DNA of 43,572 nucleotides from NCBI GenBank assembly GCA_040905465.1, contig JBBDRK010000031.1, positions 1 to 43,572 of the forward strand, given 5' to 3'. The notes beneath the pieces are model-generated. The model searched no databases. It was not told where the DNA came from and was given only the letters and a program-made list of their open reading frames with translations. The translations under genes were made by a program, and so were the position numbers. Numbering within the stretch: position 1 is the stretch's first letter; each line of letters starts with the position of its first letter. This stretch comes from Trueperaceae bacterium (GTDB taxonomy: Bacteria; Deinococcota; Deinococci; Deinococcales; Trueperaceae). This document shows, piece after piece, positions 1 through 43,572 of the stretch.

Positions 1-701
1 GCCGGCAGCGCTTCCACCGCGTAGAGAATCCGCTCGCTGAAGCCGTTCGCGATGATGATCCCGCGCACTTCCCGGCCATCGGCGACCACTCGCTTTACCC
101 AGCCCAAATACCTGAGAATCTGACCGCAGACCTTGTCGTCGGCCTGCCCGGCCTTCAACTCGATTACGATCAGGCGGTCCTCGGCATCGACCGCCAGCAG
201 GTCGAGCCGTCCGACGATGCCGGTGTCTATCTGCTGGCCGCCCACTCCGTCGTGGTCGTAGAGCCTGAGACCCGGTTCCAATTGGTCGAGGCGAGCAAGC
301 AGCGTCTTCTCGAGGTCTCTTTCGAGGGACAGGCCGATTCCACTCAGCGCGTCCGACTCGGTTGCCGCCTCTTCTGCCGCCTCTTCGGCGATGAGCACGT
401 CTTCACTGTCGTCCTCGAGCCGCACTCCGTTACCGGTCACAATCCAGGTGCCGTCGCTCTCGGCGTTCCACAGCCGATAGCGCCCGTTCCCCAAGCTGAA
501 CAGGAAGGCGTGCTTCCGAAACGAAGGATAGTGATGACTCGACGAATGGTTGACGCTCAACCCGATCAGGTAGGCGGAAATCGTGTTGCGTTGCCAGGGC
601 TGGTCCGGGTATTTCGAATAGATCTGCGAGATGACGTCGCTCGTGGACAGAACGCGCCGCTCTCGGTCGAAGACCTCCTGTATTGCATCGCGACATGTCA
701 T
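1..701 (-). CDS. NucS/EndoMS-like PD-(D/E)xK endonuclease domain protein with N-terminal wHTH-like domain (3' end runs off window)
   Basis: Not in ORF track. Manual translation from ATG at 701: MTCRDAIQEVFDRERRVLSTSDVISQIYSKYPDQPWQRNTISAYLIGLSVNH...FLFSLGNGRYRLW, acidic linker, then LSLERDLEKTLLARLDQLEPGLRL...GRLDLLAVDAEDRLIVIELKAGQADDKVCGQILRYLGWV...VRGIIIA. The D..ELK..Q..RY pattern fits the NucS C-terminal domain. Confidence 0.85.
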   Translation of the reverse strand, partial: MTCRDAIQEVFDRERRVLSTSDVISQIYSKYPDQPWQRNTISAYLIGLSVNHSSSHHYPSFRKHAFLFSLGNGRYRLWNAESDGTWIVTGNGVRLEDDSEDVLIAEEAAEEAATESDALSGIGLSLERDLEKTLLARLDQLEPGLRLYDHDGVGGQQIDTGIVGRLDLLAVDAEDRLIVIELKAGQADDKVCGQILRYLGWVKRVVADGREVRGIIIANGFSERILYAVEALP

Positions 702-901
702 GTGGTGATGGTTGCATCGGCCGGCGGCGGCGTGAGTCAGATTGTTCTCGTTCTGCCGAACCTCAACGGCGGGCAGCATTCGTGTTCCAGAACCCGCGAA
801 CAGGACGGATGCCCTTGCTAGCATTCGAGGACCGCGAACAACTACCAGGTTGTTCTACCCGCCCCTGCGAAAACCCGCCCCCTGCTATAAGAGGAGGCTC
901 T

Positions 902-1930
902 ATGAAGTTGAAACTGATCCTGGCCGCGTCCGTATTGCTTGCGGCACTATCGGGAGTGGCTGTGGCTCAAGACAGGGCGATGCCTGGCGACGGTGCTACC
1001 GTCGAGCCCGGAATCGACGTTTCGCTATCGGCTTTCCCCATCGAAGCCATCTTCCGGATACTCCTCGAAGAACTCGGATACGACGTCGGGGACCCAGCCA
1101 CTCTCTCCAACCCGATTTTCTACCAGGGAGTTGCTCAAGGCGACATCGACTATTGGGCAAACGGCTGGTTTCCACTTCATTTCGCACATCTTCCAGACGA
1201 CTTCGAGGAGCAGGCCTCGATCGTCGGGACAATCGTTGAGTCCGGCGGCATTCAGGGTTATCTGGTGAGTAAGGCGGCTGCCGAGGAATACGACATCACC
1301 TCGCTGGACGACTTCAAACGACCAGAAGTAAAGGCTGCTTTCGACGACAACGGTGATGGCAAGGCCGACCTTACCGCTTGCCCAACTGGCACCGGCTGTG
1401 AAATCGTCATCGAGTATCACCTGGATGTCTACGACTTGCGTGATCACGTCAATCCCATAAAGGCCAACTACACGGCAGCGTTTGCCGATGCCGTGGCGCG
1501 CTACCGCAGTGGCGAGCCGGTTTTCTTCTACACCTGGACGCCGAACTTCACCATTCTTGAGCTGGTGCCGGGTGAAGACGTGGTGTGGATAAACGTTCCG
1601 GAGATCATCCCGACCGAAGATCAGGAAGGTTTGGAGGACGCTATGGTCGTCGAGGGACTGGAGGGGGCTGTGACAGACCCCATCCAGCTGGGCTTTGTCG
1701 TCAACGATATAAGCGCGGTGGCCAACAACCGGTTTCTCGAACAGAATCCGGCAGCGAGGCGGCTCTTCGAGCTGATCGAAGTCCCGCTGGAGGACATATC
1801 CGACATGTCGGCTCGAATCAGCGAAGGTGAAGACGCACCCGGACAGATAGAGTCGATGGCGGCGGATTGGATTGCCGAACACCAGGAGCAGGTAGACGAT
1901 TGGCTGGACGAAGCCAGATCTGCCGATTAG
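902..1930 (+). CDS. proX: Glycine betaine/proline ABC transporter substrate-binding protein
   Basis: RBS GAGGAGG, signal peptide ending AVAQ, WFPLH, IQGYLV, FDDNGDGKADLTACPTGTGC, FFYTWTPN typical of ProX. Confidence 0.85.
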   Translation: MKLKLILAASVLLAALSGVAVAQDRAMPGDGATVEPGIDVSLSAFPIEAIFRILLEELGYDVGDPATLSNPIFYQGVAQGDIDYWANGWFPLHFAHLPDDFEEQASIVGTIVESGGIQGYLVSKAAAEEYDITSLDDFKRPEVKAAFDDNGDGKADLTACPTGTGCEIVIEYHLDVYDLRDHVNPIKANYTAAFADAVARYRSGEPVFFYTWTPNFTILELVPGEDVVWINVPEIIPTEDQEGLEDAMVVEGLEGAVTDPIQLGFVVNDISAVANNRFLEQNPAARRLFELIEVPLEDISDMSARISEGEDAPGQIESMAADWIAEHQEQVDDWLDEARSAD

Positions 1931-2040
1931 GAGCAGTATCGCAAGGTGTGCGCGTCCGCGCGATGCGTCGGGCGGCGGCTTGGACGCCATGTTGTGTGGG
2001 CCAGGGCGACGGAGCATCGGCGCCACAAGGAGCAAGAAAC

Positions 2041-3072
2041 ATGTTGAAGATCATCGATTCCGCGATCCAGCTGACCCTCGTCCTGGCGATGGTGTCCGGC
2101 GCGTTCGCTCAGAGCCAGTCCAGATTCGACGTGGTCCAGGACCGCGGCCACCTCATCTGCGGCGTCCACGACTCCAAGCCCGGGTTCGGCGTGCTCAACG
2201 AGCAGGGCGTCTACGCCGGCTTCGATACCGACTTCTGTCGCGCCGTGGCAGCGGCGATCTTCGATGACCCGAGCAAGGTCGAGTTCGTTCCGCTGAACTC
2301 CTCCACCCGTTTCACCGCGATCCAGTCGGGCGAAGTGGACGTCGTCTTCCGCAGTACCGCCCACACCTCCAGGAGCGACGCCGGCGTCGACTTCGGACCT
2401 GTCAACTTCTACGACGGGCAAGGCGTGATGATCGGGGCCGACCTGCCGGTCGAGTCGATAACCGACCTCGGAGGCGCCGTCATCTGTACTGCCCAGGGAT
2501 CTGCTTCGGAGCGGAACATCACCGACTACATGCGGGCGCGGGACGTCGAGTTCGAACTCGTGACCTACCAGGATTTCGACCGCGTGATGTCGGTGTTCGA
2601 GGAAGGCCGCTGCGACGCGTTCACCGGCGACCGGTCGGTGTTGGTCTCCCGCAAGGCGATCGCTTCTGACCCGAGCGCGTTCCGCATCCTCTCGGAAACC
2701 ATATCCAAGGAGCCGTTGGCGCCGGTCGTCGCCCAGAACGACTCGGCCTGGCTGGACGTGGTGAGCTGGGTGGTGTTCGCCACCATTACCGCCGAGGAGT
2801 TGGGAATCACTCAGGAAAACGTGGATTCGTTTGCCGACACCGACTCCGACGCAGACGCCCCGAGCATCCGCCGGTTCCTCGGCATCGCCGGGGACACCGG
2901 GGAGAGCATCGGCCTTAGCGACGACTTCGCCGCGCGGATTATCCGTGCCGTAGGCAACTACGGCGAGATCTACGAACGTCACCTGGGGCCGGACACCGCC
3001 TTCGACCTGCCCCGCGGTGTCAACTCGCTCCACACCGATGGTGGGCTGATGTACTCGCCTCCTTTCCGCTGA
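2041..3072 (+). CDS. General L-amino acid ABC transporter substrate-binding protein (AapJ/BztA family)
   Basis: GFDTDFCRAVAAAIF, RFTAIQSGEVDV, FYDGQG, ISKEPLAPVV, VGNYGEIYERHLG, GGLMYSPPFR; RBS AGGAG upstream. Confidence 0.88.
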   Translation: MLKIIDSAIQLTLVLAMVSGAFAQSQSRFDVVQDRGHLICGVHDSKPGFGVLNEQGVYAGFDTDFCRAVAAAIFDDPSKVEFVPLNSSTRFTAIQSGEVDVVFRSTAHTSRSDAGVDFGPVNFYDGQGVMIGADLPVESITDLGGAVICTAQGSASERNITDYMRARDVEFELVTYQDFDRVMSVFEEGRCDAFTGDRSVLVSRKAIASDPSAFRILSETISKEPLAPVVAQNDSAWLDVVSWVVFATITAEELGITQENVDSFADTDSDADAPSIRRFLGIAGDTGESIGLSDDFAARIIRAVGNYGEIYERHLGPDTAFDLPRGVNSLHTDGGLMYSPPFR

Positions 3073-3082
3073 CCGTGGCTCC

Positions 3083-3115
3083 ATGGGCCGGCAGCGAACT
3101 GCTGCCGACCCATTT
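3083..3115 (+). terminator. Probable intrinsic terminator hairpin
   Basis: ATGGGcCGGCAGC-gaact-GCTGCCGaCCCAT followed by a short T run, 10 nt after the stop codon. Confidence 0.5.
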
Positions 3116-3256
3116 CCAATCCCCGCAGGTCTTTCACTTGCAGTAGATCCGCTTGCCAGGACATAACGATCGCCGTGATCTACTGCGTCTTCTCGAATGC
3201 CATGTCATCGACAAGTCGTGCGCTGGAGGAGGGGTTGGAGCGGGGCAGAAGGGCAC

Positions 3257-3265
3257 TGCTATAAT
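3257..3265 (+). promoter_or_regulatory. Extended -10 promoter element
   Basis: TGcTATAAT consensus about 45 nt upstream of the 3311 start. Confidence 0.55.
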
Positions 3266-3310
3266 CTCGGATCGTTCGATTGTTGCTTCGACAAGGAGTG
3301 TGACGAATAG

Positions 3311-3892
3311 ATGGCCGAGGTAATGCTCTTCCACCACGCACAGGGGCTGACTACAGGCGTAGCAGCCTTCGCCGACGAGTTGCGCGGCGCCGGGCACACC
3401 GTGCACACGCCTGACCTGTACGACGGCCGGACCTTCGCCACCCTCGACGAGGGGGTCGCGCATGCCAAGGAGATCGGCTTCGGTGAGGTAGCCGAGCGCG
3501 GCATCAGTGCGGTCGAGGCACTGCCCGCCGAGCTCGTGTACGCCGGGTTCTCGCTCGGGGTGGTTCCGGCCCAGAGGTTGGCTCAGACCCGGGAGGGGGC
3601 CCGTGGCGCTCTGCTGGTTTCGGCCTGCCTCCCTCGCTCGGAGTTCGGGCCGTCGTGGCCCGCCACCGTGCCCGTACAGATCCACGGAAAGGAGGACGAC
3701 CCGGAGTTCGCCAACGAGTGGGATCTGGCTGCCGCACGCGCGATAGTTGACGAGGCTGCCGCCGCCGAGTTGTTCCTCTACCCTGGCGACCAGCACCTGT
3801 TCGCCGACAGCTCGCTCTCGTCGTACGACCCGGACGCCGCCGCGCTACTGAGCCGGCGGGTGCTCGATTTCCTGGCCGACACCTCAACCTGA
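3311..3892 (+). CDS. Dienelactone hydrolase family alpha/beta hydrolase
   Basis: LFHHAQG, GFSLG nucleophile elbow, QIHGKEDD, YPGDQHLF. Confidence 0.85.
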   Translation: MAEVMLFHHAQGLTTGVAAFADELRGAGHTVHTPDLYDGRTFATLDEGVAHAKEIGFGEVAERGISAVEALPAELVYAGFSLGVVPAQRLAQTREGARGALLVSACLPRSEFGPSWPATVPVQIHGKEDDPEFANEWDLAAARAIVDEAAAAELFLYPGDQHLFADSSLSSYDPDAAALLSRRVLDFLADTST

Positions 3893-3895
3893 GTT

Positions 3896-4630
3896 ATGGC
3901 TCGTGCGCACATCGGTACCAGCGGCTGGAGCTACAAGGGCTGGAAGGAGGACTTCCTCGGCGGAGTCCCCAAGTCCGAGTGGCTGAGCTATTGCGCCGAG
4001 CGGTTCACGGGAATCGAAGTGAACGGGACCTTCTACCGGCTCCAGGCGCGAGACACGTACCGCAAGTGGCGCGACGAGACGCCGCGCGAGTTCCGTTTTG
4101 CGATCAAGGGGCACAGGTACGTGACGCACAACAAGAAACTCGGCGAGGTCGACGACTCGATCGCGCTGGTGAAGGAGCGTGCGGAGGCGATGGGGGAGAA
4201 GCTTGCGGTGGTCCTGTGGCAGCTTCCCGCCAACTTCGGCAAGAAGATGGAGAAGCTGGAGAGGTTCCTGAGCGGGCTCGAGTCGTGGCAGGAGGTTCGG
4301 CACTCGATCGAGTTTCGCGACAGGAGCTGGTTCGACGAGGAGGTGGCGGAGCGCCTGAGTGGCGGCAAAGTGGCCGTATGCCAGTCGGACGCTCCGGACT
4401 TCCCACTGTGGGACGAGGTGACGACCGACCTCGTCTACGTCCGGCTGCACGGCCACACCCGCAAGTACGCTTCGAAGTACGGCGGCCGGCTACTGGACGA
4501 GTGGGCAGAGAAGACCCGCGACTGGTTGGAAGAGGGGCGCGACGTGCACGTCTACTTCGACAACGACGCCGAGGGGCACGCGCCCTGGGATGCGCTGAGG
4601 CTGCTGGAGAGAGTCGGTTTCAAGCGGTAA
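3896..4630 (+). CDS. DUF72 (YecE) family protein
   Basis: IGTSGWSY, EVNGTFYR, LWQLP, EFRDRSW, YVRLHG, YFDND motifs. Confidence 0.9.
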   Translation: MARAHIGTSGWSYKGWKEDFLGGVPKSEWLSYCAERFTGIEVNGTFYRLQARDTYRKWRDETPREFRFAIKGHRYVTHNKKLGEVDDSIALVKERAEAMGEKLAVVLWQLPANFGKKMEKLERFLSGLESWQEVRHSIEFRDRSWFDEEVAERLSGGKVAVCQSDAPDFPLWDEVTTDLVYVRLHGHTRKYASKYGGRLLDEWAEKTRDWLEEGRDVHVYFDNDAEGHAPWDALRLLERVGFKR

Positions 4631-4638
4631 GGCATGCA

Positions 4639-4896
4639 TCACCGATACGCGTCCTTGCGCTGACTTGCCTTGACAATGGTAATCAGCAGTTCGTCGTCTT
4701 CGATCTCGTAAAGAATCCGGTACACGCCTTGGCAAAGGCGGTACCTCTCCTGCCCGGCGAGCTCGATGCTGCCACGAAGTCTTGGGCCGTCGGTCAGGCC
4801 CTCTATTCGAGACAGGATCTTGCCGGCTCGATCTTTGGATATGTCCCTGAAGTCCTTGAGGACCGACTCTCTGAATACCAGCTTATATTTTGCCAA
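4639..4896 (-). CDS. Type II toxin, RelE/ParE family
   Basis: 85 aa; GSIELAGQERYRLCQGVYRILYEIEDDELLITIVK...RKDAY; overlaps the antitoxin stop. Confidence 0.85.
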   Translation of the reverse strand: MAKYKLVFRESVLKDFRDISKDRAGKILSRIEGLTDGPRLRGSIELAGQERYRLCQGVYRILYEIEDDELLITIVKASQRKDAYR

Positions 4897-5116
4897 GCGA
4901 TTTCAGCTCGTCCAGGAACTGCTCGTAGCTCAGGGTCGGCTCGGACGCTCGCCTGCCGAACTCTGCCAGGTCCTCCTGGTCCTCGACAAGCGACTCGAGC
5001 ACGGCGTCGTTCACGAGGTCTGAAAGCGAACGGTCACTGGTAGCCGACTTCAATCGCAAGGCCCTGTGAATGTCAGGATCGAAGTAAACAGTCGCGCGCT
5101 TGGACGCCTTAGTCAT
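4883..5116 (-). CDS. Antitoxin, CopG/ribbon-helix-helix family
   Basis: 77 aa; KRATVYFDPDIHRALRLK...SLSDLVNDAV; acidic C-terminus; directly upstream of the toxin. Confidence 0.85.
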   Translation of the reverse strand: MTKASKRATVYFDPDIHRALRLKSATSDRSLSDLVNDAVLESLVEDQEDLAEFGRRASEPTLSYEQFLDELKSLGKI

Positions 5117-5125
5117 AAGGCCATT

Positions 5126-5154
5126 ATGTTAGCTTTGTAGCGTTTTGACGTCAA
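5126..5154 (-). promoter_or_regulatory. Sigma70-like promoter/operator of the TA operon
   Basis: On minus strand TTGACG-17 bp-TAACAT, 9 nt before ATG with no RBS; palindrome TTGACGTCAA (5145-5154) overlaps the -35. Confidence 0.55.
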
Positions 5155-5242
5155 GACGGTGCAACGTTGAGGAATTCCGGTTTCCTCTAGTGGGGTGGTT
5201 CCGCCGGCGCTTCAGCCAGCCTGCCACCAGAGGGGACCTGTG

Positions 5243-5986
5243 ATGTTGCCGACCATCGCACTGGTAGTAGGTTGTGCCCTCATCGGCACCAGCGTGGGTG
5301 TGTCGGGTATCGGCGGCTTCCTGATCGTGCCGGCAATGTTGCTCCTCACCGATTCGACGCCGGCAGAGGCAGTCCTTACCGCATTACTCGCCAACGTGGC
5401 CGCTACCTTGGCGACCGGCACGGTCGCCGTGGTCCGGCGCCACGTCCTGTGGAGGGTCTTCGGCTGGCTGTCGTTGGGCGGCAGCGCCGCAGCCCTCGGC
5501 AGCGCCTGGTTGGTGAGCAATCTGTCCCCACAGATAACCCGGGTGATCGTCGCTCTGTTCCTGGTGGCCATCGGAATGGTCGTGTTGTTCGGTCGTCAGC
5601 GCCCTCGCGTGGGGCGGCGGGCGGTGAAAACTCTCGAGACAGTGGGAATCGGCGCCCTCGCCCAGTTGTCGGCGGTGCTGGCCGGAATCGGCGGACCGGC
5701 GGTCACGGTACCGGCGCTGACCGCTCAAGGCCAGAACCAGGTGATGGCCATTGGAACGGGTCTGCTGCACGGCGTCGTCATCAGCATCGTCGGCATCGTC
5801 GTTCTGCTGGGGGCCAGCGGGGCGGTGCAGCCTACAGTCGAGCTGGTTCTCTTCCCGGCAATCGTCGTAGCGTTCGCGTTTCTGGCCAACCTCCTGCGGT
5901 CGCGTTTCACATCACAGCCCCTGATAAGGAGGATCGTCGGCCTCTCTTCTGTGGCCGGCGGCGTTTTTACCCTGCTCACTGTTTGA
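5243..5986 (+). CDS. TauE/SafE (TSUP) family membrane transporter
   Basis: About 8 hydrophobic segments; repeated GIGG motif (GVSGIGGFLIVP, LAGIGGPAVTVP). Confidence 0.75.
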   Translation: MLPTIALVVGCALIGTSVGVSGIGGFLIVPAMLLLTDSTPAEAVLTALLANVAATLATGTVAVVRRHVLWRVFGWLSLGGSAAALGSAWLVSNLSPQITRVIVALFLVAIGMVVLFGRQRPRVGRRAVKTLETVGIGALAQLSAVLAGIGGPAVTVPALTAQGQNQVMAIGTGLLHGVVISIVGIVVLLGASGAVQPTVELVLFPAIVVAFAFLANLLRSRFTSQPLIRRIVGLSSVAGGVFTLLTV

Positions 5987-6021
5987 CCGACCAGATGTTC
6001 GGATCGTAAACAGGTGAGACA

Positions 6022-7233
6022 CTACGCTTCGTTCCAGCGGAGCGCCAGCCTCCCCTCGCTAGTGAGCTCCACCCGACCGCCGAAGCGGCGGCACTCGCGG
6101 TCGAGCCTCTGGCCGATCCAGCGGGCCTCCTCGTCGCCGGCTTGCTCGAGCCGGAAGCAGCGAATCCGCATCGGCGCCATCTCGAGCGAAGCCAACGAGC
6201 CCGAGCGGTCGAGCTCGGGAAAGTACATCAGCGTGATCTCGCTGCGGAACTCGGGGTGCCCGCCGATCCCCTCGTAGTCGTTGAACAGGTCACCGGCGCC
6301 GTAGAGTATTGGCCGCCCCCGGTACACCTCGATAGCCTTGGGATGGTGCGACGAGTGTCCGTGGACCACGTCGGCTGCGCCGGCGTCGATCAGACGGTGG
6401 GCGAACTCCTGCTGCTCTTGCGGCACCTCGTAACCCCAGTTGCCGCCCCAGTGCAGGGAGACGATCACCCTGTCCCCGTCACGCCGGTGCCGCTCGACCT
6501 TCTCCGTCACGCGGGCGATCTGCCTCTCACCGAGTTGCGGAAGAACGTTCACGCCGGCCCGCTCCGCCGTCGCCTGCCAATCGCGCGGAACTCCCGCGCT
6601 GGGCGTTCCGTAGGAGAAGATCAGCAGCCGGCCGCTTTCAGGCTCGAGCACCGCAGGCTCTGACGCTTCGGCCTCGCTGCGGCCGGCACCGGGAACGGCG
6701 ATCCCCGCCCGCTCGAGGGTGGCGATCGTCTCCAGCAAGCCCTCGTGCCCCCAGTCGAGCACGTGATTGTTGCCGAGCGTGCACGCATCGAGTCCGGCAA
6801 CGGTAAGCAGCCGGGCGTTCTCGGGGTGCATGCGGTAGTGGATCCCCTTGCCCCGCCACCAGTCGTCGCTGGTGGTCACCGAGGTCTCCAGGTTGACTAT
6901 CCTCGCCGCCGGGTCGATCTCCTCCAGCACCTCGAGCGCGTCACCCCATGGATACCGGTACGACACAGGGGCACGGATCTCCCCGTTCTCCGTTTCCGCC
7001 AACTCGACGTAGCGGCGGGCGTCCTTCACGTACGGCTCGTGAAGTACAGGGTCGACCGAGTGCGCCAACACCTGGTCGATCCCTCTGCCGGTCATCAGGT
7101 CGCCGGCGAGGAAGAGGCGTAGCTGCCCGCCAGACGGCCCGGTCCGCCCGTGGACCACGTCCGCATTCGCTTGCCAAATCGAGAGCCCCAGCACCGCCCT
7201 GCCGCTCCAGCTCAGGAACTCGCGGCGTTTCAT
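6022..7233 (-). CDS. CapA/PGA_cap family metallophosphoesterase-like protein, Tat signal
   Basis: MKRREFL Tat motif; AGDLM, VNLET, GNNHVLDWG, SLHWG, HGHSSHH. Confidence 0.88.
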   Translation of the reverse strand: MKRREFLSWSGRAVLGLSIWQANADVVHGRTGPSGGQLRLFLAGDLMTGRGIDQVLAHSVDPVLHEPYVKDARRYVELAETENGEIRAPVSYRYPWGDALEVLEEIDPAARIVNLETSVTTSDDWWRGKGIHYRMHPENARLLTVAGLDACTLGNNHVLDWGHEGLLETIATLERAGIAVPGAGRSEAEASEPAVLEPESGRLLIFSYGTPSAGVPRDWQATAERAGVNVLPQLGERQIARVTEKVERHRRDGDRVIVSLHWGGNWGYEVPQEQQEFAHRLIDAGAADVVHGHSSHHPKAIEVYRGRPILYGAGDLFNDYEGIGGHPEFRSEITLMYFPELDRSGSLASLEMAPMRIRCFRLEQAGDEEARWIGQRLDRECRRFGGRVELTSEGRLALRWNEA

Positions 7234-7368
7234 GGGCGGTTCGGCTGACGGCCGTTCACTCCAGCTCTCGTCCCTCCGATTCCGAGCCTACTAGCCGATG
7301 CCTGCGGCAATTACGGGCCTAGAGACAGTCGCTGGTACGGGAGCGGGCTCGGCCGGTTGGAGCAATGC

Positions 7369-7776
7369 TCATGGGACTTCGAAGAGTCGTAGTTCCGGAA
7401 TGACACTTGCAAGCCGGAGGAAGTCTCGGTCGTTGTGGAGCAGGAGCAACTCGTTCTCTATCGCGATCTGCGCGATAAGGCAGTCGATCGTGCTTCGAAC
7501 AGTGATTCCCTGGTGCCGGCAGAGAAAGTAGAGCCTGGCTGCTTCAGCGTAGCTGTCGCGTCCGTTCGTGAGCCCGAAGAACCGCTGCGTCCGCAGGTAT
7601 GAATAGAGGCGTTCGAACTCTTCGTCCGTTGCTAGGCCCTGCAGCAACTCTTGGAGGATGATTTCGGTCAGTCCGAATGGGACTCCCCGTTCGACGAGTT
7701 CGTCTAGCGCCGCGGCTGCCGGCGTTTCGGTTCCGGAGAGGAAGTCTATCCAGGCCGAGGTGTCTACCAGGATCAA
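7369..7776 (-). CDS. vapC: PIN-domain toxin (VapC family)
   Basis: TTG start coupled to upstream TGA; ILVDTSAWIDF, LQELLQG, STIDCLIAQIA, LLHNDRDF; acidic tetrad intact. Confidence 0.88.
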   Translation of the reverse strand: MILVDTSAWIDFLSGTETPAAAALDELVERGVPFGLTEIILQELLQGLATDEEFERLYSYLRTQRFFGLTNGRDSYAEAARLYFLCRHQGITVRSTIDCLIAQIAIENELLLLHNDRDFLRLASVIPELRLFEVP

Positions 7777-7850
7777 TCCGCGTCCTCGCGGCGGAGGCGC
7801 TTGTGGTCGTAGCCACTGTGGAAGCGAACTTTGCCTCTTTGCCGGAAATC
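7773..7850 (-). pseudogene. C-terminal remnant of VapB antitoxin
   Basis: Frame ends ...RGKVRFHSGYDHKRLRREDAD*, resembling VapB C-termini, with TTGA overlap to vapC; no antitoxin-like N-terminus or plausible start before the divergent gene at 7930. Confidence 0.6.
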
Positions 7851-7929
7851 GGAGCGGCCAACGCCCTGACATGCGAACTCACCGGGTGTAGAGTGGGGAA
7901 AACAGCAGTACGAATCGAAGGAGGTTGCG

Positions 7930-9180
7930 ATGAGAAAGCTCATTCCGTCCCTTGCGACCCTCGTGGCGCTGCTCACGCTCGGGTCCGCGGTCGCCCAGGC
8001 GTCGCTCACGATCGAGAGTTGGCGCAACGACGACCTGGCGATCTGGCGGGATGTGATCATCCCGGCTTTCAACGAGGAGCACCCCGACATCCAGGTGACC
8101 TTCTCGCCCTCCGCGCCTGCCGAGTACAACGCGGTACTCAACTCCAAGCTGGAGGCGGGCAACGCCGGGGATCTGATCACCTGCCGGCCGTTCGACCTCT
8201 CCCTAGAGCAGTTTCAGCAGGGCCACCTCGAGTCGCTCAACGACCTGCCCGGCATGGAGAACTTCAGCGTGGTGGCCAAGAGTGCCTGGGTGACCGACGA
8301 CGGCTCGGACGTCTTCTGCGTGCCGATGGCCTCGGTGATACACGGGTTCATCTACAACCAGGCGATCTTCGACGAGTTGGGCCTGGAAGAGCCGGAAACC
8401 GAATCAGAATTCCTGGCGCTGCTCGACGAGGTCAAGCAGGACGGGAACTACGCCCCGTTGGTCATCGGGTCGGCCGATCAGTGGGAAGCCGCTACCATGG
8501 GCTACCAGAACATCGGCCCCAACTACTGGCAAGGCGAGGAGGGTCGTCTTGCCCTGATCGAGGGAACGATCGGGTACGACGAGGCCGGCTTCCTCGAAGC
8601 TTTCCGCGCGCTCGCCGATTGGGCTCCCTACCTGCCGGACGGCTACCAGGCGATGGCTTACCCTGACGCCCAGAACTTCTTCGGGCTGGGAATGGGAGCG
8701 ATATACCCGGCAGGCTCCTGGGATATCTCCGTTTTCAACGACATGACCGACTTTGAGATGGGCGCCTTCAAGCCGGCGGTCCCCGAAGGTCAGGACACCT
8801 GCTACATTAGCGACCACACCGACATCGCGATGGGCATCAACGCTGCCAGCGACAACAAGGAGGCCGCCAGGACCTTCCTCGAGTGGATGACCACTCAGGA
8901 CTTCGCCGAGATCTACTCGAATCAGCTTCCCGGTTTCTTCTCGCTCTCCAACCACGACGTCGAGCTCGAGGATCCGCTGGCGCGCGAGTTCGTGAGCTGG
9001 CGCAGCGAGTGCGAGTCCACCATCCGCTCGAGCTACCAGATCCTCTCCCGCGGCACGCCCAACAACGAGAACGACCTGTGGAACGCGAGCGCTCAGGTGC
9101 TCAACGGCACGCAGACGCCGGAACAGGCCGCGCAGGCGGTGCAGGAGGGCCTGGAGTCCTGGTACGAGCCCCAGCAGTAG
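7930..9180 (+). CDS. Carbohydrate ABC transporter substrate-binding protein
   Basis: Signal peptide ending AVAQ; IESWRNDD, AGDLITCRPFD, CVPMASVIHGFIYN; RBS GGAGG. Confidence 0.9.
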   Translation: MRKLIPSLATLVALLTLGSAVAQASLTIESWRNDDLAIWRDVIIPAFNEEHPDIQVTFSPSAPAEYNAVLNSKLEAGNAGDLITCRPFDLSLEQFQQGHLESLNDLPGMENFSVVAKSAWVTDDGSDVFCVPMASVIHGFIYNQAIFDELGLEEPETESEFLALLDEVKQDGNYAPLVIGSADQWEAATMGYQNIGPNYWQGEEGRLALIEGTIGYDEAGFLEAFRALADWAPYLPDGYQAMAYPDAQNFFGLGMGAIYPAGSWDISVFNDMTDFEMGAFKPAVPEGQDTCYISDHTDIAMGINAASDNKEAARTFLEWMTTQDFAEIYSNQLPGFFSLSNHDVELEDPLAREFVSWRSECESTIRSSYQILSRGTPNNENDLWNASAQVLNGTQTPEQAAQAVQEGLESWYEPQQ

Positions 9181-9209
9181 GTTCGGGTTTCTCTCTCTGA
9201 GATGTGCGA

Positions 9210-9233
9210 GGGGCGGGCCGATCGGCCCGCCCC
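9210..9233. terminator. GC-rich perfect palindrome/stem-loop after the SBP gene (mRNA stabiliser or attenuator)
   Basis: GGGGCGGGCCGATCGGCCCGCCCC, 24-bp perfect inverted repeat. Confidence 0.6.
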
Positions 9234-9290
9234 GGTCTTTGTGCCGGTTGCCCGGGCCACCCGCGTGGGCTACCGAGGGATAATGAAGCC

Positions 9291-10217
9291 ATGACCGCCA
9301 GGCGACGAAGGAGATTCCCGGTGCACGTGGTGGCGTTCCTGGCTCCCGCCGTGCTGATCTACTCGCTGTTCATGATCTTCCCGCTGGTCGATTCGCTGCG
9401 CCTGAGCATGTTTGCGCCTGCAGCGGGAGGAGGAGAGAGCTTCGTGGGCTTCGACAACTACCGGAGGCTCTTCACCCACCCCAACTGGGCGCCGCTGCTG
9501 CGCAACGCCGTCGAGAACAACTTCGTCTTCTTCCTGGTCCACATGGCCGTGCAGAATCCGATTGCACTGTTGCTGGCGGCGCTACTGAGTTCCGCCGCCA
9601 TTCGCGGACGGGTTGTCTACCGGACGCTCATCTTCCTGCCGACCGTGCTGTCGGTCGTCCTCATCGGTTTCATCTGGCGGCTCATACTCAGTCCCATCTG
9701 GGGCATCTCCAAGGACATCCTCGGCGTGTTCGGTCTCTCCCACCTGAACAGGCCATGGCTGGGGTTGGAAGAGACCGCTCTGGTGACTCTTTCACTGGTG
9801 TCGGTCTGGCAGTGGGTGGGGATTCCGATGCTGCTGTTCCTGGCGGCACTGATCACCATCCCCGACGAGCTGGTCGAGGCGGCCCGCATCGACGGGGCGG
9901 GGCCCTGGGCGGTCTTCTGGCGCGTCCGCTTTCCGCTGATCCTGCCGACGGTGGGGATCGTCGCCGTGCTGACCTTCGTCAACAACTTCAACGCCTTCGA
10001 CCTGATCTATACCACCCAGAAGGCGCTTGCGGGTCCCAACTTCTCGACCGATATCCTGGGAACCTTCTTCTTCCGCACTTTCTTCGGCGCCCAGCTGCAG
10101 TCGGGCAACCCGACCATGGGTGCGACCATTGCCGGGGTCATGTTCCTGATAATCCTCGCCGGCGTGCTCATCTACATGTTCGCCTATCAGCGCAGGCTGC
10201 AGCGGATCGAGTTCTAA
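9291..10217 (+). CDS. Carbohydrate ABC transporter permease (MalF-like)
   Basis: FVGFDNY, EAARIDGA EAA loop, six TM segments. Confidence 0.9.
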   Translation: MTARRRRRFPVHVVAFLAPAVLIYSLFMIFPLVDSLRLSMFAPAAGGGESFVGFDNYRRLFTHPNWAPLLRNAVENNFVFFLVHMAVQNPIALLLAALLSSAAIRGRVVYRTLIFLPTVLSVVLIGFIWRLILSPIWGISKDILGVFGLSHLNRPWLGLEETALVTLSLVSVWQWVGIPMLLFLAALITIPDELVEAARIDGAGPWAVFWRVRFPLILPTVGIVAVLTFVNNFNAFDLIYTTQKALAGPNFSTDILGTFFFRTFFGAQLQSGNPTMGATIAGVMFLIILAGVLIYMFAYQRRLQRIEF

Positions 10218-10218
10218 G

Positions 10219-11094
10219 GTGGCGAGCGCTGGCTCCAGATCCACATCACGCAACGAGCGGACTCGGGGCGCCGGCCGATCACTCTCGTCACTCGCCGCCC
10301 ACGCGATACTGCTCACCTACACGGTCATCGCAACCTTTCCGGTGCTGCTGGTCGTAGTCAACTCGATAAAGAGCCGCAGGTCGATTTTCGGCTCGCCTTA
10401 CGCTTTGCCCAACGCGGAAACGTTCGACCTGGTCGGTTACCAGCGGGTGATCGAGGGTGCCGACTTCGAGCGCTACTTCCTGAACAGCCTGATCGTGACC
10501 CTGACGGCGCTGGCGCTGATCCTGCTGACGAGCGCAATGGCCTCGTTCGCTCTGGCCGAGTACGACTTCCGGGGCAATACCCTCCTTGCCCTCTACCTGG
10601 CCGTGGGTATCATGATCCCCATCCGCGTGGGAACGGTCAGCATCCTGCGGATGATGGTGGAGCTCGACCTGAGCGACACGCTGTGGTCGCTCATCCTCGT
10701 CTACTCGGCTCAAGGCATTCCGTTGGCGGTGTTCATCCTGACCACGTTCATGCGCCAGGTGCCGGGCGACCTCAAGGCCGCGGCGCGAGTCGATGGCGCC
10801 AGCGAGTACCGGATATTCGCACTGGTCCTGCCGCTGGTGCGGCCGGCGCTCGGCACAATCGCCGTGTTCAGCATGATCCCGATCTGGAACGACCTGTGGT
10901 TTCCGCTGGTGCTCTCCTCGTCCGAAAGCACCAAGACGATCATCCTGGGAGCGCAGGTGTTCCTGGGGCAGTACGTCAACGACTGGAACGCGGTGCTGGC
11001 CTCGCTCACCCTGGCGATGCTGCCGGTGGTGATCCTCTACGTGATCTTCTCCCGGCAACTGATCCGCGGCCTCACCGCCGGCGCGGTGCGATAG
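10219..11094 (+). CDS. Carbohydrate ABC transporter permease (MalG-like)
   Basis: FLNSLIV, AAARVDGAS, WNDLWFPL, IRGLTAGAVR. Confidence 0.9.
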   Translation: MASAGSRSTSRNERTRGAGRSLSSLAAHAILLTYTVIATFPVLLVVVNSIKSRRSIFGSPYALPNAETFDLVGYQRVIEGADFERYFLNSLIVTLTALALILLTSAMASFALAEYDFRGNTLLALYLAVGIMIPIRVGTVSILRMMVELDLSDTLWSLILVYSAQGIPLAVFILTTFMRQVPGDLKAAARVDGASEYRIFALVLPLVRPALGTIAVFSMIPIWNDLWFPLVLSSSESTKTIILGAQVFLGQYVNDWNAVLASLTLAMLPVVILYVIFSRQLIRGLTAGAVR

Positions 11095-11100
11095 ACGGCT

Positions 11101-11166
11101 GCCGGAGAGCCCGCCGGACAGCCAGCCGGACAGCCGGTATGAGAGACATCCGGAGCCGGAGAGCCA
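11101..11166. repeat. 12-bp GCCGGASAGCCN short tandem repeat between convergent genes
   Basis: Units at 11101, 11113, 11125 and 11155. Confidence 0.7.
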
Positions 11167-11191
11167 CCCGGAGCAATCTTCGGGCGACGAG

Positions 11192-12184
11192 CTACAGCGA
11201 TACCGGCTGCCCCCGCTCGGCCGACTCGTAGCAGGCCAACGCCACGCGCAGCGCCTCGTAGCCGTCGCGCCAACTCACCGCCGGCTCGCGCATTTCGCGC
11301 ACGGCCGAAACGAACTCCTCCAGCATCGCCACGTTCGGATCGCTGCCCCAGCCGTGCCAGCTCGGGTTGCGCTCCTGGCGCCCCGAGTAAACGGTGAGCG
11401 ACTGGGCGAAGGCGTCCAAAGAGAGCGCGCCGCGGTCGCCCACCAACTCCATCTTCAGGTGACCCCATCTGGGATAGCCGGCCGGCCGGCTCCAACTGCA
11501 GTCGATCGCCGCGCAGGTACCATCCTCGAAGGCGAGCGATATCAGACCGGCGCTGTCCACGTCCAGCTCGCCCTGCTGGAACGGGTTACCGACCTCGGCA
11601 TACACCTCGCTCACCTCGCAGCCCAGGAACCAGCGCATGAGGTCCACGAGATGCACCGTGTGATCCATAACCGCACCGCCGCCGGCCAACTCGCGCTGCG
11701 CAAACCAGGCCCGATGACGCGCCGGCATCTCGGCGTGATTCACGCCGTTGATCCCGTGGAGCCGGCCCAGCTCGCCTCGCTCGAGCGCCGTTTTGACCGA
11801 GCGTACAGAGGCGTCGAACCTCATGGGGAAGGCGGTCATGAACAACACGCCATTGCGCTCACAGGCTTCGCCCAGCGCCCTGGCTTCGTCCAGCGATACC
11901 TCGATCGGCTTCTCGCACAGCACGTGCGCTCCTGCCCCGGCAGCCAGCTCGACCAGCTCGAGCCTGCCGGCGTTCTCGGAGCAGATGATCACCGCGTCCA
12001 CCCCAGCTTCGACCAGCTCCTGATGCCGCTCGAACCAGGGAAGCTCGAACGTCTGGGCGAACTGCTTCGCGCGCTCCCGTTCGCCGTCGGAGAATCCGAT
12101 CAGCTCCACACCCGGGAGCCTGCCCAGGATGGCGGCGTAACCCTCGGCGTGCATGTGGGCGATACTCATTATTCCTACTCGCAT
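11192..12184 (-). CDS. Gfo/Idh/MocA family oxidoreductase
   Basis: MRVGIMSIAHMHA, HVLCEKP, GGGAVMDHTVH; TGATG coupling to upstream gene. Confidence 0.88.
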   Translation of the reverse strand: MRVGIMSIAHMHAEGYAAILGRLPGVELIGFSDGERERAKQFAQTFELPWFERHQELVEAGVDAVIICSENAGRLELVELAAGAGAHVLCEKPIEVSLDEARALGEACERNGVLFMTAFPMRFDASVRSVKTALERGELGRLHGINGVNHAEMPARHRAWFAQRELAGGGAVMDHTVHLVDLMRWFLGCEVSEVYAEVGNPFQQGELDVDSAGLISLAFEDGTCAAIDCSWSRPAGYPRWGHLKMELVGDRGALSLDAFAQSLTVYSGRQERNPSWHGWGSDPNVAMLEEFVSAVREMREPAVSWRDGYEALRVALACYESAERGQPVSL

Positions 12185-13176
12185 CAGGCGACCTCGGACG
12201 GCGCGACGGCTCGTCCCGTTCGCAACGACTCCTTGGCGGCAAGCGCAACCCGCAGGGCGGCGAGCGCCTCCTCCGGCGTGACGGCGAAGGGGTCGCCACT
12301 CTCCAGCGCCTGGTGCACATGGCGGATCTGCCCGGTGTAGGGATCCTCCTCCAGCCCGCCCAGCGGCAGGCCGACTGCGGCGGCGTTGGCGTTCGAGTCG
12401 GACAAGAACCGTCTGACCGGCTCGCTGCTGTCCGAATCCCACTCGATCACACCCTCGGTGCCGGCCAGGTCGAAACCGACGCGGAAGAGGCCCGGGGGAT
12501 AAACCCAGCCGCCCTCGAGCAGCGCCATGGCGCCGGAGGCGAACCGCAAGGTCACCAGCGCGTAGTCCGCGAGCTCTCCCTCTGGCCGGACCGCCGTTCG
12601 CGTGTGTACCCTGGTCACCTCGCCCGCAAGCGACGCGGCGTAGTCGAAATCGTGGATCATCAGGTCCACGATCATTCCGCCGGAACGCTGCGCGTCGTCG
12701 AACCAGCTCTGCTCCCCTGCCCTTGGCGGGTAGGAGACCCGTTTCAGCCGCAGGACACCGAGGTCACCTATGGCGCCGTCCGCAATCAGCTGAGCCGCCG
12801 AGCGGTACTGCGGAAAGAAGCGCACCACCATCGCCACGAACAACCTCACGCCGGCCCGCTGACACGCCTCGATCATCTCCCGTCCCTGCACCAGGCCGAG
12901 AGCGATCGGCTTCTCGCACACCACGTGGACGCCGGCGGCGGCCGCCTCGAGGGTCATCGGGTGGTGCAGGTCGCTGGGAACGCACAGGTCGACGACATCT
13001 ACGTCGCTCAGCAGTTCGTCAAGGGTGCGGTAGGCGCGGGCTCCGTGGCGCTCCGCCAGGCGCTCGGCCGACGCATGGCCCTGCGACACGAAGCCGACGA
13101 GTCGGGCGTCAGTTGCACGCCAGCCGGCGGCGTGCGCCTCCCCCATCGAGCCGGCACCGACGATACCTACCCGCAT
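12184..13176 (-). CDS. Gfo/Idh/MocA family oxidoreductase
   Basis: VGIVGAGSMG Rossmann motif, HVVCEKP, SGGMIVDLMIHD; RBS AGGAGG. Confidence 0.9.
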   Translation of the reverse strand: MRVGIVGAGSMGEAHAAGWRATDARLVGFVSQGHASAERLAERHGARAYRTLDELLSDVDVVDLCVPSDLHHPMTLEAAAAGVHVVCEKPIALGLVQGREMIEACQRAGVRLFVAMVVRFFPQYRSAAQLIADGAIGDLGVLRLKRVSYPPRAGEQSWFDDAQRSGGMIVDLMIHDFDYAASLAGEVTRVHTRTAVRPEGELADYALVTLRFASGAMALLEGGWVYPPGLFRVGFDLAGTEGVIEWDSDSSEPVRRFLSDSNANAAAVGLPLGGLEEDPYTGQIRHVHQALESGDPFAVTPEEALAALRVALAAKESLRTGRAVAPSEVA

Positions 13177-13249
13177 CAAGCACCTCCTACACGCGTTTAT
13201 TGCCCGCCGACTGTAACACGGTGAGGCGCTGGCGAGCCAAGGCGAGCGG

Positions 13250-14002
13250 CTAGGCCTTGCTGTCTACTACTTCGCAACCGCCGTCGTCGCAATAGCCTTC
13301 GCCGTCGGAGCGGCCCGGATCGGTTTCGTTCGAGCCGGCGTCGTTGCCGAGAATGGTGAGCGGGCGTGTTTCGGACCAGGTCCTCTCCAGAACCTGAAGG
13401 AATACGTCCGGGCTCTGGGCGCCGGAGATGCCGTAGCGCTGGTCGAAGACGAAGAAGGGCACGCCGTTCGCGCCCAGCTCCTGGGCCCGGCGCTCGTCGG
13501 CGCGTACCTCGTCCGCGAATTCGTCGCCGGCTAGCGCCGCTGCCGCCCGCTCACGGTCGATGCCGATCTCCGCCGCCAGCTCGGTTAGGGTTTCGCGTTC
13601 CCCGATCGGCTTGCCCTCGCTGAAGTAGGCGGCGAGCAGTCGCTCCTTGGCCTGCTGCTGCAGCCCGTTCTCGGCGGCCAAGTGGATCAGCCGGTGGGCG
13701 TCGAAAGTGTTGGCGCGCTTGGCGACATCGAGCCGAAACTCGACTCCCTCGGCCTCTGCCAACTCGGTAACCTGCGCGTTCATCTCCCGGGCGCGCTCCA
13801 GGCTGACTCCGTACTTGCCCGCCAGCATCTCGTCTACCGGTTGTTGCCCGGATTCGCCCGGGGCGTATGGATCCAACTCGAAGCTGCGCCAGACGATCTG
13901 TACCGACTCGGCGTGCTCGAATTCGGACAGCGCACTCTCCAGGCGCCTCTTGCCGATGTAGCACCAGGGGCACACCACGTCTGACCAGATTTCAATTTTC
14001 AT
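13250..14002 (-). CDS. frnE: DsbA family oxidoreductase (FrnE type)
   Basis: WSDVVCPWCYIG, NTFDAHRL, GVPFFVF, C-terminal CDDGGC tail. Confidence 0.85.
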   Translation of the reverse strand: MKIEIWSDVVCPWCYIGKRRLESALSEFEHAESVQIVWRSFELDPYAPGESGQQPVDEMLAGKYGVSLERAREMNAQVTELAEAEGVEFRLDVAKRANTFDAHRLIHLAAENGLQQQAKERLLAAYFSEGKPIGERETLTELAAEIGIDRERAAAALAGDEFADEVRADERRAQELGANGVPFFVFDQRYGISGAQSPDVFLQVLERTWSETRPLTILGNDAGSNETDPGRSDGEGYCDDGGCEVVDSKA

Positions 14003-14180
14003 TTCCCTCTCCCTCGATAATGCCGGGTTCGTGAAGTTATGTCAGCGGCACCTCGCTCCGGAGCGGCTGTAGCCAGCCTAGTTACAACCGCTTCGAGTGT
14101 CAACGGGCGCAGGATCATTACTTGCGCCCGGCTCACCTGCTGTGCCTGACGCTCGGCTGCCGTCGGGTCAAGCAGGTAAG

Positions 14181-14207
14181 CGATATATTGGATTCGATAT
14201 ATCGAAT
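14181..14207. promoter_or_regulatory. Putative GntR operator (unit 1)
   Basis: Perfect 16-bp palindrome ATTCGATATATCGAAT (14192-14207) plus an imperfect copy CGATATATTG (14181-14190), just upstream of the GntR gene. Confidence 0.7.
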
Positions 14208-14234
14208 TGCGGCTGTGATAGCATTGCGCCAGTC

Positions 14235-14945
14235 ATGCCGATCAGCAAAGTAAGCAGCCGTGGCCGTCTATCGTACCAAGTACATCGGGCACTGAGATCG
14301 GCCCTTCTGGCAAGAACGTTCGCTCCCGGCTCGAAATTGATAGTGCGAGAGCTCGCCGAGCACCTCGACCTGTCGCCTACCCCTGTCAAGGAGGCCTTGA
14401 CCACCTTGGCGAAGGAGGGGCTGGTCAGGTCCGAGGCGCGCCGGGGATTCTTCGTGCAGCAACTCGGTGCACGAGATATTGCCGAGATCTACAGCATCAG
14501 GCAGGTGCACGAGGGATTGGCGGCCCGGCTGGCGACGCCAAAGGTGACCGCTCGTAGCATCTCGCGCCTCAGACGGCTGGTCGACAAGCAGGCCAAGCTG
14601 GCCACGCGGGGCGATTTCGAGGCCTACGGCGATTCGGACATGCAGTTTCATCAGCTGATATGGACGGCATCGGACAACAGGCGGCTGGTCGAGATCGCCG
14701 AGGGGCTCATGGGACAGGTCAGGCTGCTGATGAGTACTTCGGCGGAGGTGCCGGGTCGACTGGAGAAGTCGATCGGTGAGCACCGGGAGATCGTACGGCT
14801 GATGGCCGAGGGCTTGCCGGACGCTGCCGCCGACGCCATGATGCGACACATCAGAAACGCCGGAGACGATCTCTACCGGTACCTGGCGGCCGAAGGCGCC
14901 GCTAGCGACCCCTCGTCGCCCACTGCGGTTGGAGGAGTTCGATGA
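14235..14945 (+). CDS. GntR family transcriptional regulator (FCD domain)
   Basis: PGSKLIVRELAEHLDLSPTPVKEAL wHTH; DMQFH, EHREI, MMRHI FCD histidines. Confidence 0.9.
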   Translation: MPISKVSSRGRLSYQVHRALRSALLARTFAPGSKLIVRELAEHLDLSPTPVKEALTTLAKEGLVRSEARRGFFVQQLGARDIAEIYSIRQVHEGLAARLATPKVTARSISRLRRLVDKQAKLATRGDFEAYGDSDMQFHQLIWTASDNRRLVEIAEGLMGQVRLLMSTSAEVPGRLEKSIGEHREIVRLMAEGLPDAAADAMMRHIRNAGDDLYRYLAAEGAASDPSSPTAVGGVR

Positions 14946-16147
14946 AATTCGACCTGGTAATCGCCAACGGTACTCTGATAGATCCTTCCCAGGGCGTCGC
15001 CCGTAGATGCGATGTCGGCGTCAAGGAAGGCCGGGTGGCGCAGATAGGTGAGCGGCTCCCGACGGATCAGGCCAGCTCCACCATCGACGCCCAAGGGATG
15101 TACGTCACGCCAGGCCTCGTCGACCTGCACGCCCACTGCTATTGGGGCGGCAACCCGGGCGGGATCAACGCAGACAAGATCGGTCCCGCCACCGGCGTGA
15201 CTACCTGGGTAGACACCGGCTCGACCGGAGCCGGGAACTTCGAGGGCTTCTACTACCACGTCATCAAGCGCTCCACGGTCCGGATTCTGCCCCTTCTCAA
15301 CATCTCCCATGTCGGCACGCTGTTGGGCGCCGGGCTCGTTCTCAACGGCGGCGAGCTGTTCGACTTCCGCTTCGCCAATCTTCACGAAATCATCCGGGTT
15401 GGGGAGAAGTTTCGGGACGCGATCTGCGGGGTAAAGGTTCGGGCCAGTGTCAACGCCACCGGCCCGAACAGTCTCGACGCTCTCAGGATCGCCCGCGCCG
15501 CCGGAGACGCCCTCGAGCTGCCGGTAATGGTGCATGTCGGGCCCCCACCACCCTTCATCGAGGACGTCCTGGACCAACTGAAGGAGGGTGATATCGTCAC
15601 CCACTGCTTCACTCCGTATCACGGCGGAATAGTGGACCATCGACTGCGGATCAAGGACGCTGTTCGAGATGCTCGCGAGCGCGGGGTGCTGTTCGACGTT
15701 GCACACGGCGCCGGAAGTTTCTCCTTTGAGGTCGCGGAGGCGGCTCTCATGCAGGACTTCCCGCCCGACACGATCAGTACCGATCTCCATGCACGAAACC
15801 TCAACGGTCCGGTACACGACCTCCCCACGACCATGTCGAAGTTCCTGGCACTGGGGATGGAGCTCGAAGAAGTGATAGCGCGGGCGACTCACGTTCCTGC
15901 CAAGGCCATAGGAGCCCAGGGGGCGGGCTCGCTGAGTGTCGGCAACCCGGCGGACATTGCCGTACTATCGGCGGACGCGGGCGAGTTCCCGATGCTCGAC
16001 TCCCAGGCGGAGAGGCGACTAGGAGCGATTCGCCTCTCCGCTGCCATCACACTGGTTGCCGGCGAGCGCGTCGAGCCGGTGCAGGACGATCGCAACGAGG
16101 AAAGCGCACGAAGCAACTTCCCGGCCGTGCGCAGCTACCGACCATGA
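14942..16147 (+). CDS. Dihydroorotase-like amidohydrolase/deacetylase (COG3964 type)
   Basis: PGLVDLHAH, VDTGSTG, GVKVR, MVHVG, THCF, FDVAHG, ISTDLH. Confidence 0.85.
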   Translation: MKFDLVIANGTLIDPSQGVARRCDVGVKEGRVAQIGERLPTDQASSTIDAQGMYVTPGLVDLHAHCYWGGNPGGINADKIGPATGVTTWVDTGSTGAGNFEGFYYHVIKRSTVRILPLLNISHVGTLLGAGLVLNGGELFDFRFANLHEIIRVGEKFRDAICGVKVRASVNATGPNSLDALRIARAAGDALELPVMVHVGPPPPFIEDVLDQLKEGDIVTHCFTPYHGGIVDHRLRIKDAVRDARERGVLFDVAHGAGSFSFEVAEAALMQDFPPDTISTDLHARNLNGPVHDLPTTMSKFLALGMELEEVIARATHVPAKAIGAQGAGSLSVGNPADIAVLSADAGEFPMLDSQAERRLGAIRLSAAITLVAGERVEPVQDDRNEESARSNFPAVRSYRP

Positions 16148-16231
16148 TCGAGGTCAGGGGAAAGGCTACGACCGCCGAAGCCGGAAGCGGTGCGGCAGCA
16201 AGGCCGGCGGAGTAGCGGCAGGGAGGATAAC

Positions 16232-17707
16232 GTGAACGACCAAGGAATCAAAGTCTCGCGCGAGCGTTTGGAAGCGGGTCCCGGCGAAATCTATGCACGA
16301 ACCGTTCTGCTCCCGGTCTTCGAATTCAAGCGGCAGCACCTCTACCTCGCGCTCGTCCGCGCGCACAAAGCCTGGGTGGCCATGCTCGAAACCACCGGCA
16401 ACGTCACATCGGTAGACGCGGCCAAGCTCCTCGCCACACTCGACGACCTCGGCCGCGAAGGTCATACGGCGCTCGGGGAGTTCGATCCGAACCTCGAATA
16501 CTTCTACTCCCATATGGAGCATCAGCTCAACCTACGGCTCGGCGAGGATGTGGCCGGCAACATCAACATCGCCCGGACCCGCCCCGAGCCTCTGGCGCGG
16601 ATGCTGATACGCGAGCGGCTGCTCACCGTTATCGGTCTGGTCATCGCGCTTCGCAAAACCCTCATACGGCTGGCAGCGCGTGAAGCGAGCACGGTGATGC
16701 CGGGCTGGACTCACTTCCAGCATGCGCAGGCGGCTACCGTCGGGCACTACTTCCTCGCCATTCAGGATGTTTTGCAGCGGGACACCGTCAGGCTCGACCA
16801 CGCGTACGCTACCGTCAATCGCTGCACCTTGGGTTGCGGAGCGCTGGCCGGTACGTCGTACGAGATCGATCGCGAGCATGTGGCCAGGGCACTGGGATTT
16901 GACGGCCTGATCGAGAACTCGCTCGACTGCGTCGCGGGTGCCGACCATTACACCGAGACGATAGCCGCGCTGACGGGCATGATGATCAACCTGAGCCGAT
17001 TCTGCGACGATCTCTACACCCTCCACACCTGGGAGTTCAGATTTCTGGAGATCGGGGACGACTACTCGGGCTCCAGCAGCATGATGCCGCAAAAAAAGAA
17101 CCCTTATCCGTTCGAGTATGTTCGGGCGCGAGCGGGACACATTGCAGGGCTGATGAGCTCGGCTCACACCATCTTGCACAACACCAACTTCCAGGACATC
17201 AAGGATGTCGAGGAGGAGGCGCTCTACCCGGTGTTCGAGGCCCTCACCCAGACCGAACGCGCGCTCGAGCTGCTCGACGGCACCCTGTCCACGGTGCGGT
17301 TCGACGCGGAACGAATGCTCCAGGTCACCACCGAGGGCTTCTCCACGGCCACCGAATTGGCGGCGGTCATCCACCGCACCAGCGGCCTCTCCTACCGCAC
17401 GTCCCACAGGATCGTCGGCGACGTGGTGCGACGAGCGGTGAGCAGGAAACTGGCTGCCGTGGAGGTAACCGAGGTGCTGGTCAACGAAGCGGCCGTCAAG
17501 GTGATCGGCCGCCCACTGGAGCTCATTACCGCCCAGATCAAGGGTGCCCTCGATCCCACGGCCTTCGTCAATGCTCACGTCAGCCGCGGCGGCACCGCGC
17601 CGGTTGAGGTTCACCGGATGATCGAGGAGCGCAGCAGTCGAATCACAACAGAGGAGAAGGAACTCGCGACAAGGGTCGACGGCATCGCGGAGCGGGATAA
17701 GGTCTAG
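16232..17707 (+). CDS. Argininosuccinate lyase-like C-N/C-S lyase (fumarase/aspartase superfamily), probably not ArgH
   Basis: MPGWTHFQHAQ, GSSSMMPQKKNP signature; SRND replaced by TRPE; GTG start after GGGAGG. Confidence 0.82.
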   Translation: MNDQGIKVSRERLEAGPGEIYARTVLLPVFEFKRQHLYLALVRAHKAWVAMLETTGNVTSVDAAKLLATLDDLGREGHTALGEFDPNLEYFYSHMEHQLNLRLGEDVAGNINIARTRPEPLARMLIRERLLTVIGLVIALRKTLIRLAAREASTVMPGWTHFQHAQAATVGHYFLAIQDVLQRDTVRLDHAYATVNRCTLGCGALAGTSYEIDREHVARALGFDGLIENSLDCVAGADHYTETIAALTGMMINLSRFCDDLYTLHTWEFRFLEIGDDYSGSSSMMPQKKNPYPFEYVRARAGHIAGLMSSAHTILHNTNFQDIKDVEEEALYPVFEALTQTERALELLDGTLSTVRFDAERMLQVTTEGFSTATELAAVIHRTSGLSYRTSHRIVGDVVRRAVSRKLAAVEVTEVLVNEAAVKVIGRPLELITAQIKGALDPTAFVNAHVSRGGTAPVEVHRMIEERSSRITTEEKELATRVDGIAERDKV

Positions 17708-18562
17708 ATGGAGAGCCTGGCAGTAGACATCTGGCGTGGTGGGGAGCAGGGGCGATTCGAGCGCTACCGAGTGCCTCGTCTGAGCAACCAGACCGTGCTC
17801 GATGTGGTGAGCTACGTGCAGCAGCACCTCGACTCCACTCTCGCCTACCGGTTCGCCTGTCGCGTGGGAATGTGCGGGTCGTGCACCATGACGGTCAACG
17901 GCGTTCCCCGCTGGACTTGCCGTACCCACGTCGAGCGGGTGGCGGGAACGAAAACGCTGACGATCGAGCCACTCCGGAATTTCCCCGTTATCAAGGATCT
18001 GGTGTGCGACGTAAGCGAGTTCTTCGACAAGCTTGCCCAGGCCGGAGGCTACTTCCGGCCTACCCGCACGCGCAACGACGAGCTCGCGGTGGTTCCGCCG
18101 GACACGCTAGAGCGGGCGCGGGTCGACGAAGCGATCGAATGCATAGGCTGCGGTGCTTGCTACGCGTCCTGCGCTGTAGAAGCGATGGATCCACGCTATC
18201 TGGGACCCGCTGCCCTCAACCGGATCTGGACACTGCTGAACGACGTACGTGATGGAGCCGGAGCCCACCGACTGATCGTCGCGGCAGGTGCCGGCGGCTG
18301 CCACTCCTGCAAGACGCTGATGAGCTGTACCGACCTGTGCCCCAAACGGATACCGCTCACGGCCTCCATCGCCGGCCTGAAGCGCGCTACCGTCCCGGGA
18401 CTGCTGGGGCCGGGAGTCGCTCGACGGCATGATCGCGCCGGCAGCGACGGGCCCGCGGCCGGAACCAGCGGCGAGTTGCCGGCCGGATCCGGCGCGTCTC
18501 GACAGGGGGCGAGCCGGAAGAAGGGAGGACCGAGTGTCGAGGATGGCTCGAAGCCGCTCTAG
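17708..18562 (+). CDS. Succinate dehydrogenase/fumarate reductase iron-sulfur subunit
   Basis: CRVGMCGSC...C, CIGCGACYASC, CHSCKTLMSCTDLCP. Confidence 0.9.
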   Translation: MESLAVDIWRGGEQGRFERYRVPRLSNQTVLDVVSYVQQHLDSTLAYRFACRVGMCGSCTMTVNGVPRWTCRTHVERVAGTKTLTIEPLRNFPVIKDLVCDVSEFFDKLAQAGGYFRPTRTRNDELAVVPPDTLERARVDEAIECIGCGACYASCAVEAMDPRYLGPAALNRIWTLLNDVRDGAGAHRLIVAAGAGGCHSCKTLMSCTDLCPKRIPLTASIAGLKRATVPGLLGPGVARRHDRAGSDGPAAGTSGELPAGSGASRQGASRKKGGPSVEDGSKPL

Positions 18563-18899
18563 GGCGTTGCCGAGTGAGTTGTCGCGCGGCGCTTATGGCG
18601 CATGGGCGTGGCTGCTTCAGCGACTCAGCGCGCTACTGCTGCTGGTGCTGTTGCCGATCAAGATCTGGTCGGGCTATGTGTTCACCGGCAAAGCGTCCGG
18701 ACCCGCCGGCCTGGCATCCCTGCACGTCGATCCGGTAATTGACGGGCTGCTCCTGTTCGCCCTCGCCTTCCACGTGCTCTTCGGGCTTAGAGTCGTGCTC
18801 ATCGACCTCGGCATGGCCAGGCACTCGGCCACTCTGTTCAAGCTGTCGCTACTGCTCGCCGTCGGGCTCTCCGTGGCAGCGATTGCGGCCGTCCGGTGA
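18543..18899 (+). CDS. SDH/FRD cytochrome b membrane anchor subunit
   Basis: Three TM helices; WLLQRLSA; AFHVLFGLR heme-His motif. Confidence 0.75.
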   Translation: MARSRSRALPSELSRGAYGAWAWLLQRLSALLLLVLLPIKIWSGYVFTGKASGPAGLASLHVDPVIDGLLLFALAFHVLFGLRVVLIDLGMARHSATLFKLSLLLAVGLSVAAIAAVR

Positions 18900-18909
18900 C
18901 AGGAGACCC

Positions 18910-20649
18910 TTGAGAAACGAACGCACCGACGTCCTCATCCTCGGTAGCGGCGGTGCCGGCCTGTTGGCCGCCCTGCATGCCCACGACGCCAACCCCGAGC
19001 TGGACATCACCGTCGCCGTGAAGGGCCTGTTGGGGAAGTGCGGCTGCACCCGAATGGTACAAGGCGGCTACAACGTCGCTTTGGCGCCGGGCGATTCGCC
19101 AGAGCGGCACTTCATGGACACAATCGAAGGCGGCAAGTGGCTCTCCGATCAGGCGCTGGCGTGGACCCTGGTCACCGGCGCCGTCGAGCGCGTGCGCGAG
19201 CTGGAGAACGAGATCGGCTGCTTCTTCGACCGCAACCGGGACGGCACCCTGCACCAGAAGGCGTTCGCCGGCCAGACCTTCGACCGGACAGTGCACAAGG
19301 GCGACTTGACCGGGATAGAGATTATCAACCGTCTCGCCGAACAGGTGTGGGCGCGAAAAATCGGCCGGCTCGAGGAACACCGGGCGGTAGCGCTGATCCC
19401 CGACAGCAGCGGCGCGCGCATCGCCGGGGTCCTGCTCCTCGACGTTCGCAGCGGAGAGCTCCTGTTCGTTCAGGCGAGGGCGGTACTGCTGGCCACCGGG
19501 GGCGGTCCCACCATGTACCGCTACCACACCCCCTCCGGCGACAAGAGTTGCGACGGCCTGGCAATGGCGTTGCGCGCCGGACTCGCGGTTCGTGACATGG
19601 AGATGGTCCAGTTCCACCCCACCGGGCTGCTCGCCGGAGACCACACTAGAATGACCGGAACGGTACTCGAAGAGGGTCTTCGCGGGGCGGGCGGTTACCT
19701 GCTAAACGGCCAGATGGAGCGTTTCATGCACCGCTACGATCCTCGCGCCGAACGAGCGACGCGCGACATCGTCTCGCGCGCCATCTTTACCGAGGTCCAG
19801 GAGGGCCGCGGGTCGGAGGGCGGCGGAGTATACATCTCGATGGCTCACCTGGATACCGCCGAGGTGGAGCGACGTTTCAAAGGCATGGTAGAGCGGTGCC
19901 GCGACTGCGGCTTCGACCTGGTCAATGAGCCGGTCGAGGTAACGCCCACCGCGCACTACATGATGGGAGGAGTCGTCTTCCGTCCGGACTGCACTACCGG
20001 CCTCGCCGGGCTCTACGCCGCCGGTGAGGACACCGGCGGCGTCCACGGCGCCAATCGCCTGGGAGGCAACGGCGTGGCCAACTCCACCGTCTTCGGTGGC
20101 ATCGCCGGTGAGACCATGGCTAGCGAAATTTCCGACGGGGTCGAGTTCGTCCAGCCAGACGGGGACGTGCTGGCGCAGGCCTCCGCCCGGGTAATGAGGC
20201 CGTTGGATCAGCCGGCGGGGGACCTGAGTGAGATTCGCCGCGAGTTGGACGGCCTGATGTGGCTTCACGTGGGAATAGTCCGGGACGGTCCAGGGCTCGA
20301 GCAGGCCGAGGACAGGTTGCTGGAGCTTCAGCGGCGGCTGGACCGGGTGGGAGTCAACGGAGGCGACCGGCGCTTCAATCTCGGCTGGCAGGACTGGCTG
20401 AACCTCGATAGCCTGATACTTGTCGGCCGGGTCATCTGCGCTTCGGCGTTGGCAAGAGCGGACTCTACCGGCGCCCACTATCGTTCAGATTTCCCGCAGG
20501 GCGGTCGGCCGGACGACACCTTCTTCACGACCGCGCGGCTCGACTCGATCGGCGCTACCCTGGTGGCCAACCGTCCGGTGGAGTTTTCGATGGTGAGCCC
20601 CGGCGGATCCCTGCTCGCCCCTTCCGAGTCGTCTCCTCCAGGGTCCTGA
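18910..20649 (+). CDS. SDH/fumarate reductase-family flavoprotein subunit
   Basis: GSGGAG, QFHPTG, EEGLRG, RATRDIVSR, HYMMGG, HGANRLGGNG; TTG start after AGGAG. Confidence 0.9.
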   Translation: MRNERTDVLILGSGGAGLLAALHAHDANPELDITVAVKGLLGKCGCTRMVQGGYNVALAPGDSPERHFMDTIEGGKWLSDQALAWTLVTGAVERVRELENEIGCFFDRNRDGTLHQKAFAGQTFDRTVHKGDLTGIEIINRLAEQVWARKIGRLEEHRAVALIPDSSGARIAGVLLLDVRSGELLFVQARAVLLATGGGPTMYRYHTPSGDKSCDGLAMALRAGLAVRDMEMVQFHPTGLLAGDHTRMTGTVLEEGLRGAGGYLLNGQMERFMHRYDPRAERATRDIVSRAIFTEVQEGRGSEGGGVYISMAHLDTAEVERRFKGMVERCRDCGFDLVNEPVEVTPTAHYMMGGVVFRPDCTTGLAGLYAAGEDTGGVHGANRLGGNGVANSTVFGGIAGETMASEISDGVEFVQPDGDVLAQASARVMRPLDQPAGDLSEIRRELDGLMWLHVGIVRDGPGLEQAEDRLLELQRRLDRVGVNGGDRRFNLGWQDWLNLDSLILVGRVICASALARADSTGAHYRSDFPQGGRPDDTFFTTARLDSIGATLVANRPVEFSMVSPGGSLLAPSESSPPGS

Positions 20650-20658
20650 TCGCGAATC

Positions 20659-21492
20659 ATGATCGACTATCACACCCACATCGGCGAAGAGAGCCACTAC
20701 AGCCCGGAGTATGCGGAGGAGGGCTACCGGATGCGCGGCAGGCCGCCGCGGCGATCGGGCCCCGACCAGCATCGGGAGGCGATGAACGGGATGGACCGGG
20801 TCATCGTCCTGGCGTTCAAGAGTGTTCATCTGGGATTCGAGGTTCCCAACGATTATGTCGCCGAATACTGCGCCAGCGACCCCCAGCGGCTGATCGGTTT
20901 CGCATGCGTAGATCCGCACGTCCACGGCGCCCTGGAGGAGTTGAAACGGTGCGTGGGCTCACTGGGGCTGCGGGGCCTCAAGACCAGCCCGATCTATCAG
21001 GGGTACGACCCGATGGACGAGCGCATGCTCCCGATCTACCGCTACTGTGCCGATCAGGGTCTGCCGATTCTGACCCACCACGGCACGACCTTCCCACGTC
21101 GGGCGCCTCTCGCCTGGGCGCATCCGGAGCAGGTGGAGCGCATAGCCCTGGCCTTCCCGGACCTGCGCATCATCATCGCCCACCTGGGACACCCGTGGGA
21201 GGCGGAAACGATCAGTGTCATCCGTAAGCACCCGCACGTTTACAGTGATGTTTCCGCACTCTTCTACCGGCCCTGGCAGCTCTACAGCTCGTTGATGCTG
21301 TGCAGAGAGTACGGGGTGTGGCACAAGCTGGTCTTCGGAACGGACTATCCGGTGAGCGAGACCGATGAGTCGATAACCGGGCTGCGCAGGATGGCGGAGT
21401 ATGCCGAGGCGATGCCGTTTCCGGGCTTCGATCGGGACGATATCGAAGCGCTTCTTCAGAACGACATCTGCGCCGACCTCAACCTGCTGTAA
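20659..21492 (+). CDS. Amidohydrolase family protein (Amidohydro_2 / COG2159)
   Basis: IDYHTH, THHGT, AHLGHP, FGTDYP. Confidence 0.88.
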   Translation: MIDYHTHIGEESHYSPEYAEEGYRMRGRPPRRSGPDQHREAMNGMDRVIVLAFKSVHLGFEVPNDYVAEYCASDPQRLIGFACVDPHVHGALEELKRCVGSLGLRGLKTSPIYQGYDPMDERMLPIYRYCADQGLPILTHHGTTFPRRAPLAWAHPEQVERIALAFPDLRIIIAHLGHPWEAETISVIRKHPHVYSDVSALFYRPWQLYSSLMLCREYGVWHKLVFGTDYPVSETDESITGLRRMAEYAEAMPFPGFDRDDIEALLQNDICADLNLL

Positions 21493-21606
21493 CAACCGCC
21501 GGCCGGCGACGTCCTCTGTCAGCTGCACTCGTCTGCTTTTGGCGGGGTGGTTGCCTGACTCGTACAGGCAGGAACCTTCGCCGCGGGGGCCTGTCGGATC
21601 AGACCG

Positions 21607-21640
21607 GGCCCAGCTCCCCTTAGTGCAGGCCCAGCTCCCC
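21607..21640. repeat. 13-bp direct repeat straddling a stop codon
   Basis: GGCCCAGCTCCCC at 21607-21619 and 21628-21640. Confidence 0.65.
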
Positions 21641-22468
21641 CAATATGTCGTTGCCGATCAGTGCCTCGATGTCCTCGCGGCTGAACGACGGGAACGGCAT
21701 GTGGCGTGCATAGCCCAGCAGCCGCTCGAGCCCGTCTACGGTCTCGTCCGCCGTGGTGACGGGAAAATCGGTGCCGAACACCAGCTTGTTCCACACTCCG
21801 TACTCCTTCGCCAGGGTAAGCGAGCCGTACAGCTGCCAGGGCCGGTAGAACAGCGCCGAGATGTCGGCGTACACATGGGGATGCTTCCGTACCACGGCGA
21901 TCGTCTCGGCCTCCCAGGGATGGCCCAGGTGCGCAATCAGTATGCGGAGCTCGGGGTACGCAAGAGCGATCTCCTCGATCTGCTGCGGATGCGCCCATTT
22001 GAGCGGCGCAGTTCGCGGGAACGTGGTCCCGTGATGGGTCAGAATCGGCAGCCCGTGGTCCTCGCAGTAGCGGTAGATGCCCAGCATGCGGGCATCCAGC
22101 GGCTCGTAGGCCTGGTAGATCGGACTGGTCTTGAGGCCGCGAAGGCCCAGCTCGCGGTGCGCGCGCCGCAGCTGGGGCAGGGCGTTGCCGTCGTGGGGAT
22201 CCACCGACGCGAAGCCGATGAACTTTTGGGGGTCGGTAGCGACGTACTCGGCGACATACTCGTTGGGCACGTCGACACCCAGGTGAAGGCTGCGGAAGGC
22301 AAGCACGATCGCCCTGGAAACGTTGGCCATTGCCGCTCCGTGGGCCGAAAAGCTGGTCGCGAGAGTCGCGGCACCGGCGCCGCGCATTCGTTCGGCTTCC
22401 GCGAGAATCGGCTCGCCCCACTGTTCGGCTGTACCTATGTGAGTGTGATAGTCGATGACGGGCTGCAT
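21620..22468 (-). CDS. Amidohydrolase family protein (Amidohydro_2), close paralogue of 20659..21492
   Basis: IDYHTH, LRGLKTSPIYQ, THHGTTFP, AHLGHPWEAETI, FGTDFP. Confidence 0.88.
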   Translation of the reverse strand: MQPVIDYHTHIGTAEQWGEPILAEAERMRGAGAATLATSFSAHGAAMANVSRAIVLAFRSLHLGVDVPNEYVAEYVATDPQKFIGFASVDPHDGNALPQLRRAHRELGLRGLKTSPIYQAYEPLDARMLGIYRYCEDHGLPILTHHGTTFPRTAPLKWAHPQQIEEIALAYPELRILIAHLGHPWEAETIAVVRKHPHVYADISALFYRPWQLYGSLTLAKEYGVWNKLVFGTDFPVTTADETVDGLERLLGYARHMPFPSFSREDIEALIGNDILGELGLH

Positions 22469-23583
22469 CAGGGCGTCCGGTAGTGCTCGACCTTGCCGTC
22501 GTCGAGCTCGACACCCAGGCCGGGCTTAAGGGAGGGGCGTGCCTCGCCGCCGGATATCGCCAGCGGCTCGGCCAGCAGGTCGCCTTCATAAAAGAACGGA
22601 CTGAGGATGTCGCAGGGGAACTCTTCCGCTCCGATGCCCACGGTCGCCATTGCCAGATGGATCATGGCCGCGCTGGCGACACCCATCTCGAGATTGCTGC
22701 CGACGGTGCAGGTGATACCGGCTGCCTCCGCCACCGCCGCAGTCTTGCGTGCGGCGCCGATCCCGCCGCCCTTGCCCACATAAACCGAGAGCACGTCCGC
22801 CGCCTCGGCTCGCACGATCGCCATGGCGTCCTGAAGGCTGTACACACTCTCGTCGGCCACGATCGGCAGGGCGGAACGGCGGCGCACGTCGGCCAGCCAG
22901 GAAACGTCAGCGGCCGGCACCGGCTGCTCCACGAAGAACAGGTCGAACTCTCGTAGTCGTTCGATCGTCGCGATTGCCACCCGCGGCATCCAGCCGCCGT
23001 TGGCATCGACCCCCAGTCGAACTGACGGACCGATCGCCTCACGCACCGCCCGTACCCGGGCTACGTCGGCGTCCGGCCCCAGGCCGACTTTGACCTTCAT
23101 CGCCTGGAAGCCCTGTGCCACCGCCCATAGGGCTATCTCGGCGGCCTGCTCGGGGGCGACACCCGATACCGAGAACTTCGTCGGCACGTAGTCGCGCACC
23201 GGCCCACCGAGCAGCCGGTATACCGGCAGTCCTACCGCCTTGCCGAGGATGTCCCACAGCGCCATCTCCAGACCAGACTTGGTGAAGGGATTGTTTGCGA
23301 CCGTTTTGCGAACGACCATGGTCAGACGCTCCACATGCGTCGGATCCTGCCCCAGCAGCTGCGGCTCGAAGTATTCCCGGATCAGGTGGGCCGCCGTCGT
23401 CTGGTCCTCACCGCTCCATCCCGGAGTGCAGGAAACCTCACCGAGGCCGACGATTCCCTCGTCGGTGTGCACTTTCAGGAGCAGGAAGGGCGAGACCTTG
23501 TGGGAGCCGCGGCCGCCTTTGATTGCCCGCTTGGGGTCGATGGGGATGCGTACGGGGACGGTTTCGATGCGGGTGATCTTCAT
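22468..23583 (-). CDS. Enolase superfamily, muconate cycloisomerase-like protein
   Basis: MKVKVG, DANGGW, VEQP, ADES; N-terminal capping domain. Confidence 0.88.
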   Translation of the reverse strand: MKITRIETVPVRIPIDPKRAIKGGRGSHKVSPFLLLKVHTDEGIVGLGEVSCTPGWSGEDQTTAAHLIREYFEPQLLGQDPTHVERLTMVVRKTVANNPFTKSGLEMALWDILGKAVGLPVYRLLGGPVRDYVPTKFSVSGVAPEQAAEIALWAVAQGFQAMKVKVGLGPDADVARVRAVREAIGPSVRLGVDANGGWMPRVAIATIERLREFDLFFVEQPVPAADVSWLADVRRRSALPIVADESVYSLQDAMAIVRAEAADVLSVYVGKGGGIGAARKTAAVAEAAGITCTVGSNLEMGVASAAMIHLAMATVGIGAEEFPCDILSPFFYEGDLLAEPLAISGGEARPSLKPGLGVELDDGKVEHYRTP

Positions 23584-23652
23584 TGCGCTCCTCGAATCGG
23601 TCGGGGACGAGATGCTGCTGCCCCCGGGCCGCCGTGTGGTCGGTGGGTGTGG

Positions 23653-24771
23653 TCAGTCGCACAGGGCGGCGAGTTGCTCCCGGTCGAGTGCGACTCCGAG
23701 CCCCGGCCCTTCCGGTACGGTCAAGCGCCAGCCCTCGACGGATAGTGGAGTCACCAGGGCACACTCGGTGTGGAACACCGGCCCGATAATGTCGGCCGCA
23801 TATCGTTCGACCATGATATTCGGTAACGCTGCGGTTACGTGAGCGTTGGCGGCCGAGGCGATGTCCCACTCCAGATTGCTCCCGATGGCGCAGTGGACGC
23901 CCGCCGCTTCGGCCATCGCCACTATCGCCATCGTTCCGAGAATTCCACCGTTCTTGCCGGGGTAGACGCTGATGATGTCCGCGGCGCGTTCCCGGATGCA
24001 GCGCCCGGCGTCCTGGGGCGTGAATACCGATTCATCGGCCATTACCGGCAGCACCGTGCGACGCCGCACCTCGGCGAGCCCTTCGAGGTCGAGGCGATGG
24101 ACGGGCTGCTCGACGAAGGCGACGTCGTACTCCTCGAGGCGCTGCGAGGCTCGAACCGCCTCGTTGACCGACCAGCCGCCGTTTGCGTCAACCGTCAGCC
24201 TCACGTCGGGGCCCACTGCCTCGCGTACCCGCCGCACCCTCTCCAGGTCGAAGGCAAGAGGATCGTGGCCGACCTTGAGCTTGATCGTTCGGCAGCCCTC
24301 GTCCACGATCCGCGTCGCCGCCGCGGCAGACTCCTCGGGCCCAACCGGCATTATCGGAAACCTGAGCGGAAGGGATGAAGAGCGAACGGTTCCCCCGAGA
24401 AGAGCGTAGAGGGGAGCCTCCAGGGTCTTGCCCAGGATGTCGAACAGCGCCATCTCGATTCCGGCCTTGACGAACGGGTTGGCGAACGTCCGCGCGATCT
24501 TCGACATGCAGAAACGTATTCGGCACGGGTCCTCGCCGACGAGCCGTTCGGCCAGGTGCCGATCGATCACCGCCTTGGACCCCAATTGAATCTCCCCGCT
24601 CCAGTCGGGGGAACCGTTGACCTCCCCGATACCCTCGATGCCCGCGTCTGTCGTGATGCGGATAATCAGCAGGTGAGACGTGAAGCGGAAGCCCTTCGGG
24701 TCGGCGACCGTTCCGACCTGCCTGTCCACACCTACACTCACCGGAATCGTCTCGATCGCCACAATTTTCAC
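23653..24771 (-). CDS. Enolase superfamily, muconate cycloisomerase-like protein
   Basis: IKLKVG, DANGGW, VEQP, ADES; GTG start after AGGAGG. Confidence 0.88.
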   Translation of the reverse strand: MKIVAIETIPVSVGVDRQVGTVADPKGFRFTSHLLIIRITTDAGIEGIGEVNGSPDWSGEIQLGSKAVIDRHLAERLVGEDPCRIRFCMSKIARTFANPFVKAGIEMALFDILGKTLEAPLYALLGGTVRSSSLPLRFPIMPVGPEESAAAATRIVDEGCRTIKLKVGHDPLAFDLERVRRVREAVGPDVRLTVDANGGWSVNEAVRASQRLEEYDVAFVEQPVHRLDLEGLAEVRRRTVLPVMADESVFTPQDAGRCIRERAADIISVYPGKNGGILGTMAIVAMAEAAGVHCAIGSNLEWDIASAANAHVTAALPNIMVERYAADIIGPVFHTECALVTPLSVEGWRLTVPEGPGLGVALDREQLAALCD

Positions 24772-24817
24772 GGAGTCCTCCTGTTCCATACGGGAGCGCC
24801 GGCCGTGGTGCCGGCGA

Positions 24818-25894
24818 TCATCGGCCCCACGCATCGTCCAACAGTCGCAGCCAGTTTCCATGCATCACCGCGCTGACGTCGGCGTCCGAGTAGCCGCGAG
24901 CCGCCAAAGCTCCGGAAACCGCCTGCAGGTCGGAAATCGTATCGATGTCCACCGGATAATCCTCCCTGGCCAGCGCCGCGGCCAGGTTGCTTCCGATTCC
25001 CACCTGGAGTGCGTTGCCGGCAAGCTGGCAGATGTGATCGATGTGGTCGATGAAGTCGGCGAGGCTGGCACGAGGCTCGTCGCTCCGACCCACCCGCCTG
25101 CCGGGACGAAGCTGCCAACCGGTCATCGAAACTCCCACTACGCCGTTACGCTCTACGATTGCGCTCAGCTGACGATCCGTGAGCAGACGCGGATGCGGTA
25201 TCAGGGACCGGCAGTTGCTGTGACTGGCGAGCACCGGGCCCGGAAAGAGCTGCAGGGCATCGTCGAACGTTCTGTCGGAGGCATGACTCAGGTCGAGCAC
25301 GACGCCGAGCCGGGCCATCATGGGCAACAGCCGGGCCCCCAGCGGGGTAATACCCACTGCGCTGCCGGCTCCGCCCGCGAATCGGCCCACGCCGTCGTGG
25401 CTGACGCTCGCAATGCGCACGCCGGCCGAATGCCACTCCTCTATCGATTCGGGCGTCAGCAGCGGGTCTGCGCCCTCCATTGCGATCACCAGCCCCAGGG
25501 GAGGTCCATCTCCGGCGATTTCGCCGCTGTCCCACTCCTCCCACTGCCGCATATGAGCGGTGAGGGACGCGTTGTCCTCCAGGATCCGAACGTGCCCCGC
25601 GCTTTCCAGTGCCCGGTAATAGGCCAGATGAGCTTGCGCGATTGCGTAGGCCTGCGTGGGAGATGCATAGTCGCGATGAGCAACGGCCTGCCCGGATGAG
25701 CGGGCAAATACTGTTGCGAACGACACTGCCACCTTGCCTCGCCGCATGTCGGGCAGGGCCACCGAACCTTGGGCCCTTCCCACTCCAGGAGTGCCCAGCT
25801 CGTTGCTGCGGATCGTGTGGGCGGAGGTCAGCAGGTCGCGGTTGAGTTGCAGGGCGTTCATGGCCAGATCGAGGTGGCCGTCCACGACTAGCAT
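24818..25894 (-). CDS. Membrane dipeptidase (M19) family protein, catalytic Asp motif degenerate
   Basis: VDGHLD, MEGAD, DLSH, ASHSN, but GSNLAAA where the family has GxDxDG. Confidence 0.85.
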   Translation of the reverse strand: MLVVDGHLDLAMNALQLNRDLLTSAHTIRSNELGTPGVGRAQGSVALPDMRRGKVAVSFATVFARSSGQAVAHRDYASPTQAYAIAQAHLAYYRALESAGHVRILEDNASLTAHMRQWEEWDSGEIAGDGPPLGLVIAMEGADPLLTPESIEEWHSAGVRIASVSHDGVGRFAGGAGSAVGITPLGARLLPMMARLGVVLDLSHASDRTFDDALQLFPGPVLASHSNCRSLIPHPRLLTDRQLSAIVERNGVVGVSMTGWQLRPGRRVGRSDEPRASLADFIDHIDHICQLAGNALQVGIGSNLAAALAREDYPVDIDTISDLQAVSGALAARGYSDADVSAVMHGNWLRLLDDAWGR

Positions 25895-27009
25895 CAGCCG
25901 TCCACCTGGCGGGCAGCCGCGGGGCTGCTCCAGGCGCCGCGAAGGCAGCGGAGCCAGTTGCCGTGCATGACGTTGTCGACGTCCCCGGCCGAGAATCCCC
26001 GTTCCTGCAGCAATCGGGGCAGCGACTGCAGGTCGGCGATAGTGTCGAGATCGCGAGGGAACTCGTCGCGGCCCACGCCGCCGTCGAGGTCGGTGCCGAT
26101 CGCCACATGCAGGGCGTCGCCGGCGACGCTGCATGCGTGCTCGATGTGATCTACAACGGCGCGCATGGTCACGGCTCCGTTGTGCCTGGCGCCGACCACC
26201 CAGTCTGCAACCAGGTCGGAGCATCCCAGCAGCACGCCGACAACACCTCCGCGCTCCACAACAGCGGCGATCTGGGAGTCGCCGAACTGCCGCTGATTCG
26301 GCACCAGTGTCCGGCAGTTGCTGTGGCTGGCCAGCACCGGGCCCTCGAAGCGCTCCAGCGCCTCCCAGAACGAGGCATCAGAGAGGTGCGTGAGGTCCAG
26401 GATGAAACCCAGTCGGTCCATCTCCGCCAGCAGCTCCCGGCCCATCGGCGTCAGTCCCTGCTCACTACCGGTGCCGCCCGCATAGCGCCCGCTGCCGAAG
26501 TGCGCGGGTCCGATTATCCGCAGGCCTTCGTCCCACCACACTTCGAGGCGGTCGGGCGCGAGAACCGGATCGGCGCTTTCCATCAGCACGACGAAGCCGA
26601 GCGGGGGCATGTCCGCGTGGGCGGGCACGCCGTCAGCCAGTTGCTCCCACTGGTGCCAGGCAAATATGTGGTGGTCGAGCTGCTGACGGTCGGTTATCAA
26701 CCGGGCGTGACCCTCCGCCTCCAGCGCCCGGTAGTAGGCGAGGTGGCCGTGCGCGGAGGCGTCGGCCTGTACCGCGGAGGCGAAGTCCATGTGGGGGGCG
26801 ACGCAGCCGGTCGAGCGGGCGGTCAGCACCGCGAACGACAGTGCTACCCGGCCCTGCCGCATCTCCGGCAACGCCACCGTTCCCTGCGCCATTCCCTTGC
26901 CGACGCGGCCGAACTCGGCTATGCGGGTCTCGTACGCCGAAACCGTAAGGTCGCGGTTGCCCTGGAGGGCGTTGAGGGCGAGATCCAGATGACCGTCAAC
27001 GATGATCAT
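25894..27009 (-). CDS. Membrane dipeptidase (M19) family protein
   Basis: VDGHLD, MESAD, DLTH, ASHSN, GTDLDGG, HGNWLR. Confidence 0.88.
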   Translation of the reverse strand: MIIVDGHLDLALNALQGNRDLTVSAYETRIAEFGRVGKGMAQGTVALPEMRQGRVALSFAVLTARSTGCVAPHMDFASAVQADASAHGHLAYYRALEAEGHARLITDRQQLDHHIFAWHQWEQLADGVPAHADMPPLGFVVLMESADPVLAPDRLEVWWDEGLRIIGPAHFGSGRYAGGTGSEQGLTPMGRELLAEMDRLGFILDLTHLSDASFWEALERFEGPVLASHSNCRTLVPNQRQFGDSQIAAVVERGGVVGVLLGCSDLVADWVVGARHNGAVTMRAVVDHIEHACSVAGDALHVAIGTDLDGGVGRDEFPRDLDTIADLQSLPRLLQERGFSAGDVDNVMHGNWLRCLRGAWSSPAAARQVDG

Positions 27010-27036
27010 TGAGTAGCCACCATACAACAATTAAAC

Positions 27037-27066
27037 TTGAAATATCATATTTCATCAGGCTATGAT
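27037..27066. promoter_or_regulatory. Divergent promoter region with palindromic operator (unit 2, site 1)
   Basis: TGAAATAT-C-ATATTTCA (27038-27054); TTGAAA-18 bp-TATGAT rightward promoter. Confidence 0.75.
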
Positions 27067-27111
27067 GCCGGTCAACCGGCCTCGAGCATGGGCCCGACTG
27101 GGAGACCCACT

Positions 27112-28002
27112 ATGATCGTTGACTGTCATACTCACCTGATGTGGTACCCGGACCACCTGGAAGATCGTTATGTGGATGAGGCGCTTCAGTCGAAGCTGGT
27201 GAAGTTGAAACGTTCGGGTGGTGAAGCCTACGCTGGCAGGCTCGACCGGCATTCCTACGACTCGGTTCCGGAAGAGCACTGGAAGGTATCGGCCAGTGCC
27301 GACAAGGTGGTGGTATTCGGATTGCAGGCCAAGGCCTGCGGGGTGTGGGTGCCGAACGAACTCATAGCAGATTATGTGCGGCAGCACCCGGAGAAGCTCG
27401 AAGGTTGGGCGAGCGTGGACCCGAACGAGCCCGACTGTGTCGAGCAGCTCGAGCACTGCGTGAACGAACTCGGCCTGCGAGGCCTGAAGCTCGGCCCTGT
27501 CTACCAACACTTCGACCCGCAGGACCGCAAGCACTGGCCGCTGTTCGAGAAGGCCCAGGAGTTGGACCTGCCGATCATGTGGCATCAGGGAACGACGTTC
27601 CCGTCACGTGCAAAACTCAAGTGGGCACACCCGCTCCAACTGGAAGACATCGCGATGGAATTCCCGGACCTGCGAATGATCATCGCGCATCTCGGCCATC
27701 CCTGGGAGGTCGATACCATCGCGCTCATCCGCAAGTGTCCCAACCTCTACACCGACATCAGCGCGGTTCACTATCGTCCCTGGCGATATTGGCAGTCGAT
27801 GATCGCGGCCCTGGAGTACGGGGTGGACCACAAGATCCTTCTGGCGTCCGACTTTCCGTCAGGAACCATCGACAACGTAATCAGCGGCCTGAGGCGCGTC
27901 AACGACGTGGTAGCCGGAACCAACCTTCCGACCGTGCCGATCGAGGTTCAGGACAGCATCATCTTCGAGAATTGGAAGAAGTTCTTTCCGCTGTGGGCTT
28001 AG
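27112..28002 (+). CDS. Amidohydrolase family protein (Amidohydro_2), third paralogue
   Basis: VDCHTH, WHQGTTFP, AHLGHPWE, ASDFP; RBS GGAG. Confidence 0.88.
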   Translation: MIVDCHTHLMWYPDHLEDRYVDEALQSKLVKLKRSGGEAYAGRLDRHSYDSVPEEHWKVSASADKVVVFGLQAKACGVWVPNELIADYVRQHPEKLEGWASVDPNEPDCVEQLEHCVNELGLRGLKLGPVYQHFDPQDRKHWPLFEKAQELDLPIMWHQGTTFPSRAKLKWAHPLQLEDIAMEFPDLRMIIAHLGHPWEVDTIALIRKCPNLYTDISAVHYRPWRYWQSMIAALEYGVDHKILLASDFPSGTIDNVISGLRRVNDVVAGTNLPTVPIEVQDSIIFENWKKFFPLWA

Positions 28003-28105
28003 CCATCGGTCAACCGGTACCTGGCCGCCGAGGGTCTGCGCGAGCTCGCACGATTTTTGGCTGGATCGAAGACCGGCTGATGGAGGCCGGTCGCCTCGAG
28101 GCGTC

Positions 28106-28900
28106 GTGGGCGAAGTGAGATCGGTCTGTTATCGGGAACTGACTCGCGAAGAGATCGGTGAGATCGCCCCGCGTGCCACCGCCGTCTTGCCGGTTGCGGC
28201 CATCGAGCAACATGGTCCGCATCTGCCGGTATGGGTGGACGCACTCGTGGCTGAGCGCCTGGCACTTGCCGCCGGTGAGAGGATCGCGGATTCTGCCCCG
28301 GTCGTCATCTGCCCAACCGTGTCGTTCGGCGCTTCCCACCATCACCTGGTCTTCCCGGGGGCGCTGTCGCTTTCCCGAGACACGCTACTGCGCGTTCTGG
28401 CCGATCTAACCGACTCGCTCGTGTCGAGCGGATTTCGAAGCATATTCATACTGAACTGTCACGGCGGCAACGAAGAGGTGGTCCGCATGGCGGCGCGCGA
28501 GCTGGTTCTGCGCCACAGCCTTGCCGTCGGCGCGGGTTCGTACTGGACCATCGCCTGGGAATCGCTGATCGACGGCGGCGCCGGCGACGTCGGCCGGGTG
28601 CCCGGTCACGCCGGCGGCTTCGAGACATCGCTGATGCTGGCGCTGGAGCCGGAGTTGGTGCGAAGGGAGCGCCTGCCTTCATCGCACGGGGGCGTGGTCA
28701 GCGGGCCGCCGGTCGAGCCGACCGGTCTGCCGCTGACCCTTCATTCCGGCAGCTGGAAAGCTGCCGACGGCTACAGCGACGACGCGTCGCGGGCATCGGG
28801 CGAGCACGGCGAGCGTTTCTTCGAGGGGATCGTCAACCGCCTGGCCGACCACCTGCTGCGGTTCCACCGTCGGGCGCTGGGTGAAGCGGATGTGCAGTAG
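28106..28900 (+). CDS. Creatininase / MftE family amidohydrolase
   Basis: EQHGPHLP..D, SHHH, NCHGGN, GHAGGFETS. Confidence 0.9.
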   Translation: MGEVRSVCYRELTREEIGEIAPRATAVLPVAAIEQHGPHLPVWVDALVAERLALAAGERIADSAPVVICPTVSFGASHHHLVFPGALSLSRDTLLRVLADLTDSLVSSGFRSIFILNCHGGNEEVVRMAARELVLRHSLAVGAGSYWTIAWESLIDGGAGDVGRVPGHAGGFETSLMLALEPELVRRERLPSSHGGVVSGPPVEPTGLPLTLHSGSWKAADGYSDDASRASGEHGERFFEGIVNRLADHLLRFHRRALGEADVQ

Positions 28901-28936
28901 CGCGGGCCGCTCCGGCCCTGAAGGAGGGAACAGCGC

Positions 28937-29863
28937 ATGTCTACGGTCGACTTGAGAGCTCGCCTCAAGAACGTTCACGCCTATCCCACGACGCCGTTCA
29001 ATCACGCCAACCTGTCGGAACTGGACGAAGACGGCCTGCGCCGGAACCTCGAGTTCCTGGTCCATCACGGGGTAAGGGTCATCAACGCGGGTGGCGGCAC
29101 CGCCGAGGTCGAGGCGCTCAGCCCCGAGGAGCTCGTGATGCTGGTCCGTACAACGTTCCAGGTGACGGCGTTCCATATGACGGAGGGCCGCTCCCTGGTT
29201 TTGCCCACCTTGCCGGGCAATCTGGCGGTGGCTCTCGACCTGATCCCCAGGTATGAGGAGCTGGGGGCGGAGGTGCTGCTCGCCATGCCGCCGTTCATCC
29301 GCAACCAGGTTCCCGGCGACCTCGAGGGCGTCGCCAACTACCTGGAGACGCTCGGCGCAGCCACCCGGTTGCCGCTCATCCCCTACAACACCCAGGGCTG
29401 GCCACTCGAATTCTTCGAACGTCTGTCCGAGATCGACAGCATCATCGCCATCAAGGATCCGATGCACCAGCCGCACGTGCTGTTCAGGGCGATCAGCCGC
29501 CTGGGTGACCGTTTCGTCTGGATCGGCAACAAACGCTACGATCCGGCCGTCCTGCACTACAGGTACATGTCCGGCATCGAAGGGTTCACCGCCGGGATAA
29601 TCAATTTCGCGCCCGCATTCGAGCTCGACCTCCACGAGGCTGCGCTTGCAAGCGACTGGCCCCGGATGGAGAAAATCCAACTCGGCCTCGCCGGTCTCGA
29701 CCGGCTCCGCACCGCCTACGGTGACGCGGTGATCAAGACAGGCCTCGACCTCGTGGGCCTGGCCGGGGGCAGGATGCGTCCGCCGCGACTGGACCTGCCG
29801 CAGGCGGTTCGCGACCAGGTCCGGAGCGAACTTCTTCAGCTGGAGCTGGAGGTGATCGCCTAG
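28937..29863 (+). CDS. DHDPS/N-acetylneuraminate lyase family protein (KDG dehydratase-like)
   Basis: PTTPF, GGGTAE, IPYN, AIKD Schiff-base Lys, RPPR. Confidence 0.82.
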   Translation: MSTVDLRARLKNVHAYPTTPFNHANLSELDEDGLRRNLEFLVHHGVRVINAGGGTAEVEALSPEELVMLVRTTFQVTAFHMTEGRSLVLPTLPGNLAVALDLIPRYEELGAEVLLAMPPFIRNQVPGDLEGVANYLETLGAATRLPLIPYNTQGWPLEFFERLSEIDSIIAIKDPMHQPHVLFRAISRLGDRFVWIGNKRYDPAVLHYRYMSGIEGFTAGIINFAPAFELDLHEAALASDWPRMEKIQLGLAGLDRLRTAYGDAVIKTGLDLVGLAGGRMRPPRLDLPQAVRDQVRSELLQLELEVIA

Positions 29864-29948
29864 CTCGGGAGCCGGACAGCCAGCCACCTGTGCCAGGACG
29901 CTTTGCGTTGCCAGCCGCCAGGCCGGCCTCGCCGGAAAGGGAGGGAAA

Positions 29949-30431
29949 ATGCCGCAGAAGAGACGCCGTATCCGCCTGACGTTCGTTGCCACCGGAGAAT
30001 CGGTGATCGCCGAACTGCTCGATGACGAAGCCCCCGCCACCTGTGAGTTGGTATGGAACATGCTTCCGCTGGAGCACGATCTCTATCACGGACGCTTCTC
30101 CGGATCCGAGGTATTCGTCCTCCTCGACGACGCCCCGGAAGTACCGCCCGAGCAGCGCTGCCACATGCCGTTGCCGGGCGAGATCCTGTACTGGCGTGAC
30201 GAAGGAACGGCGGTCACCTCCGGTGGCCGGCCCGTTGCCGAGATCGTTATGGCGTTCGGACGGGCGGTGCGGCTAGGCGGGCCCGAAGGCATGCCGAGCT
30301 ACGGCAATCTCTTTGCCCGGGTTCCCGGCGACTGGAAGTACGACTGGACGGAGTTCGCCGAAGCCTGCCGGCGCGTCCGCACCGGAGGACTCACTCCCCT
30401 GCGCGTGGAACGCCTGGAAGATGGCGAGTGA
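29949..30431 (+). CDS. DUF3830 family (cyclophilin-like fold) protein
   Basis: AELLDDEAPATC...LP, HGRFSGSE, PGEILY, GNLFA. Confidence 0.8.
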   Translation: MPQKRRRIRLTFVATGESVIAELLDDEAPATCELVWNMLPLEHDLYHGRFSGSEVFVLLDDAPEVPPEQRCHMPLPGEILYWRDEGTAVTSGGRPVAEIVMAFGRAVRLGGPEGMPSYGNLFARVPGDWKYDWTEFAEACRRVRTGGLTPLRVERLEDGE

Positions 30432-31474
30432 AGATGAAGCCCGATCGACGGGAGCAGGTGATGAGCCTTCACGGAAAGGTGCCGGTCATCGATTGCCACA
30501 ACGACAGCCTGCACGGCGTGCTGTTCGGTGATGTCCGGTACAACGCCCTGCAGCACCGTCCGGCGACGCCGCGCCGGCTTTGGGAGAAGGGCAGGTCCGG
30601 TCACTGGGACTTCCCGCGAGCCTTGGAGGCCGGCCAGACCGGCCAGGTGACCAACATCCTGATCCCATGGGTAAAGGACGGCTCCCACGTCAACGCCATC
30701 CTCAAGTCCTATCGACAACTGGTGGCCGACCTCGAAGCGGCGCCGCAGATGGCCCTGCTTGCCACAACCGCGGCCGACTTCGAGAGGGCCCACGCCGAGG
30801 GCAAGGTAGCCGTGCTGCTGAGCATCGAAGGAGCGGAGGGGATCGCCGGCGACATCGATCTCCTGCACGTCTATCACCGCCTAGGAGTGAGGGCGATGGG
30901 ACTCACCTGGATGTATCGGAACGAAGTGGCGGAGGGCAACTGGGAAGACACCGGCGCAGGGCTTTCCGGGTTCGGGCGAGAAGTCGTGAGTGAGATGAAT
31001 GGGCTGAAGATGCTGGTCGACGTAGCGCACTCGACCGAGCAGACCTTCTGGGACACCCTGGAGACCTCCACCGCGCCGGTGATCTGCTCGCACACCTCGT
31101 GCCGTTCACTGGTCAAGGATTTTCATGACCATGCTCCCAGCCGTTATCTGAGCGACGAGCAGATGAAGCAGTTGGCCGCCAACGGGGGCGTCTTGGGAGT
31201 CTTCTTCAGCGCCAATCGCGAGCTCGACGATGACGAAGCCGACACCACCGACCTTGCACGCTTCATAGCCCACGCCGCTACCGTCTGCGGCCCAGAGCAC
31301 GTAGGGCTCGGTTCCGACCTCGACGGCGGCTTTCCGCCGCACGGACTGGAGGATATTCGCGGCCTGCCGAACCTGACCAGCGCGCTCATCGATGAAGGCT
31401 TTTCCGAGTCGGAGTTGCTCGGGATCCTCGGCGGCAACTGGTTGAGGGTCTTCCGTGAGGTGCTGGGTGCATGA
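30428..31474 (+). CDS. Membrane dipeptidase (M19) family protein
   Basis: IDCHND, SIEGAE, DVAH, CSHTS, GSDLDG, GGNWLRV. Confidence 0.9.
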   Translation: MKMKPDRREQVMSLHGKVPVIDCHNDSLHGVLFGDVRYNALQHRPATPRRLWEKGRSGHWDFPRALEAGQTGQVTNILIPWVKDGSHVNAILKSYRQLVADLEAAPQMALLATTAADFERAHAEGKVAVLLSIEGAEGIAGDIDLLHVYHRLGVRAMGLTWMYRNEVAEGNWEDTGAGLSGFGREVVSEMNGLKMLVDVAHSTEQTFWDTLETSTAPVICSHTSCRSLVKDFHDHAPSRYLSDEQMKQLAANGGVLGVFFSANRELDDDEADTTDLARFIAHAATVCGPEHVGLGSDLDGGFPPHGLEDIRGLPNLTSALIDEGFSESELLGILGGNWLRVFREVLGA

Positions 31475-33546
31475 TCACGTTCGGGCCATGGTCGTCGCGC
31501 CTCGATCGACCTGATCGGCTGTCGCTTAGCGAGCGGCGGAGCCGCCACGGCGGCGTAGTCCTCACCGGCCCAGACGAAGCGGTCGCCGGTGCGAAGGTGA
31601 ATCTGCGGTTCGAATATCGGGCGGGGCAAGAGGGCCTGGGCGGCGGGTCGCAGTTGGGCATGGCCTGGCGACTTCCCGGCGACTGGGGCGAACCACAATG
31701 GGACAGCGCCAGCGAACCGAACTACTTCGCGTCGACAACCGTGCCAGTGGAGTTCGAGTTCGGGCACCGCGGCGGCCCGGCGCCTTGGAATCACCTGCTC
31801 ACCCTTACTCTCCCGGAGGAACTGCCCCCGAACGCCCGTCTCGGCCTGGAGTGCCGAGGCTGGGAGGTGCAGACGGCCGTCCACCGCGCCCACCCGTTCC
31901 TGTGGATGATACGAGAGGAAGCCGGGGCCGACTGGACCCGCCTCCCCGATACGCCGGAGCTGCCGATCGTGGCCGGCCAGCCCAGGGAGTGGACGCTGGT
32001 GTGCCCCTCGGAGTGCCTGACAGGTGAGGCCTTCACCCTGGTCGCCTGTCGCAAGGATGTCTGGGGCAATCCGAGTTCCGGTTCGACACCGCCAGAGCTG
32101 ACTGCCCGGGCGCTCGAGGTGCTCGACAGGCGGCGGCGCGGGGCCGCCGACATCTGGGAGATCAGCGCGCGTCTGGCCGAGGCCGGCCTGTATCGGATTC
32201 GCCTTGGAGAGGTCGAGGGAAACCCGATGCGCTGTCTCGATGCGCCCTCCGCGAATTCGACCCTCTGGGGCGATATGCACGGGGGCCAGTGCGACCTGGG
32301 CTGTGGACAGGGCGACCTGGACGAATATTTCACCTTCGCCCGGCACGTGGCCAGGCTCGATTTCGCATCGCATCAGGCGAACGACGTCTATGTCGCTCGC
32401 GACGACTGGCATTACACCCGGCAGGTCACCGAGGCACACCACCAGCCGGGCAGCTTCATCTCGTATCTCGGCTGCGAATGGACGTCGATGCCTCCGGGAG
32501 GCGGCGATCGAAACGTCTTCTACCTGCACGACCAGCCCGAGCTCTATCGCGCCGCGCGGTGGCACGAGGGTGGTGGCGACGACTGGCCGCTGGCTTCCAC
32601 GCCGCCCGAGCTCTACTCCCGACTGGCCCGGACCGATGCGCTGATAAACCTGCACGTCGGTGGTTTCACGTCGGACCTCCGTTGGCACGAACCACGGCTC
32701 GAGCGCATGATCGAGATACATTCGACCCATGCCACCTCGCGCTGGTTCGTCGAGGATGCGGTAGCGCGGGGTTTGCGTCCCGCGATCACGGCTGGGAGCG
32801 ACAGTATCAGCGGCAGACCGGGGTCCGATCACCCTGGTCGCCGACAGTCACGCAATCTGTCCAACGGCCTGACGGCCGTCCGGGCGGCAGGCTGCGACCG
32901 CAATTCGATCTGGGAGGCGCTCCGTGACGGCAGTTGTTACGCCACTACCGGGGCGCGGATGTTACTCGACGTGCGGCGCGAAGCGTCGGACCTGGTCGTA
33001 GATGCAGTCGGCACCGCCGCCATCGAGGAGATCATCGTTCGGCGCGGTGGCGAGGTGGTCGTTCGGCGGCCGCTGGCTCGTCTCCACCCTCGGCGGCTGC
33101 GGCTCTCCTGGTGGGGCAGCCGGGAAAAAGGCACGACCAGGGATCAGAGACTTCAATGGGACGGGACTCTCCACGCCGATGCAGCTCTGGAGGTGTCCTC
33201 GTTGAGCGGTTTCATCGCGCCGATCGATACCCTGGCTGGATCCGGCAGCCAGGACCTGGCATGGCGGAGTGTGACGGCCGGCAACCGTGCCAGCATCGAC
33301 TTCACGTCGCAGGCGCAACACTTCGAGTGCAGAACGCCGGTGCACAGCTTCAGCTGTGACCGGGGCGGATACTACTCGGCCCTGCCGGAGGTCGTCGACG
33401 GTGGCATCAGCCTCGGCCCTGCGCCAGACCAGGAAGGGGCCCGCGAAGCTTCGGTCCGGATCCGGCTGGCCGGGGAAGGCGTGTATTGGGTGGAGGTGAT
33501 GCAGGTGGACGGCAACGCAGCATTCTGGGGGGTGATCGAGATATGA
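31471..33546 (+). CDS. DUF3604 / PHP-like metallohydrolase domain protein
   Basis: LWGDMHG, SHQAND, GCEWT, GGDRNVF, HVGG, EIHS, GRPG, GLTAV, YATTG. Confidence 0.72.
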   Translation: MITFGPWSSRLDRPDRLSLSERRSRHGGVVLTGPDEAVAGAKVNLRFEYRAGQEGLGGGSQLGMAWRLPGDWGEPQWDSASEPNYFASTTVPVEFEFGHRGGPAPWNHLLTLTLPEELPPNARLGLECRGWEVQTAVHRAHPFLWMIREEAGADWTRLPDTPELPIVAGQPREWTLVCPSECLTGEAFTLVACRKDVWGNPSSGSTPPELTARALEVLDRRRRGAADIWEISARLAEAGLYRIRLGEVEGNPMRCLDAPSANSTLWGDMHGGQCDLGCGQGDLDEYFTFARHVARLDFASHQANDVYVARDDWHYTRQVTEAHHQPGSFISYLGCEWTSMPPGGGDRNVFYLHDQPELYRAARWHEGGGDDWPLASTPPELYSRLARTDALINLHVGGFTSDLRWHEPRLERMIEIHSTHATSRWFVEDAVARGLRPAITAGSDSISGRPGSDHPGRRQSRNLSNGLTAVRAAGCDRNSIWEALRDGSCYATTGARMLLDVRREASDLVVDAVGTAAIEEIIVRRGGEVVVRRPLARLHPRRLRLSWWGSREKGTTRDQRLQWDGTLHADAALEVSSLSGFIAPIDTLAGSGSQDLAWRSVTAGNRASIDFTSQAQHFECRTPVHSFSCDRGGYYSALPEVVDGGISLGPAPDQEGAREASVRIRLAGEGVYWVEVMQVDGNAAFWGVIEI

Positions 33547-34586
33547 CGCCCGAGCGAGACGAGCACGTGGCACGGTTGCACCGCGAGGCGATCATTATCG
33601 ATGGCCACAACGACAGCCTGCGGGCATCAGCTGTCGGCGATCCCCGCTACAACCCGCTTCCCGACGGCCCTGCACGGCCAAGGCGGATGTGGGAGCAGGG
33701 AGCGAGCGGTCATTGGGACTTCCCCCGCGCACTGGAAGCCGGCCAGTCCGGCCAGATCACCAACATCCTGGTTCCGAGGCCCCGGGAAGGACCGTTCGCT
33801 CGCACCTGCCTGAAGAGCCACCATCGTGCCCTTGCCGACCTGGAGCACGCCCCGCGGCTCGCCTTGCTTGCAAAGACGACGAGCGACCTGGAGCGTGCCC
33901 ATCGGGATGGCGTCGTGGGGCTGGTGCTGGCAATCGAAGGAGCCGAGGCTCTCGAAGGTGACCTGGACATGCTGCATGTGTACTACCGTCTCGGCGTGCG
34001 CATGCTCGGCCTCACCTGGATGTATCGAAATGAGGTGGCCGAGGGAAACTGGGAAGACACCGGCGCCGGCCTATCGGGGTTCGGGGCCGAGGTTGTCCGC
34101 GAGATGAACGAGCTGGGAATCGCGGTTGACGTTGCGCACGCGACCGAGCAGACGTTCTGGGACACCTTGGAAGCGTCGACCGCGCCTGTCGTTTGTTCGC
34201 ACGGTTCGTGCCGCAGTCTGGTCGAGAATTTCGACGATCACGCGCCGAGCCGCTACCTGAGTGACGATCAAATGAAGGCCTTGGCGGGGCAGGGGGGAGT
34301 GTTGGGGGTGTTCTTCAGCGCCAACCGCGAACTGGCCAAGCCCGAGGCCGACGTGAGCGACCTCGCGCGGTTCTTTGCGCATGCCGCGGAGGTGATGGGC
34401 CCGGAGCACGTCGCACTGGGATCCGACTTCGACGGGGGATTCCCGCCGCCAGGCCTGGAAGACGTGCGCGGCCTACCCAACCTGACCAGCGCGCTCATCG
34501 ATCTCGGCTTCTCCGATTCCGAGCTGCTCGGCATCCTGGGAGGCAACTGGCTCAGGGTGTTGAGGACTGTGTGGGACTCGCCGTGA
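33543..34586 (+). CDS. Membrane dipeptidase (M19) family protein, close paralogue of 30428..31474
   Basis: IDGHND, AIEGAE, DVAH, CSHGS, GSDFDG; ATGA coupling. Confidence 0.9.
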   Translation: MTPERDEHVARLHREAIIIDGHNDSLRASAVGDPRYNPLPDGPARPRRMWEQGASGHWDFPRALEAGQSGQITNILVPRPREGPFARTCLKSHHRALADLEHAPRLALLAKTTSDLERAHRDGVVGLVLAIEGAEALEGDLDMLHVYYRLGVRMLGLTWMYRNEVAEGNWEDTGAGLSGFGAEVVREMNELGIAVDVAHATEQTFWDTLEASTAPVVCSHGSCRSLVENFDDHAPSRYLSDDQMKALAGQGGVLGVFFSANRELAKPEADVSDLARFFAHAAEVMGPEHVALGSDFDGGFPPPGLEDVRGLPNLTSALIDLGFSDSELLGILGGNWLRVLRTVWDSP

Positions 34587-35377
34587 ACGCGTTTGAGATC
34601 CTGGACGCGCACACCCACGTAGGAAGCGCGGCTTCGACCTGGAGCTTCTCCGACCACGATTACACTGCCGAGGAGCTGGTCGACCACATGGATCGCTGCG
34701 GAGTGACGGCCGCGGTGCTGATGGGGGGCGGCAGGCCCGACACGCTGCCGCTGATGAACGAGCGCTGCCGGGAGGCGGTGTCGGCCTACCCTCACCGTTT
34801 CTTCGGGTTCGTGCGCGTACACCCGTACCTCCCAGCATGGGAGGCGGAGCTCGAGCTTTACGTCATGGAGCACGGGTTCCGGGGCATCAAGCTGCACCCG
34901 ACCCAAGACGCTTACGAGATCCTCGACTTCCGGGTCGACCGAGTCATGGAGCGGGCGGCCGCTTGGAAATTGCCGGTGATGGTGCATTCGGGAACGATTC
35001 CCTATGCCATGCCCGGCCAGATCGCCGACCTGGCCGCCCGTCACCCCGACGTTACGGTGATCATGGCCCACGCCGGGTCGTTGGAACTCTATCAGCACGC
35101 TATCCCTTCGGCGCAACGGGTCTCAAACCTGATCCTGGAGTTCTCCATGCTGATCCCGTCGGCAGCCAGGCGCGCGATCGACGCCATCGGCGCGGACCGG
35201 GTGCTCTATGGATCAAATTGGCCGGCTACCAGCATGCGAACCTGGATCGAGACGGTGAAGTCGCTGCCGACGTTTACCGACCTCGAGAAGGCGAACCTGA
35301 TGGGACGGAACCTGCGACGACTCATCGATGCGTCCGGCCCCAGTGGCAGCGTGGGGGAACAAGATGCGAATCATTGA
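34583..35377 (+). CDS. Amidohydrolase family protein (Amidohydro_2), beta-8 Asp->Asn
   Basis: DAHTH, GIKLHP, VHSG, AHAG, YGSNWP; GTGA coupling. Confidence 0.85.
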   Translation: MNAFEILDAHTHVGSAASTWSFSDHDYTAEELVDHMDRCGVTAAVLMGGGRPDTLPLMNERCREAVSAYPHRFFGFVRVHPYLPAWEAELELYVMEHGFRGIKLHPTQDAYEILDFRVDRVMERAAAWKLPVMVHSGTIPYAMPGQIADLAARHPDVTVIMAHAGSLELYQHAIPSAQRVSNLILEFSMLIPSAARRAIDAIGADRVLYGSNWPATSMRTWIETVKSLPTFTDLEKANLMGRNLRRLIDASGPSGSVGEQDANH

Positions 35378-36161
35378 CGCTCACGCGCATCTGAACCTGG
35401 AGCTGTACCCTCGCTCCCTCGAAGAAGCCGCCAGTCAGCGGGAGGTTGGAGCCGAACCTCTCATTGCGGAGATGGATCGCTGGGGAGTGGACGTGGTCTG
35501 TCTGATGGGTGGAGCGCCGTTCCGCTGGTGGAATTGGCAGCGACTTCCACACGGCGGGAACGAGGAGGTGCTCGCGGCGATGCGCAGCTACCCGGACCGG
35601 GTGGTGGGCTACTACATCCCCGACTCGTACGGCGAGCCAGCGACCGTCCGCCGGCAGCTGCGCGAGGCCGTCGAGGATTTCGGGTTTCGCGGCATCAAGA
35701 TCCACTCCTGGCTATCGGCGCATCATGCCGATGCCGATCTGCTTGACGTCGTCTTCGAGTTCGCGCACGAGCGCGAGCTGCCGCTGATCTTCCACTCGGG
35801 GACGATCCCCTACAGCACACCGGCGCAGATGTTCCACGTTGCCAAACGCTATCCGGGCATCAAGGTCATCCTCGGCCATGGCGGCAAGACGGACCTGAAT
35901 GCGGACTGCCTGGCGCTCGCCCACTACGCCGACAATCTCTATATCGAGTCGAGTGGCCAACCCAACAAGGTGTTTCTGGAGCGCTTCATTCGAGATCACG
36001 GCGCCGAGCGGGTACTGTTCGGAACCGATTGGCTGTCGCCGCTGGGCAGCAAGCTCCCCGCCCGCCTTATCGAAATCGAGGAACTGGACATCAGTGCCGC
36101 TGAGCGCGAGGACATCCTCGGCCGCAACGCAGCGCGGCTGTTCCGGCTGGACGATCGCTGA
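35364..36161 (+). CDS. Amidohydrolase family protein (Amidohydro_2)
   Basis: IDAHAH, GIKIH, FHSG, GHGG, FGTDW. Confidence 0.87.
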   Translation: MRIIDAHAHLNLELYPRSLEEAASQREVGAEPLIAEMDRWGVDVVCLMGGAPFRWWNWQRLPHGGNEEVLAAMRSYPDRVVGYYIPDSYGEPATVRRQLREAVEDFGFRGIKIHSWLSAHHADADLLDVVFEFAHERELPLIFHSGTIPYSTPAQMFHVAKRYPGIKVILGHGGKTDLNADCLALAHYADNLYIESSGQPNKVFLERFIRDHGAERVLFGTDWLSPLGSKLPARLIEIEELDISAAEREDILGRNAARLFRLDDR

Positions 36162-36225
36162 CGGGCCGGGCACAGGGAGCAGCGACGGCCTCCGACCGGC
36201 TCGTTCTCAGGCCGCAGGGCATCCA

Positions 36226-36261
36226 TTGACAGCTATTTTCGATTTGCGATATGATATACCA
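36226..36261 (+). promoter_or_regulatory. Sigma70-like promoter with overlapping operator (unit 2, site 2)
   Basis: TTGACA (36226)-18 bp-TATGAT (36250); TGCGATATGATATACCA at 36245-36261. Confidence 0.75.
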
Positions 36262-36334
36262 ACCTCCGCTAGTCGGAAATCGAGTTCGCGAGACCCGGTA
36301 AAGGGGAGGATTGTCGCTGAAGGAGGGTCAACGA

Positions 36335-37882
36335 ATGCGCATCCGTAGATTCGGACTTCTCGCCATTCTGCTGGTTGCCGGTGCTGTCACGACCTCGGCA
36401 CTGGCACAAGCCAGTCCGTCCGGAACGTTGGTGGTGGCGCTCGACGCTACGCCGGCCAACCTGGACCAGATGTCCAACACCACCCTCGAAGTCGTGTTCC
36501 CCGCCGGTCACATCTACGAAACCCTGTTCGCATTCGATACCAGCTTCAGGCCCCAACCGGGACTGGTCGAGAGCTATGAGGTCGACGAGACCGGCAGTAC
36601 CTGGACGTTCACCCTGCGCCAGGGAGTTCTCTTTCACAACGGCGACACAATGACGGTCGACGATGTCGAGGCGTCCTACAACCGTTGGCGCACGACCAGC
36701 CAGATCGCTCGGCAGTGGGATGACGTCATTTTCGAGCGAATCGACGACAACACGTTCCGCCTGGTCTCGCTTACCGCTCGCGGCAATATGCTGTTCGATC
36801 TCGCGCAGACCTCTCAGGCGCTGGTGATCTCGCCGGCCGAGGTGATCGAAGGCGTCGCCGCCAACGAACTGACCGAGTACATCGGCACGGGACCGTTCAT
36901 GTTCGACAGCATGGTCCCCGACCAATACGTGCGCGTGCGGGCCTTCCCCGACTACGTCTCGCGGGACGAACCGTCAAGCGGCCGCGCCGGCGGCAAAGAG
37001 GCGCTGGTGGAGATGGTGGAGTTTCGCATCATCAAGGATGTTCCCACCCGCGTGGCTGCCTTGCGTGCCGGGGAGATCGACGTCGTGCCCGCGGGCATCT
37101 CGGGTTCCGATCGCCCCACCCTCGAGGCCGATCCCGACATAACGGTGCAGATCGTCCGCGGCTTCCAGAAGTGGGGACCGATCTTCAACGGCGCCCGGCC
37201 ACTGGGCGGCAACCAGGTGCTCCGCCAGGCCGTCGCGGCGGTCCTGGACCACGAGGAACTGGCGTTGGCCATGGTGGGGGACCCGGACCTGTTCGAGATC
37301 CACCCCGGCCTGCCGATCGCGGACTCGTTCTTCAGCAGCGACGTCGCCGCAGACTCGTTCGATCAGCGAGACCCCGACAAGGCCCGCCGCTTGCTCGAAG
37401 AGGCCGGCTACAACGGCGAAGAGCTGGTGATCATCTCGACCAAGTCGAACGTCCTGCAGGACAAGATGGCCACTGTCATGGAGGCCCAGCTCGAAGAAAT
37501 CGGAATGAATGTTCGCATCGACTGGTACGACGGCGCGACCATCAGGCAGGTGCGGACTCAGCCGGACCAATGGGACATCATTCCGGCTGGTTGGGGCACC
37601 ACCTTCGACCCGGCGATCTACGGACAGGCGTTCACCTGCGAGTCGGGTTCCTGGACCGGTCACTGCTATCCGGAACTCGACGAGATCTTCGAGCGCGCGG
37701 CCGAGGCGTTCGATCCCGGTGACCGCAAGGAGATCTACGAGGAGTTGCAGAGGGCCATGCTCGAGGAGTTCGTTCCGCAGATCCTGCTGGCTGATTTCCA
37801 TGCCCTCCGCGCCTACCGCTCCAACCTCAGTGGCGTGCAGGACTACAAAGACTTCATCGCCTGGAACGTAAGCAAAGAGTAG
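36335..37882 (+). CDS. ABC transporter substrate-binding protein, family 5 (Dpp/Opp/Nik-like)
   Basis: Signal peptide ending ALAQ; IYETLF, WTFTLRQGVLFHNG, IGTGPF; RBS AGGAGG. Confidence 0.9.
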   Translation: MRIRRFGLLAILLVAGAVTTSALAQASPSGTLVVALDATPANLDQMSNTTLEVVFPAGHIYETLFAFDTSFRPQPGLVESYEVDETGSTWTFTLRQGVLFHNGDTMTVDDVEASYNRWRTTSQIARQWDDVIFERIDDNTFRLVSLTARGNMLFDLAQTSQALVISPAEVIEGVAANELTEYIGTGPFMFDSMVPDQYVRVRAFPDYVSRDEPSSGRAGGKEALVEMVEFRIIKDVPTRVAALRAGEIDVVPAGISGSDRPTLEADPDITVQIVRGFQKWGPIFNGARPLGGNQVLRQAVAAVLDHEELALAMVGDPDLFEIHPGLPIADSFFSSDVAADSFDQRDPDKARRLLEEAGYNGEELVIISTKSNVLQDKMATVMEAQLEEIGMNVRIDWYDGATIRQVRTQPDQWDIIPAGWGTTFDPAIYGQAFTCESGSWTGHCYPELDEIFERAAEAFDPGDRKEIYEELQRAMLEEFVPQILLADFHALRAYRSNLSGVQDYKDFIAWNVSKE

Positions 37883-37920
37883 TCAAGTAAACGCTTGTTC
37901 GGGGAGACGAGGCCGATGAC

Positions 37921-38874
37921 ATGAGTGGTATCGCCCGCTACGCCATCGTGCGACTCGTCTCCCTCATTCCCGTCCTCTTTATCGTGGCGCTGGTGGCATT
38001 CGCACTGCTGCGCCTCATGCCGGGAGACCCGGCAACCGCAATGTTGCCCGTCGATGCACCGCTCTGGCAGATCGAGATGCTTCGCACGCAACTTGCGCTC
38101 GATCAACCCCTGCCCATCCAGTTCTACAGGTTCATCACGCGGCTGGCCAGCGGTGACCTGGGAGCCTCGCTGTTCTTCCGCCTTCCCGTTATCGAGCTGA
38201 TAGCCCTTCGTTTCGAGTCGACACTGATACTTGCGCTGACCTCACTGGCACTGGCCATGGCAGTGGGCATTCCGATCGGCGTATGGGCCGCCGATCGCCG
38301 CGGCACCCTCCTCGACCAGTCGCTCATGGCCACCTCGCTCATCGGCGTATCGGTACCGAACTTCTGGCTCGGGCTGATGCTGATACTGGCGTTCGCGGTC
38401 GAGCGTCGCTGGTTCCCGGTCACCGGCTGGGTTTCCATAACCGATGACCCGGTGCAGACAATGCGATTCCTGGTGCTACCCACCATCGCTCTCGGGATGT
38501 CGGTGGCCGCCAGCATCGCCCGGATGTCCCGCTCCACCATGCTCGAGGTGCTGTCTCAAGATTACGTTCGGACCGGCCGCGCCAAAGGTGTCGCCCATCG
38601 CTCACTGTTGTACAAGCACTCGCTGCGCAATGCGATGATTCCGCTGATGGCAGCTATCGGCGTCAGCTTTTCGAGCCTTCTGGGAGGAGCGGTCGTCACG
38701 GAAACGGTGTTCAACATTCCCGGCCTCGGGTCGATGCTGGTGGACTCCGTCGCCCGACGCGACTTTCCAGTACTCCAGGCGCTTCTCCTACTGTTCGCGG
38801 CGACCAACGTCGTCGTCCACCTGTTTGTAGACCTGACCTACGTTCTATTCGATCCGCGGATCCAGTACGGATGA
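37921..38874 (+). CDS. Peptide/nickel-type ABC transporter permease (DppB-like)
   Basis: LMPGDP, GDLGASL, QDYVRTGRAKG, LGGAVVTETVF. Confidence 0.9.
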   Translation: MSGIARYAIVRLVSLIPVLFIVALVAFALLRLMPGDPATAMLPVDAPLWQIEMLRTQLALDQPLPIQFYRFITRLASGDLGASLFFRLPVIELIALRFESTLILALTSLALAMAVGIPIGVWAADRRGTLLDQSLMATSLIGVSVPNFWLGLMLILAFAVERRWFPVTGWVSITDDPVQTMRFLVLPTIALGMSVAASIARMSRSTMLEVLSQDYVRTGRAKGVAHRSLLYKHSLRNAMIPLMAAIGVSFSSLLGGAVVTETVFNIPGLGSMLVDSVARRDFPVLQALLLLFAATNVVVHLFVDLTYVLFDPRIQYG

Positions 38875-38905
38875 CGCTCCATCGGCGAGCCGGGGAGGCG
38901 GTACG

Positions 38906-39796
38906 ATGAATCCGGCGCTGCAGGGGCCGAAGCCGAGTTCGGTTGCACGAGCGGGACGTCGGGCACTGAGTCGTCTGTGGCGGGCGATGTACCGCAATCC
39001 GCTGATCGTAGCGTGTGTGCTCGTACTGGCGGCGATCATGCTGGCGGCGGTGTTCGCTCCGTTGCTGACTGAATACGAACCCAACGAGATCAACGTGCGC
39101 GACGCCTATGCCGTACCAGGAGGCGAGCACCTGCTCGGCACCGACGATCTTGGCCGCGACCTCTACAGCCGCATCCTCTACGGCGGGCGCGTCTCGCTCA
39201 TGATCGCCTTCGGCTCGGCGCTGGGTGCCGGGATCATGGGCATGATCGTCGGCCTACTCGCCGGCTACTTCAGGCGCCTCGACTCCCCGCTGATGCTTCT
39301 CATGGATGGGATGATGGCGTTCCCCAGCCTCGTTCTGGCGCTGGTAGTGGTAGCGCTGCTGGGACCGAACCAGTTCAACATCCTGCTCGCCCTGATACTG
39401 GTATTCGGGCCACCCATCGCTCGTGTGGTACGCAGTTCGGTGCTGGTGCTTCGCGAGCTGGCCTTCATCGAAGCCGCTCACGCAACCGCTATCCCGGCGC
39501 GGCGGATAATAATCCGCCACCTGATGCCGAACGCAATCGCCCCCTGGTTGGTCCAGGTCACTTTGATCCTCGCTTACGCCCTGCTCACCGAGGCCGGACT
39601 CAGCTTTCTCGGTGTCGGCGGGTCCACCTCCAATCCCAGCTGGGGCGGCATCATCTCCGAGGGGCGTCTCGTTCTCTCACGTGCCCCCTGGCTCACCCTC
39701 TACCCCGGTCTCACCATCGCTATCACCGTCCTGGCGGTAAACCTGGTGGCCGATGCACTGCGGGACCGACTCGATCCCCGGCTACGGGGGAGTTGA
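38906..39796 (+). CDS. Peptide/nickel-type ABC transporter permease (DppC-like)
   Basis: HLLGTDDLGRDLYSRILYGGRVSL, EAGLSFLG, DALRDRLDPR. Confidence 0.9.
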   Translation: MNPALQGPKPSSVARAGRRALSRLWRAMYRNPLIVACVLVLAAIMLAAVFAPLLTEYEPNEINVRDAYAVPGGEHLLGTDDLGRDLYSRILYGGRVSLMIAFGSALGAGIMGMIVGLLAGYFRRLDSPLMLLMDGMMAFPSLVLALVVVALLGPNQFNILLALILVFGPPIARVVRSSVLVLRELAFIEAAHATAIPARRIIIRHLMPNAIAPWLVQVTLILAYALLTEAGLSFLGVGGSTSNPSWGGIISEGRLVLSRAPWLTLYPGLTIAITVLAVNLVADALRDRLDPRLRGS

Positions 39797-39865
39797 GCCG
39801 GCAGCTCGGACCGGCGCGCCGAATCCTTACCCGGACGGCGAAAGACGCTACCTGAAAGGCCAGTC

Positions 39866-41464
39866 ATGTTGATCGGTTATGTAAGTGATGAACGCTATTT
39901 GGCGCTGCACGACGTGAACGTAGAGTTCCTGCGCGGCGACGAGTCGGTCGCACGGGTTCGCTCCTCCCCCAGGGGCGCGATCTACGCCGATCTGCCCAAC
40001 GGTGACTACACCGTCGAGTTGGCTCGCGACGGAAATGGCGCAAAGAGCGTGTCCCTGAGCCTACCGCTGCCCGAGGCACACCAGTTCCGCCTTCTCTCCG
40101 ATAGCCTCTACGGCTACATGTGGCCCAAATGGGTCCGCTCCGGTGAAAGCGCCGAGTATTGCATTCACGCCAGTGAAGAGTGCCGGGTGAGCCTTTGGCG
40201 TTACGGACTCGAGAAGGAGTTCGTTCGCCTCATCAATTGGCACGGCGAGCATGGCCCACGGGCAAACGTGCAGGTCGTTCCCGACGGCGACTATACCCAG
40301 GCTGGTGTGCAGTGGAATCGGGTCGGCTACGACTCAAAACATCATTCCCTCCGCATAACCGCACCCGAACGATCCGGCCTCTACTACATCCATCTCGAGG
40401 GACGGTCCGGAGCATTTACCGCCCTCCCCTGGGTGGTGGCGCCGCGCTCGCCGCAGGCTCGCATCGCGGTGTTGGCCGCCACCAACACCTGGAATGCCTA
40501 CAACAACTTCGGCGGCCGCAGCAACTATATCCACCCAGACCGGCTGCCCGACCGGCCTACCATGAACGCCCGCCTCGAGCTCGACAGATACCGTCCCGGC
40601 TACAACGCTTACGGCCATCCTAACGATTCGTACTTGCCGTTGTCCTTCATGCGCCCAGAGCCCGGCAACTTCGTGCCTTTGGAGGACCGGATAACGGACG
40701 CGATCCGTGGCCGGAACGAGTGCGCCCTCTCGCCCGCCGAATGGCGGTTGCTCGGATGGCTCGAGCGCGAGGGTTTCGACTATGACCTGTGGGCTGAGGC
40801 GCATCTGCACCATGGTCAGCTGGATCTGGATGAATACCAGATTCTGATGATAAGCGTGCACCCGGAGTACTGGTCGGCGGAGATGTACCGGCAGGTGAAG
40901 AATTGGGTGATAGAGCGCGGCGGTCGGCTGATGTACCTGGGCGGGAACGGAATCGACGGGCCGGTGGAGTTCCTGGACGAGTCGACCCTCCGATTCCTGA
41001 ACCATGTTCCTGAGGACGCTTCGTTGCAACCGGGCGAGATCTTTCGAAATCGCTTCACGCAGGCGGTGGAGTCACCGGCGCAGCTGCTGGGCGTCGTTTA
41101 CGATGACCGCGGAATAATGACGGCGGCTCCTTACCGCGTGCTGGACGATCAGCACTGGGCCTTCAGCGGCAGCGGTCTCCACAACGGCGACCTGTTCGGA
41201 GTCACCTCGCTCGGTGAGCGCATCAGTGGAGGCGCATCCGGCCATGAGACGGACAAGGTCTCCCCGCTCTTCTCTCCTGCCGGGGTGGAGGTTCTCGCCA
41301 AAGGCACGAATCCCGACGATGGCGGGGCGGACATGATCTGCTACCGGTCCGCGTCCGGCGGCCGGGTTTTCTCTACGGGTTCGATTACCTACGTGGGGTC
41401 GTTGTTGGTCGACGACCCGCTATCGAAGGTAACGTCGAACGTGCTCAACAGGTTCCTCGACTGA
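39866..41464 (+). CDS. N,N-dimethylformamidase large (beta) subunit family protein
   Basis: SGLYY, TWNAYN, GRSNY, WLEREG, HPEYWS, YLGGN, GHETD, VFSTGSI. Confidence 0.8.
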   Translation: MLIGYVSDERYLALHDVNVEFLRGDESVARVRSSPRGAIYADLPNGDYTVELARDGNGAKSVSLSLPLPEAHQFRLLSDSLYGYMWPKWVRSGESAEYCIHASEECRVSLWRYGLEKEFVRLINWHGEHGPRANVQVVPDGDYTQAGVQWNRVGYDSKHHSLRITAPERSGLYYIHLEGRSGAFTALPWVVAPRSPQARIAVLAATNTWNAYNNFGGRSNYIHPDRLPDRPTMNARLELDRYRPGYNAYGHPNDSYLPLSFMRPEPGNFVPLEDRITDAIRGRNECALSPAEWRLLGWLEREGFDYDLWAEAHLHHGQLDLDEYQILMISVHPEYWSAEMYRQVKNWVIERGGRLMYLGGNGIDGPVEFLDESTLRFLNHVPEDASLQPGEIFRNRFTQAVESPAQLLGVVYDDRGIMTAAPYRVLDDQHWAFSGSGLHNGDLFGVTSLGERISGGASGHETDKVSPLFSPAGVEVLAKGTNPDDGGADMICYRSASGGRVFSTGSITYVGSLLVDDPLSKVTSNVLNRFLD

Positions 41465-41582
41465 GACGGGCGGTCCAGCCGCCAGCCCGGTAAAACCGAG
41501 CTGGTCGAGCAGGAAGACGTTCTAAGGCCAGCAGCAAGAACCGGTCGGCGGCGCAGGCAGGGCCTTGACCGGTGCCGGCAGT

Positions 41583-42512
41583 TCAGCCGGGAAGGCCGGT
41601 CGAGCCAGGAAGGACGTACAGACCCGGAAGGCGCGGCATCTCCAGGCGGAGTGTCATCTCCATGTTCCCGCAGGACTGCCCGATCCGCAGGTCTCCTGTG
41701 GCTCCGATCAGCATGAGCGCTTCGACCGGGCTGATCCGCATGCCGGCCTCCATCAGACGGAGCATATCGTCGACCGCCATACGGCGGGCCTCGCTGAAGT
41801 CGCGGCTCCAGCCGGTCGTCACGATCCGGTCGGCCGTCTCCAGGCGTGGACCCGGTAATGCGACGTTCTTATGTAGTTCGACCGCCACGGTGACATCGGC
41901 CGCAGTCTCCACGCCTCCGCAGCTGAGCTCGCCGTCACCCATTGCGGAGTGAACGTCGCCCAGGTAAAGCATTGCCCCTGCCACCTGGACGGGCAGGTAT
42001 ATACGCGTGCCGGTGGTAACCAGGATGCAGTCCAGGTTTCCTCCATTTACGCCTATGCTGCCCGACCTGGGGGAGTCGGCGTGGGCCACTCCGATCTCTC
42101 CGATCATCGGCCGTAACGGAAAGCTGATGCCGTTCTTCCAGTGAGCCAAGCCGTCGTGATTGGCGATGATCCCGATCTTGCGATCGGCGATTCGCCCATC
42201 GGGCACCACGTAGCCGAGGTCCGCCGCCGCCATGTATCCACGAGGGGCGAGCTCGATGCCCTGCACCTCGACCGACAGTACGTCTCCAGGCTCCGCCCCG
42301 GCGATTTCGATCGGTCCTGTGAGGGCGTTGGACCTACCGCCGGGCGGAGGCGGATATTCCTGCAGGGTGCCTGGCTCGCCTTTCAGGATGGCGCCCGATC
42401 TCGGATCCCTCGTCTCCACTACGACGATCTGTCCCGGCCGGATGGAGGCTCGCGGCGAGGTGGTGGGCGAGTAAGCGAACTCGCCGATGGAACGATCTAT
42501 ATGCGTCGACAT
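41583..42512 (-). CDS. Acetamidase/formamidase family protein
   Basis: LTGPIEIAGAEPGDVL, RPMIG, GGNLD, YLPVQV, GDVHSAMGDGE, GGVET. Confidence 0.9.
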   Translation of the reverse strand: MSTHIDRSIGEFAYSPTTSPRASIRPGQIVVVETRDPRSGAILKGEPGTLQEYPPPPGGRSNALTGPIEIAGAEPGDVLSVEVQGIELAPRGYMAAADLGYVVPDGRIADRKIGIIANHDGLAHWKNGISFPLRPMIGEIGVAHADSPRSGSIGVNGGNLDCILVTTGTRIYLPVQVAGAMLYLGDVHSAMGDGELSCGGVETAADVTVAVELHKNVALPGPRLETADRIVTTGWSRDFSEARRMAVDDMLRLMEAGMRISPVEALMLIGATGDLRIGQSCGNMEMTLRLEMPRLPGLYVLPGSTGLPG

Positions 42513-43210
42513 CAGCTTCGCTCACCTTTGACCTTCGTGCGCCGGGCAAGGAACTTCGCCGTTTTCAGGATGTGTTCGCGCATCGTCGCATCCGCCTTCT
42601 CCGGATCACCTGCTGCAATGGCTTCGAACACGGCTCTGTGTTCGCTGAAGCCTTCGACCATCTGCGTATGGTCGGACAGCGCCTGGGGCCGGGTAATCTC
42701 GTCGTAGCGGCGCATCACGGCCGACATCTGCTTTAGCGGATTGTTGCGGGCGACGTCGATAATTAGTCGATGGAACCTCTCGTTGGCGCGAACGGCCTCT
42801 GCAACATCCCGCCGGCTGGTGGACTCCTCCATCACCTCGAGCTGGGCGCGCAACTCGGAGAGGTCCTCGCTTGTTGCCTTGTTGGCTGCGAGGTAGGCCG
42901 CCGTTCCTTCGAGCGCCGCTCGGATGAGGCCGTATTCGGCGGTGATCGAGCCAATGCCCTCCGCTACGACGCTCCCCTTCATGGGCGCGGAGTCGACCAA
43001 ACCCTCCAGCGCGAGTCGTTGCAGAGCCGCCTTGACAGGCGTGGTACTAACGCCCATGAGCTTTGCCAACTCGCGCTCCTTGAGAGGCTCACCGGGAGCG
43101 AATACGCCCTCGAGGATTGCCTCTCTGAGCGTGTCCGCCGTCTTGTCGGTGATCGAACGGTGTTCGGTTCGCAACTGGCTGAGGTTCTTTGGTTTGGAAT
43201 TGGTCTGCAT
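42512..43210 (-). CDS. GntR family transcriptional regulator (FCD domain)
   Basis: PGEPLKERELAKLMGVSTTPVKAAL; NERFH, EHRAV, MREHI. Confidence 0.9.
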   Translation of the reverse strand: MQTNSKPKNLSQLRTEHRSITDKTADTLREAILEGVFAPGEPLKERELAKLMGVSTTPVKAALQRLALEGLVDSAPMKGSVVAEGIGSITAEYGLIRAALEGTAAYLAANKATSEDLSELRAQLEVMEESTSRRDVAEAVRANERFHRLIIDVARNNPLKQMSAVMRRYDEITRPQALSDHTQMVEGFSEHRAVFEAIAAGDPEKADATMREHILKTAKFLARRTKVKGERS

Positions 43211-43295
43211 CTAACCGGGTACCCCCGTCTCGTGGGATGGCCGAAGGCGGCGAGCGAAGCGCTCGAGACCGGGGGAGAGCCGAGGCCTTGCCATA

Positions 43296-43312
43296 TGCAA
43301 TATGATATCAGA
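43296..43312. promoter_or_regulatory. Operator copy between divergent gntR and malate synthase (unit 2, site 3)
   Basis: TGCAATATGATATCAGA, matching the sites at 27038 and 36245. Confidence 0.7.
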
Positions 43313-43392
43313 GGTATCAGCGCGGGCGCGCCACCATTCCTTGTTTCTGCGGCCGTGTGAGCGATCAGGCTTGCTGAACGGAGAGTTGAACG

Positions 43393-43572
43393 GTGACTGC
43401 ACCGCACGCCCACCCCAGGATCGTCAGCCAAGAGCTTACCCCGTCGTTCAGGGAAATACTCACTTCGGACGCGTTGAACTTCGTTGCAGGTTTGCAGCGA
43501 GAATTCGATCAGCGCCGTCGAGAGTTGTTGGCCGAGCGGGAGGTGCGTCAGGCGGCGATAGCTAAAGGTGAG
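43393..43572 (+). CDS. aceB: Malate synthase A, N-terminal fragment (runs off window)
   Basis: Not in ORF track. GTG 7 nt after GGAGAG; translates MTAPHAHPRIVSQELTPSFREILTSDALNFVAGLQREFDQRRRELLAEREVRQAAIAKGE, matching the ILT.EAL.F...L.R.F..RR.ELL.R..RQ..I..G pattern of malate synthase A. Confidence 0.8.
   Translation, partial: MTAPHAHPRIVSQELTPSFREILTSDALNFVAGLQREFDQRRRELLAEREVRQAAIAKGE

Follow-up and report, generated by a model that had tools for sequence, protein, structure and literature searches.

The conserved core of a seven-gene operon in a Trueperaceae genome is a two-enzyme module, which consists of a lyase related to argininosuccinate lyase (ArgH) and a paralogue of the complex-II subunits SdhB, SdhC and SdhA. 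This pair, found beside sulfite-releasing genes in other genomes, probably serves to degrade a succinate analogue that carries a sulfonate group. We put the probability that 3-sulfopropionate is oxidised to sulfoacrylate, with the lyase standing in for a hydratase, at about one half. We infer the substrate, the direction and the hydration by the lyase, the substrate solely from gene neighbourhood.

Operon organisation

Seven co-directional, closely packed genes are located at positions 14235-21492 on the plus strand of the window, the whole stretch of 43,572 nucleotides that was analysed; gene set, positions, shared direction and the overlapping or short junctions are all as the earlier note on this DNA had described them. 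The first gene (gntR, 14235-14945, ATG start at 14235) encodes a transcription regulator of the GntR/FCD family (PF00392 56 bits, PF07729 101 bits). A putative operator, the perfect 16-bp palindrome ATTCGATATATCGAAT (14192-14207, an inverted repeat with 100% complementarity and 0 nt between the arms), is located 28 nt 5' of gntR. The regulator gene overlaps by 4 nt with the gene for a metallohydrolase of the COG3964 amidohydrolase/deacetylase family (14942-16147; NF006689 424.7 bits, equivalog cut-off 371). The ArgH-like lyase gene (16232-17707; Lyase_1 and ASL_C2 domains; recorded product P0003, 491 aa) begins 84 nt further on, or 42 nt if the alternative GTG start at 16190 is used. With a spacing of 0 nt it is succeeded by the gene for the SdhB-like iron-sulfur subunit of the complex-II paralogue (17708-18562; Fer2_3 98.7 bits, TIGR00384 182.3 bits with a cut-off of 88), which overlaps by about 28 nt with the gene for a single small Sdh_cyt-type membrane anchor (sdhC-like, approximately 18535-18899; PF01127 45 bits). 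The start of the latter was placed at the GTG at 18535, which is preceded by GGAGGA. The SdhA/FrdA-like flavoprotein gene (18910-20649) begins 10 nt downstream with a TTG after AGGAG, and the last gene, 9 nt further on, encodes an Amidohydro_2 protein (20659-21492; PF04909, 137.8 bits). All seven genes are on the plus strand.

A consensus scan detected no promoter-like site inside the operon, with nothing above shuffles, and one terminator-like hairpin, within sdhC (shuffles average 3.6). Pfam scans of the larger ORFs of the window revealed no other arginine-biosynthesis genes, in agreement with the earlier note. The long ORFs at 21401-22483 (plus strand) and 21519-22589 (minus strand) have no Pfam match and overlap the real, convergent Amidohydro_2 gene at 21620-22468 (minus strand). 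The module is located inside a hydrolase-rich accessory island, flanked by the GntR/COG3964 pair and the Amidohydro_2 gene. Recent transfer was considered on the basis of composition and rejected, since the lyase and sdh genes resemble their neighbours in GC and GC3 and give no compositional signal of transfer.

The lyase forms a subfamily distinct from ArgH

[quoted passage not shown] It retains the catalytic TH and the GSSSMMPQKKNP loop and has TRPE for SRND, exactly the motif pattern that had been read from the sequence before, and further catalytic columns are kept as well. On the ArgH equivalog model TIGR00838 the protein scores 337.5 bits, above the cut-off of 279.5, with canonical ArgH proteins at 645-692 bits. 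In the phylogenetic tree the lyase subfamily, with proteins of about 500 aa, forms a clade of 25 rows (SH-aLRT 100) and lies outside the canonical ArgH clade (23 rows, support 100); EDDS lyase and S-(2-succino) lyase are not part of this tree, and EDDS-type PDB chains were compared by pairwise alignment only. Alignment with the 23 ArgH rows showed that, besides the change of SRND to TRPE, W.GRF is changed to S.ERL, ED.H to EY.Y and Y.N.D.QEDK to D.I.D.EE.A, and the substituted motifs are invariant in 25 of 25 subfamily rows.

A canonical argH gene is present on a different contig of the genome (C11) and scores 658 bits versus 337 bits for the operon lyase. Judged from its sequence, the operon lyase is not ArgH, as the earlier note had proposed; the separate clade and the second argH gene both bear this out. 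Likewise, canonical sdhA (772 bits) and sdhB (265 bits) are encoded on contig C29, away from the operon, so that the operon holds neither the only ArgH nor the sole SDH of the genome, and the flavoenzyme, termed dedicated in that note, is indeed a paralogue. All named members of the lyase clade in the protein search carry the label 'argininosuccinate lyase' because they pass the TIGR00838 cut-off. This annotation error may inflate arginine-pathway credit, since genomes may be wrongly assigned a gene of this pathway.

Gene neighbourhoods point to a sulfonated substrate

The same complex-II paralogue adjoins the lyase in nine of 12 other lyase loci, found in haloarchaea, Rubrobacteraceae and Gemmatimonadota; the coupling of lyase and flavoenzyme, first seen in the window, is thus conserved across two domains of life. 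In these nine loci the adjacent SdhA-like genes are 51-55% identical, and an SdhB-like gene is adjacent as well. Three loci have no adjacent Sdh paralogue, two of them on contigs under 6 kb, and around one lyase locus (L013) the flanking 8 kb in both directions are free of Sdh genes. The matches listed from the pattern scans were largely taken up by common ArgH and SdhA motifs, so that the lyase clade is thinly covered.

On the same stretch as the lyase, the 12 loci contain genes for SuyB-like proteins (six loci), TauE (four), Ldh_2 (four) and an SsuA/NMT1_2-type binding protein (four). SuyAB-like genes are located next to the module in haloarchaea and Rubrobacteraceae, and the haloarchaeal loci L294 and L295 consist only of sdhB, sdhA, lyase, TauE, SuyA-like and SuyB genes. 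The SuyB-like, Ldh_2 and SsuA-type neighbours are below the NCBIfam equivalog cut-offs (Ldh_2 213-217 versus 500 bits, binding protein 87 versus 163.5), and the Gemmatimonadetes genome with the nearest lyase has no SuyB-family match.

The closest relatives of the SdhA-like protein (65-71% identity, 80 loci) have a different partner. In these loci genes for a class-I fumarase-like hydratase are present (C-terminal subunit in 74, N-terminal subunit in 65), together with Ldh_2 (44), SuyB-like (36) and TauE (23) genes, and an ArgH-like lyase was found in 0 of 80. Conversely, no fumarase-like gene was detected in the 12 lyase loci, the window or the genome. The distribution is therefore complementary: the fumarase-like gene accompanies the closest SdhA relatives, the lyase is found in the other loci, and the two never occur together (80 and 12 loci). 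The recurrence of SuyAB-like, TauE, Ldh_2 and SsuA-type neighbours, with a fumarase-like hydratase in the place of the lyase, points to a sulfonated analogue of succinate or fumarate. Of the substrates considered earlier for the flavoenzyme, fumarate or a substituted analogue, the analogue fits best, and fumarate itself is not supported.

A candidate route for 3-sulfopropionate

In the first step, the membrane-linked flavoenzyme would desaturate a succinate look-alike, with the conversion of 3-sulfopropionate to sulfoacrylate as the best candidate, and electrons would be passed to quinone via SdhB and the small anchor. In the second step, the ArgH-derived lyase would act on the enoate; since it fills the role of the class-I fumarase-like hydratase of related proteobacterial clusters, it most likely adds water to sulfoacrylate, yielding 3-sulfolactate. 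In haloarchaea and Rubrobacteraceae the SuyAB-like proteins could then split sulfolactate into pyruvate and sulfite, and the TauE-family protein could export the sulfite.

A different succinate analogue, such as sulfosuccinate, 3-sulfinopropionate or a substituted C3/C4 acid, perhaps unrelated to sulfonates in this genome, has a slim chance of being the substrate. All neighbours stay below the equivalog cut-offs of sulfolactate enzymes, this genome is without SuyB, Ldh_2 and Xsc, and both carboxylate-binding Arg/His pairs of SdhA are kept, which would also fit a dicarboxylate with an extra substituent. However, several phyla share the split SuyA/SuyB-like pair, TauE and SsuA/NMT1-type binding proteins as neighbours, and with 3-sulfopropionate as substrate each of the three enzymes, dehydrogenase, hydratase and SuyAB, has a step to catalyse and none is superfluous.

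Homotaurine and dihydroxypropanesulfonate are sources of 3-sulfopropionate. Its degradation is described as unreported or mechanistically unclear in two recent papers (PMC11489063, PMC12890257). One of them cites a thesis for a route from homotaurine via 3-sulfopropionate and sulfoacrylate to sulfolactate, and calls the degradation of 3-sulfopropionate otherwise unreported (PMC11489063). No gene assignment for it was found in the literature searched. If the proposed route is true, the lyase and the complex-II paralogue are a candidate gene set for 3-sulfopropionate degradation, the route extends to haloarchaea, Actinomycetota, Gemmatimonadota and this genome, and two unrelated families, Fe-S fumarase-like and ArgH-like, occupy the same pathway slot.

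Features of the complex-II paralogue

The SdhA-like flavoprotein matches FAD_binding_2 with 256 bits and Succ_DH_flav_C with 83 bits and reaches no cut-off of an SdhA/FrdA model (best model TfrA, 521 versus 718; TIGR01812, 425 versus 567). When aligned with the genome's own SdhA, it keeps the HPT, RD, HY.MGG and HGANRLG columns, which include the catalytic His and Arg, and the substrate-binding His and Arg columns are retained. A 6-residue insert follows HPTGL, and LTEG in the capping loop is changed to LEEG (Thr to Glu). The FAD-linking His of SdhA is a Cys in the window, and Cys is the consensus in the paralogue alignment at 90% or more; this invariant Cys may or may not bind FAD. In the operon a complex-II paralogue of this Cys/LEEG type thus stands next to a putative enoate-acting enzyme, the lyase.

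In classical complex II, mutants without the covalent FAD link have lost succinate oxidation and kept fumarate reduction. The replacement of the linking His in all paralogues would therefore suit the reductive direction, in which the lyase or a dehydratase makes the enoate (sulfoacrylate or fumarate) and the flavoenzyme disposes of electrons by reducing it, in the manner of aspartate/fumarate respiration. We regard this direction as very improbable: SuyAB, a direct consumer of sulfolactate, and uptake transporters are located in the clusters, the SuyAB of a cluster would have no function if 3-sulfopropionate were the product of the sink, and the clusters are present in many mostly aerobic taxa, e.g., Bordetella, Paraburkholderia and Polynucleobacter.

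In the tree all SdhA paralogues form one clade, apart from the genome's own SdhA and NadB-like proteins. The SdhB-like protein ends in a tail of about 40 aa with no match in homologues, and it is 53-65% identical to SdhB in 61 of the 80 loci of the closest SdhA relatives. We considered the window as a hybrid, since the free tree places its SdhA as sister to the fumarase-type clade; the AU test permits grouping with the lyase-linked SdhA proteins (p = 0.34), and we therefore make no claim on the order of events.

Sulfonate genes and amidohydrolases in this genome

In the genome, which is 95% complete, neither PF20629 (SuyB family) nor PF02615 (Ldh_2) has a match, no Xsc passes the cut-off, and the cluster in the window contains no transporter of its own. 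Thus, nothing sulfonate-specific is linked to the module in this genome; with regard to sulfite handling, the one gene near it belongs to the TauE family and is located about 8 kb upstream. The genome encodes a PLP enzyme of the TIGR01275 family (320 bits, cut-off 289.4), to which CuyA presumably belongs.

Together with the missing SuyB and Ldh_2 matches, this enzyme would allow a variant in which the lyase forms L-cysteate (or an N-substituted derivative of it) by reversible amination of sulfoacrylate, followed by desulfonation by a CuyA-type PLP sulfo-lyase; C-N cleavage is also the ancestral chemistry of the ArgH clade. We consider it doubtful, as the PLP gene is located on another contig beside a DeoC-type aldolase gene and this context, with no sulfonate link, gives a CuyA-type route no support. 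In addition, the haloarchaeal loci with lyase, SdhAB, TauE and SuyAB contain no aminotransferase, and gene sets of the L294/L295 type, which are also without Ldh_2, are complete only if the lyase makes sulfolactate. Related clusters, moreover, hold a hydratase in the place of the lyase.

The earlier note had regarded both amidohydrolases as pathway partners: a hydrolase would produce an N-substituted aspartate or a succino-adduct by opening or deacylating a precursor, and from this product the lyase would free fumarate, to be reduced or otherwise handled by the flavoenzyme. Fumarate is the usual product of the aspartase/fumarase superfamily, the chains 6g3d and 6rx8 (195-196 bits) match the lyase as well as the ArgH 2e9f (204 bits) does, the dicarboxylate-binding Arg/His columns of SdhA are retained, and the COG3964 and Amidohydro_2 genes share the tight operon. 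However, among the 12 other lyase loci and the 80 loci of the closest SdhA relatives none was found to carry either amidohydrolase, and in none of the matches listed from the genome contig and metagenome scans is a COG3964 or Amidohydro_2 gene combined with the lyase/Sdh module. The nearest COG3964 orthologues (63-65% identity) are found with creatininase, DHDPS, Amidohydro_2, M19 and MR_MLE genes, a grouping that holds for hydrolase orthologues and paralogues apart from the module. Furthermore, the genome encodes a canonical SDH, so that no dedicated enzyme would be required for free fumarate. With sulfite-related conserved neighbours and a hydratase as replacement of the lyase, the evidence points to a sulfonated analogue instead, and it is improbable that the lyase releases fumarate from adducts of the N- or S-succinyl type.

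The closest solved chains of the COG3964 protein are 2ogj and 2ics. The Amidohydro_2 protein is one of five paralogues in the window and 65% identical to the product of the convergent gene at 21620-22468; its best solved relative is the uncharacterised 3irs, and searches of solved structures and the protein atlas by sequence assigned no function to it. Both hydrolases are probably co-transcribed passengers or lineage-specific additions. Returning to the 3-sulfopropionate route, a bolder version of it is speculative and as a whole unlikely: the lyase would be a sulfoacrylate hydratase born within the ArgH clade, forming with the Cys-type paralogue a second version of the route in archaea and bacteria, which in this genome would end in a desulfonation not yet described, possibly by a co-transcribed enzyme of the amidohydrolase superfamily.

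Relation to known systems

The operon lyase shares with ArgH (TIGR00838) and delta-crystallin the Lyase_1 and ASL_C2 fold, the TH pair, the GSSxMPQKKNP loop and many structural columns. In contrast to ArgH, it scores half on the model, is about 35-40 residues longer and has Sdh-like genes rather than arg genes as neighbours. EDDS lyase of Chelativorans, which we take to be represented by 6g3d and 6rx8 (entries titled argininosuccinate lyase), is also a non-ArgH member of the ArgH clade with about 500 aa, and its similar C-terminal extension can be aligned to residue 500. However, its similarity to the operon lyase is only about 195 bits, it keeps SRND and has TQ for TH, and no EDDS-type gene context was found at the operon.

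With respiratory complex II (SdhABCD/FrdABCD) the paralogue shares the domain set of FAD_binding_2, Succ_DH_flav_C, Fer2_3 plus 4Fe-4S and Sdh_cyt. It differs by the Cys for the FAD-linking His, the loop insert and the capping-loop change from Thr to Glu, and the genome encodes it in addition to the housekeeping enzyme.

XcbC, an argininosuccinate lyase homologue of bacterial coenzyme M biosynthesis, is described as removing phosphate from phosphosulfolactate to give sulfoacrylate (PMC9457059). Both proteins are ArgH-like, and the chemistry proposed for the lyase would be that of XcbC, with sulfoacrylate as the enoate and an oxygen-linked leaving group, which would be water instead of phosphate; their length is similar, the lyase matching the model of 495 positions almost end to end. 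XcbC belongs to a biosynthetic context, that of coenzyme M, whereas the context of the lyase is catabolic. On the XcbC model NF052535 the operon lyase scores 245 bits, below the curated cut-off of 575, and subfamily members reach 240-263 bits. A special affinity to XcbC was dropped as evidence for sulfoacrylate because canonical ArgH proteins score nearly as high (212-237 bits).

The clusters of Pseudomonadota that combine a complex-II paralogue with class-I fumarase-like and SuyAB genes were found in no paper, and the route itself was found named only in a thesis cited in PMC11489063. Their flavoprotein belongs to the same clade as that of the operon and has the same Cys-for-His and LEEG features. 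The operon has one anchor subunit where these clusters have two, and in place of their fumarase-like, SuyAB, Ldh_2, TauE and transporter genes it contains an ArgH-like lyase.

Organization of the operon

Seven co-directional genes occupy positions 14235-21492 on the forward strand of the window, and domain and profile matches together with the junctions read on the DNA bear out the gene content and layout first described for this region. In order, they encode a GntR/FCD regulator, a COG3964 metallohydrolase (NF006689, 424.7 bits, cut-off 371), a protein with Lyase_1 and ASL_C2 domains (the lyase, 16232-17707), an SdhB-like iron-sulfur protein, a small Sdh_cyt anchor, an SdhA/FrdA-like flavoprotein and an Amidohydro_2 protein. 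The gntR and COG3964 genes overlap by 4 nt, the lyase gene and sdhB are separated by 0 nt and sdhB overlaps sdhC. The sdhA gene starts with TTG at 18910, after a 10-nt gap containing AGGAG, and is followed at 9 nt by the Amidohydro_2 gene. A consensus scan of the operon detected no internal promoter and one terminator-like hairpin, which is below the shuffle level. A perfect AT-rich palindrome of 16 bp, ATTCGATATATCGAAT, at 14192-14207, 28 nt upstream of gntR, is a candidate operator, and another inverted repeat, of 8 nt, overlaps it.

The lyase forms a family separate from argininosuccinate lyase

The best database relatives of the lyase are proteins of about 500 aa with 50-60% identity from haloarchaea, Gemmatimonadota, Actinomycetota and Salinisphaera-like bacteria, and all named relatives in the protein search are annotated as argininosuccinate lyase. 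A tree of 55 rows placed the 25 rows of the subfamily in one clade (SH-aLRT 100) and the 23 canonical ArgH rows, including the genome's own ArgH, in a separate one. Column comparison showed that the lyase shares with ArgH a large number of structural residues as well as the catalytic TH pair and the GSSSMMPQKKNP loop. Motifs without variation in ArgH are exchanged for residues that are themselves invariant in 25/25 subfamily rows: W.GRF is replaced by S.ERL, ED.H by EY.Y, HT.RSRNDQVA.D by NI.RTRPEPLA, ...NPD by ...NPY and KGLPL.YN.D.QEDK by HNTNF.DI.D.EE.A. This pattern in the alignment suggests that the mechanism is conserved while the substrate differs. Against solved structures the lyase scores 204 bits with Thermus ArgH and 195-196 bits with chains 6g3d/6rx8, which we take to be EDDS lyase, and is thus about equally distant from both. 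Its match of 245 bits to XcbC, the ArgH homologue of bacterial coenzyme M biosynthesis, does not set it apart, since the same model gives canonical ArgH proteins 212-237 bits.

The host genome assembly (3.53 Mb, 81 contigs, 95% complete) contains a canonical argH on contig C11, which scores 658 bits compared with 337 bits for the window lyase, and a canonical sdhA (772 bits) together with sdhB (265 bits) on contig C29; a NadB-like gene is located on contig C1. The genome thus has a canonical ArgH besides the lyase and a housekeeping SDH locus besides the operon; the lyase and Sdh genes of the window are extra copies. A third, weaker scoring ArgH-like paralogue on contig C43 (about 109540-111715; 258 bits on TIGR00838) retains SRND. 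An Amidohydro_2 gene lies immediately 5' of this paralogue; in four genomes of the same order, no such neighbour was found within 1.5 kb of the sister sequences.

The lyase is paired with a complex-II paralogue in bacteria and archaea

The comparison covered at least 12 other loci carrying the lyase, and in 9/12 of them SdhA-like (51-55% identity) and SdhB-like genes adjoin it. Of these nine loci, five are haloarchaeal, including one on a Haloarcula plasmid, two come from Rubrobacteraceae, one is a soil-type metagenome contig and one belongs to Gemmatimonadetes. Cultured carriers of the cluster include Haloarcula montana, Haloarcula amylovorans and Natribaculum luteum. Two of the three loci without adjoining Sdh genes are contigs of less than 6 kb; in the third, L013, the lyase lies among unrelated genes. 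Few genomes carry the lyase: it was detected in 3/301 sampled from the haloarchaeal class, in 1/301 from the phylum to which the Gemmatimonadetes genome belongs and, at orthologue level, in 0/60 relatives of the window's genome. Because two rare genes pair repeatedly across two domains of life, we put at about 0.85 the probability that the lyase and the Sdh paralogue are a functional module of their own, separate from arginine synthesis and from housekeeping respiration. The coupling of a non-ArgH lyase to a dedicated complex-II paralogue, proposed in the earlier note, therefore holds.

SdhA paralogues linked to the lyase and those linked to a fumarase-like hydratase form one clade (SH-aLRT 99), with the genome's own SdhA and NadB-like proteins outside it. 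Aligned with the genome's canonical SdhA, the paralogues keep the HPT, RD, HY.MGG and HGANRLG columns, but have a Cys (GCTRMVQGG) in place of the His of RSHT, the FAD attachment site, carry a 6-residue insert after HPTGL and show LEEG for LTEG and RGAGG for RGEGG. The window SdhA was sister to the hydratase-linked clade in the free tree; grouping it with the other lyase-linked proteins was not rejected by the AU test (p = 0.34), so no evolutionary history is drawn from this placement. The number of anchors varies: one small Sdh_cyt protein in the window (17708-18899 region), two in the proteobacterial clusters and in Rubrobacteraceae, and a single 255-aa protein in Gemmatimonadetes. In the Haloarcula montana plasmid locus L183, the haloarchaeal locus covered by the scan, no ORF matching Sdh_cyt was found beside sdhB/sdhA.

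Neighbouring genes point to a sulfonated substrate

After the lyase gene, the haloarchaeal loci carry a short ORF the size of SuyA and a GD_AH protein of 390 aa that belongs to the split SuyB type. Of these five loci, four have a gene of the TauE family standing first and three include Ldh_2. Two of the haloarchaeal loci (L294 and L295) contain only sdhB, sdhA, the lyase, TauE, SuyA-like and SuyB-like genes. A Rubrobacteraceae contig combines SuyA/SuyB-like genes, 2-hydroxyacid dehydrogenase/Ldh_2, GntR, two anchors, sdhA, sdhB, an SsuA/NMT1_2-type ABC transporter and the lyase.

A gamma-glutamyltranspeptidase gene near the haloarchaeal lyase/Sdh/SuyAB cluster is conserved in L183 (3727-5343), where the entire cluster is plasmid-borne, and in L187 and L188. 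The Ldh_2 match of Haloarcula amylovorans (L188, 14348-15430) comes in two pieces, residues 1-68 and 95-331; the gap may be an insertion or a disruption.

A second, independent set comprised the 80 loci whose SdhA is closest to that of the window (65-71% identity), mostly from Burkholderiales and Alphaproteobacteria. Their neighbours include the C-terminal (74/80) and N-terminal (65/80) subunits of a class-I fumarase-like enzyme, Ldh_2 (44/80), a SuyB-like protein (36/80), TauE (23/80) and an NMT1_2 binding protein (16/80). The lyase was found in 0/80 of these loci, and the fumarase-like gene was absent from the 12 lyase loci, the window and the host genome; thus, in the loci examined, the complex-II paralogue adjoins one or the other, never both. 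Taken together, the gene neighbourhoods point to a sulfonated analogue as substrate, with the lyase as a stand-in for the hydratase.

Because SDH, fumarase and sulfolactate-lyase look-alikes cluster with a sulfite-exporter family gene, we propose a sulfonated version of the succinate-fumarate-malate steps. The complex-II paralogue would convert 3-sulfopropionate to sulfoacrylate, mimicking succinate to fumarate, and the fumarase look-alike or the lyase would convert sulfoacrylate to 3-sulfolactate, mimicking fumarate to malate. The sulfolactate-lyase look-alike would then yield pyruvate and sulfite, the exporter-family gene lying alongside. Only with sulfolactate as the lyase product would the minimal haloarchaeal gene set be complete, which makes hydration of sulfoacrylate the most likely lyase reaction; the main alternative is that the lyase aminates sulfoacrylate to cysteate.

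Several features of the host genome do not fit the sulfonate reading. No match to the SuyB family or Ldh_2 and no Xsc above cut-off was found in it, and the operon contains no transporter gene. A SuyB-family match is also absent from the Gemmatimonadetes genome holding the nearest lyase. The only sulfite-related gene encodes a TauE/SafE-family membrane protein (5195-5986, forward strand) about 8 kb upstream of the operon; at E<=1e-6, tblastn matched it neither to the haloarchaeal TauE genes nor to those of the Bordetella clusters. For the window operon, we give the assignment to 3-sulfopropionate and sulfoacrylate even odds.

The module lies in a hydrolase island

The two amidohydrolases would be obvious suspects for handling the lyase product, yet comparison of loci lends this no support: neither COG3964 nor the window's Amidohydro_2 was found beside the closest SdhA relatives (0/80 each). 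The closest COG3964 orthologues (63-65% identity) are located in two loci, one of them in a same-family genome; one locus contains creatininase, DHDPS-like and Amidohydro_2 genes and the other M19 and MR_MLE genes, families that also make up the remainder of the window. The N- or S-succinyl adducts, fumarate release and amidohydrolase feeding steps suggested in the earlier note are not supported, and the evidence favours the sulfonated analogue.

The operon's Amidohydro_2 protein shares 65% identity with the product of a convergent gene 130 nt downstream (21620-22468, reverse strand), and the window contains five such genes. Two longer ORFs overlapping the convergent gene (21401-22483, forward; 21519-22589, reverse) have no Pfam match and are probably not genes. 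The hydrolase-rich island at 22468-36161 comprises four M19 dipeptidase, two MR_MLE enolase-superfamily and three further Amidohydro_2 genes, and one gene each of the creatininase, DHDPS and DUF3604 families. Parts of this gene set recur beside COG3964 orthologues in one Trueperaceae and one Gemmatimonadota record (L273, L274).

The 20 kb around the operon is almost without DNA-level counterpart in two same-genus genomes. Neither lyase nor SdhA-like genes were found in the 60 relatives, and COG3964 is present in only 3/60, neither same-genus genome among them; the base composition of the operon region is not unusual. From the hydrolase-family surroundings and this sparse distribution, we therefore read the operon as a conserved lyase/Sdh module placed in a hydrolase island specific to this lineage. 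The two hydrolases transcribed with the module are probably passengers or lineage-specific additions.

Comparison with known sulfonate pathways

The literature search retrieved nothing on the proposed enzymes by name; in the accessible text, the only printed account is a statement in PMC11489063 that cites a thesis for the route from homotaurine through 3-sulfopropionate and sulfoacrylate to sulfolactate in Roseovarius. That paper describes 3-sulfopropionate degradation as otherwise unreported, and a 2026 review terms the mechanism in Bilophila unclear (PMC12890257). XcbC removes phosphate from phosphosulfolactate to form sulfoacrylate (PMC9457059), which provides a precedent for ArgH-like chemistry on the sulfoacrylate skeleton.

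Follow-up and report, generated by a model that had tools for sequence, protein, structure and literature searches.

Which compounds does a sediment bacterium degrade with a block of about 27 genes, mostly for hydrolases, and does this block form a single catabolic system? The block lies in the window analyzed here, a 43,572-nucleotide stretch of a Trueperaceae MAG with a 3.53-Mb genome. A first-pass annotation had described a cluster at 21620..43572 and read it as a hydrolytic, oxygenase-free pathway, an interpretation that our results partly support. We searched Pfam with the 30 candidate ORFs in the range 21401-43572. Twenty ORFs matched a family, and every family named in that annotation was found in its place; the remaining 10 had no match and were overlapping ORFs in alternative frames. 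Neighboring genes share 1 to 14 nt, from start to stop, at no fewer than eight junctions (22468, 25894, 30428-30431, 31471-31474, 33543-33546, 34571/34583-34586, 35364-35377, and 42512), in agreement with the translational coupling previously noted. Likewise, Pfam and NCBIfam detected no oxygenase or other redox enzyme in the regulon of the regulator GntR1. The features are listed in Table 1.

Table 1. Genes and regulatory sites of the hydrolase-rich block and its upstream operon
Feature	Position	Strand	Match and remarks
Probable GntR0 operator, TTCGATATATCGAA	14193..14206		Perfect palindrome; promoter of upstream GntR operon
GntR0, GntR/FCD regulator of upstream operon	14235..14945	+	Pfam GntR+FCD
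Amidohydrolase/deacetylase-type metallohydrolase (PRK09237)	14942..16147	+	NCBIfam NF006689, 424.7 bits vs cut-off 371
Diverged argininosuccinate-lyase paralogue (C-N lyase, fumarase/aspartase superfamily)	16232..17707	+	TIGR00838, 337 bits
Succinate dehydrogenase/fumarate reductase-like complex	17708..20649	+	Pfam, NCBIfam; Fe-S subunit 17708-18562, membrane subunit about 18543-18899, flavoprotein about 18910-20649
Amidohydro_2 copy 0	20659..21492	+	Pfam, 137.8 bits; last gene of upstream operon
Amidohydro_2 copy a	21620..22468	-	Pfam, 116.7 bits; start overlaps MLEb stop
MLEb, atypical MLE-subgroup enolase-superfamily enzyme	22468..23583	-	Pfam MR_MLE; PDB comparison
MLEa, MLEb paralogue (44% identity)	23653..24789	-	Pfam MR_MLE
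M19 dipeptidase b	24818..25894	-	Pfam; Asn replaces Asp of GSDLDGG motif
M19 dipeptidase a	25894..27009	-	Pfam Peptidase_M19
Operator 1, TGAAATATGATATTTCA	27038..27054		Perfect 8+1+8 palindrome; between divergent operons
Amidohydro_2 copy b (AH2b)	27112..28002	+	Pfam; very conserved uncharacterised family
Creatininase-family metal hydrolase	28106..28900	+	Pfam, 201 bits
DHDPS-family Schiff-base lyase	28937..29863	+	Pfam, NCBIfam, PDB
DUF3830 protein	29949..30431	+	Pfam; anchor of conserved association
M19 dipeptidase c	30461..31474	+	Pfam; alternative start 30428 or 30434 possible
DUF3604 protein	31471..33546	+	Pfam; coupled to M19 genes on both sides
M19 dipeptidase d	33543..34586	+	Pfam
Amidohydro_2 copy c	34583..35377	+	Pfam; SNWP where other copies have SDFP/TDYP
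Amidohydro_2 copy d	35364..36161	+	Pfam
Operator 2, TGCGATATGATATACCA	36245..36261		Overlaps -10 of promoter-like site TTGACA-18-TATGAT
Family-5 substrate-binding protein (SBP_bac_5)	36335-37882	+	Pfam
Two importer permeases	37921-38874, 38906-39796	+	Pfam; importer span 36335..39796
DMFA2_C-domain amidase (DMFase-large-subunit-like)	39866..41464	+	Pfam
Short FmdA_AmdA-family amidase, 309 aa	41583..42512	-	Pfam
GntR1, GntR/FCD regulator	42512..43210	-	Pfam GntR+FCD, NCBIfam
Operator 3, TGCAATATGATATCAGA	43296..43312		Between gntR1 and malate synthase gene
Malate synthase N-terminus, first 60 codons	43393..43572	+	MS_N, 56.5 bits; gene cut by contig end

The content of the cluster was as first described, but its limits were not: it continues past 21620 into a second GntR operon (14235-21492) that contains a fifth Amidohydro_2 gene, and we place the probable start of the island near 14.1 kb. 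The regulator of this operon, GntR0, shares 32% identity with GntR1, and the exact TTCGATATATCGAA occurs once in the genome. Orthologues of its metallohydrolase, which we take to belong to the cog3964 group, directly adjoin DUF3830 (63-64% identity) in another Trueperaceae genome (G021) and in a Gemmatimonadota genome (G364), and SdhA-like genes (51-55% identity) adjoin DUF3830 at three loci (L034, L056, and L093). The housekeeping argininosuccinate lyase, encoded on contig C11, scores 658 bits against TIGR00838. By sequence comparison, the block is rare in the phylum and appears to be accessory in its host. Across the phylum, a search of 364 genomes detected DUF3830 in 2; a full-length DUF3604 orthologue was found in only 1 of 40 relatives (G021, 53% identity), and any DUF3604 match in 5 of 41 genomes, the host (G000) included. 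Two congeners showed no counterpart of the DNA at 14.1-20 kb and 23.6-43.6 kb bar short matches to paralogous permeases.

A 17-bp palindrome, TGnnATATGATATnnCA, sits in three promoter regions, confirming that these share one operator. Its exact 9-bp core occurs three times in the 3.53-Mb genome, always within the cluster, and the reversed control was absent. Searching for ATATGATAT with at most one mismatch returned six matches, that is, three sites on both strands (1.13 expected; 0 of 100 shuffles reached 6), and the extended palindrome TGNNATATGATATNNCA returned seven (1.66 expected; 0 of 100 shuffles reached 7). The operator overlaps the region's two best promoter-like sites, and operator 1 overlaps TTGAAA-18-TATGAT. 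Since neither the operator nor a GntR1 orthologue was found in related clusters, the GntR1 regulon is local to the host genome.

The homologues are syntenic elsewhere, G021 and G364 carrying shuffled orthologous sets. A 27-kb cluster of G021 encodes the FmdA-like protein (64% identity), DUF3604 (48-53%), M19 c (78%), two DMFA2 proteins (61% and 73%), the binding protein and permeases (60-70%), DHDPS (50%), creatininase (65%), AH2b (77%), the cog3964 hydrolase (64%), and DUF3830 (80%). In G364, the same families are spread over three loci in other orders, including a TonB receptor-DMFA2-DHDPS-M19 operon with a 68% orthologue of M19 a; M19 c has an 83% orthologue in Gemmatimonadota. Both genomes additionally contain S15 peptidases, and G021 has hydantoinase A/B. 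The same partners emerged from two independent anchors, one being DUF3830 in genomes and the other the DMFase-like protein in metagenomes. MLEb was found at ≥50% identity in 39 of 80 DUF3830-anchored loci and AH2b in 6 of 80; the 80 DMFA2-anchored loci contained genes resembling MLE (19), creatininase (17), AH2b (12), and DHDPS (9), as well as DUF3830 (4). S15 peptidase, penicillin amidase, ceramidase-like, SMP30, and SDR genes were also present in both sets. AH2b has 1160 homologues at E<=1e-30, and its orthologues (73-82%) adjoin DUF3830 or DMFA2. The core enzymes recur in many uncultured bacteria but are not known to have been characterized, and comparisons with the literature, NCBIfam, and PDB retrieved no characterized pathway with this gene set, as first suspected. 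Gene content, coupling, the operator, and this recurrence are what we observed; we regard the right-hand cluster as a real, probably co-regulated catabolic cluster.

We then considered what the individual hydrolases may do. The Amidohydro_2 proteins had been taken for C-N hydrolases; however, the top PDB match of a profile of six copies was an uncharacterized protein, most other characterized matches were decarboxylases, a hydratase, and a meta-cleavage hydrolase, and none of the matches listed was an amide hydrolase by name. The proposed release of formate fared no better. Against the NCBIfam formamidase model, whose cut-off is 500 bits, the FmdA-like protein reached 64 bits, its best solved relatives being only "predicted" acetamidases, and the DMFase-like protein was closer to N-acetyl-(R)-beta-phenylalanine acylase (8huy, 66 bits) than to DMFase (44 bits over about 80 residues; 532 versus 775 aa). 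The creatininase-family protein fell below the NCBIfam creatininase cut-off (101.7 versus 235 bits) and that of MftE. All four M19 copies retain the H-x-D, E, H, and H residues. A family-5 importer is encoded as previously described, except that the cluster supplies the binding protein and two permeases without ATPase genes; all eight oligo_HPY matches of the genome lie on other contigs.

The structures nearest to the MLE proteins are L-Ala-D/L-Glu epimerase and racemase types. YkfB (1jpm) was the best solved match of MLEa (191 bits; 184 bits with MLEb), and MLEb matched 2p88, listed as an MR/MLE family protein and presumably the B. cereus N-succinyl-Arg/Lys racemase, at about 205 bits. In both paralogues the second catalytic Lys is replaced by Tyr and the DxD motif, a mark of dipeptide epimerases, is missing, so they are not ordinary epimerases or racemases. 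The DHDPS-like protein has an invariant Lys173 in an IKD motif.

We tentatively favor, at somewhat less than an even chance, a system, encoded by an accessory, horizontally acquired island (14.1-43.3 kb) with two GntR/FCD regulons, that takes up and hydrolyzes unusual peptides or N-acyl amino-acid derivatives and continues with elimination, hydration, and aldol cleavage. What we infer is the chemistry at each step, the function of GntR1 as a repressor, and the class of substrate. GntR1, the presumed repressor, probably binds the palindrome overlapping the promoters of four transcription units, which a ligand at its FCD domain would release. The peptide/opine-type binding protein and permeases would import a small amide-linked compound using ATPases encoded elsewhere. 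Cytoplasmic metal-dependent hydrolases (the DMFase-like acylase, four M19 proteins, short FmdA-like amidase, creatininase-type enzyme, DUF3604, and the cog3964 hydrolase of the neighboring operon) may then cut amide or cyclic-amide bonds. The released acid moiety would enter a conserved core of the two MLE-type enzymes, Amidohydro_2 as a hydratase or lactone/ring hydrolase, the DHDPS-type lyase, whose step is suggested by the conserved Lys, and DUF3830, yielding pyruvate-type compounds. The most likely substrates are D-, beta-, or iso-linked, or cyclized, small peptides or N-acyl derivatives. This peptide/N-acyl character is suggested by the family-5 binding protein, the catalytic residues kept in the M19 copies, the acylase-like DMFA2 protein, the structures nearest to the MLE proteins, and the S15 peptidases of G021 and G364, while the many paralogues suggest a family of related compounds rather than a single molecule. 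Several points count against it: the atypical MLE active sites; the characterized Amidohydro_2 relatives, which are not amide hydrolases; the sugar-acid-like setting of the DUF3830-MLEb pair in Planctomycetota and Verrucomicrobiota (see below); the operator and GntR1, which have no counterpart in the related clusters; and the possibility that the dipeptidases and Amidohydro_2 proteins are a loose collection.

Alternatively, the conserved enzymes of the core (MLEb, Amidohydro_2, DHDPS-like, creatininase-like, DUF3830) might make up a non-phosphorylative pathway for acid sugars or lactones, resembling the Weimberg or oxidative-uronate routes. The amidases would then only remove amino-acid or acyl groups from a conjugated sugar acid, such as an opine- or Amadori-like compound or an N-acyl amino-sugar acid. 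The oxidative uronate route combines an Amidohydro_2 lactone isomerase, an enolase-superfamily cycloisomerase, and KdgD, and opine binders such as AgaA (88 bits) are among the family-5 binding proteins. In Planctomycetota and Verrucomicrobiota, a recurring order, GGT-SMP30-SDR-ceramidase-like-DUF3830 / MLEb-creatininase-like-SSF-ALDH-HAD-GguC, places the DUF3830-MLEb pair with a GguC/AraD1 protein (424 bits versus a cut-off of 340) and an ALDH nearest to 2,5-dioxovalerate dehydrogenase, which resembles sugar-acid oxidation rather than peptide use; Bryobacterales loci additionally contain a PQQ dehydrogenase, a SelA-like PLP enzyme, and an RraA-like aldolase. However, Pfam detected neither a sugar dehydrogenase nor SMP30, ALDH, or GguC in either regulon, and the four M19 and the S15 peptidases suggest peptides. 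The best NCBIfam matches of the DHDPS-like protein are KdgD-type dehydratases, yet well short of their cut-offs (112 versus 278 and 107 versus 374 bits). MLEb is far under every acid-sugar dehydratase cut-off (NCBIfam), and 4ggb/4hpn, listed as "Putative uncharacterized protein" and which we take to be galactarolactone cycloisomerase, scored 108 bits against 205 for its top matches. We consider a sugar-acid route unlikely.

A route in which an N-rich heterocycle of the ureide, hydantoin, creatinine-like, or pyrimidine-like kind is opened hydrolytically and passes through carbamoyl or formyl intermediates to glyoxylate, used by the adjacent malate synthase, seems very unlikely to us. It would suit the cyclic-amidase families (creatininase, the DHOase-like cog3964 enzyme, and hydantoinase A/B in G021) and the position of gntR1 and the malate synthase gene on either side of operator 3. 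The host genome, 95% complete, has a second, full malate synthase on contig C17 and no detectable isocitrate lyase, which means that the enzyme must act on glyoxylate from some other source. The MS_N match places a malate synthase next to the cluster, as first reported, but only 60 of its codons lie on the contig and its membership in the system is uncertain. Neither the 160 related loci nor the G021 and G364 regions yielded a malate synthase, contrary to the proposed feeding of a C2 unit. Moreover, Pfam detected no purine or pyrimidine catabolic genes in the window, the formamidase and creatininase equivalog cut-offs were missed by wide margins, and four dipeptidases fit ring opening poorly. 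We hold it quite improbable that there is no single pathway, but a co-regulated toolbox of generalist scavenging enzymes, built by duplication and transfer, with each hydrolase acting on different peptides or amides and no common downstream route. The four dipeptidases and five Amidohydro_2 proteins could equally be such a loose collection, the two MLE proteins add to the paralogues, G000, G021, and G364 differ in gene order and content, and other phyla hold subsets only. Conversely, the non-hydrolase partners (MLEb, DHDPS-like, DUF3830) recur with hydrolases from both anchors, the 71-88% identity of MLEb and AH2b across phyla (for AH2b, the best 120 of 1160 homologues) suggests a defined shared substrate, and one operator with tight coupling suggests a single programme.

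Several known systems resemble parts of the island. N,N-dimethylformamide degradation (DmfA1A2) and formamidase FmdA share the DMFA2_C and FmdA_AmdA domains with it, but differ in protein length, matched region, and score. Creatinine/N-methylhydantoin and hydantoinase-type degradation has in common with it a creatininase-family enzyme and a DHOase-like amidohydrolase, to which the G021 cluster adds hydantoinase A/B, whereas the island falls short of the creatininase cut-off and has no creatinase, sarcosine oxidase, or carbamoylase. Non-phosphorylative acid-sugar routes (Weimberg; oxidative uronate Udh-Gli-Gci-KdgD) similarly combine Amidohydro_2, enolase-superfamily, and DHDPS-family enzymes, and in other phyla the DUF3830-MLEb pair sits with SDR, SMP30, GguC/AraD1, and ALDH, yet amidases and dipeptidases dominate the island, and all scores are far under equivalog cut-offs. 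N-succinyl/N-acyl amino-acid racemase systems also pair an MLE-type enzyme with an N-acyl amino-acid amidase (2p88 and 8huy comparisons); here, the similarity is remote, the second catalytic Lys is missing, and the island has no acyltransferase. Peptidoglycan-peptide recycling loci with L-Ala-D/L-Glu epimerase, such as B. subtilis ykfABCD and E. coli ycjG, have no counterpart of the many further hydrolase families, DUF3830, DUF3604, or the DHDPS-type lyase, and MLEa and MLEb differ from YkfB by Tyr at the position of catalytic Lys268 and the missing DxD motif; these loci and the island nonetheless share an MLE-subgroup enolase enzyme adjoining peptidases and a Dpp-type importer.

The host, a MAG of the Trueperaceae (Deinococcota; 3.53 Mb, 81 contigs, 95% complete), contributes one entire contig, C31, as the window. 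Pfam searches with 30 candidate ORFs between 21401 and 43572 gave a family match for 20 of them, and the remaining 10 were overlapping shadow ORFs without a match. All families named in the first-pass annotation were recovered by Pfam: four Amidohydro_2 and four M19 proteins, creatininase, DHDPS, DUF3830, DUF3604, two MR/MLE proteins, SBP_bac_5 with two permeases, DMFA2_C, FmdA_AmdA, and GntR with FCD. The final 60 codons of the window match the N-terminal domain of malate synthase. Inspection of start codons refined the gene model and bore out the translational coupling noted before, with stop/start overlaps at no fewer than eight junctions. The proposed family-5 (Dpp/Opp/Nik) ABC importer stood as regards its binding protein and two permeases but not as regards two ATPases in the same locus, since the ATPase genes (eight oligo_HPY matches) occur only on contigs C17, C36, C56, and C67, outside the cluster. 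Solved relatives of the binding protein score at most 125 bits and are too distant for its ligand to be named. The stretch 27000-36900, whole or in part, is present in five DNA rows from two studies, and no RNA data set covering it is listed. Only one run, from a sediment metagenome, covers the stretch almost completely, and it may represent the source sample.

Coordinates of operons, individual genes, and regulatory sites in the window
Feature	Coordinates	Strand
DsbA gene	13415-14002	
Palindrome of the upstream operon	14193-14206	
Upstream operon, second GntR/FCD	14235-21492	
GntR0, regulator of the upstream operon	14235-14945	plus
PRK09237-type (cog3964-type) amidohydrolase	14942-16147	plus
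Fifth Amidohydro_2 copy	20659-21492	
Operon M19a-M19b-MLEa-MLEb-AH2a	27009->21620	minus
M19b	24818-25894	minus
Promoter-like site TTGAAA-18-TATGAT	27037-27066	
Operator 1	27038-27054	
Operon AH2b-creatininase-DHDPS-DUF3830-M19c-DUF3604-M19d-AH2c-AH2d	27112->36161	plus
AH2c	34583-35377	plus
Promoter-like site TTGACA-18-TATGAT	36226-36255	
Operator 2	36245-36261	
Operon binding protein, two permeases, DMFase-like protein	36335->41464	plus
DMFase-like protein (DMFA2)	39866-41464	plus
Operon GntR1, FmdA-like protein	43210->41583	minus
GntR1, presumed regulator of the 22-kb cluster	42512-43210	minus
Operator 3	43296-43312	
Second malate synthase gene, rest of gene not assembled	43393-43572	

Three promoter regions have in common a 17-bp palindrome, TGnnATATGATATnnCA, which is a perfect 8+1+8 inverted repeat at operator 1. 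Its 9-bp core was matched six times (three sites, both strands), compared to an expectation of 1.13, and none of 100 shuffles gave as many. The whole genome contains three exact copies of this core, all within the cluster, and the reversed control gave none; the shared operator put forward in the first-pass annotation was thereby confirmed as three palindromes with a core exclusive to the cluster. The operator overlaps the two best promoter-like sites of the region, an overlap that is supportive only, since the total of promoter-like hits was not above that of the shuffles. The features of a GntR/FadR-type (FCD) regulon are present, namely, wHTH and FCD domains (Pfam) and a palindrome repeated at promoters. 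The simplest reading is a repressor that would occlude the promoters through predicted binding to the operator. The operator 9-mer was absent from the cluster of G021, another Trueperaceae genome, and among 96 loci it was found only in L001, the copy of the window, and in L057.

The 22-kb cluster first described is real, but the gene set probably reaches beyond the start given to it, into a second GntR/FCD operon upstream. This operon has its own palindrome, TTCGATATATCGAA, unique in the genome, and its regulator GntR0 shares just 32% identity with GntR1. It encodes the PRK09237-type amidohydrolase (424.7 bits, cut-off 371), an argininosuccinate-lyase homologue, a three-subunit succinate-dehydrogenase/fumarate-reductase-like complex, and the fifth Amidohydro_2 protein. 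The lyase homologue scores 337 bits with TIGR00838 (cut-off 279.5) and is probably a diverged paralogue, given that a housekeeping copy on contig C11 scores 658 bits. With this content, the operon may serve to cleave an N-(dicarboxyethyl)-type compound, with fumarate as a product. Orthologues of the PRK09237-type amidohydrolase directly adjoin DUF3830 in G021 and in the Gemmatimonadota genome G364, and three further loci have SdhA-like genes (51-55% identity) next to DUF3830. Thus, the upstream operon is probably part of the same system as the 22-kb cluster.

DNA searches of two congeners found counterparts of the window up to the DsbA gene. In the same congeners, the two later stretches searched, 14.1-20 kb and 23.6-43.6 kb, had no counterpart except short paralogous-permease matches. 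Of 364 genomes in the phylum, just two, the host and G021, gave a match to the DUF3830 protein. A full-length DUF3604 orthologue occurred in 1 of 40 relatives (G021, 53% identity), and any DUF3604 match in 5 of 41 genomes, the host included. Several proteins have their closest relatives in Gemmatimonadota (M19c, 83%; DUF3830, 78%; M19d, 73%), which points to inter-phylum transfer, and the contig from 14.1 kb onward appears to be an accessory island. Outside this part, positions 1-13200 carry a PD-(D/E)XK/NucS-like nuclease fragment, OpuAC- and SBP_3-type binding proteins, DUF72, a TauE permease, a PGA_cap (CapA-like) gene, a PIN-domain gene, two Gfo/Idh/MocA oxidoreductases, and a sugar-type ABC importer likewise devoid of an ATPase gene.

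Synteny in other genomes, suggested as a check when the cluster was first noted, was indeed found, with related gene sets in G021, in G364, and at DUF3830 and DMFA2 loci. In G021, a 27-kb cluster comprises most of these families (48-80% identity) along with an S15 peptidase, two hydantoinase A/B sets, and a SelA-like PLP enzyme, but no MLE genes. In G364, the same families are spread over three loci in other orders, one being a TonB receptor-DMFA2-DHDPS-M19a operon. We scanned one genome per species with a DUF3830 alignment and kept the best 80 of 99 relatives, all of them MAGs, from Bryobacterales and other Acidobacteriota, Planctomycetota, Verrucomicrobiota, Gemmatimonadota, Armatimonadota, and others. 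Among these best 80 of 99 loci, a homologue of MLEb at ≥50% identity was present in 39 and one of AH2b in 6; DMFA2, M19c, M19d, and cog3964 were each found in 2, SdhA in 3, and DUF3604 in 1, all of which are lower bounds because many contigs are short. Matches to the creatininase of the window at ≥30% identity occurred in at least 26 of the 80 loci, and the ASL-like protein, SdhC, M19b, AH2c, AH2d, GntR0, and GntR1 had none at that level.

Metagenome contigs were scanned independently with an alignment of DMFA2; around the 80 relatives kept out of 478, the commonest neighbours were MLE-like (19), creatininase-like (17), AH2b-like (12), DHDPS-like (9), and DUF3830 (4) genes. MLEb was found at 67-76% identity in ten of these 80 loci and AH2b at 73-79% in six. 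The DUF3830 and DMFA2 neighbourhoods alike contain S15 peptidase, penicillin amidase, ceramidase-like, SMP30, and SDR genes. Since both scans returned the same partners, they define a conserved core composed of the DMFase-like acylase, the DHDPS-like lyase, AH2b, the creatininase-like protein, MLEb, and DUF3830. To this core, the Trueperaceae and Gemmatimonadota versions typically add the M19 dipeptidases, DUF3604, cog3964, and the FmdA-like protein.

Some further features of the compared loci were recorded. In the single-contig genome G021, the binding-protein and first-permease orthologues (L011, 3527-5917) each appear split into two ORFs, which could reflect a frameshift or an assembly error, and the cluster edge (L010) carries a GH127 beta-L-arabinofuranosidase-family gene (693-2942) and a ComA (phosphosulfolactate synthase) family gene (8241-9032). 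In G364, a GH20 hexosaminidase, a BNR-repeat protein, and four tandem ADP-ribosylglycohydrolase-family genes (L018, 12666-20098) adjoin the DUF3830/M19 locus. Bryobacterales/Acidobacteriota (L021-L025; L020, L026, L028, L030, L031) show two further kinds of DUF3830 context, one with a SelA-like PLP enzyme, an RraA-like aldolase, MLE-like genes, a PQQ dehydrogenase, and cytochrome c and the other with two AXE1-family esterases and a TauE-type permease.

The binuclear-metal ligands of M19 enzymes are H-x-D, E, H, H, and the strand-8 Asp. All four M19 copies match PF01244 (176-286 bits, cut-off 26) and keep the H-x-D, E, H, H ligands, with H13, D15, E123, H190, and H211 invariant in seven sequences. 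M19b reads GSNLAAA where the other six aligned M19 proteins read GSDLDGG or GTDLDGG; having lost the late Asp to Asn, this copy may be inactive or altered. Bacterial M19 enzymes are reported to prefer L-Xaa-D-Xaa.

MLEa and MLEb are paralogues (44% identity) with MR_MLE_N and MR_MLE_C domains, a conserved K-x-K (K163, K165), and conserved metal ligands D193, E219, and D244. Among solved structures, they come closest to L-Ala-D/L-Glu epimerase, MLEs, and racemase-type proteins. In YkfB, Lys268 at the end of strand 6 is the second catalytic lysine; MLEa, MLEb, and four homologues have an invariant Tyr268 at this position ('SVYVGKGGG' versus 'NIKLMKAGG'). Also missing is the DxD motif after strand 8, which binds the dipeptide ammonium group in dipeptide epimerases (D-I-I in MLEa and D-I-L/I in the MLEb family, compared to D-F-D in YkfB). 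With both elements missing, a canonical dipeptide epimerase was rejected, and the two proteins are not ordinary two-base epimerases; judging from these residues, one-base elimination or cycloisomerisation is more likely. MLEb belongs to a large family that bears generic names only; 2966 homologues were found at E≤1e-40, of which the best 120 share 72-83% identity with it. Homologues 73% identical to MLEb are encoded by the cultured species Paenibacillus koleovorans and P. solisilvae.

The Amidohydro_2 proteins (PF04909) score 110-138 bits against a cut-off of 26.4 and keep the H-x-H, His, and His metal ligands, with D4, H6, H8, H158, and H193 invariant. The late metal/catalytic Asp is present in five of six sequences and replaced by Asn in AH2c (SNWP versus SDFP/TDYP). 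A profile of the six copies had the uncharacterised BB4693 as its top match, and characterised matches were mostly decarboxylases, the hydratase LigJ, and a meta-cleavage hydrolase. None of the matches listed is named as an amide hydrolase, which leaves the C-N hydrolase role given to these proteins in the first-pass annotation unsupported. For AH2b, 1160 homologues were found at E≤1e-30, of which the best 120 share 71-88% identity with it.

Several other enzymes could be placed at family level. The creatininase-like protein matches its Pfam family (201 bits) and falls below the cut-offs of TIGR04448 (101.7 versus 235) and MftE (111.9 versus 172). The DHDPS-like protein (PF00701, 80.8 versus 22.1) has the invariant Schiff-base Lys173 in an IKD motif and scores under both equivalog cut-offs (DapA, 49.9 versus 206; KdgD, 106.7 versus 374). 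For the DMFase-like protein, the match is confined to the C-terminal domain (PF20254, 207 bits), DMFase itself giving 44 bits over residues 289-369, and the nearest solved relative is an N-acetyl-(R)-beta-phenylalanine acylase. The FmdA-like protein reaches 64.3 bits with the equivalog NF045496 (cut-off 500), so that the earlier formamidase assignment does not hold; the solved formamidase 2wkn scores 55 bits, compared to 144 for a 'predicted acetamidase/formamidase'. On these scores, a true DMFase or formamidase was rejected. For DUF3604, no solved structure was matched by sequence at E≤0.01, and searches of the ESM Atlas, DUF3604 included, matched only DUF-named clusters.

From these data, we infer a mechanism in which a ligand would release GntR1 and the family-5 system, with ATPases supplied in trans, would import a small amide-linked compound. 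Cytoplasmic metal hydrolases would then cut amide and cyclic-amide bonds, and the released acid would be converted to pyruvate-type products by the MLE-type, Amidohydro_2, DHDPS-type lyase, and DUF3830 proteins. We favour unusual small peptides or N-acyl amino-acid derivatives as substrates because of the family to which the binding protein belongs, the presence of dipeptidases, the kinship to an acylase, and the repeated occurrence of S15, penicillin-amidase, ceramidase-like, and GGT genes nearby. Chief among the rivals is a route for sugar-acid conjugates, which draws on the Planctomycetota and Verrucomicrobiota, where the DUF3830-MLEb pair lies in a conserved cluster with SDR, SMP30, GguC/AraD1 (424 bits, cut-off 340), and aldehyde dehydrogenase genes. 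In L047, L053, L055, L064, L079, L094, and others, this conserved, uncharacterised arrangement is GGT-SMP30-SDR-ceramidase-like-DUF3830, convergent with MLEb-creatininase-like-SSF symporter-ALDH-HAD-GguC/AraD1.

A ureide- or hydantoin-type heterocycle is a possible substrate in view of the two different malate synthases of the genome, one of whose genes adjoins operator 3 and GntR1, and of the absence of an isocitrate lyase detectable at 95% completeness. However, neither at 160 other loci nor in the regions of G021 and G364 does the gene set come with a malate synthase, which also weakens the link to this enzyme drawn in the first-pass annotation. A purine/ureide pathway was rejected, the window being without such genes, as was a glyoxylate-shunt role for malate synthase, isocitrate lyase not having been found. 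The other malate synthase, on C17 (L220, 1129-3605), adjoins a 236-aa ORF that is GntR-like in appearance. Beyond the favoured peptide or N-acyl substrates, a bolder and rather unlikely proposal is that DUF3830, the Tyr-for-Lys MLE, AH2b-type Amidohydro_2, DMFase-like acylase, creatininase-like hydrolase, and DHDPS-like lyase form one widespread, entirely uncharacterised pathway (at least seven named lineages, hundreds of metagenome contigs) for abundant, overlooked environmental amides, e.g., diketopiperazines or other lactam- or lactone-capped amino-acid derivatives, with DUF3830 as a new enzyme and the MLE using new acid-base chemistry. Degradation of cyclic dipeptides (diketopiperazines) and of such capped derivatives is little known, according to a 2013 paper (PMC3852281).

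Our literature search found no paper mentioning DUF3830 and no description of this gene combination and, by title and abstract, nothing relevant on DUF3604 or cog3964. If our reading is right, the window holds a compact, regulator-tagged version of a recurring gene set without assigned function, spread over Acidobacteriota, Planctomycetota, Verrucomicrobiota, Gemmatimonadota, Armatimonadota, Chloroflexota-type MAGs, and Deinococcota. MLEb, AH2b, and the DMFase-like protein (478 confirmed metagenome stretches) represent highly conserved families that carry generic names only. The substrate, once found, would give a function to DUF3830 and probably to DUF3604, define a new enolase-superfamily subgroup, and reveal how one class of organic nitrogen is mineralised by bacteria of sediment and soil. 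For ligand screening, the predicted operator and its regulator offer a direct handle. The gene set is less a surprise than a good target for discovering functions. Its enzyme superfamilies and regulatory logic are familiar, but not the pathway or its substrate, the Tyr-variant MLE subgroup, or what DUF3830 and DUF3604 do.
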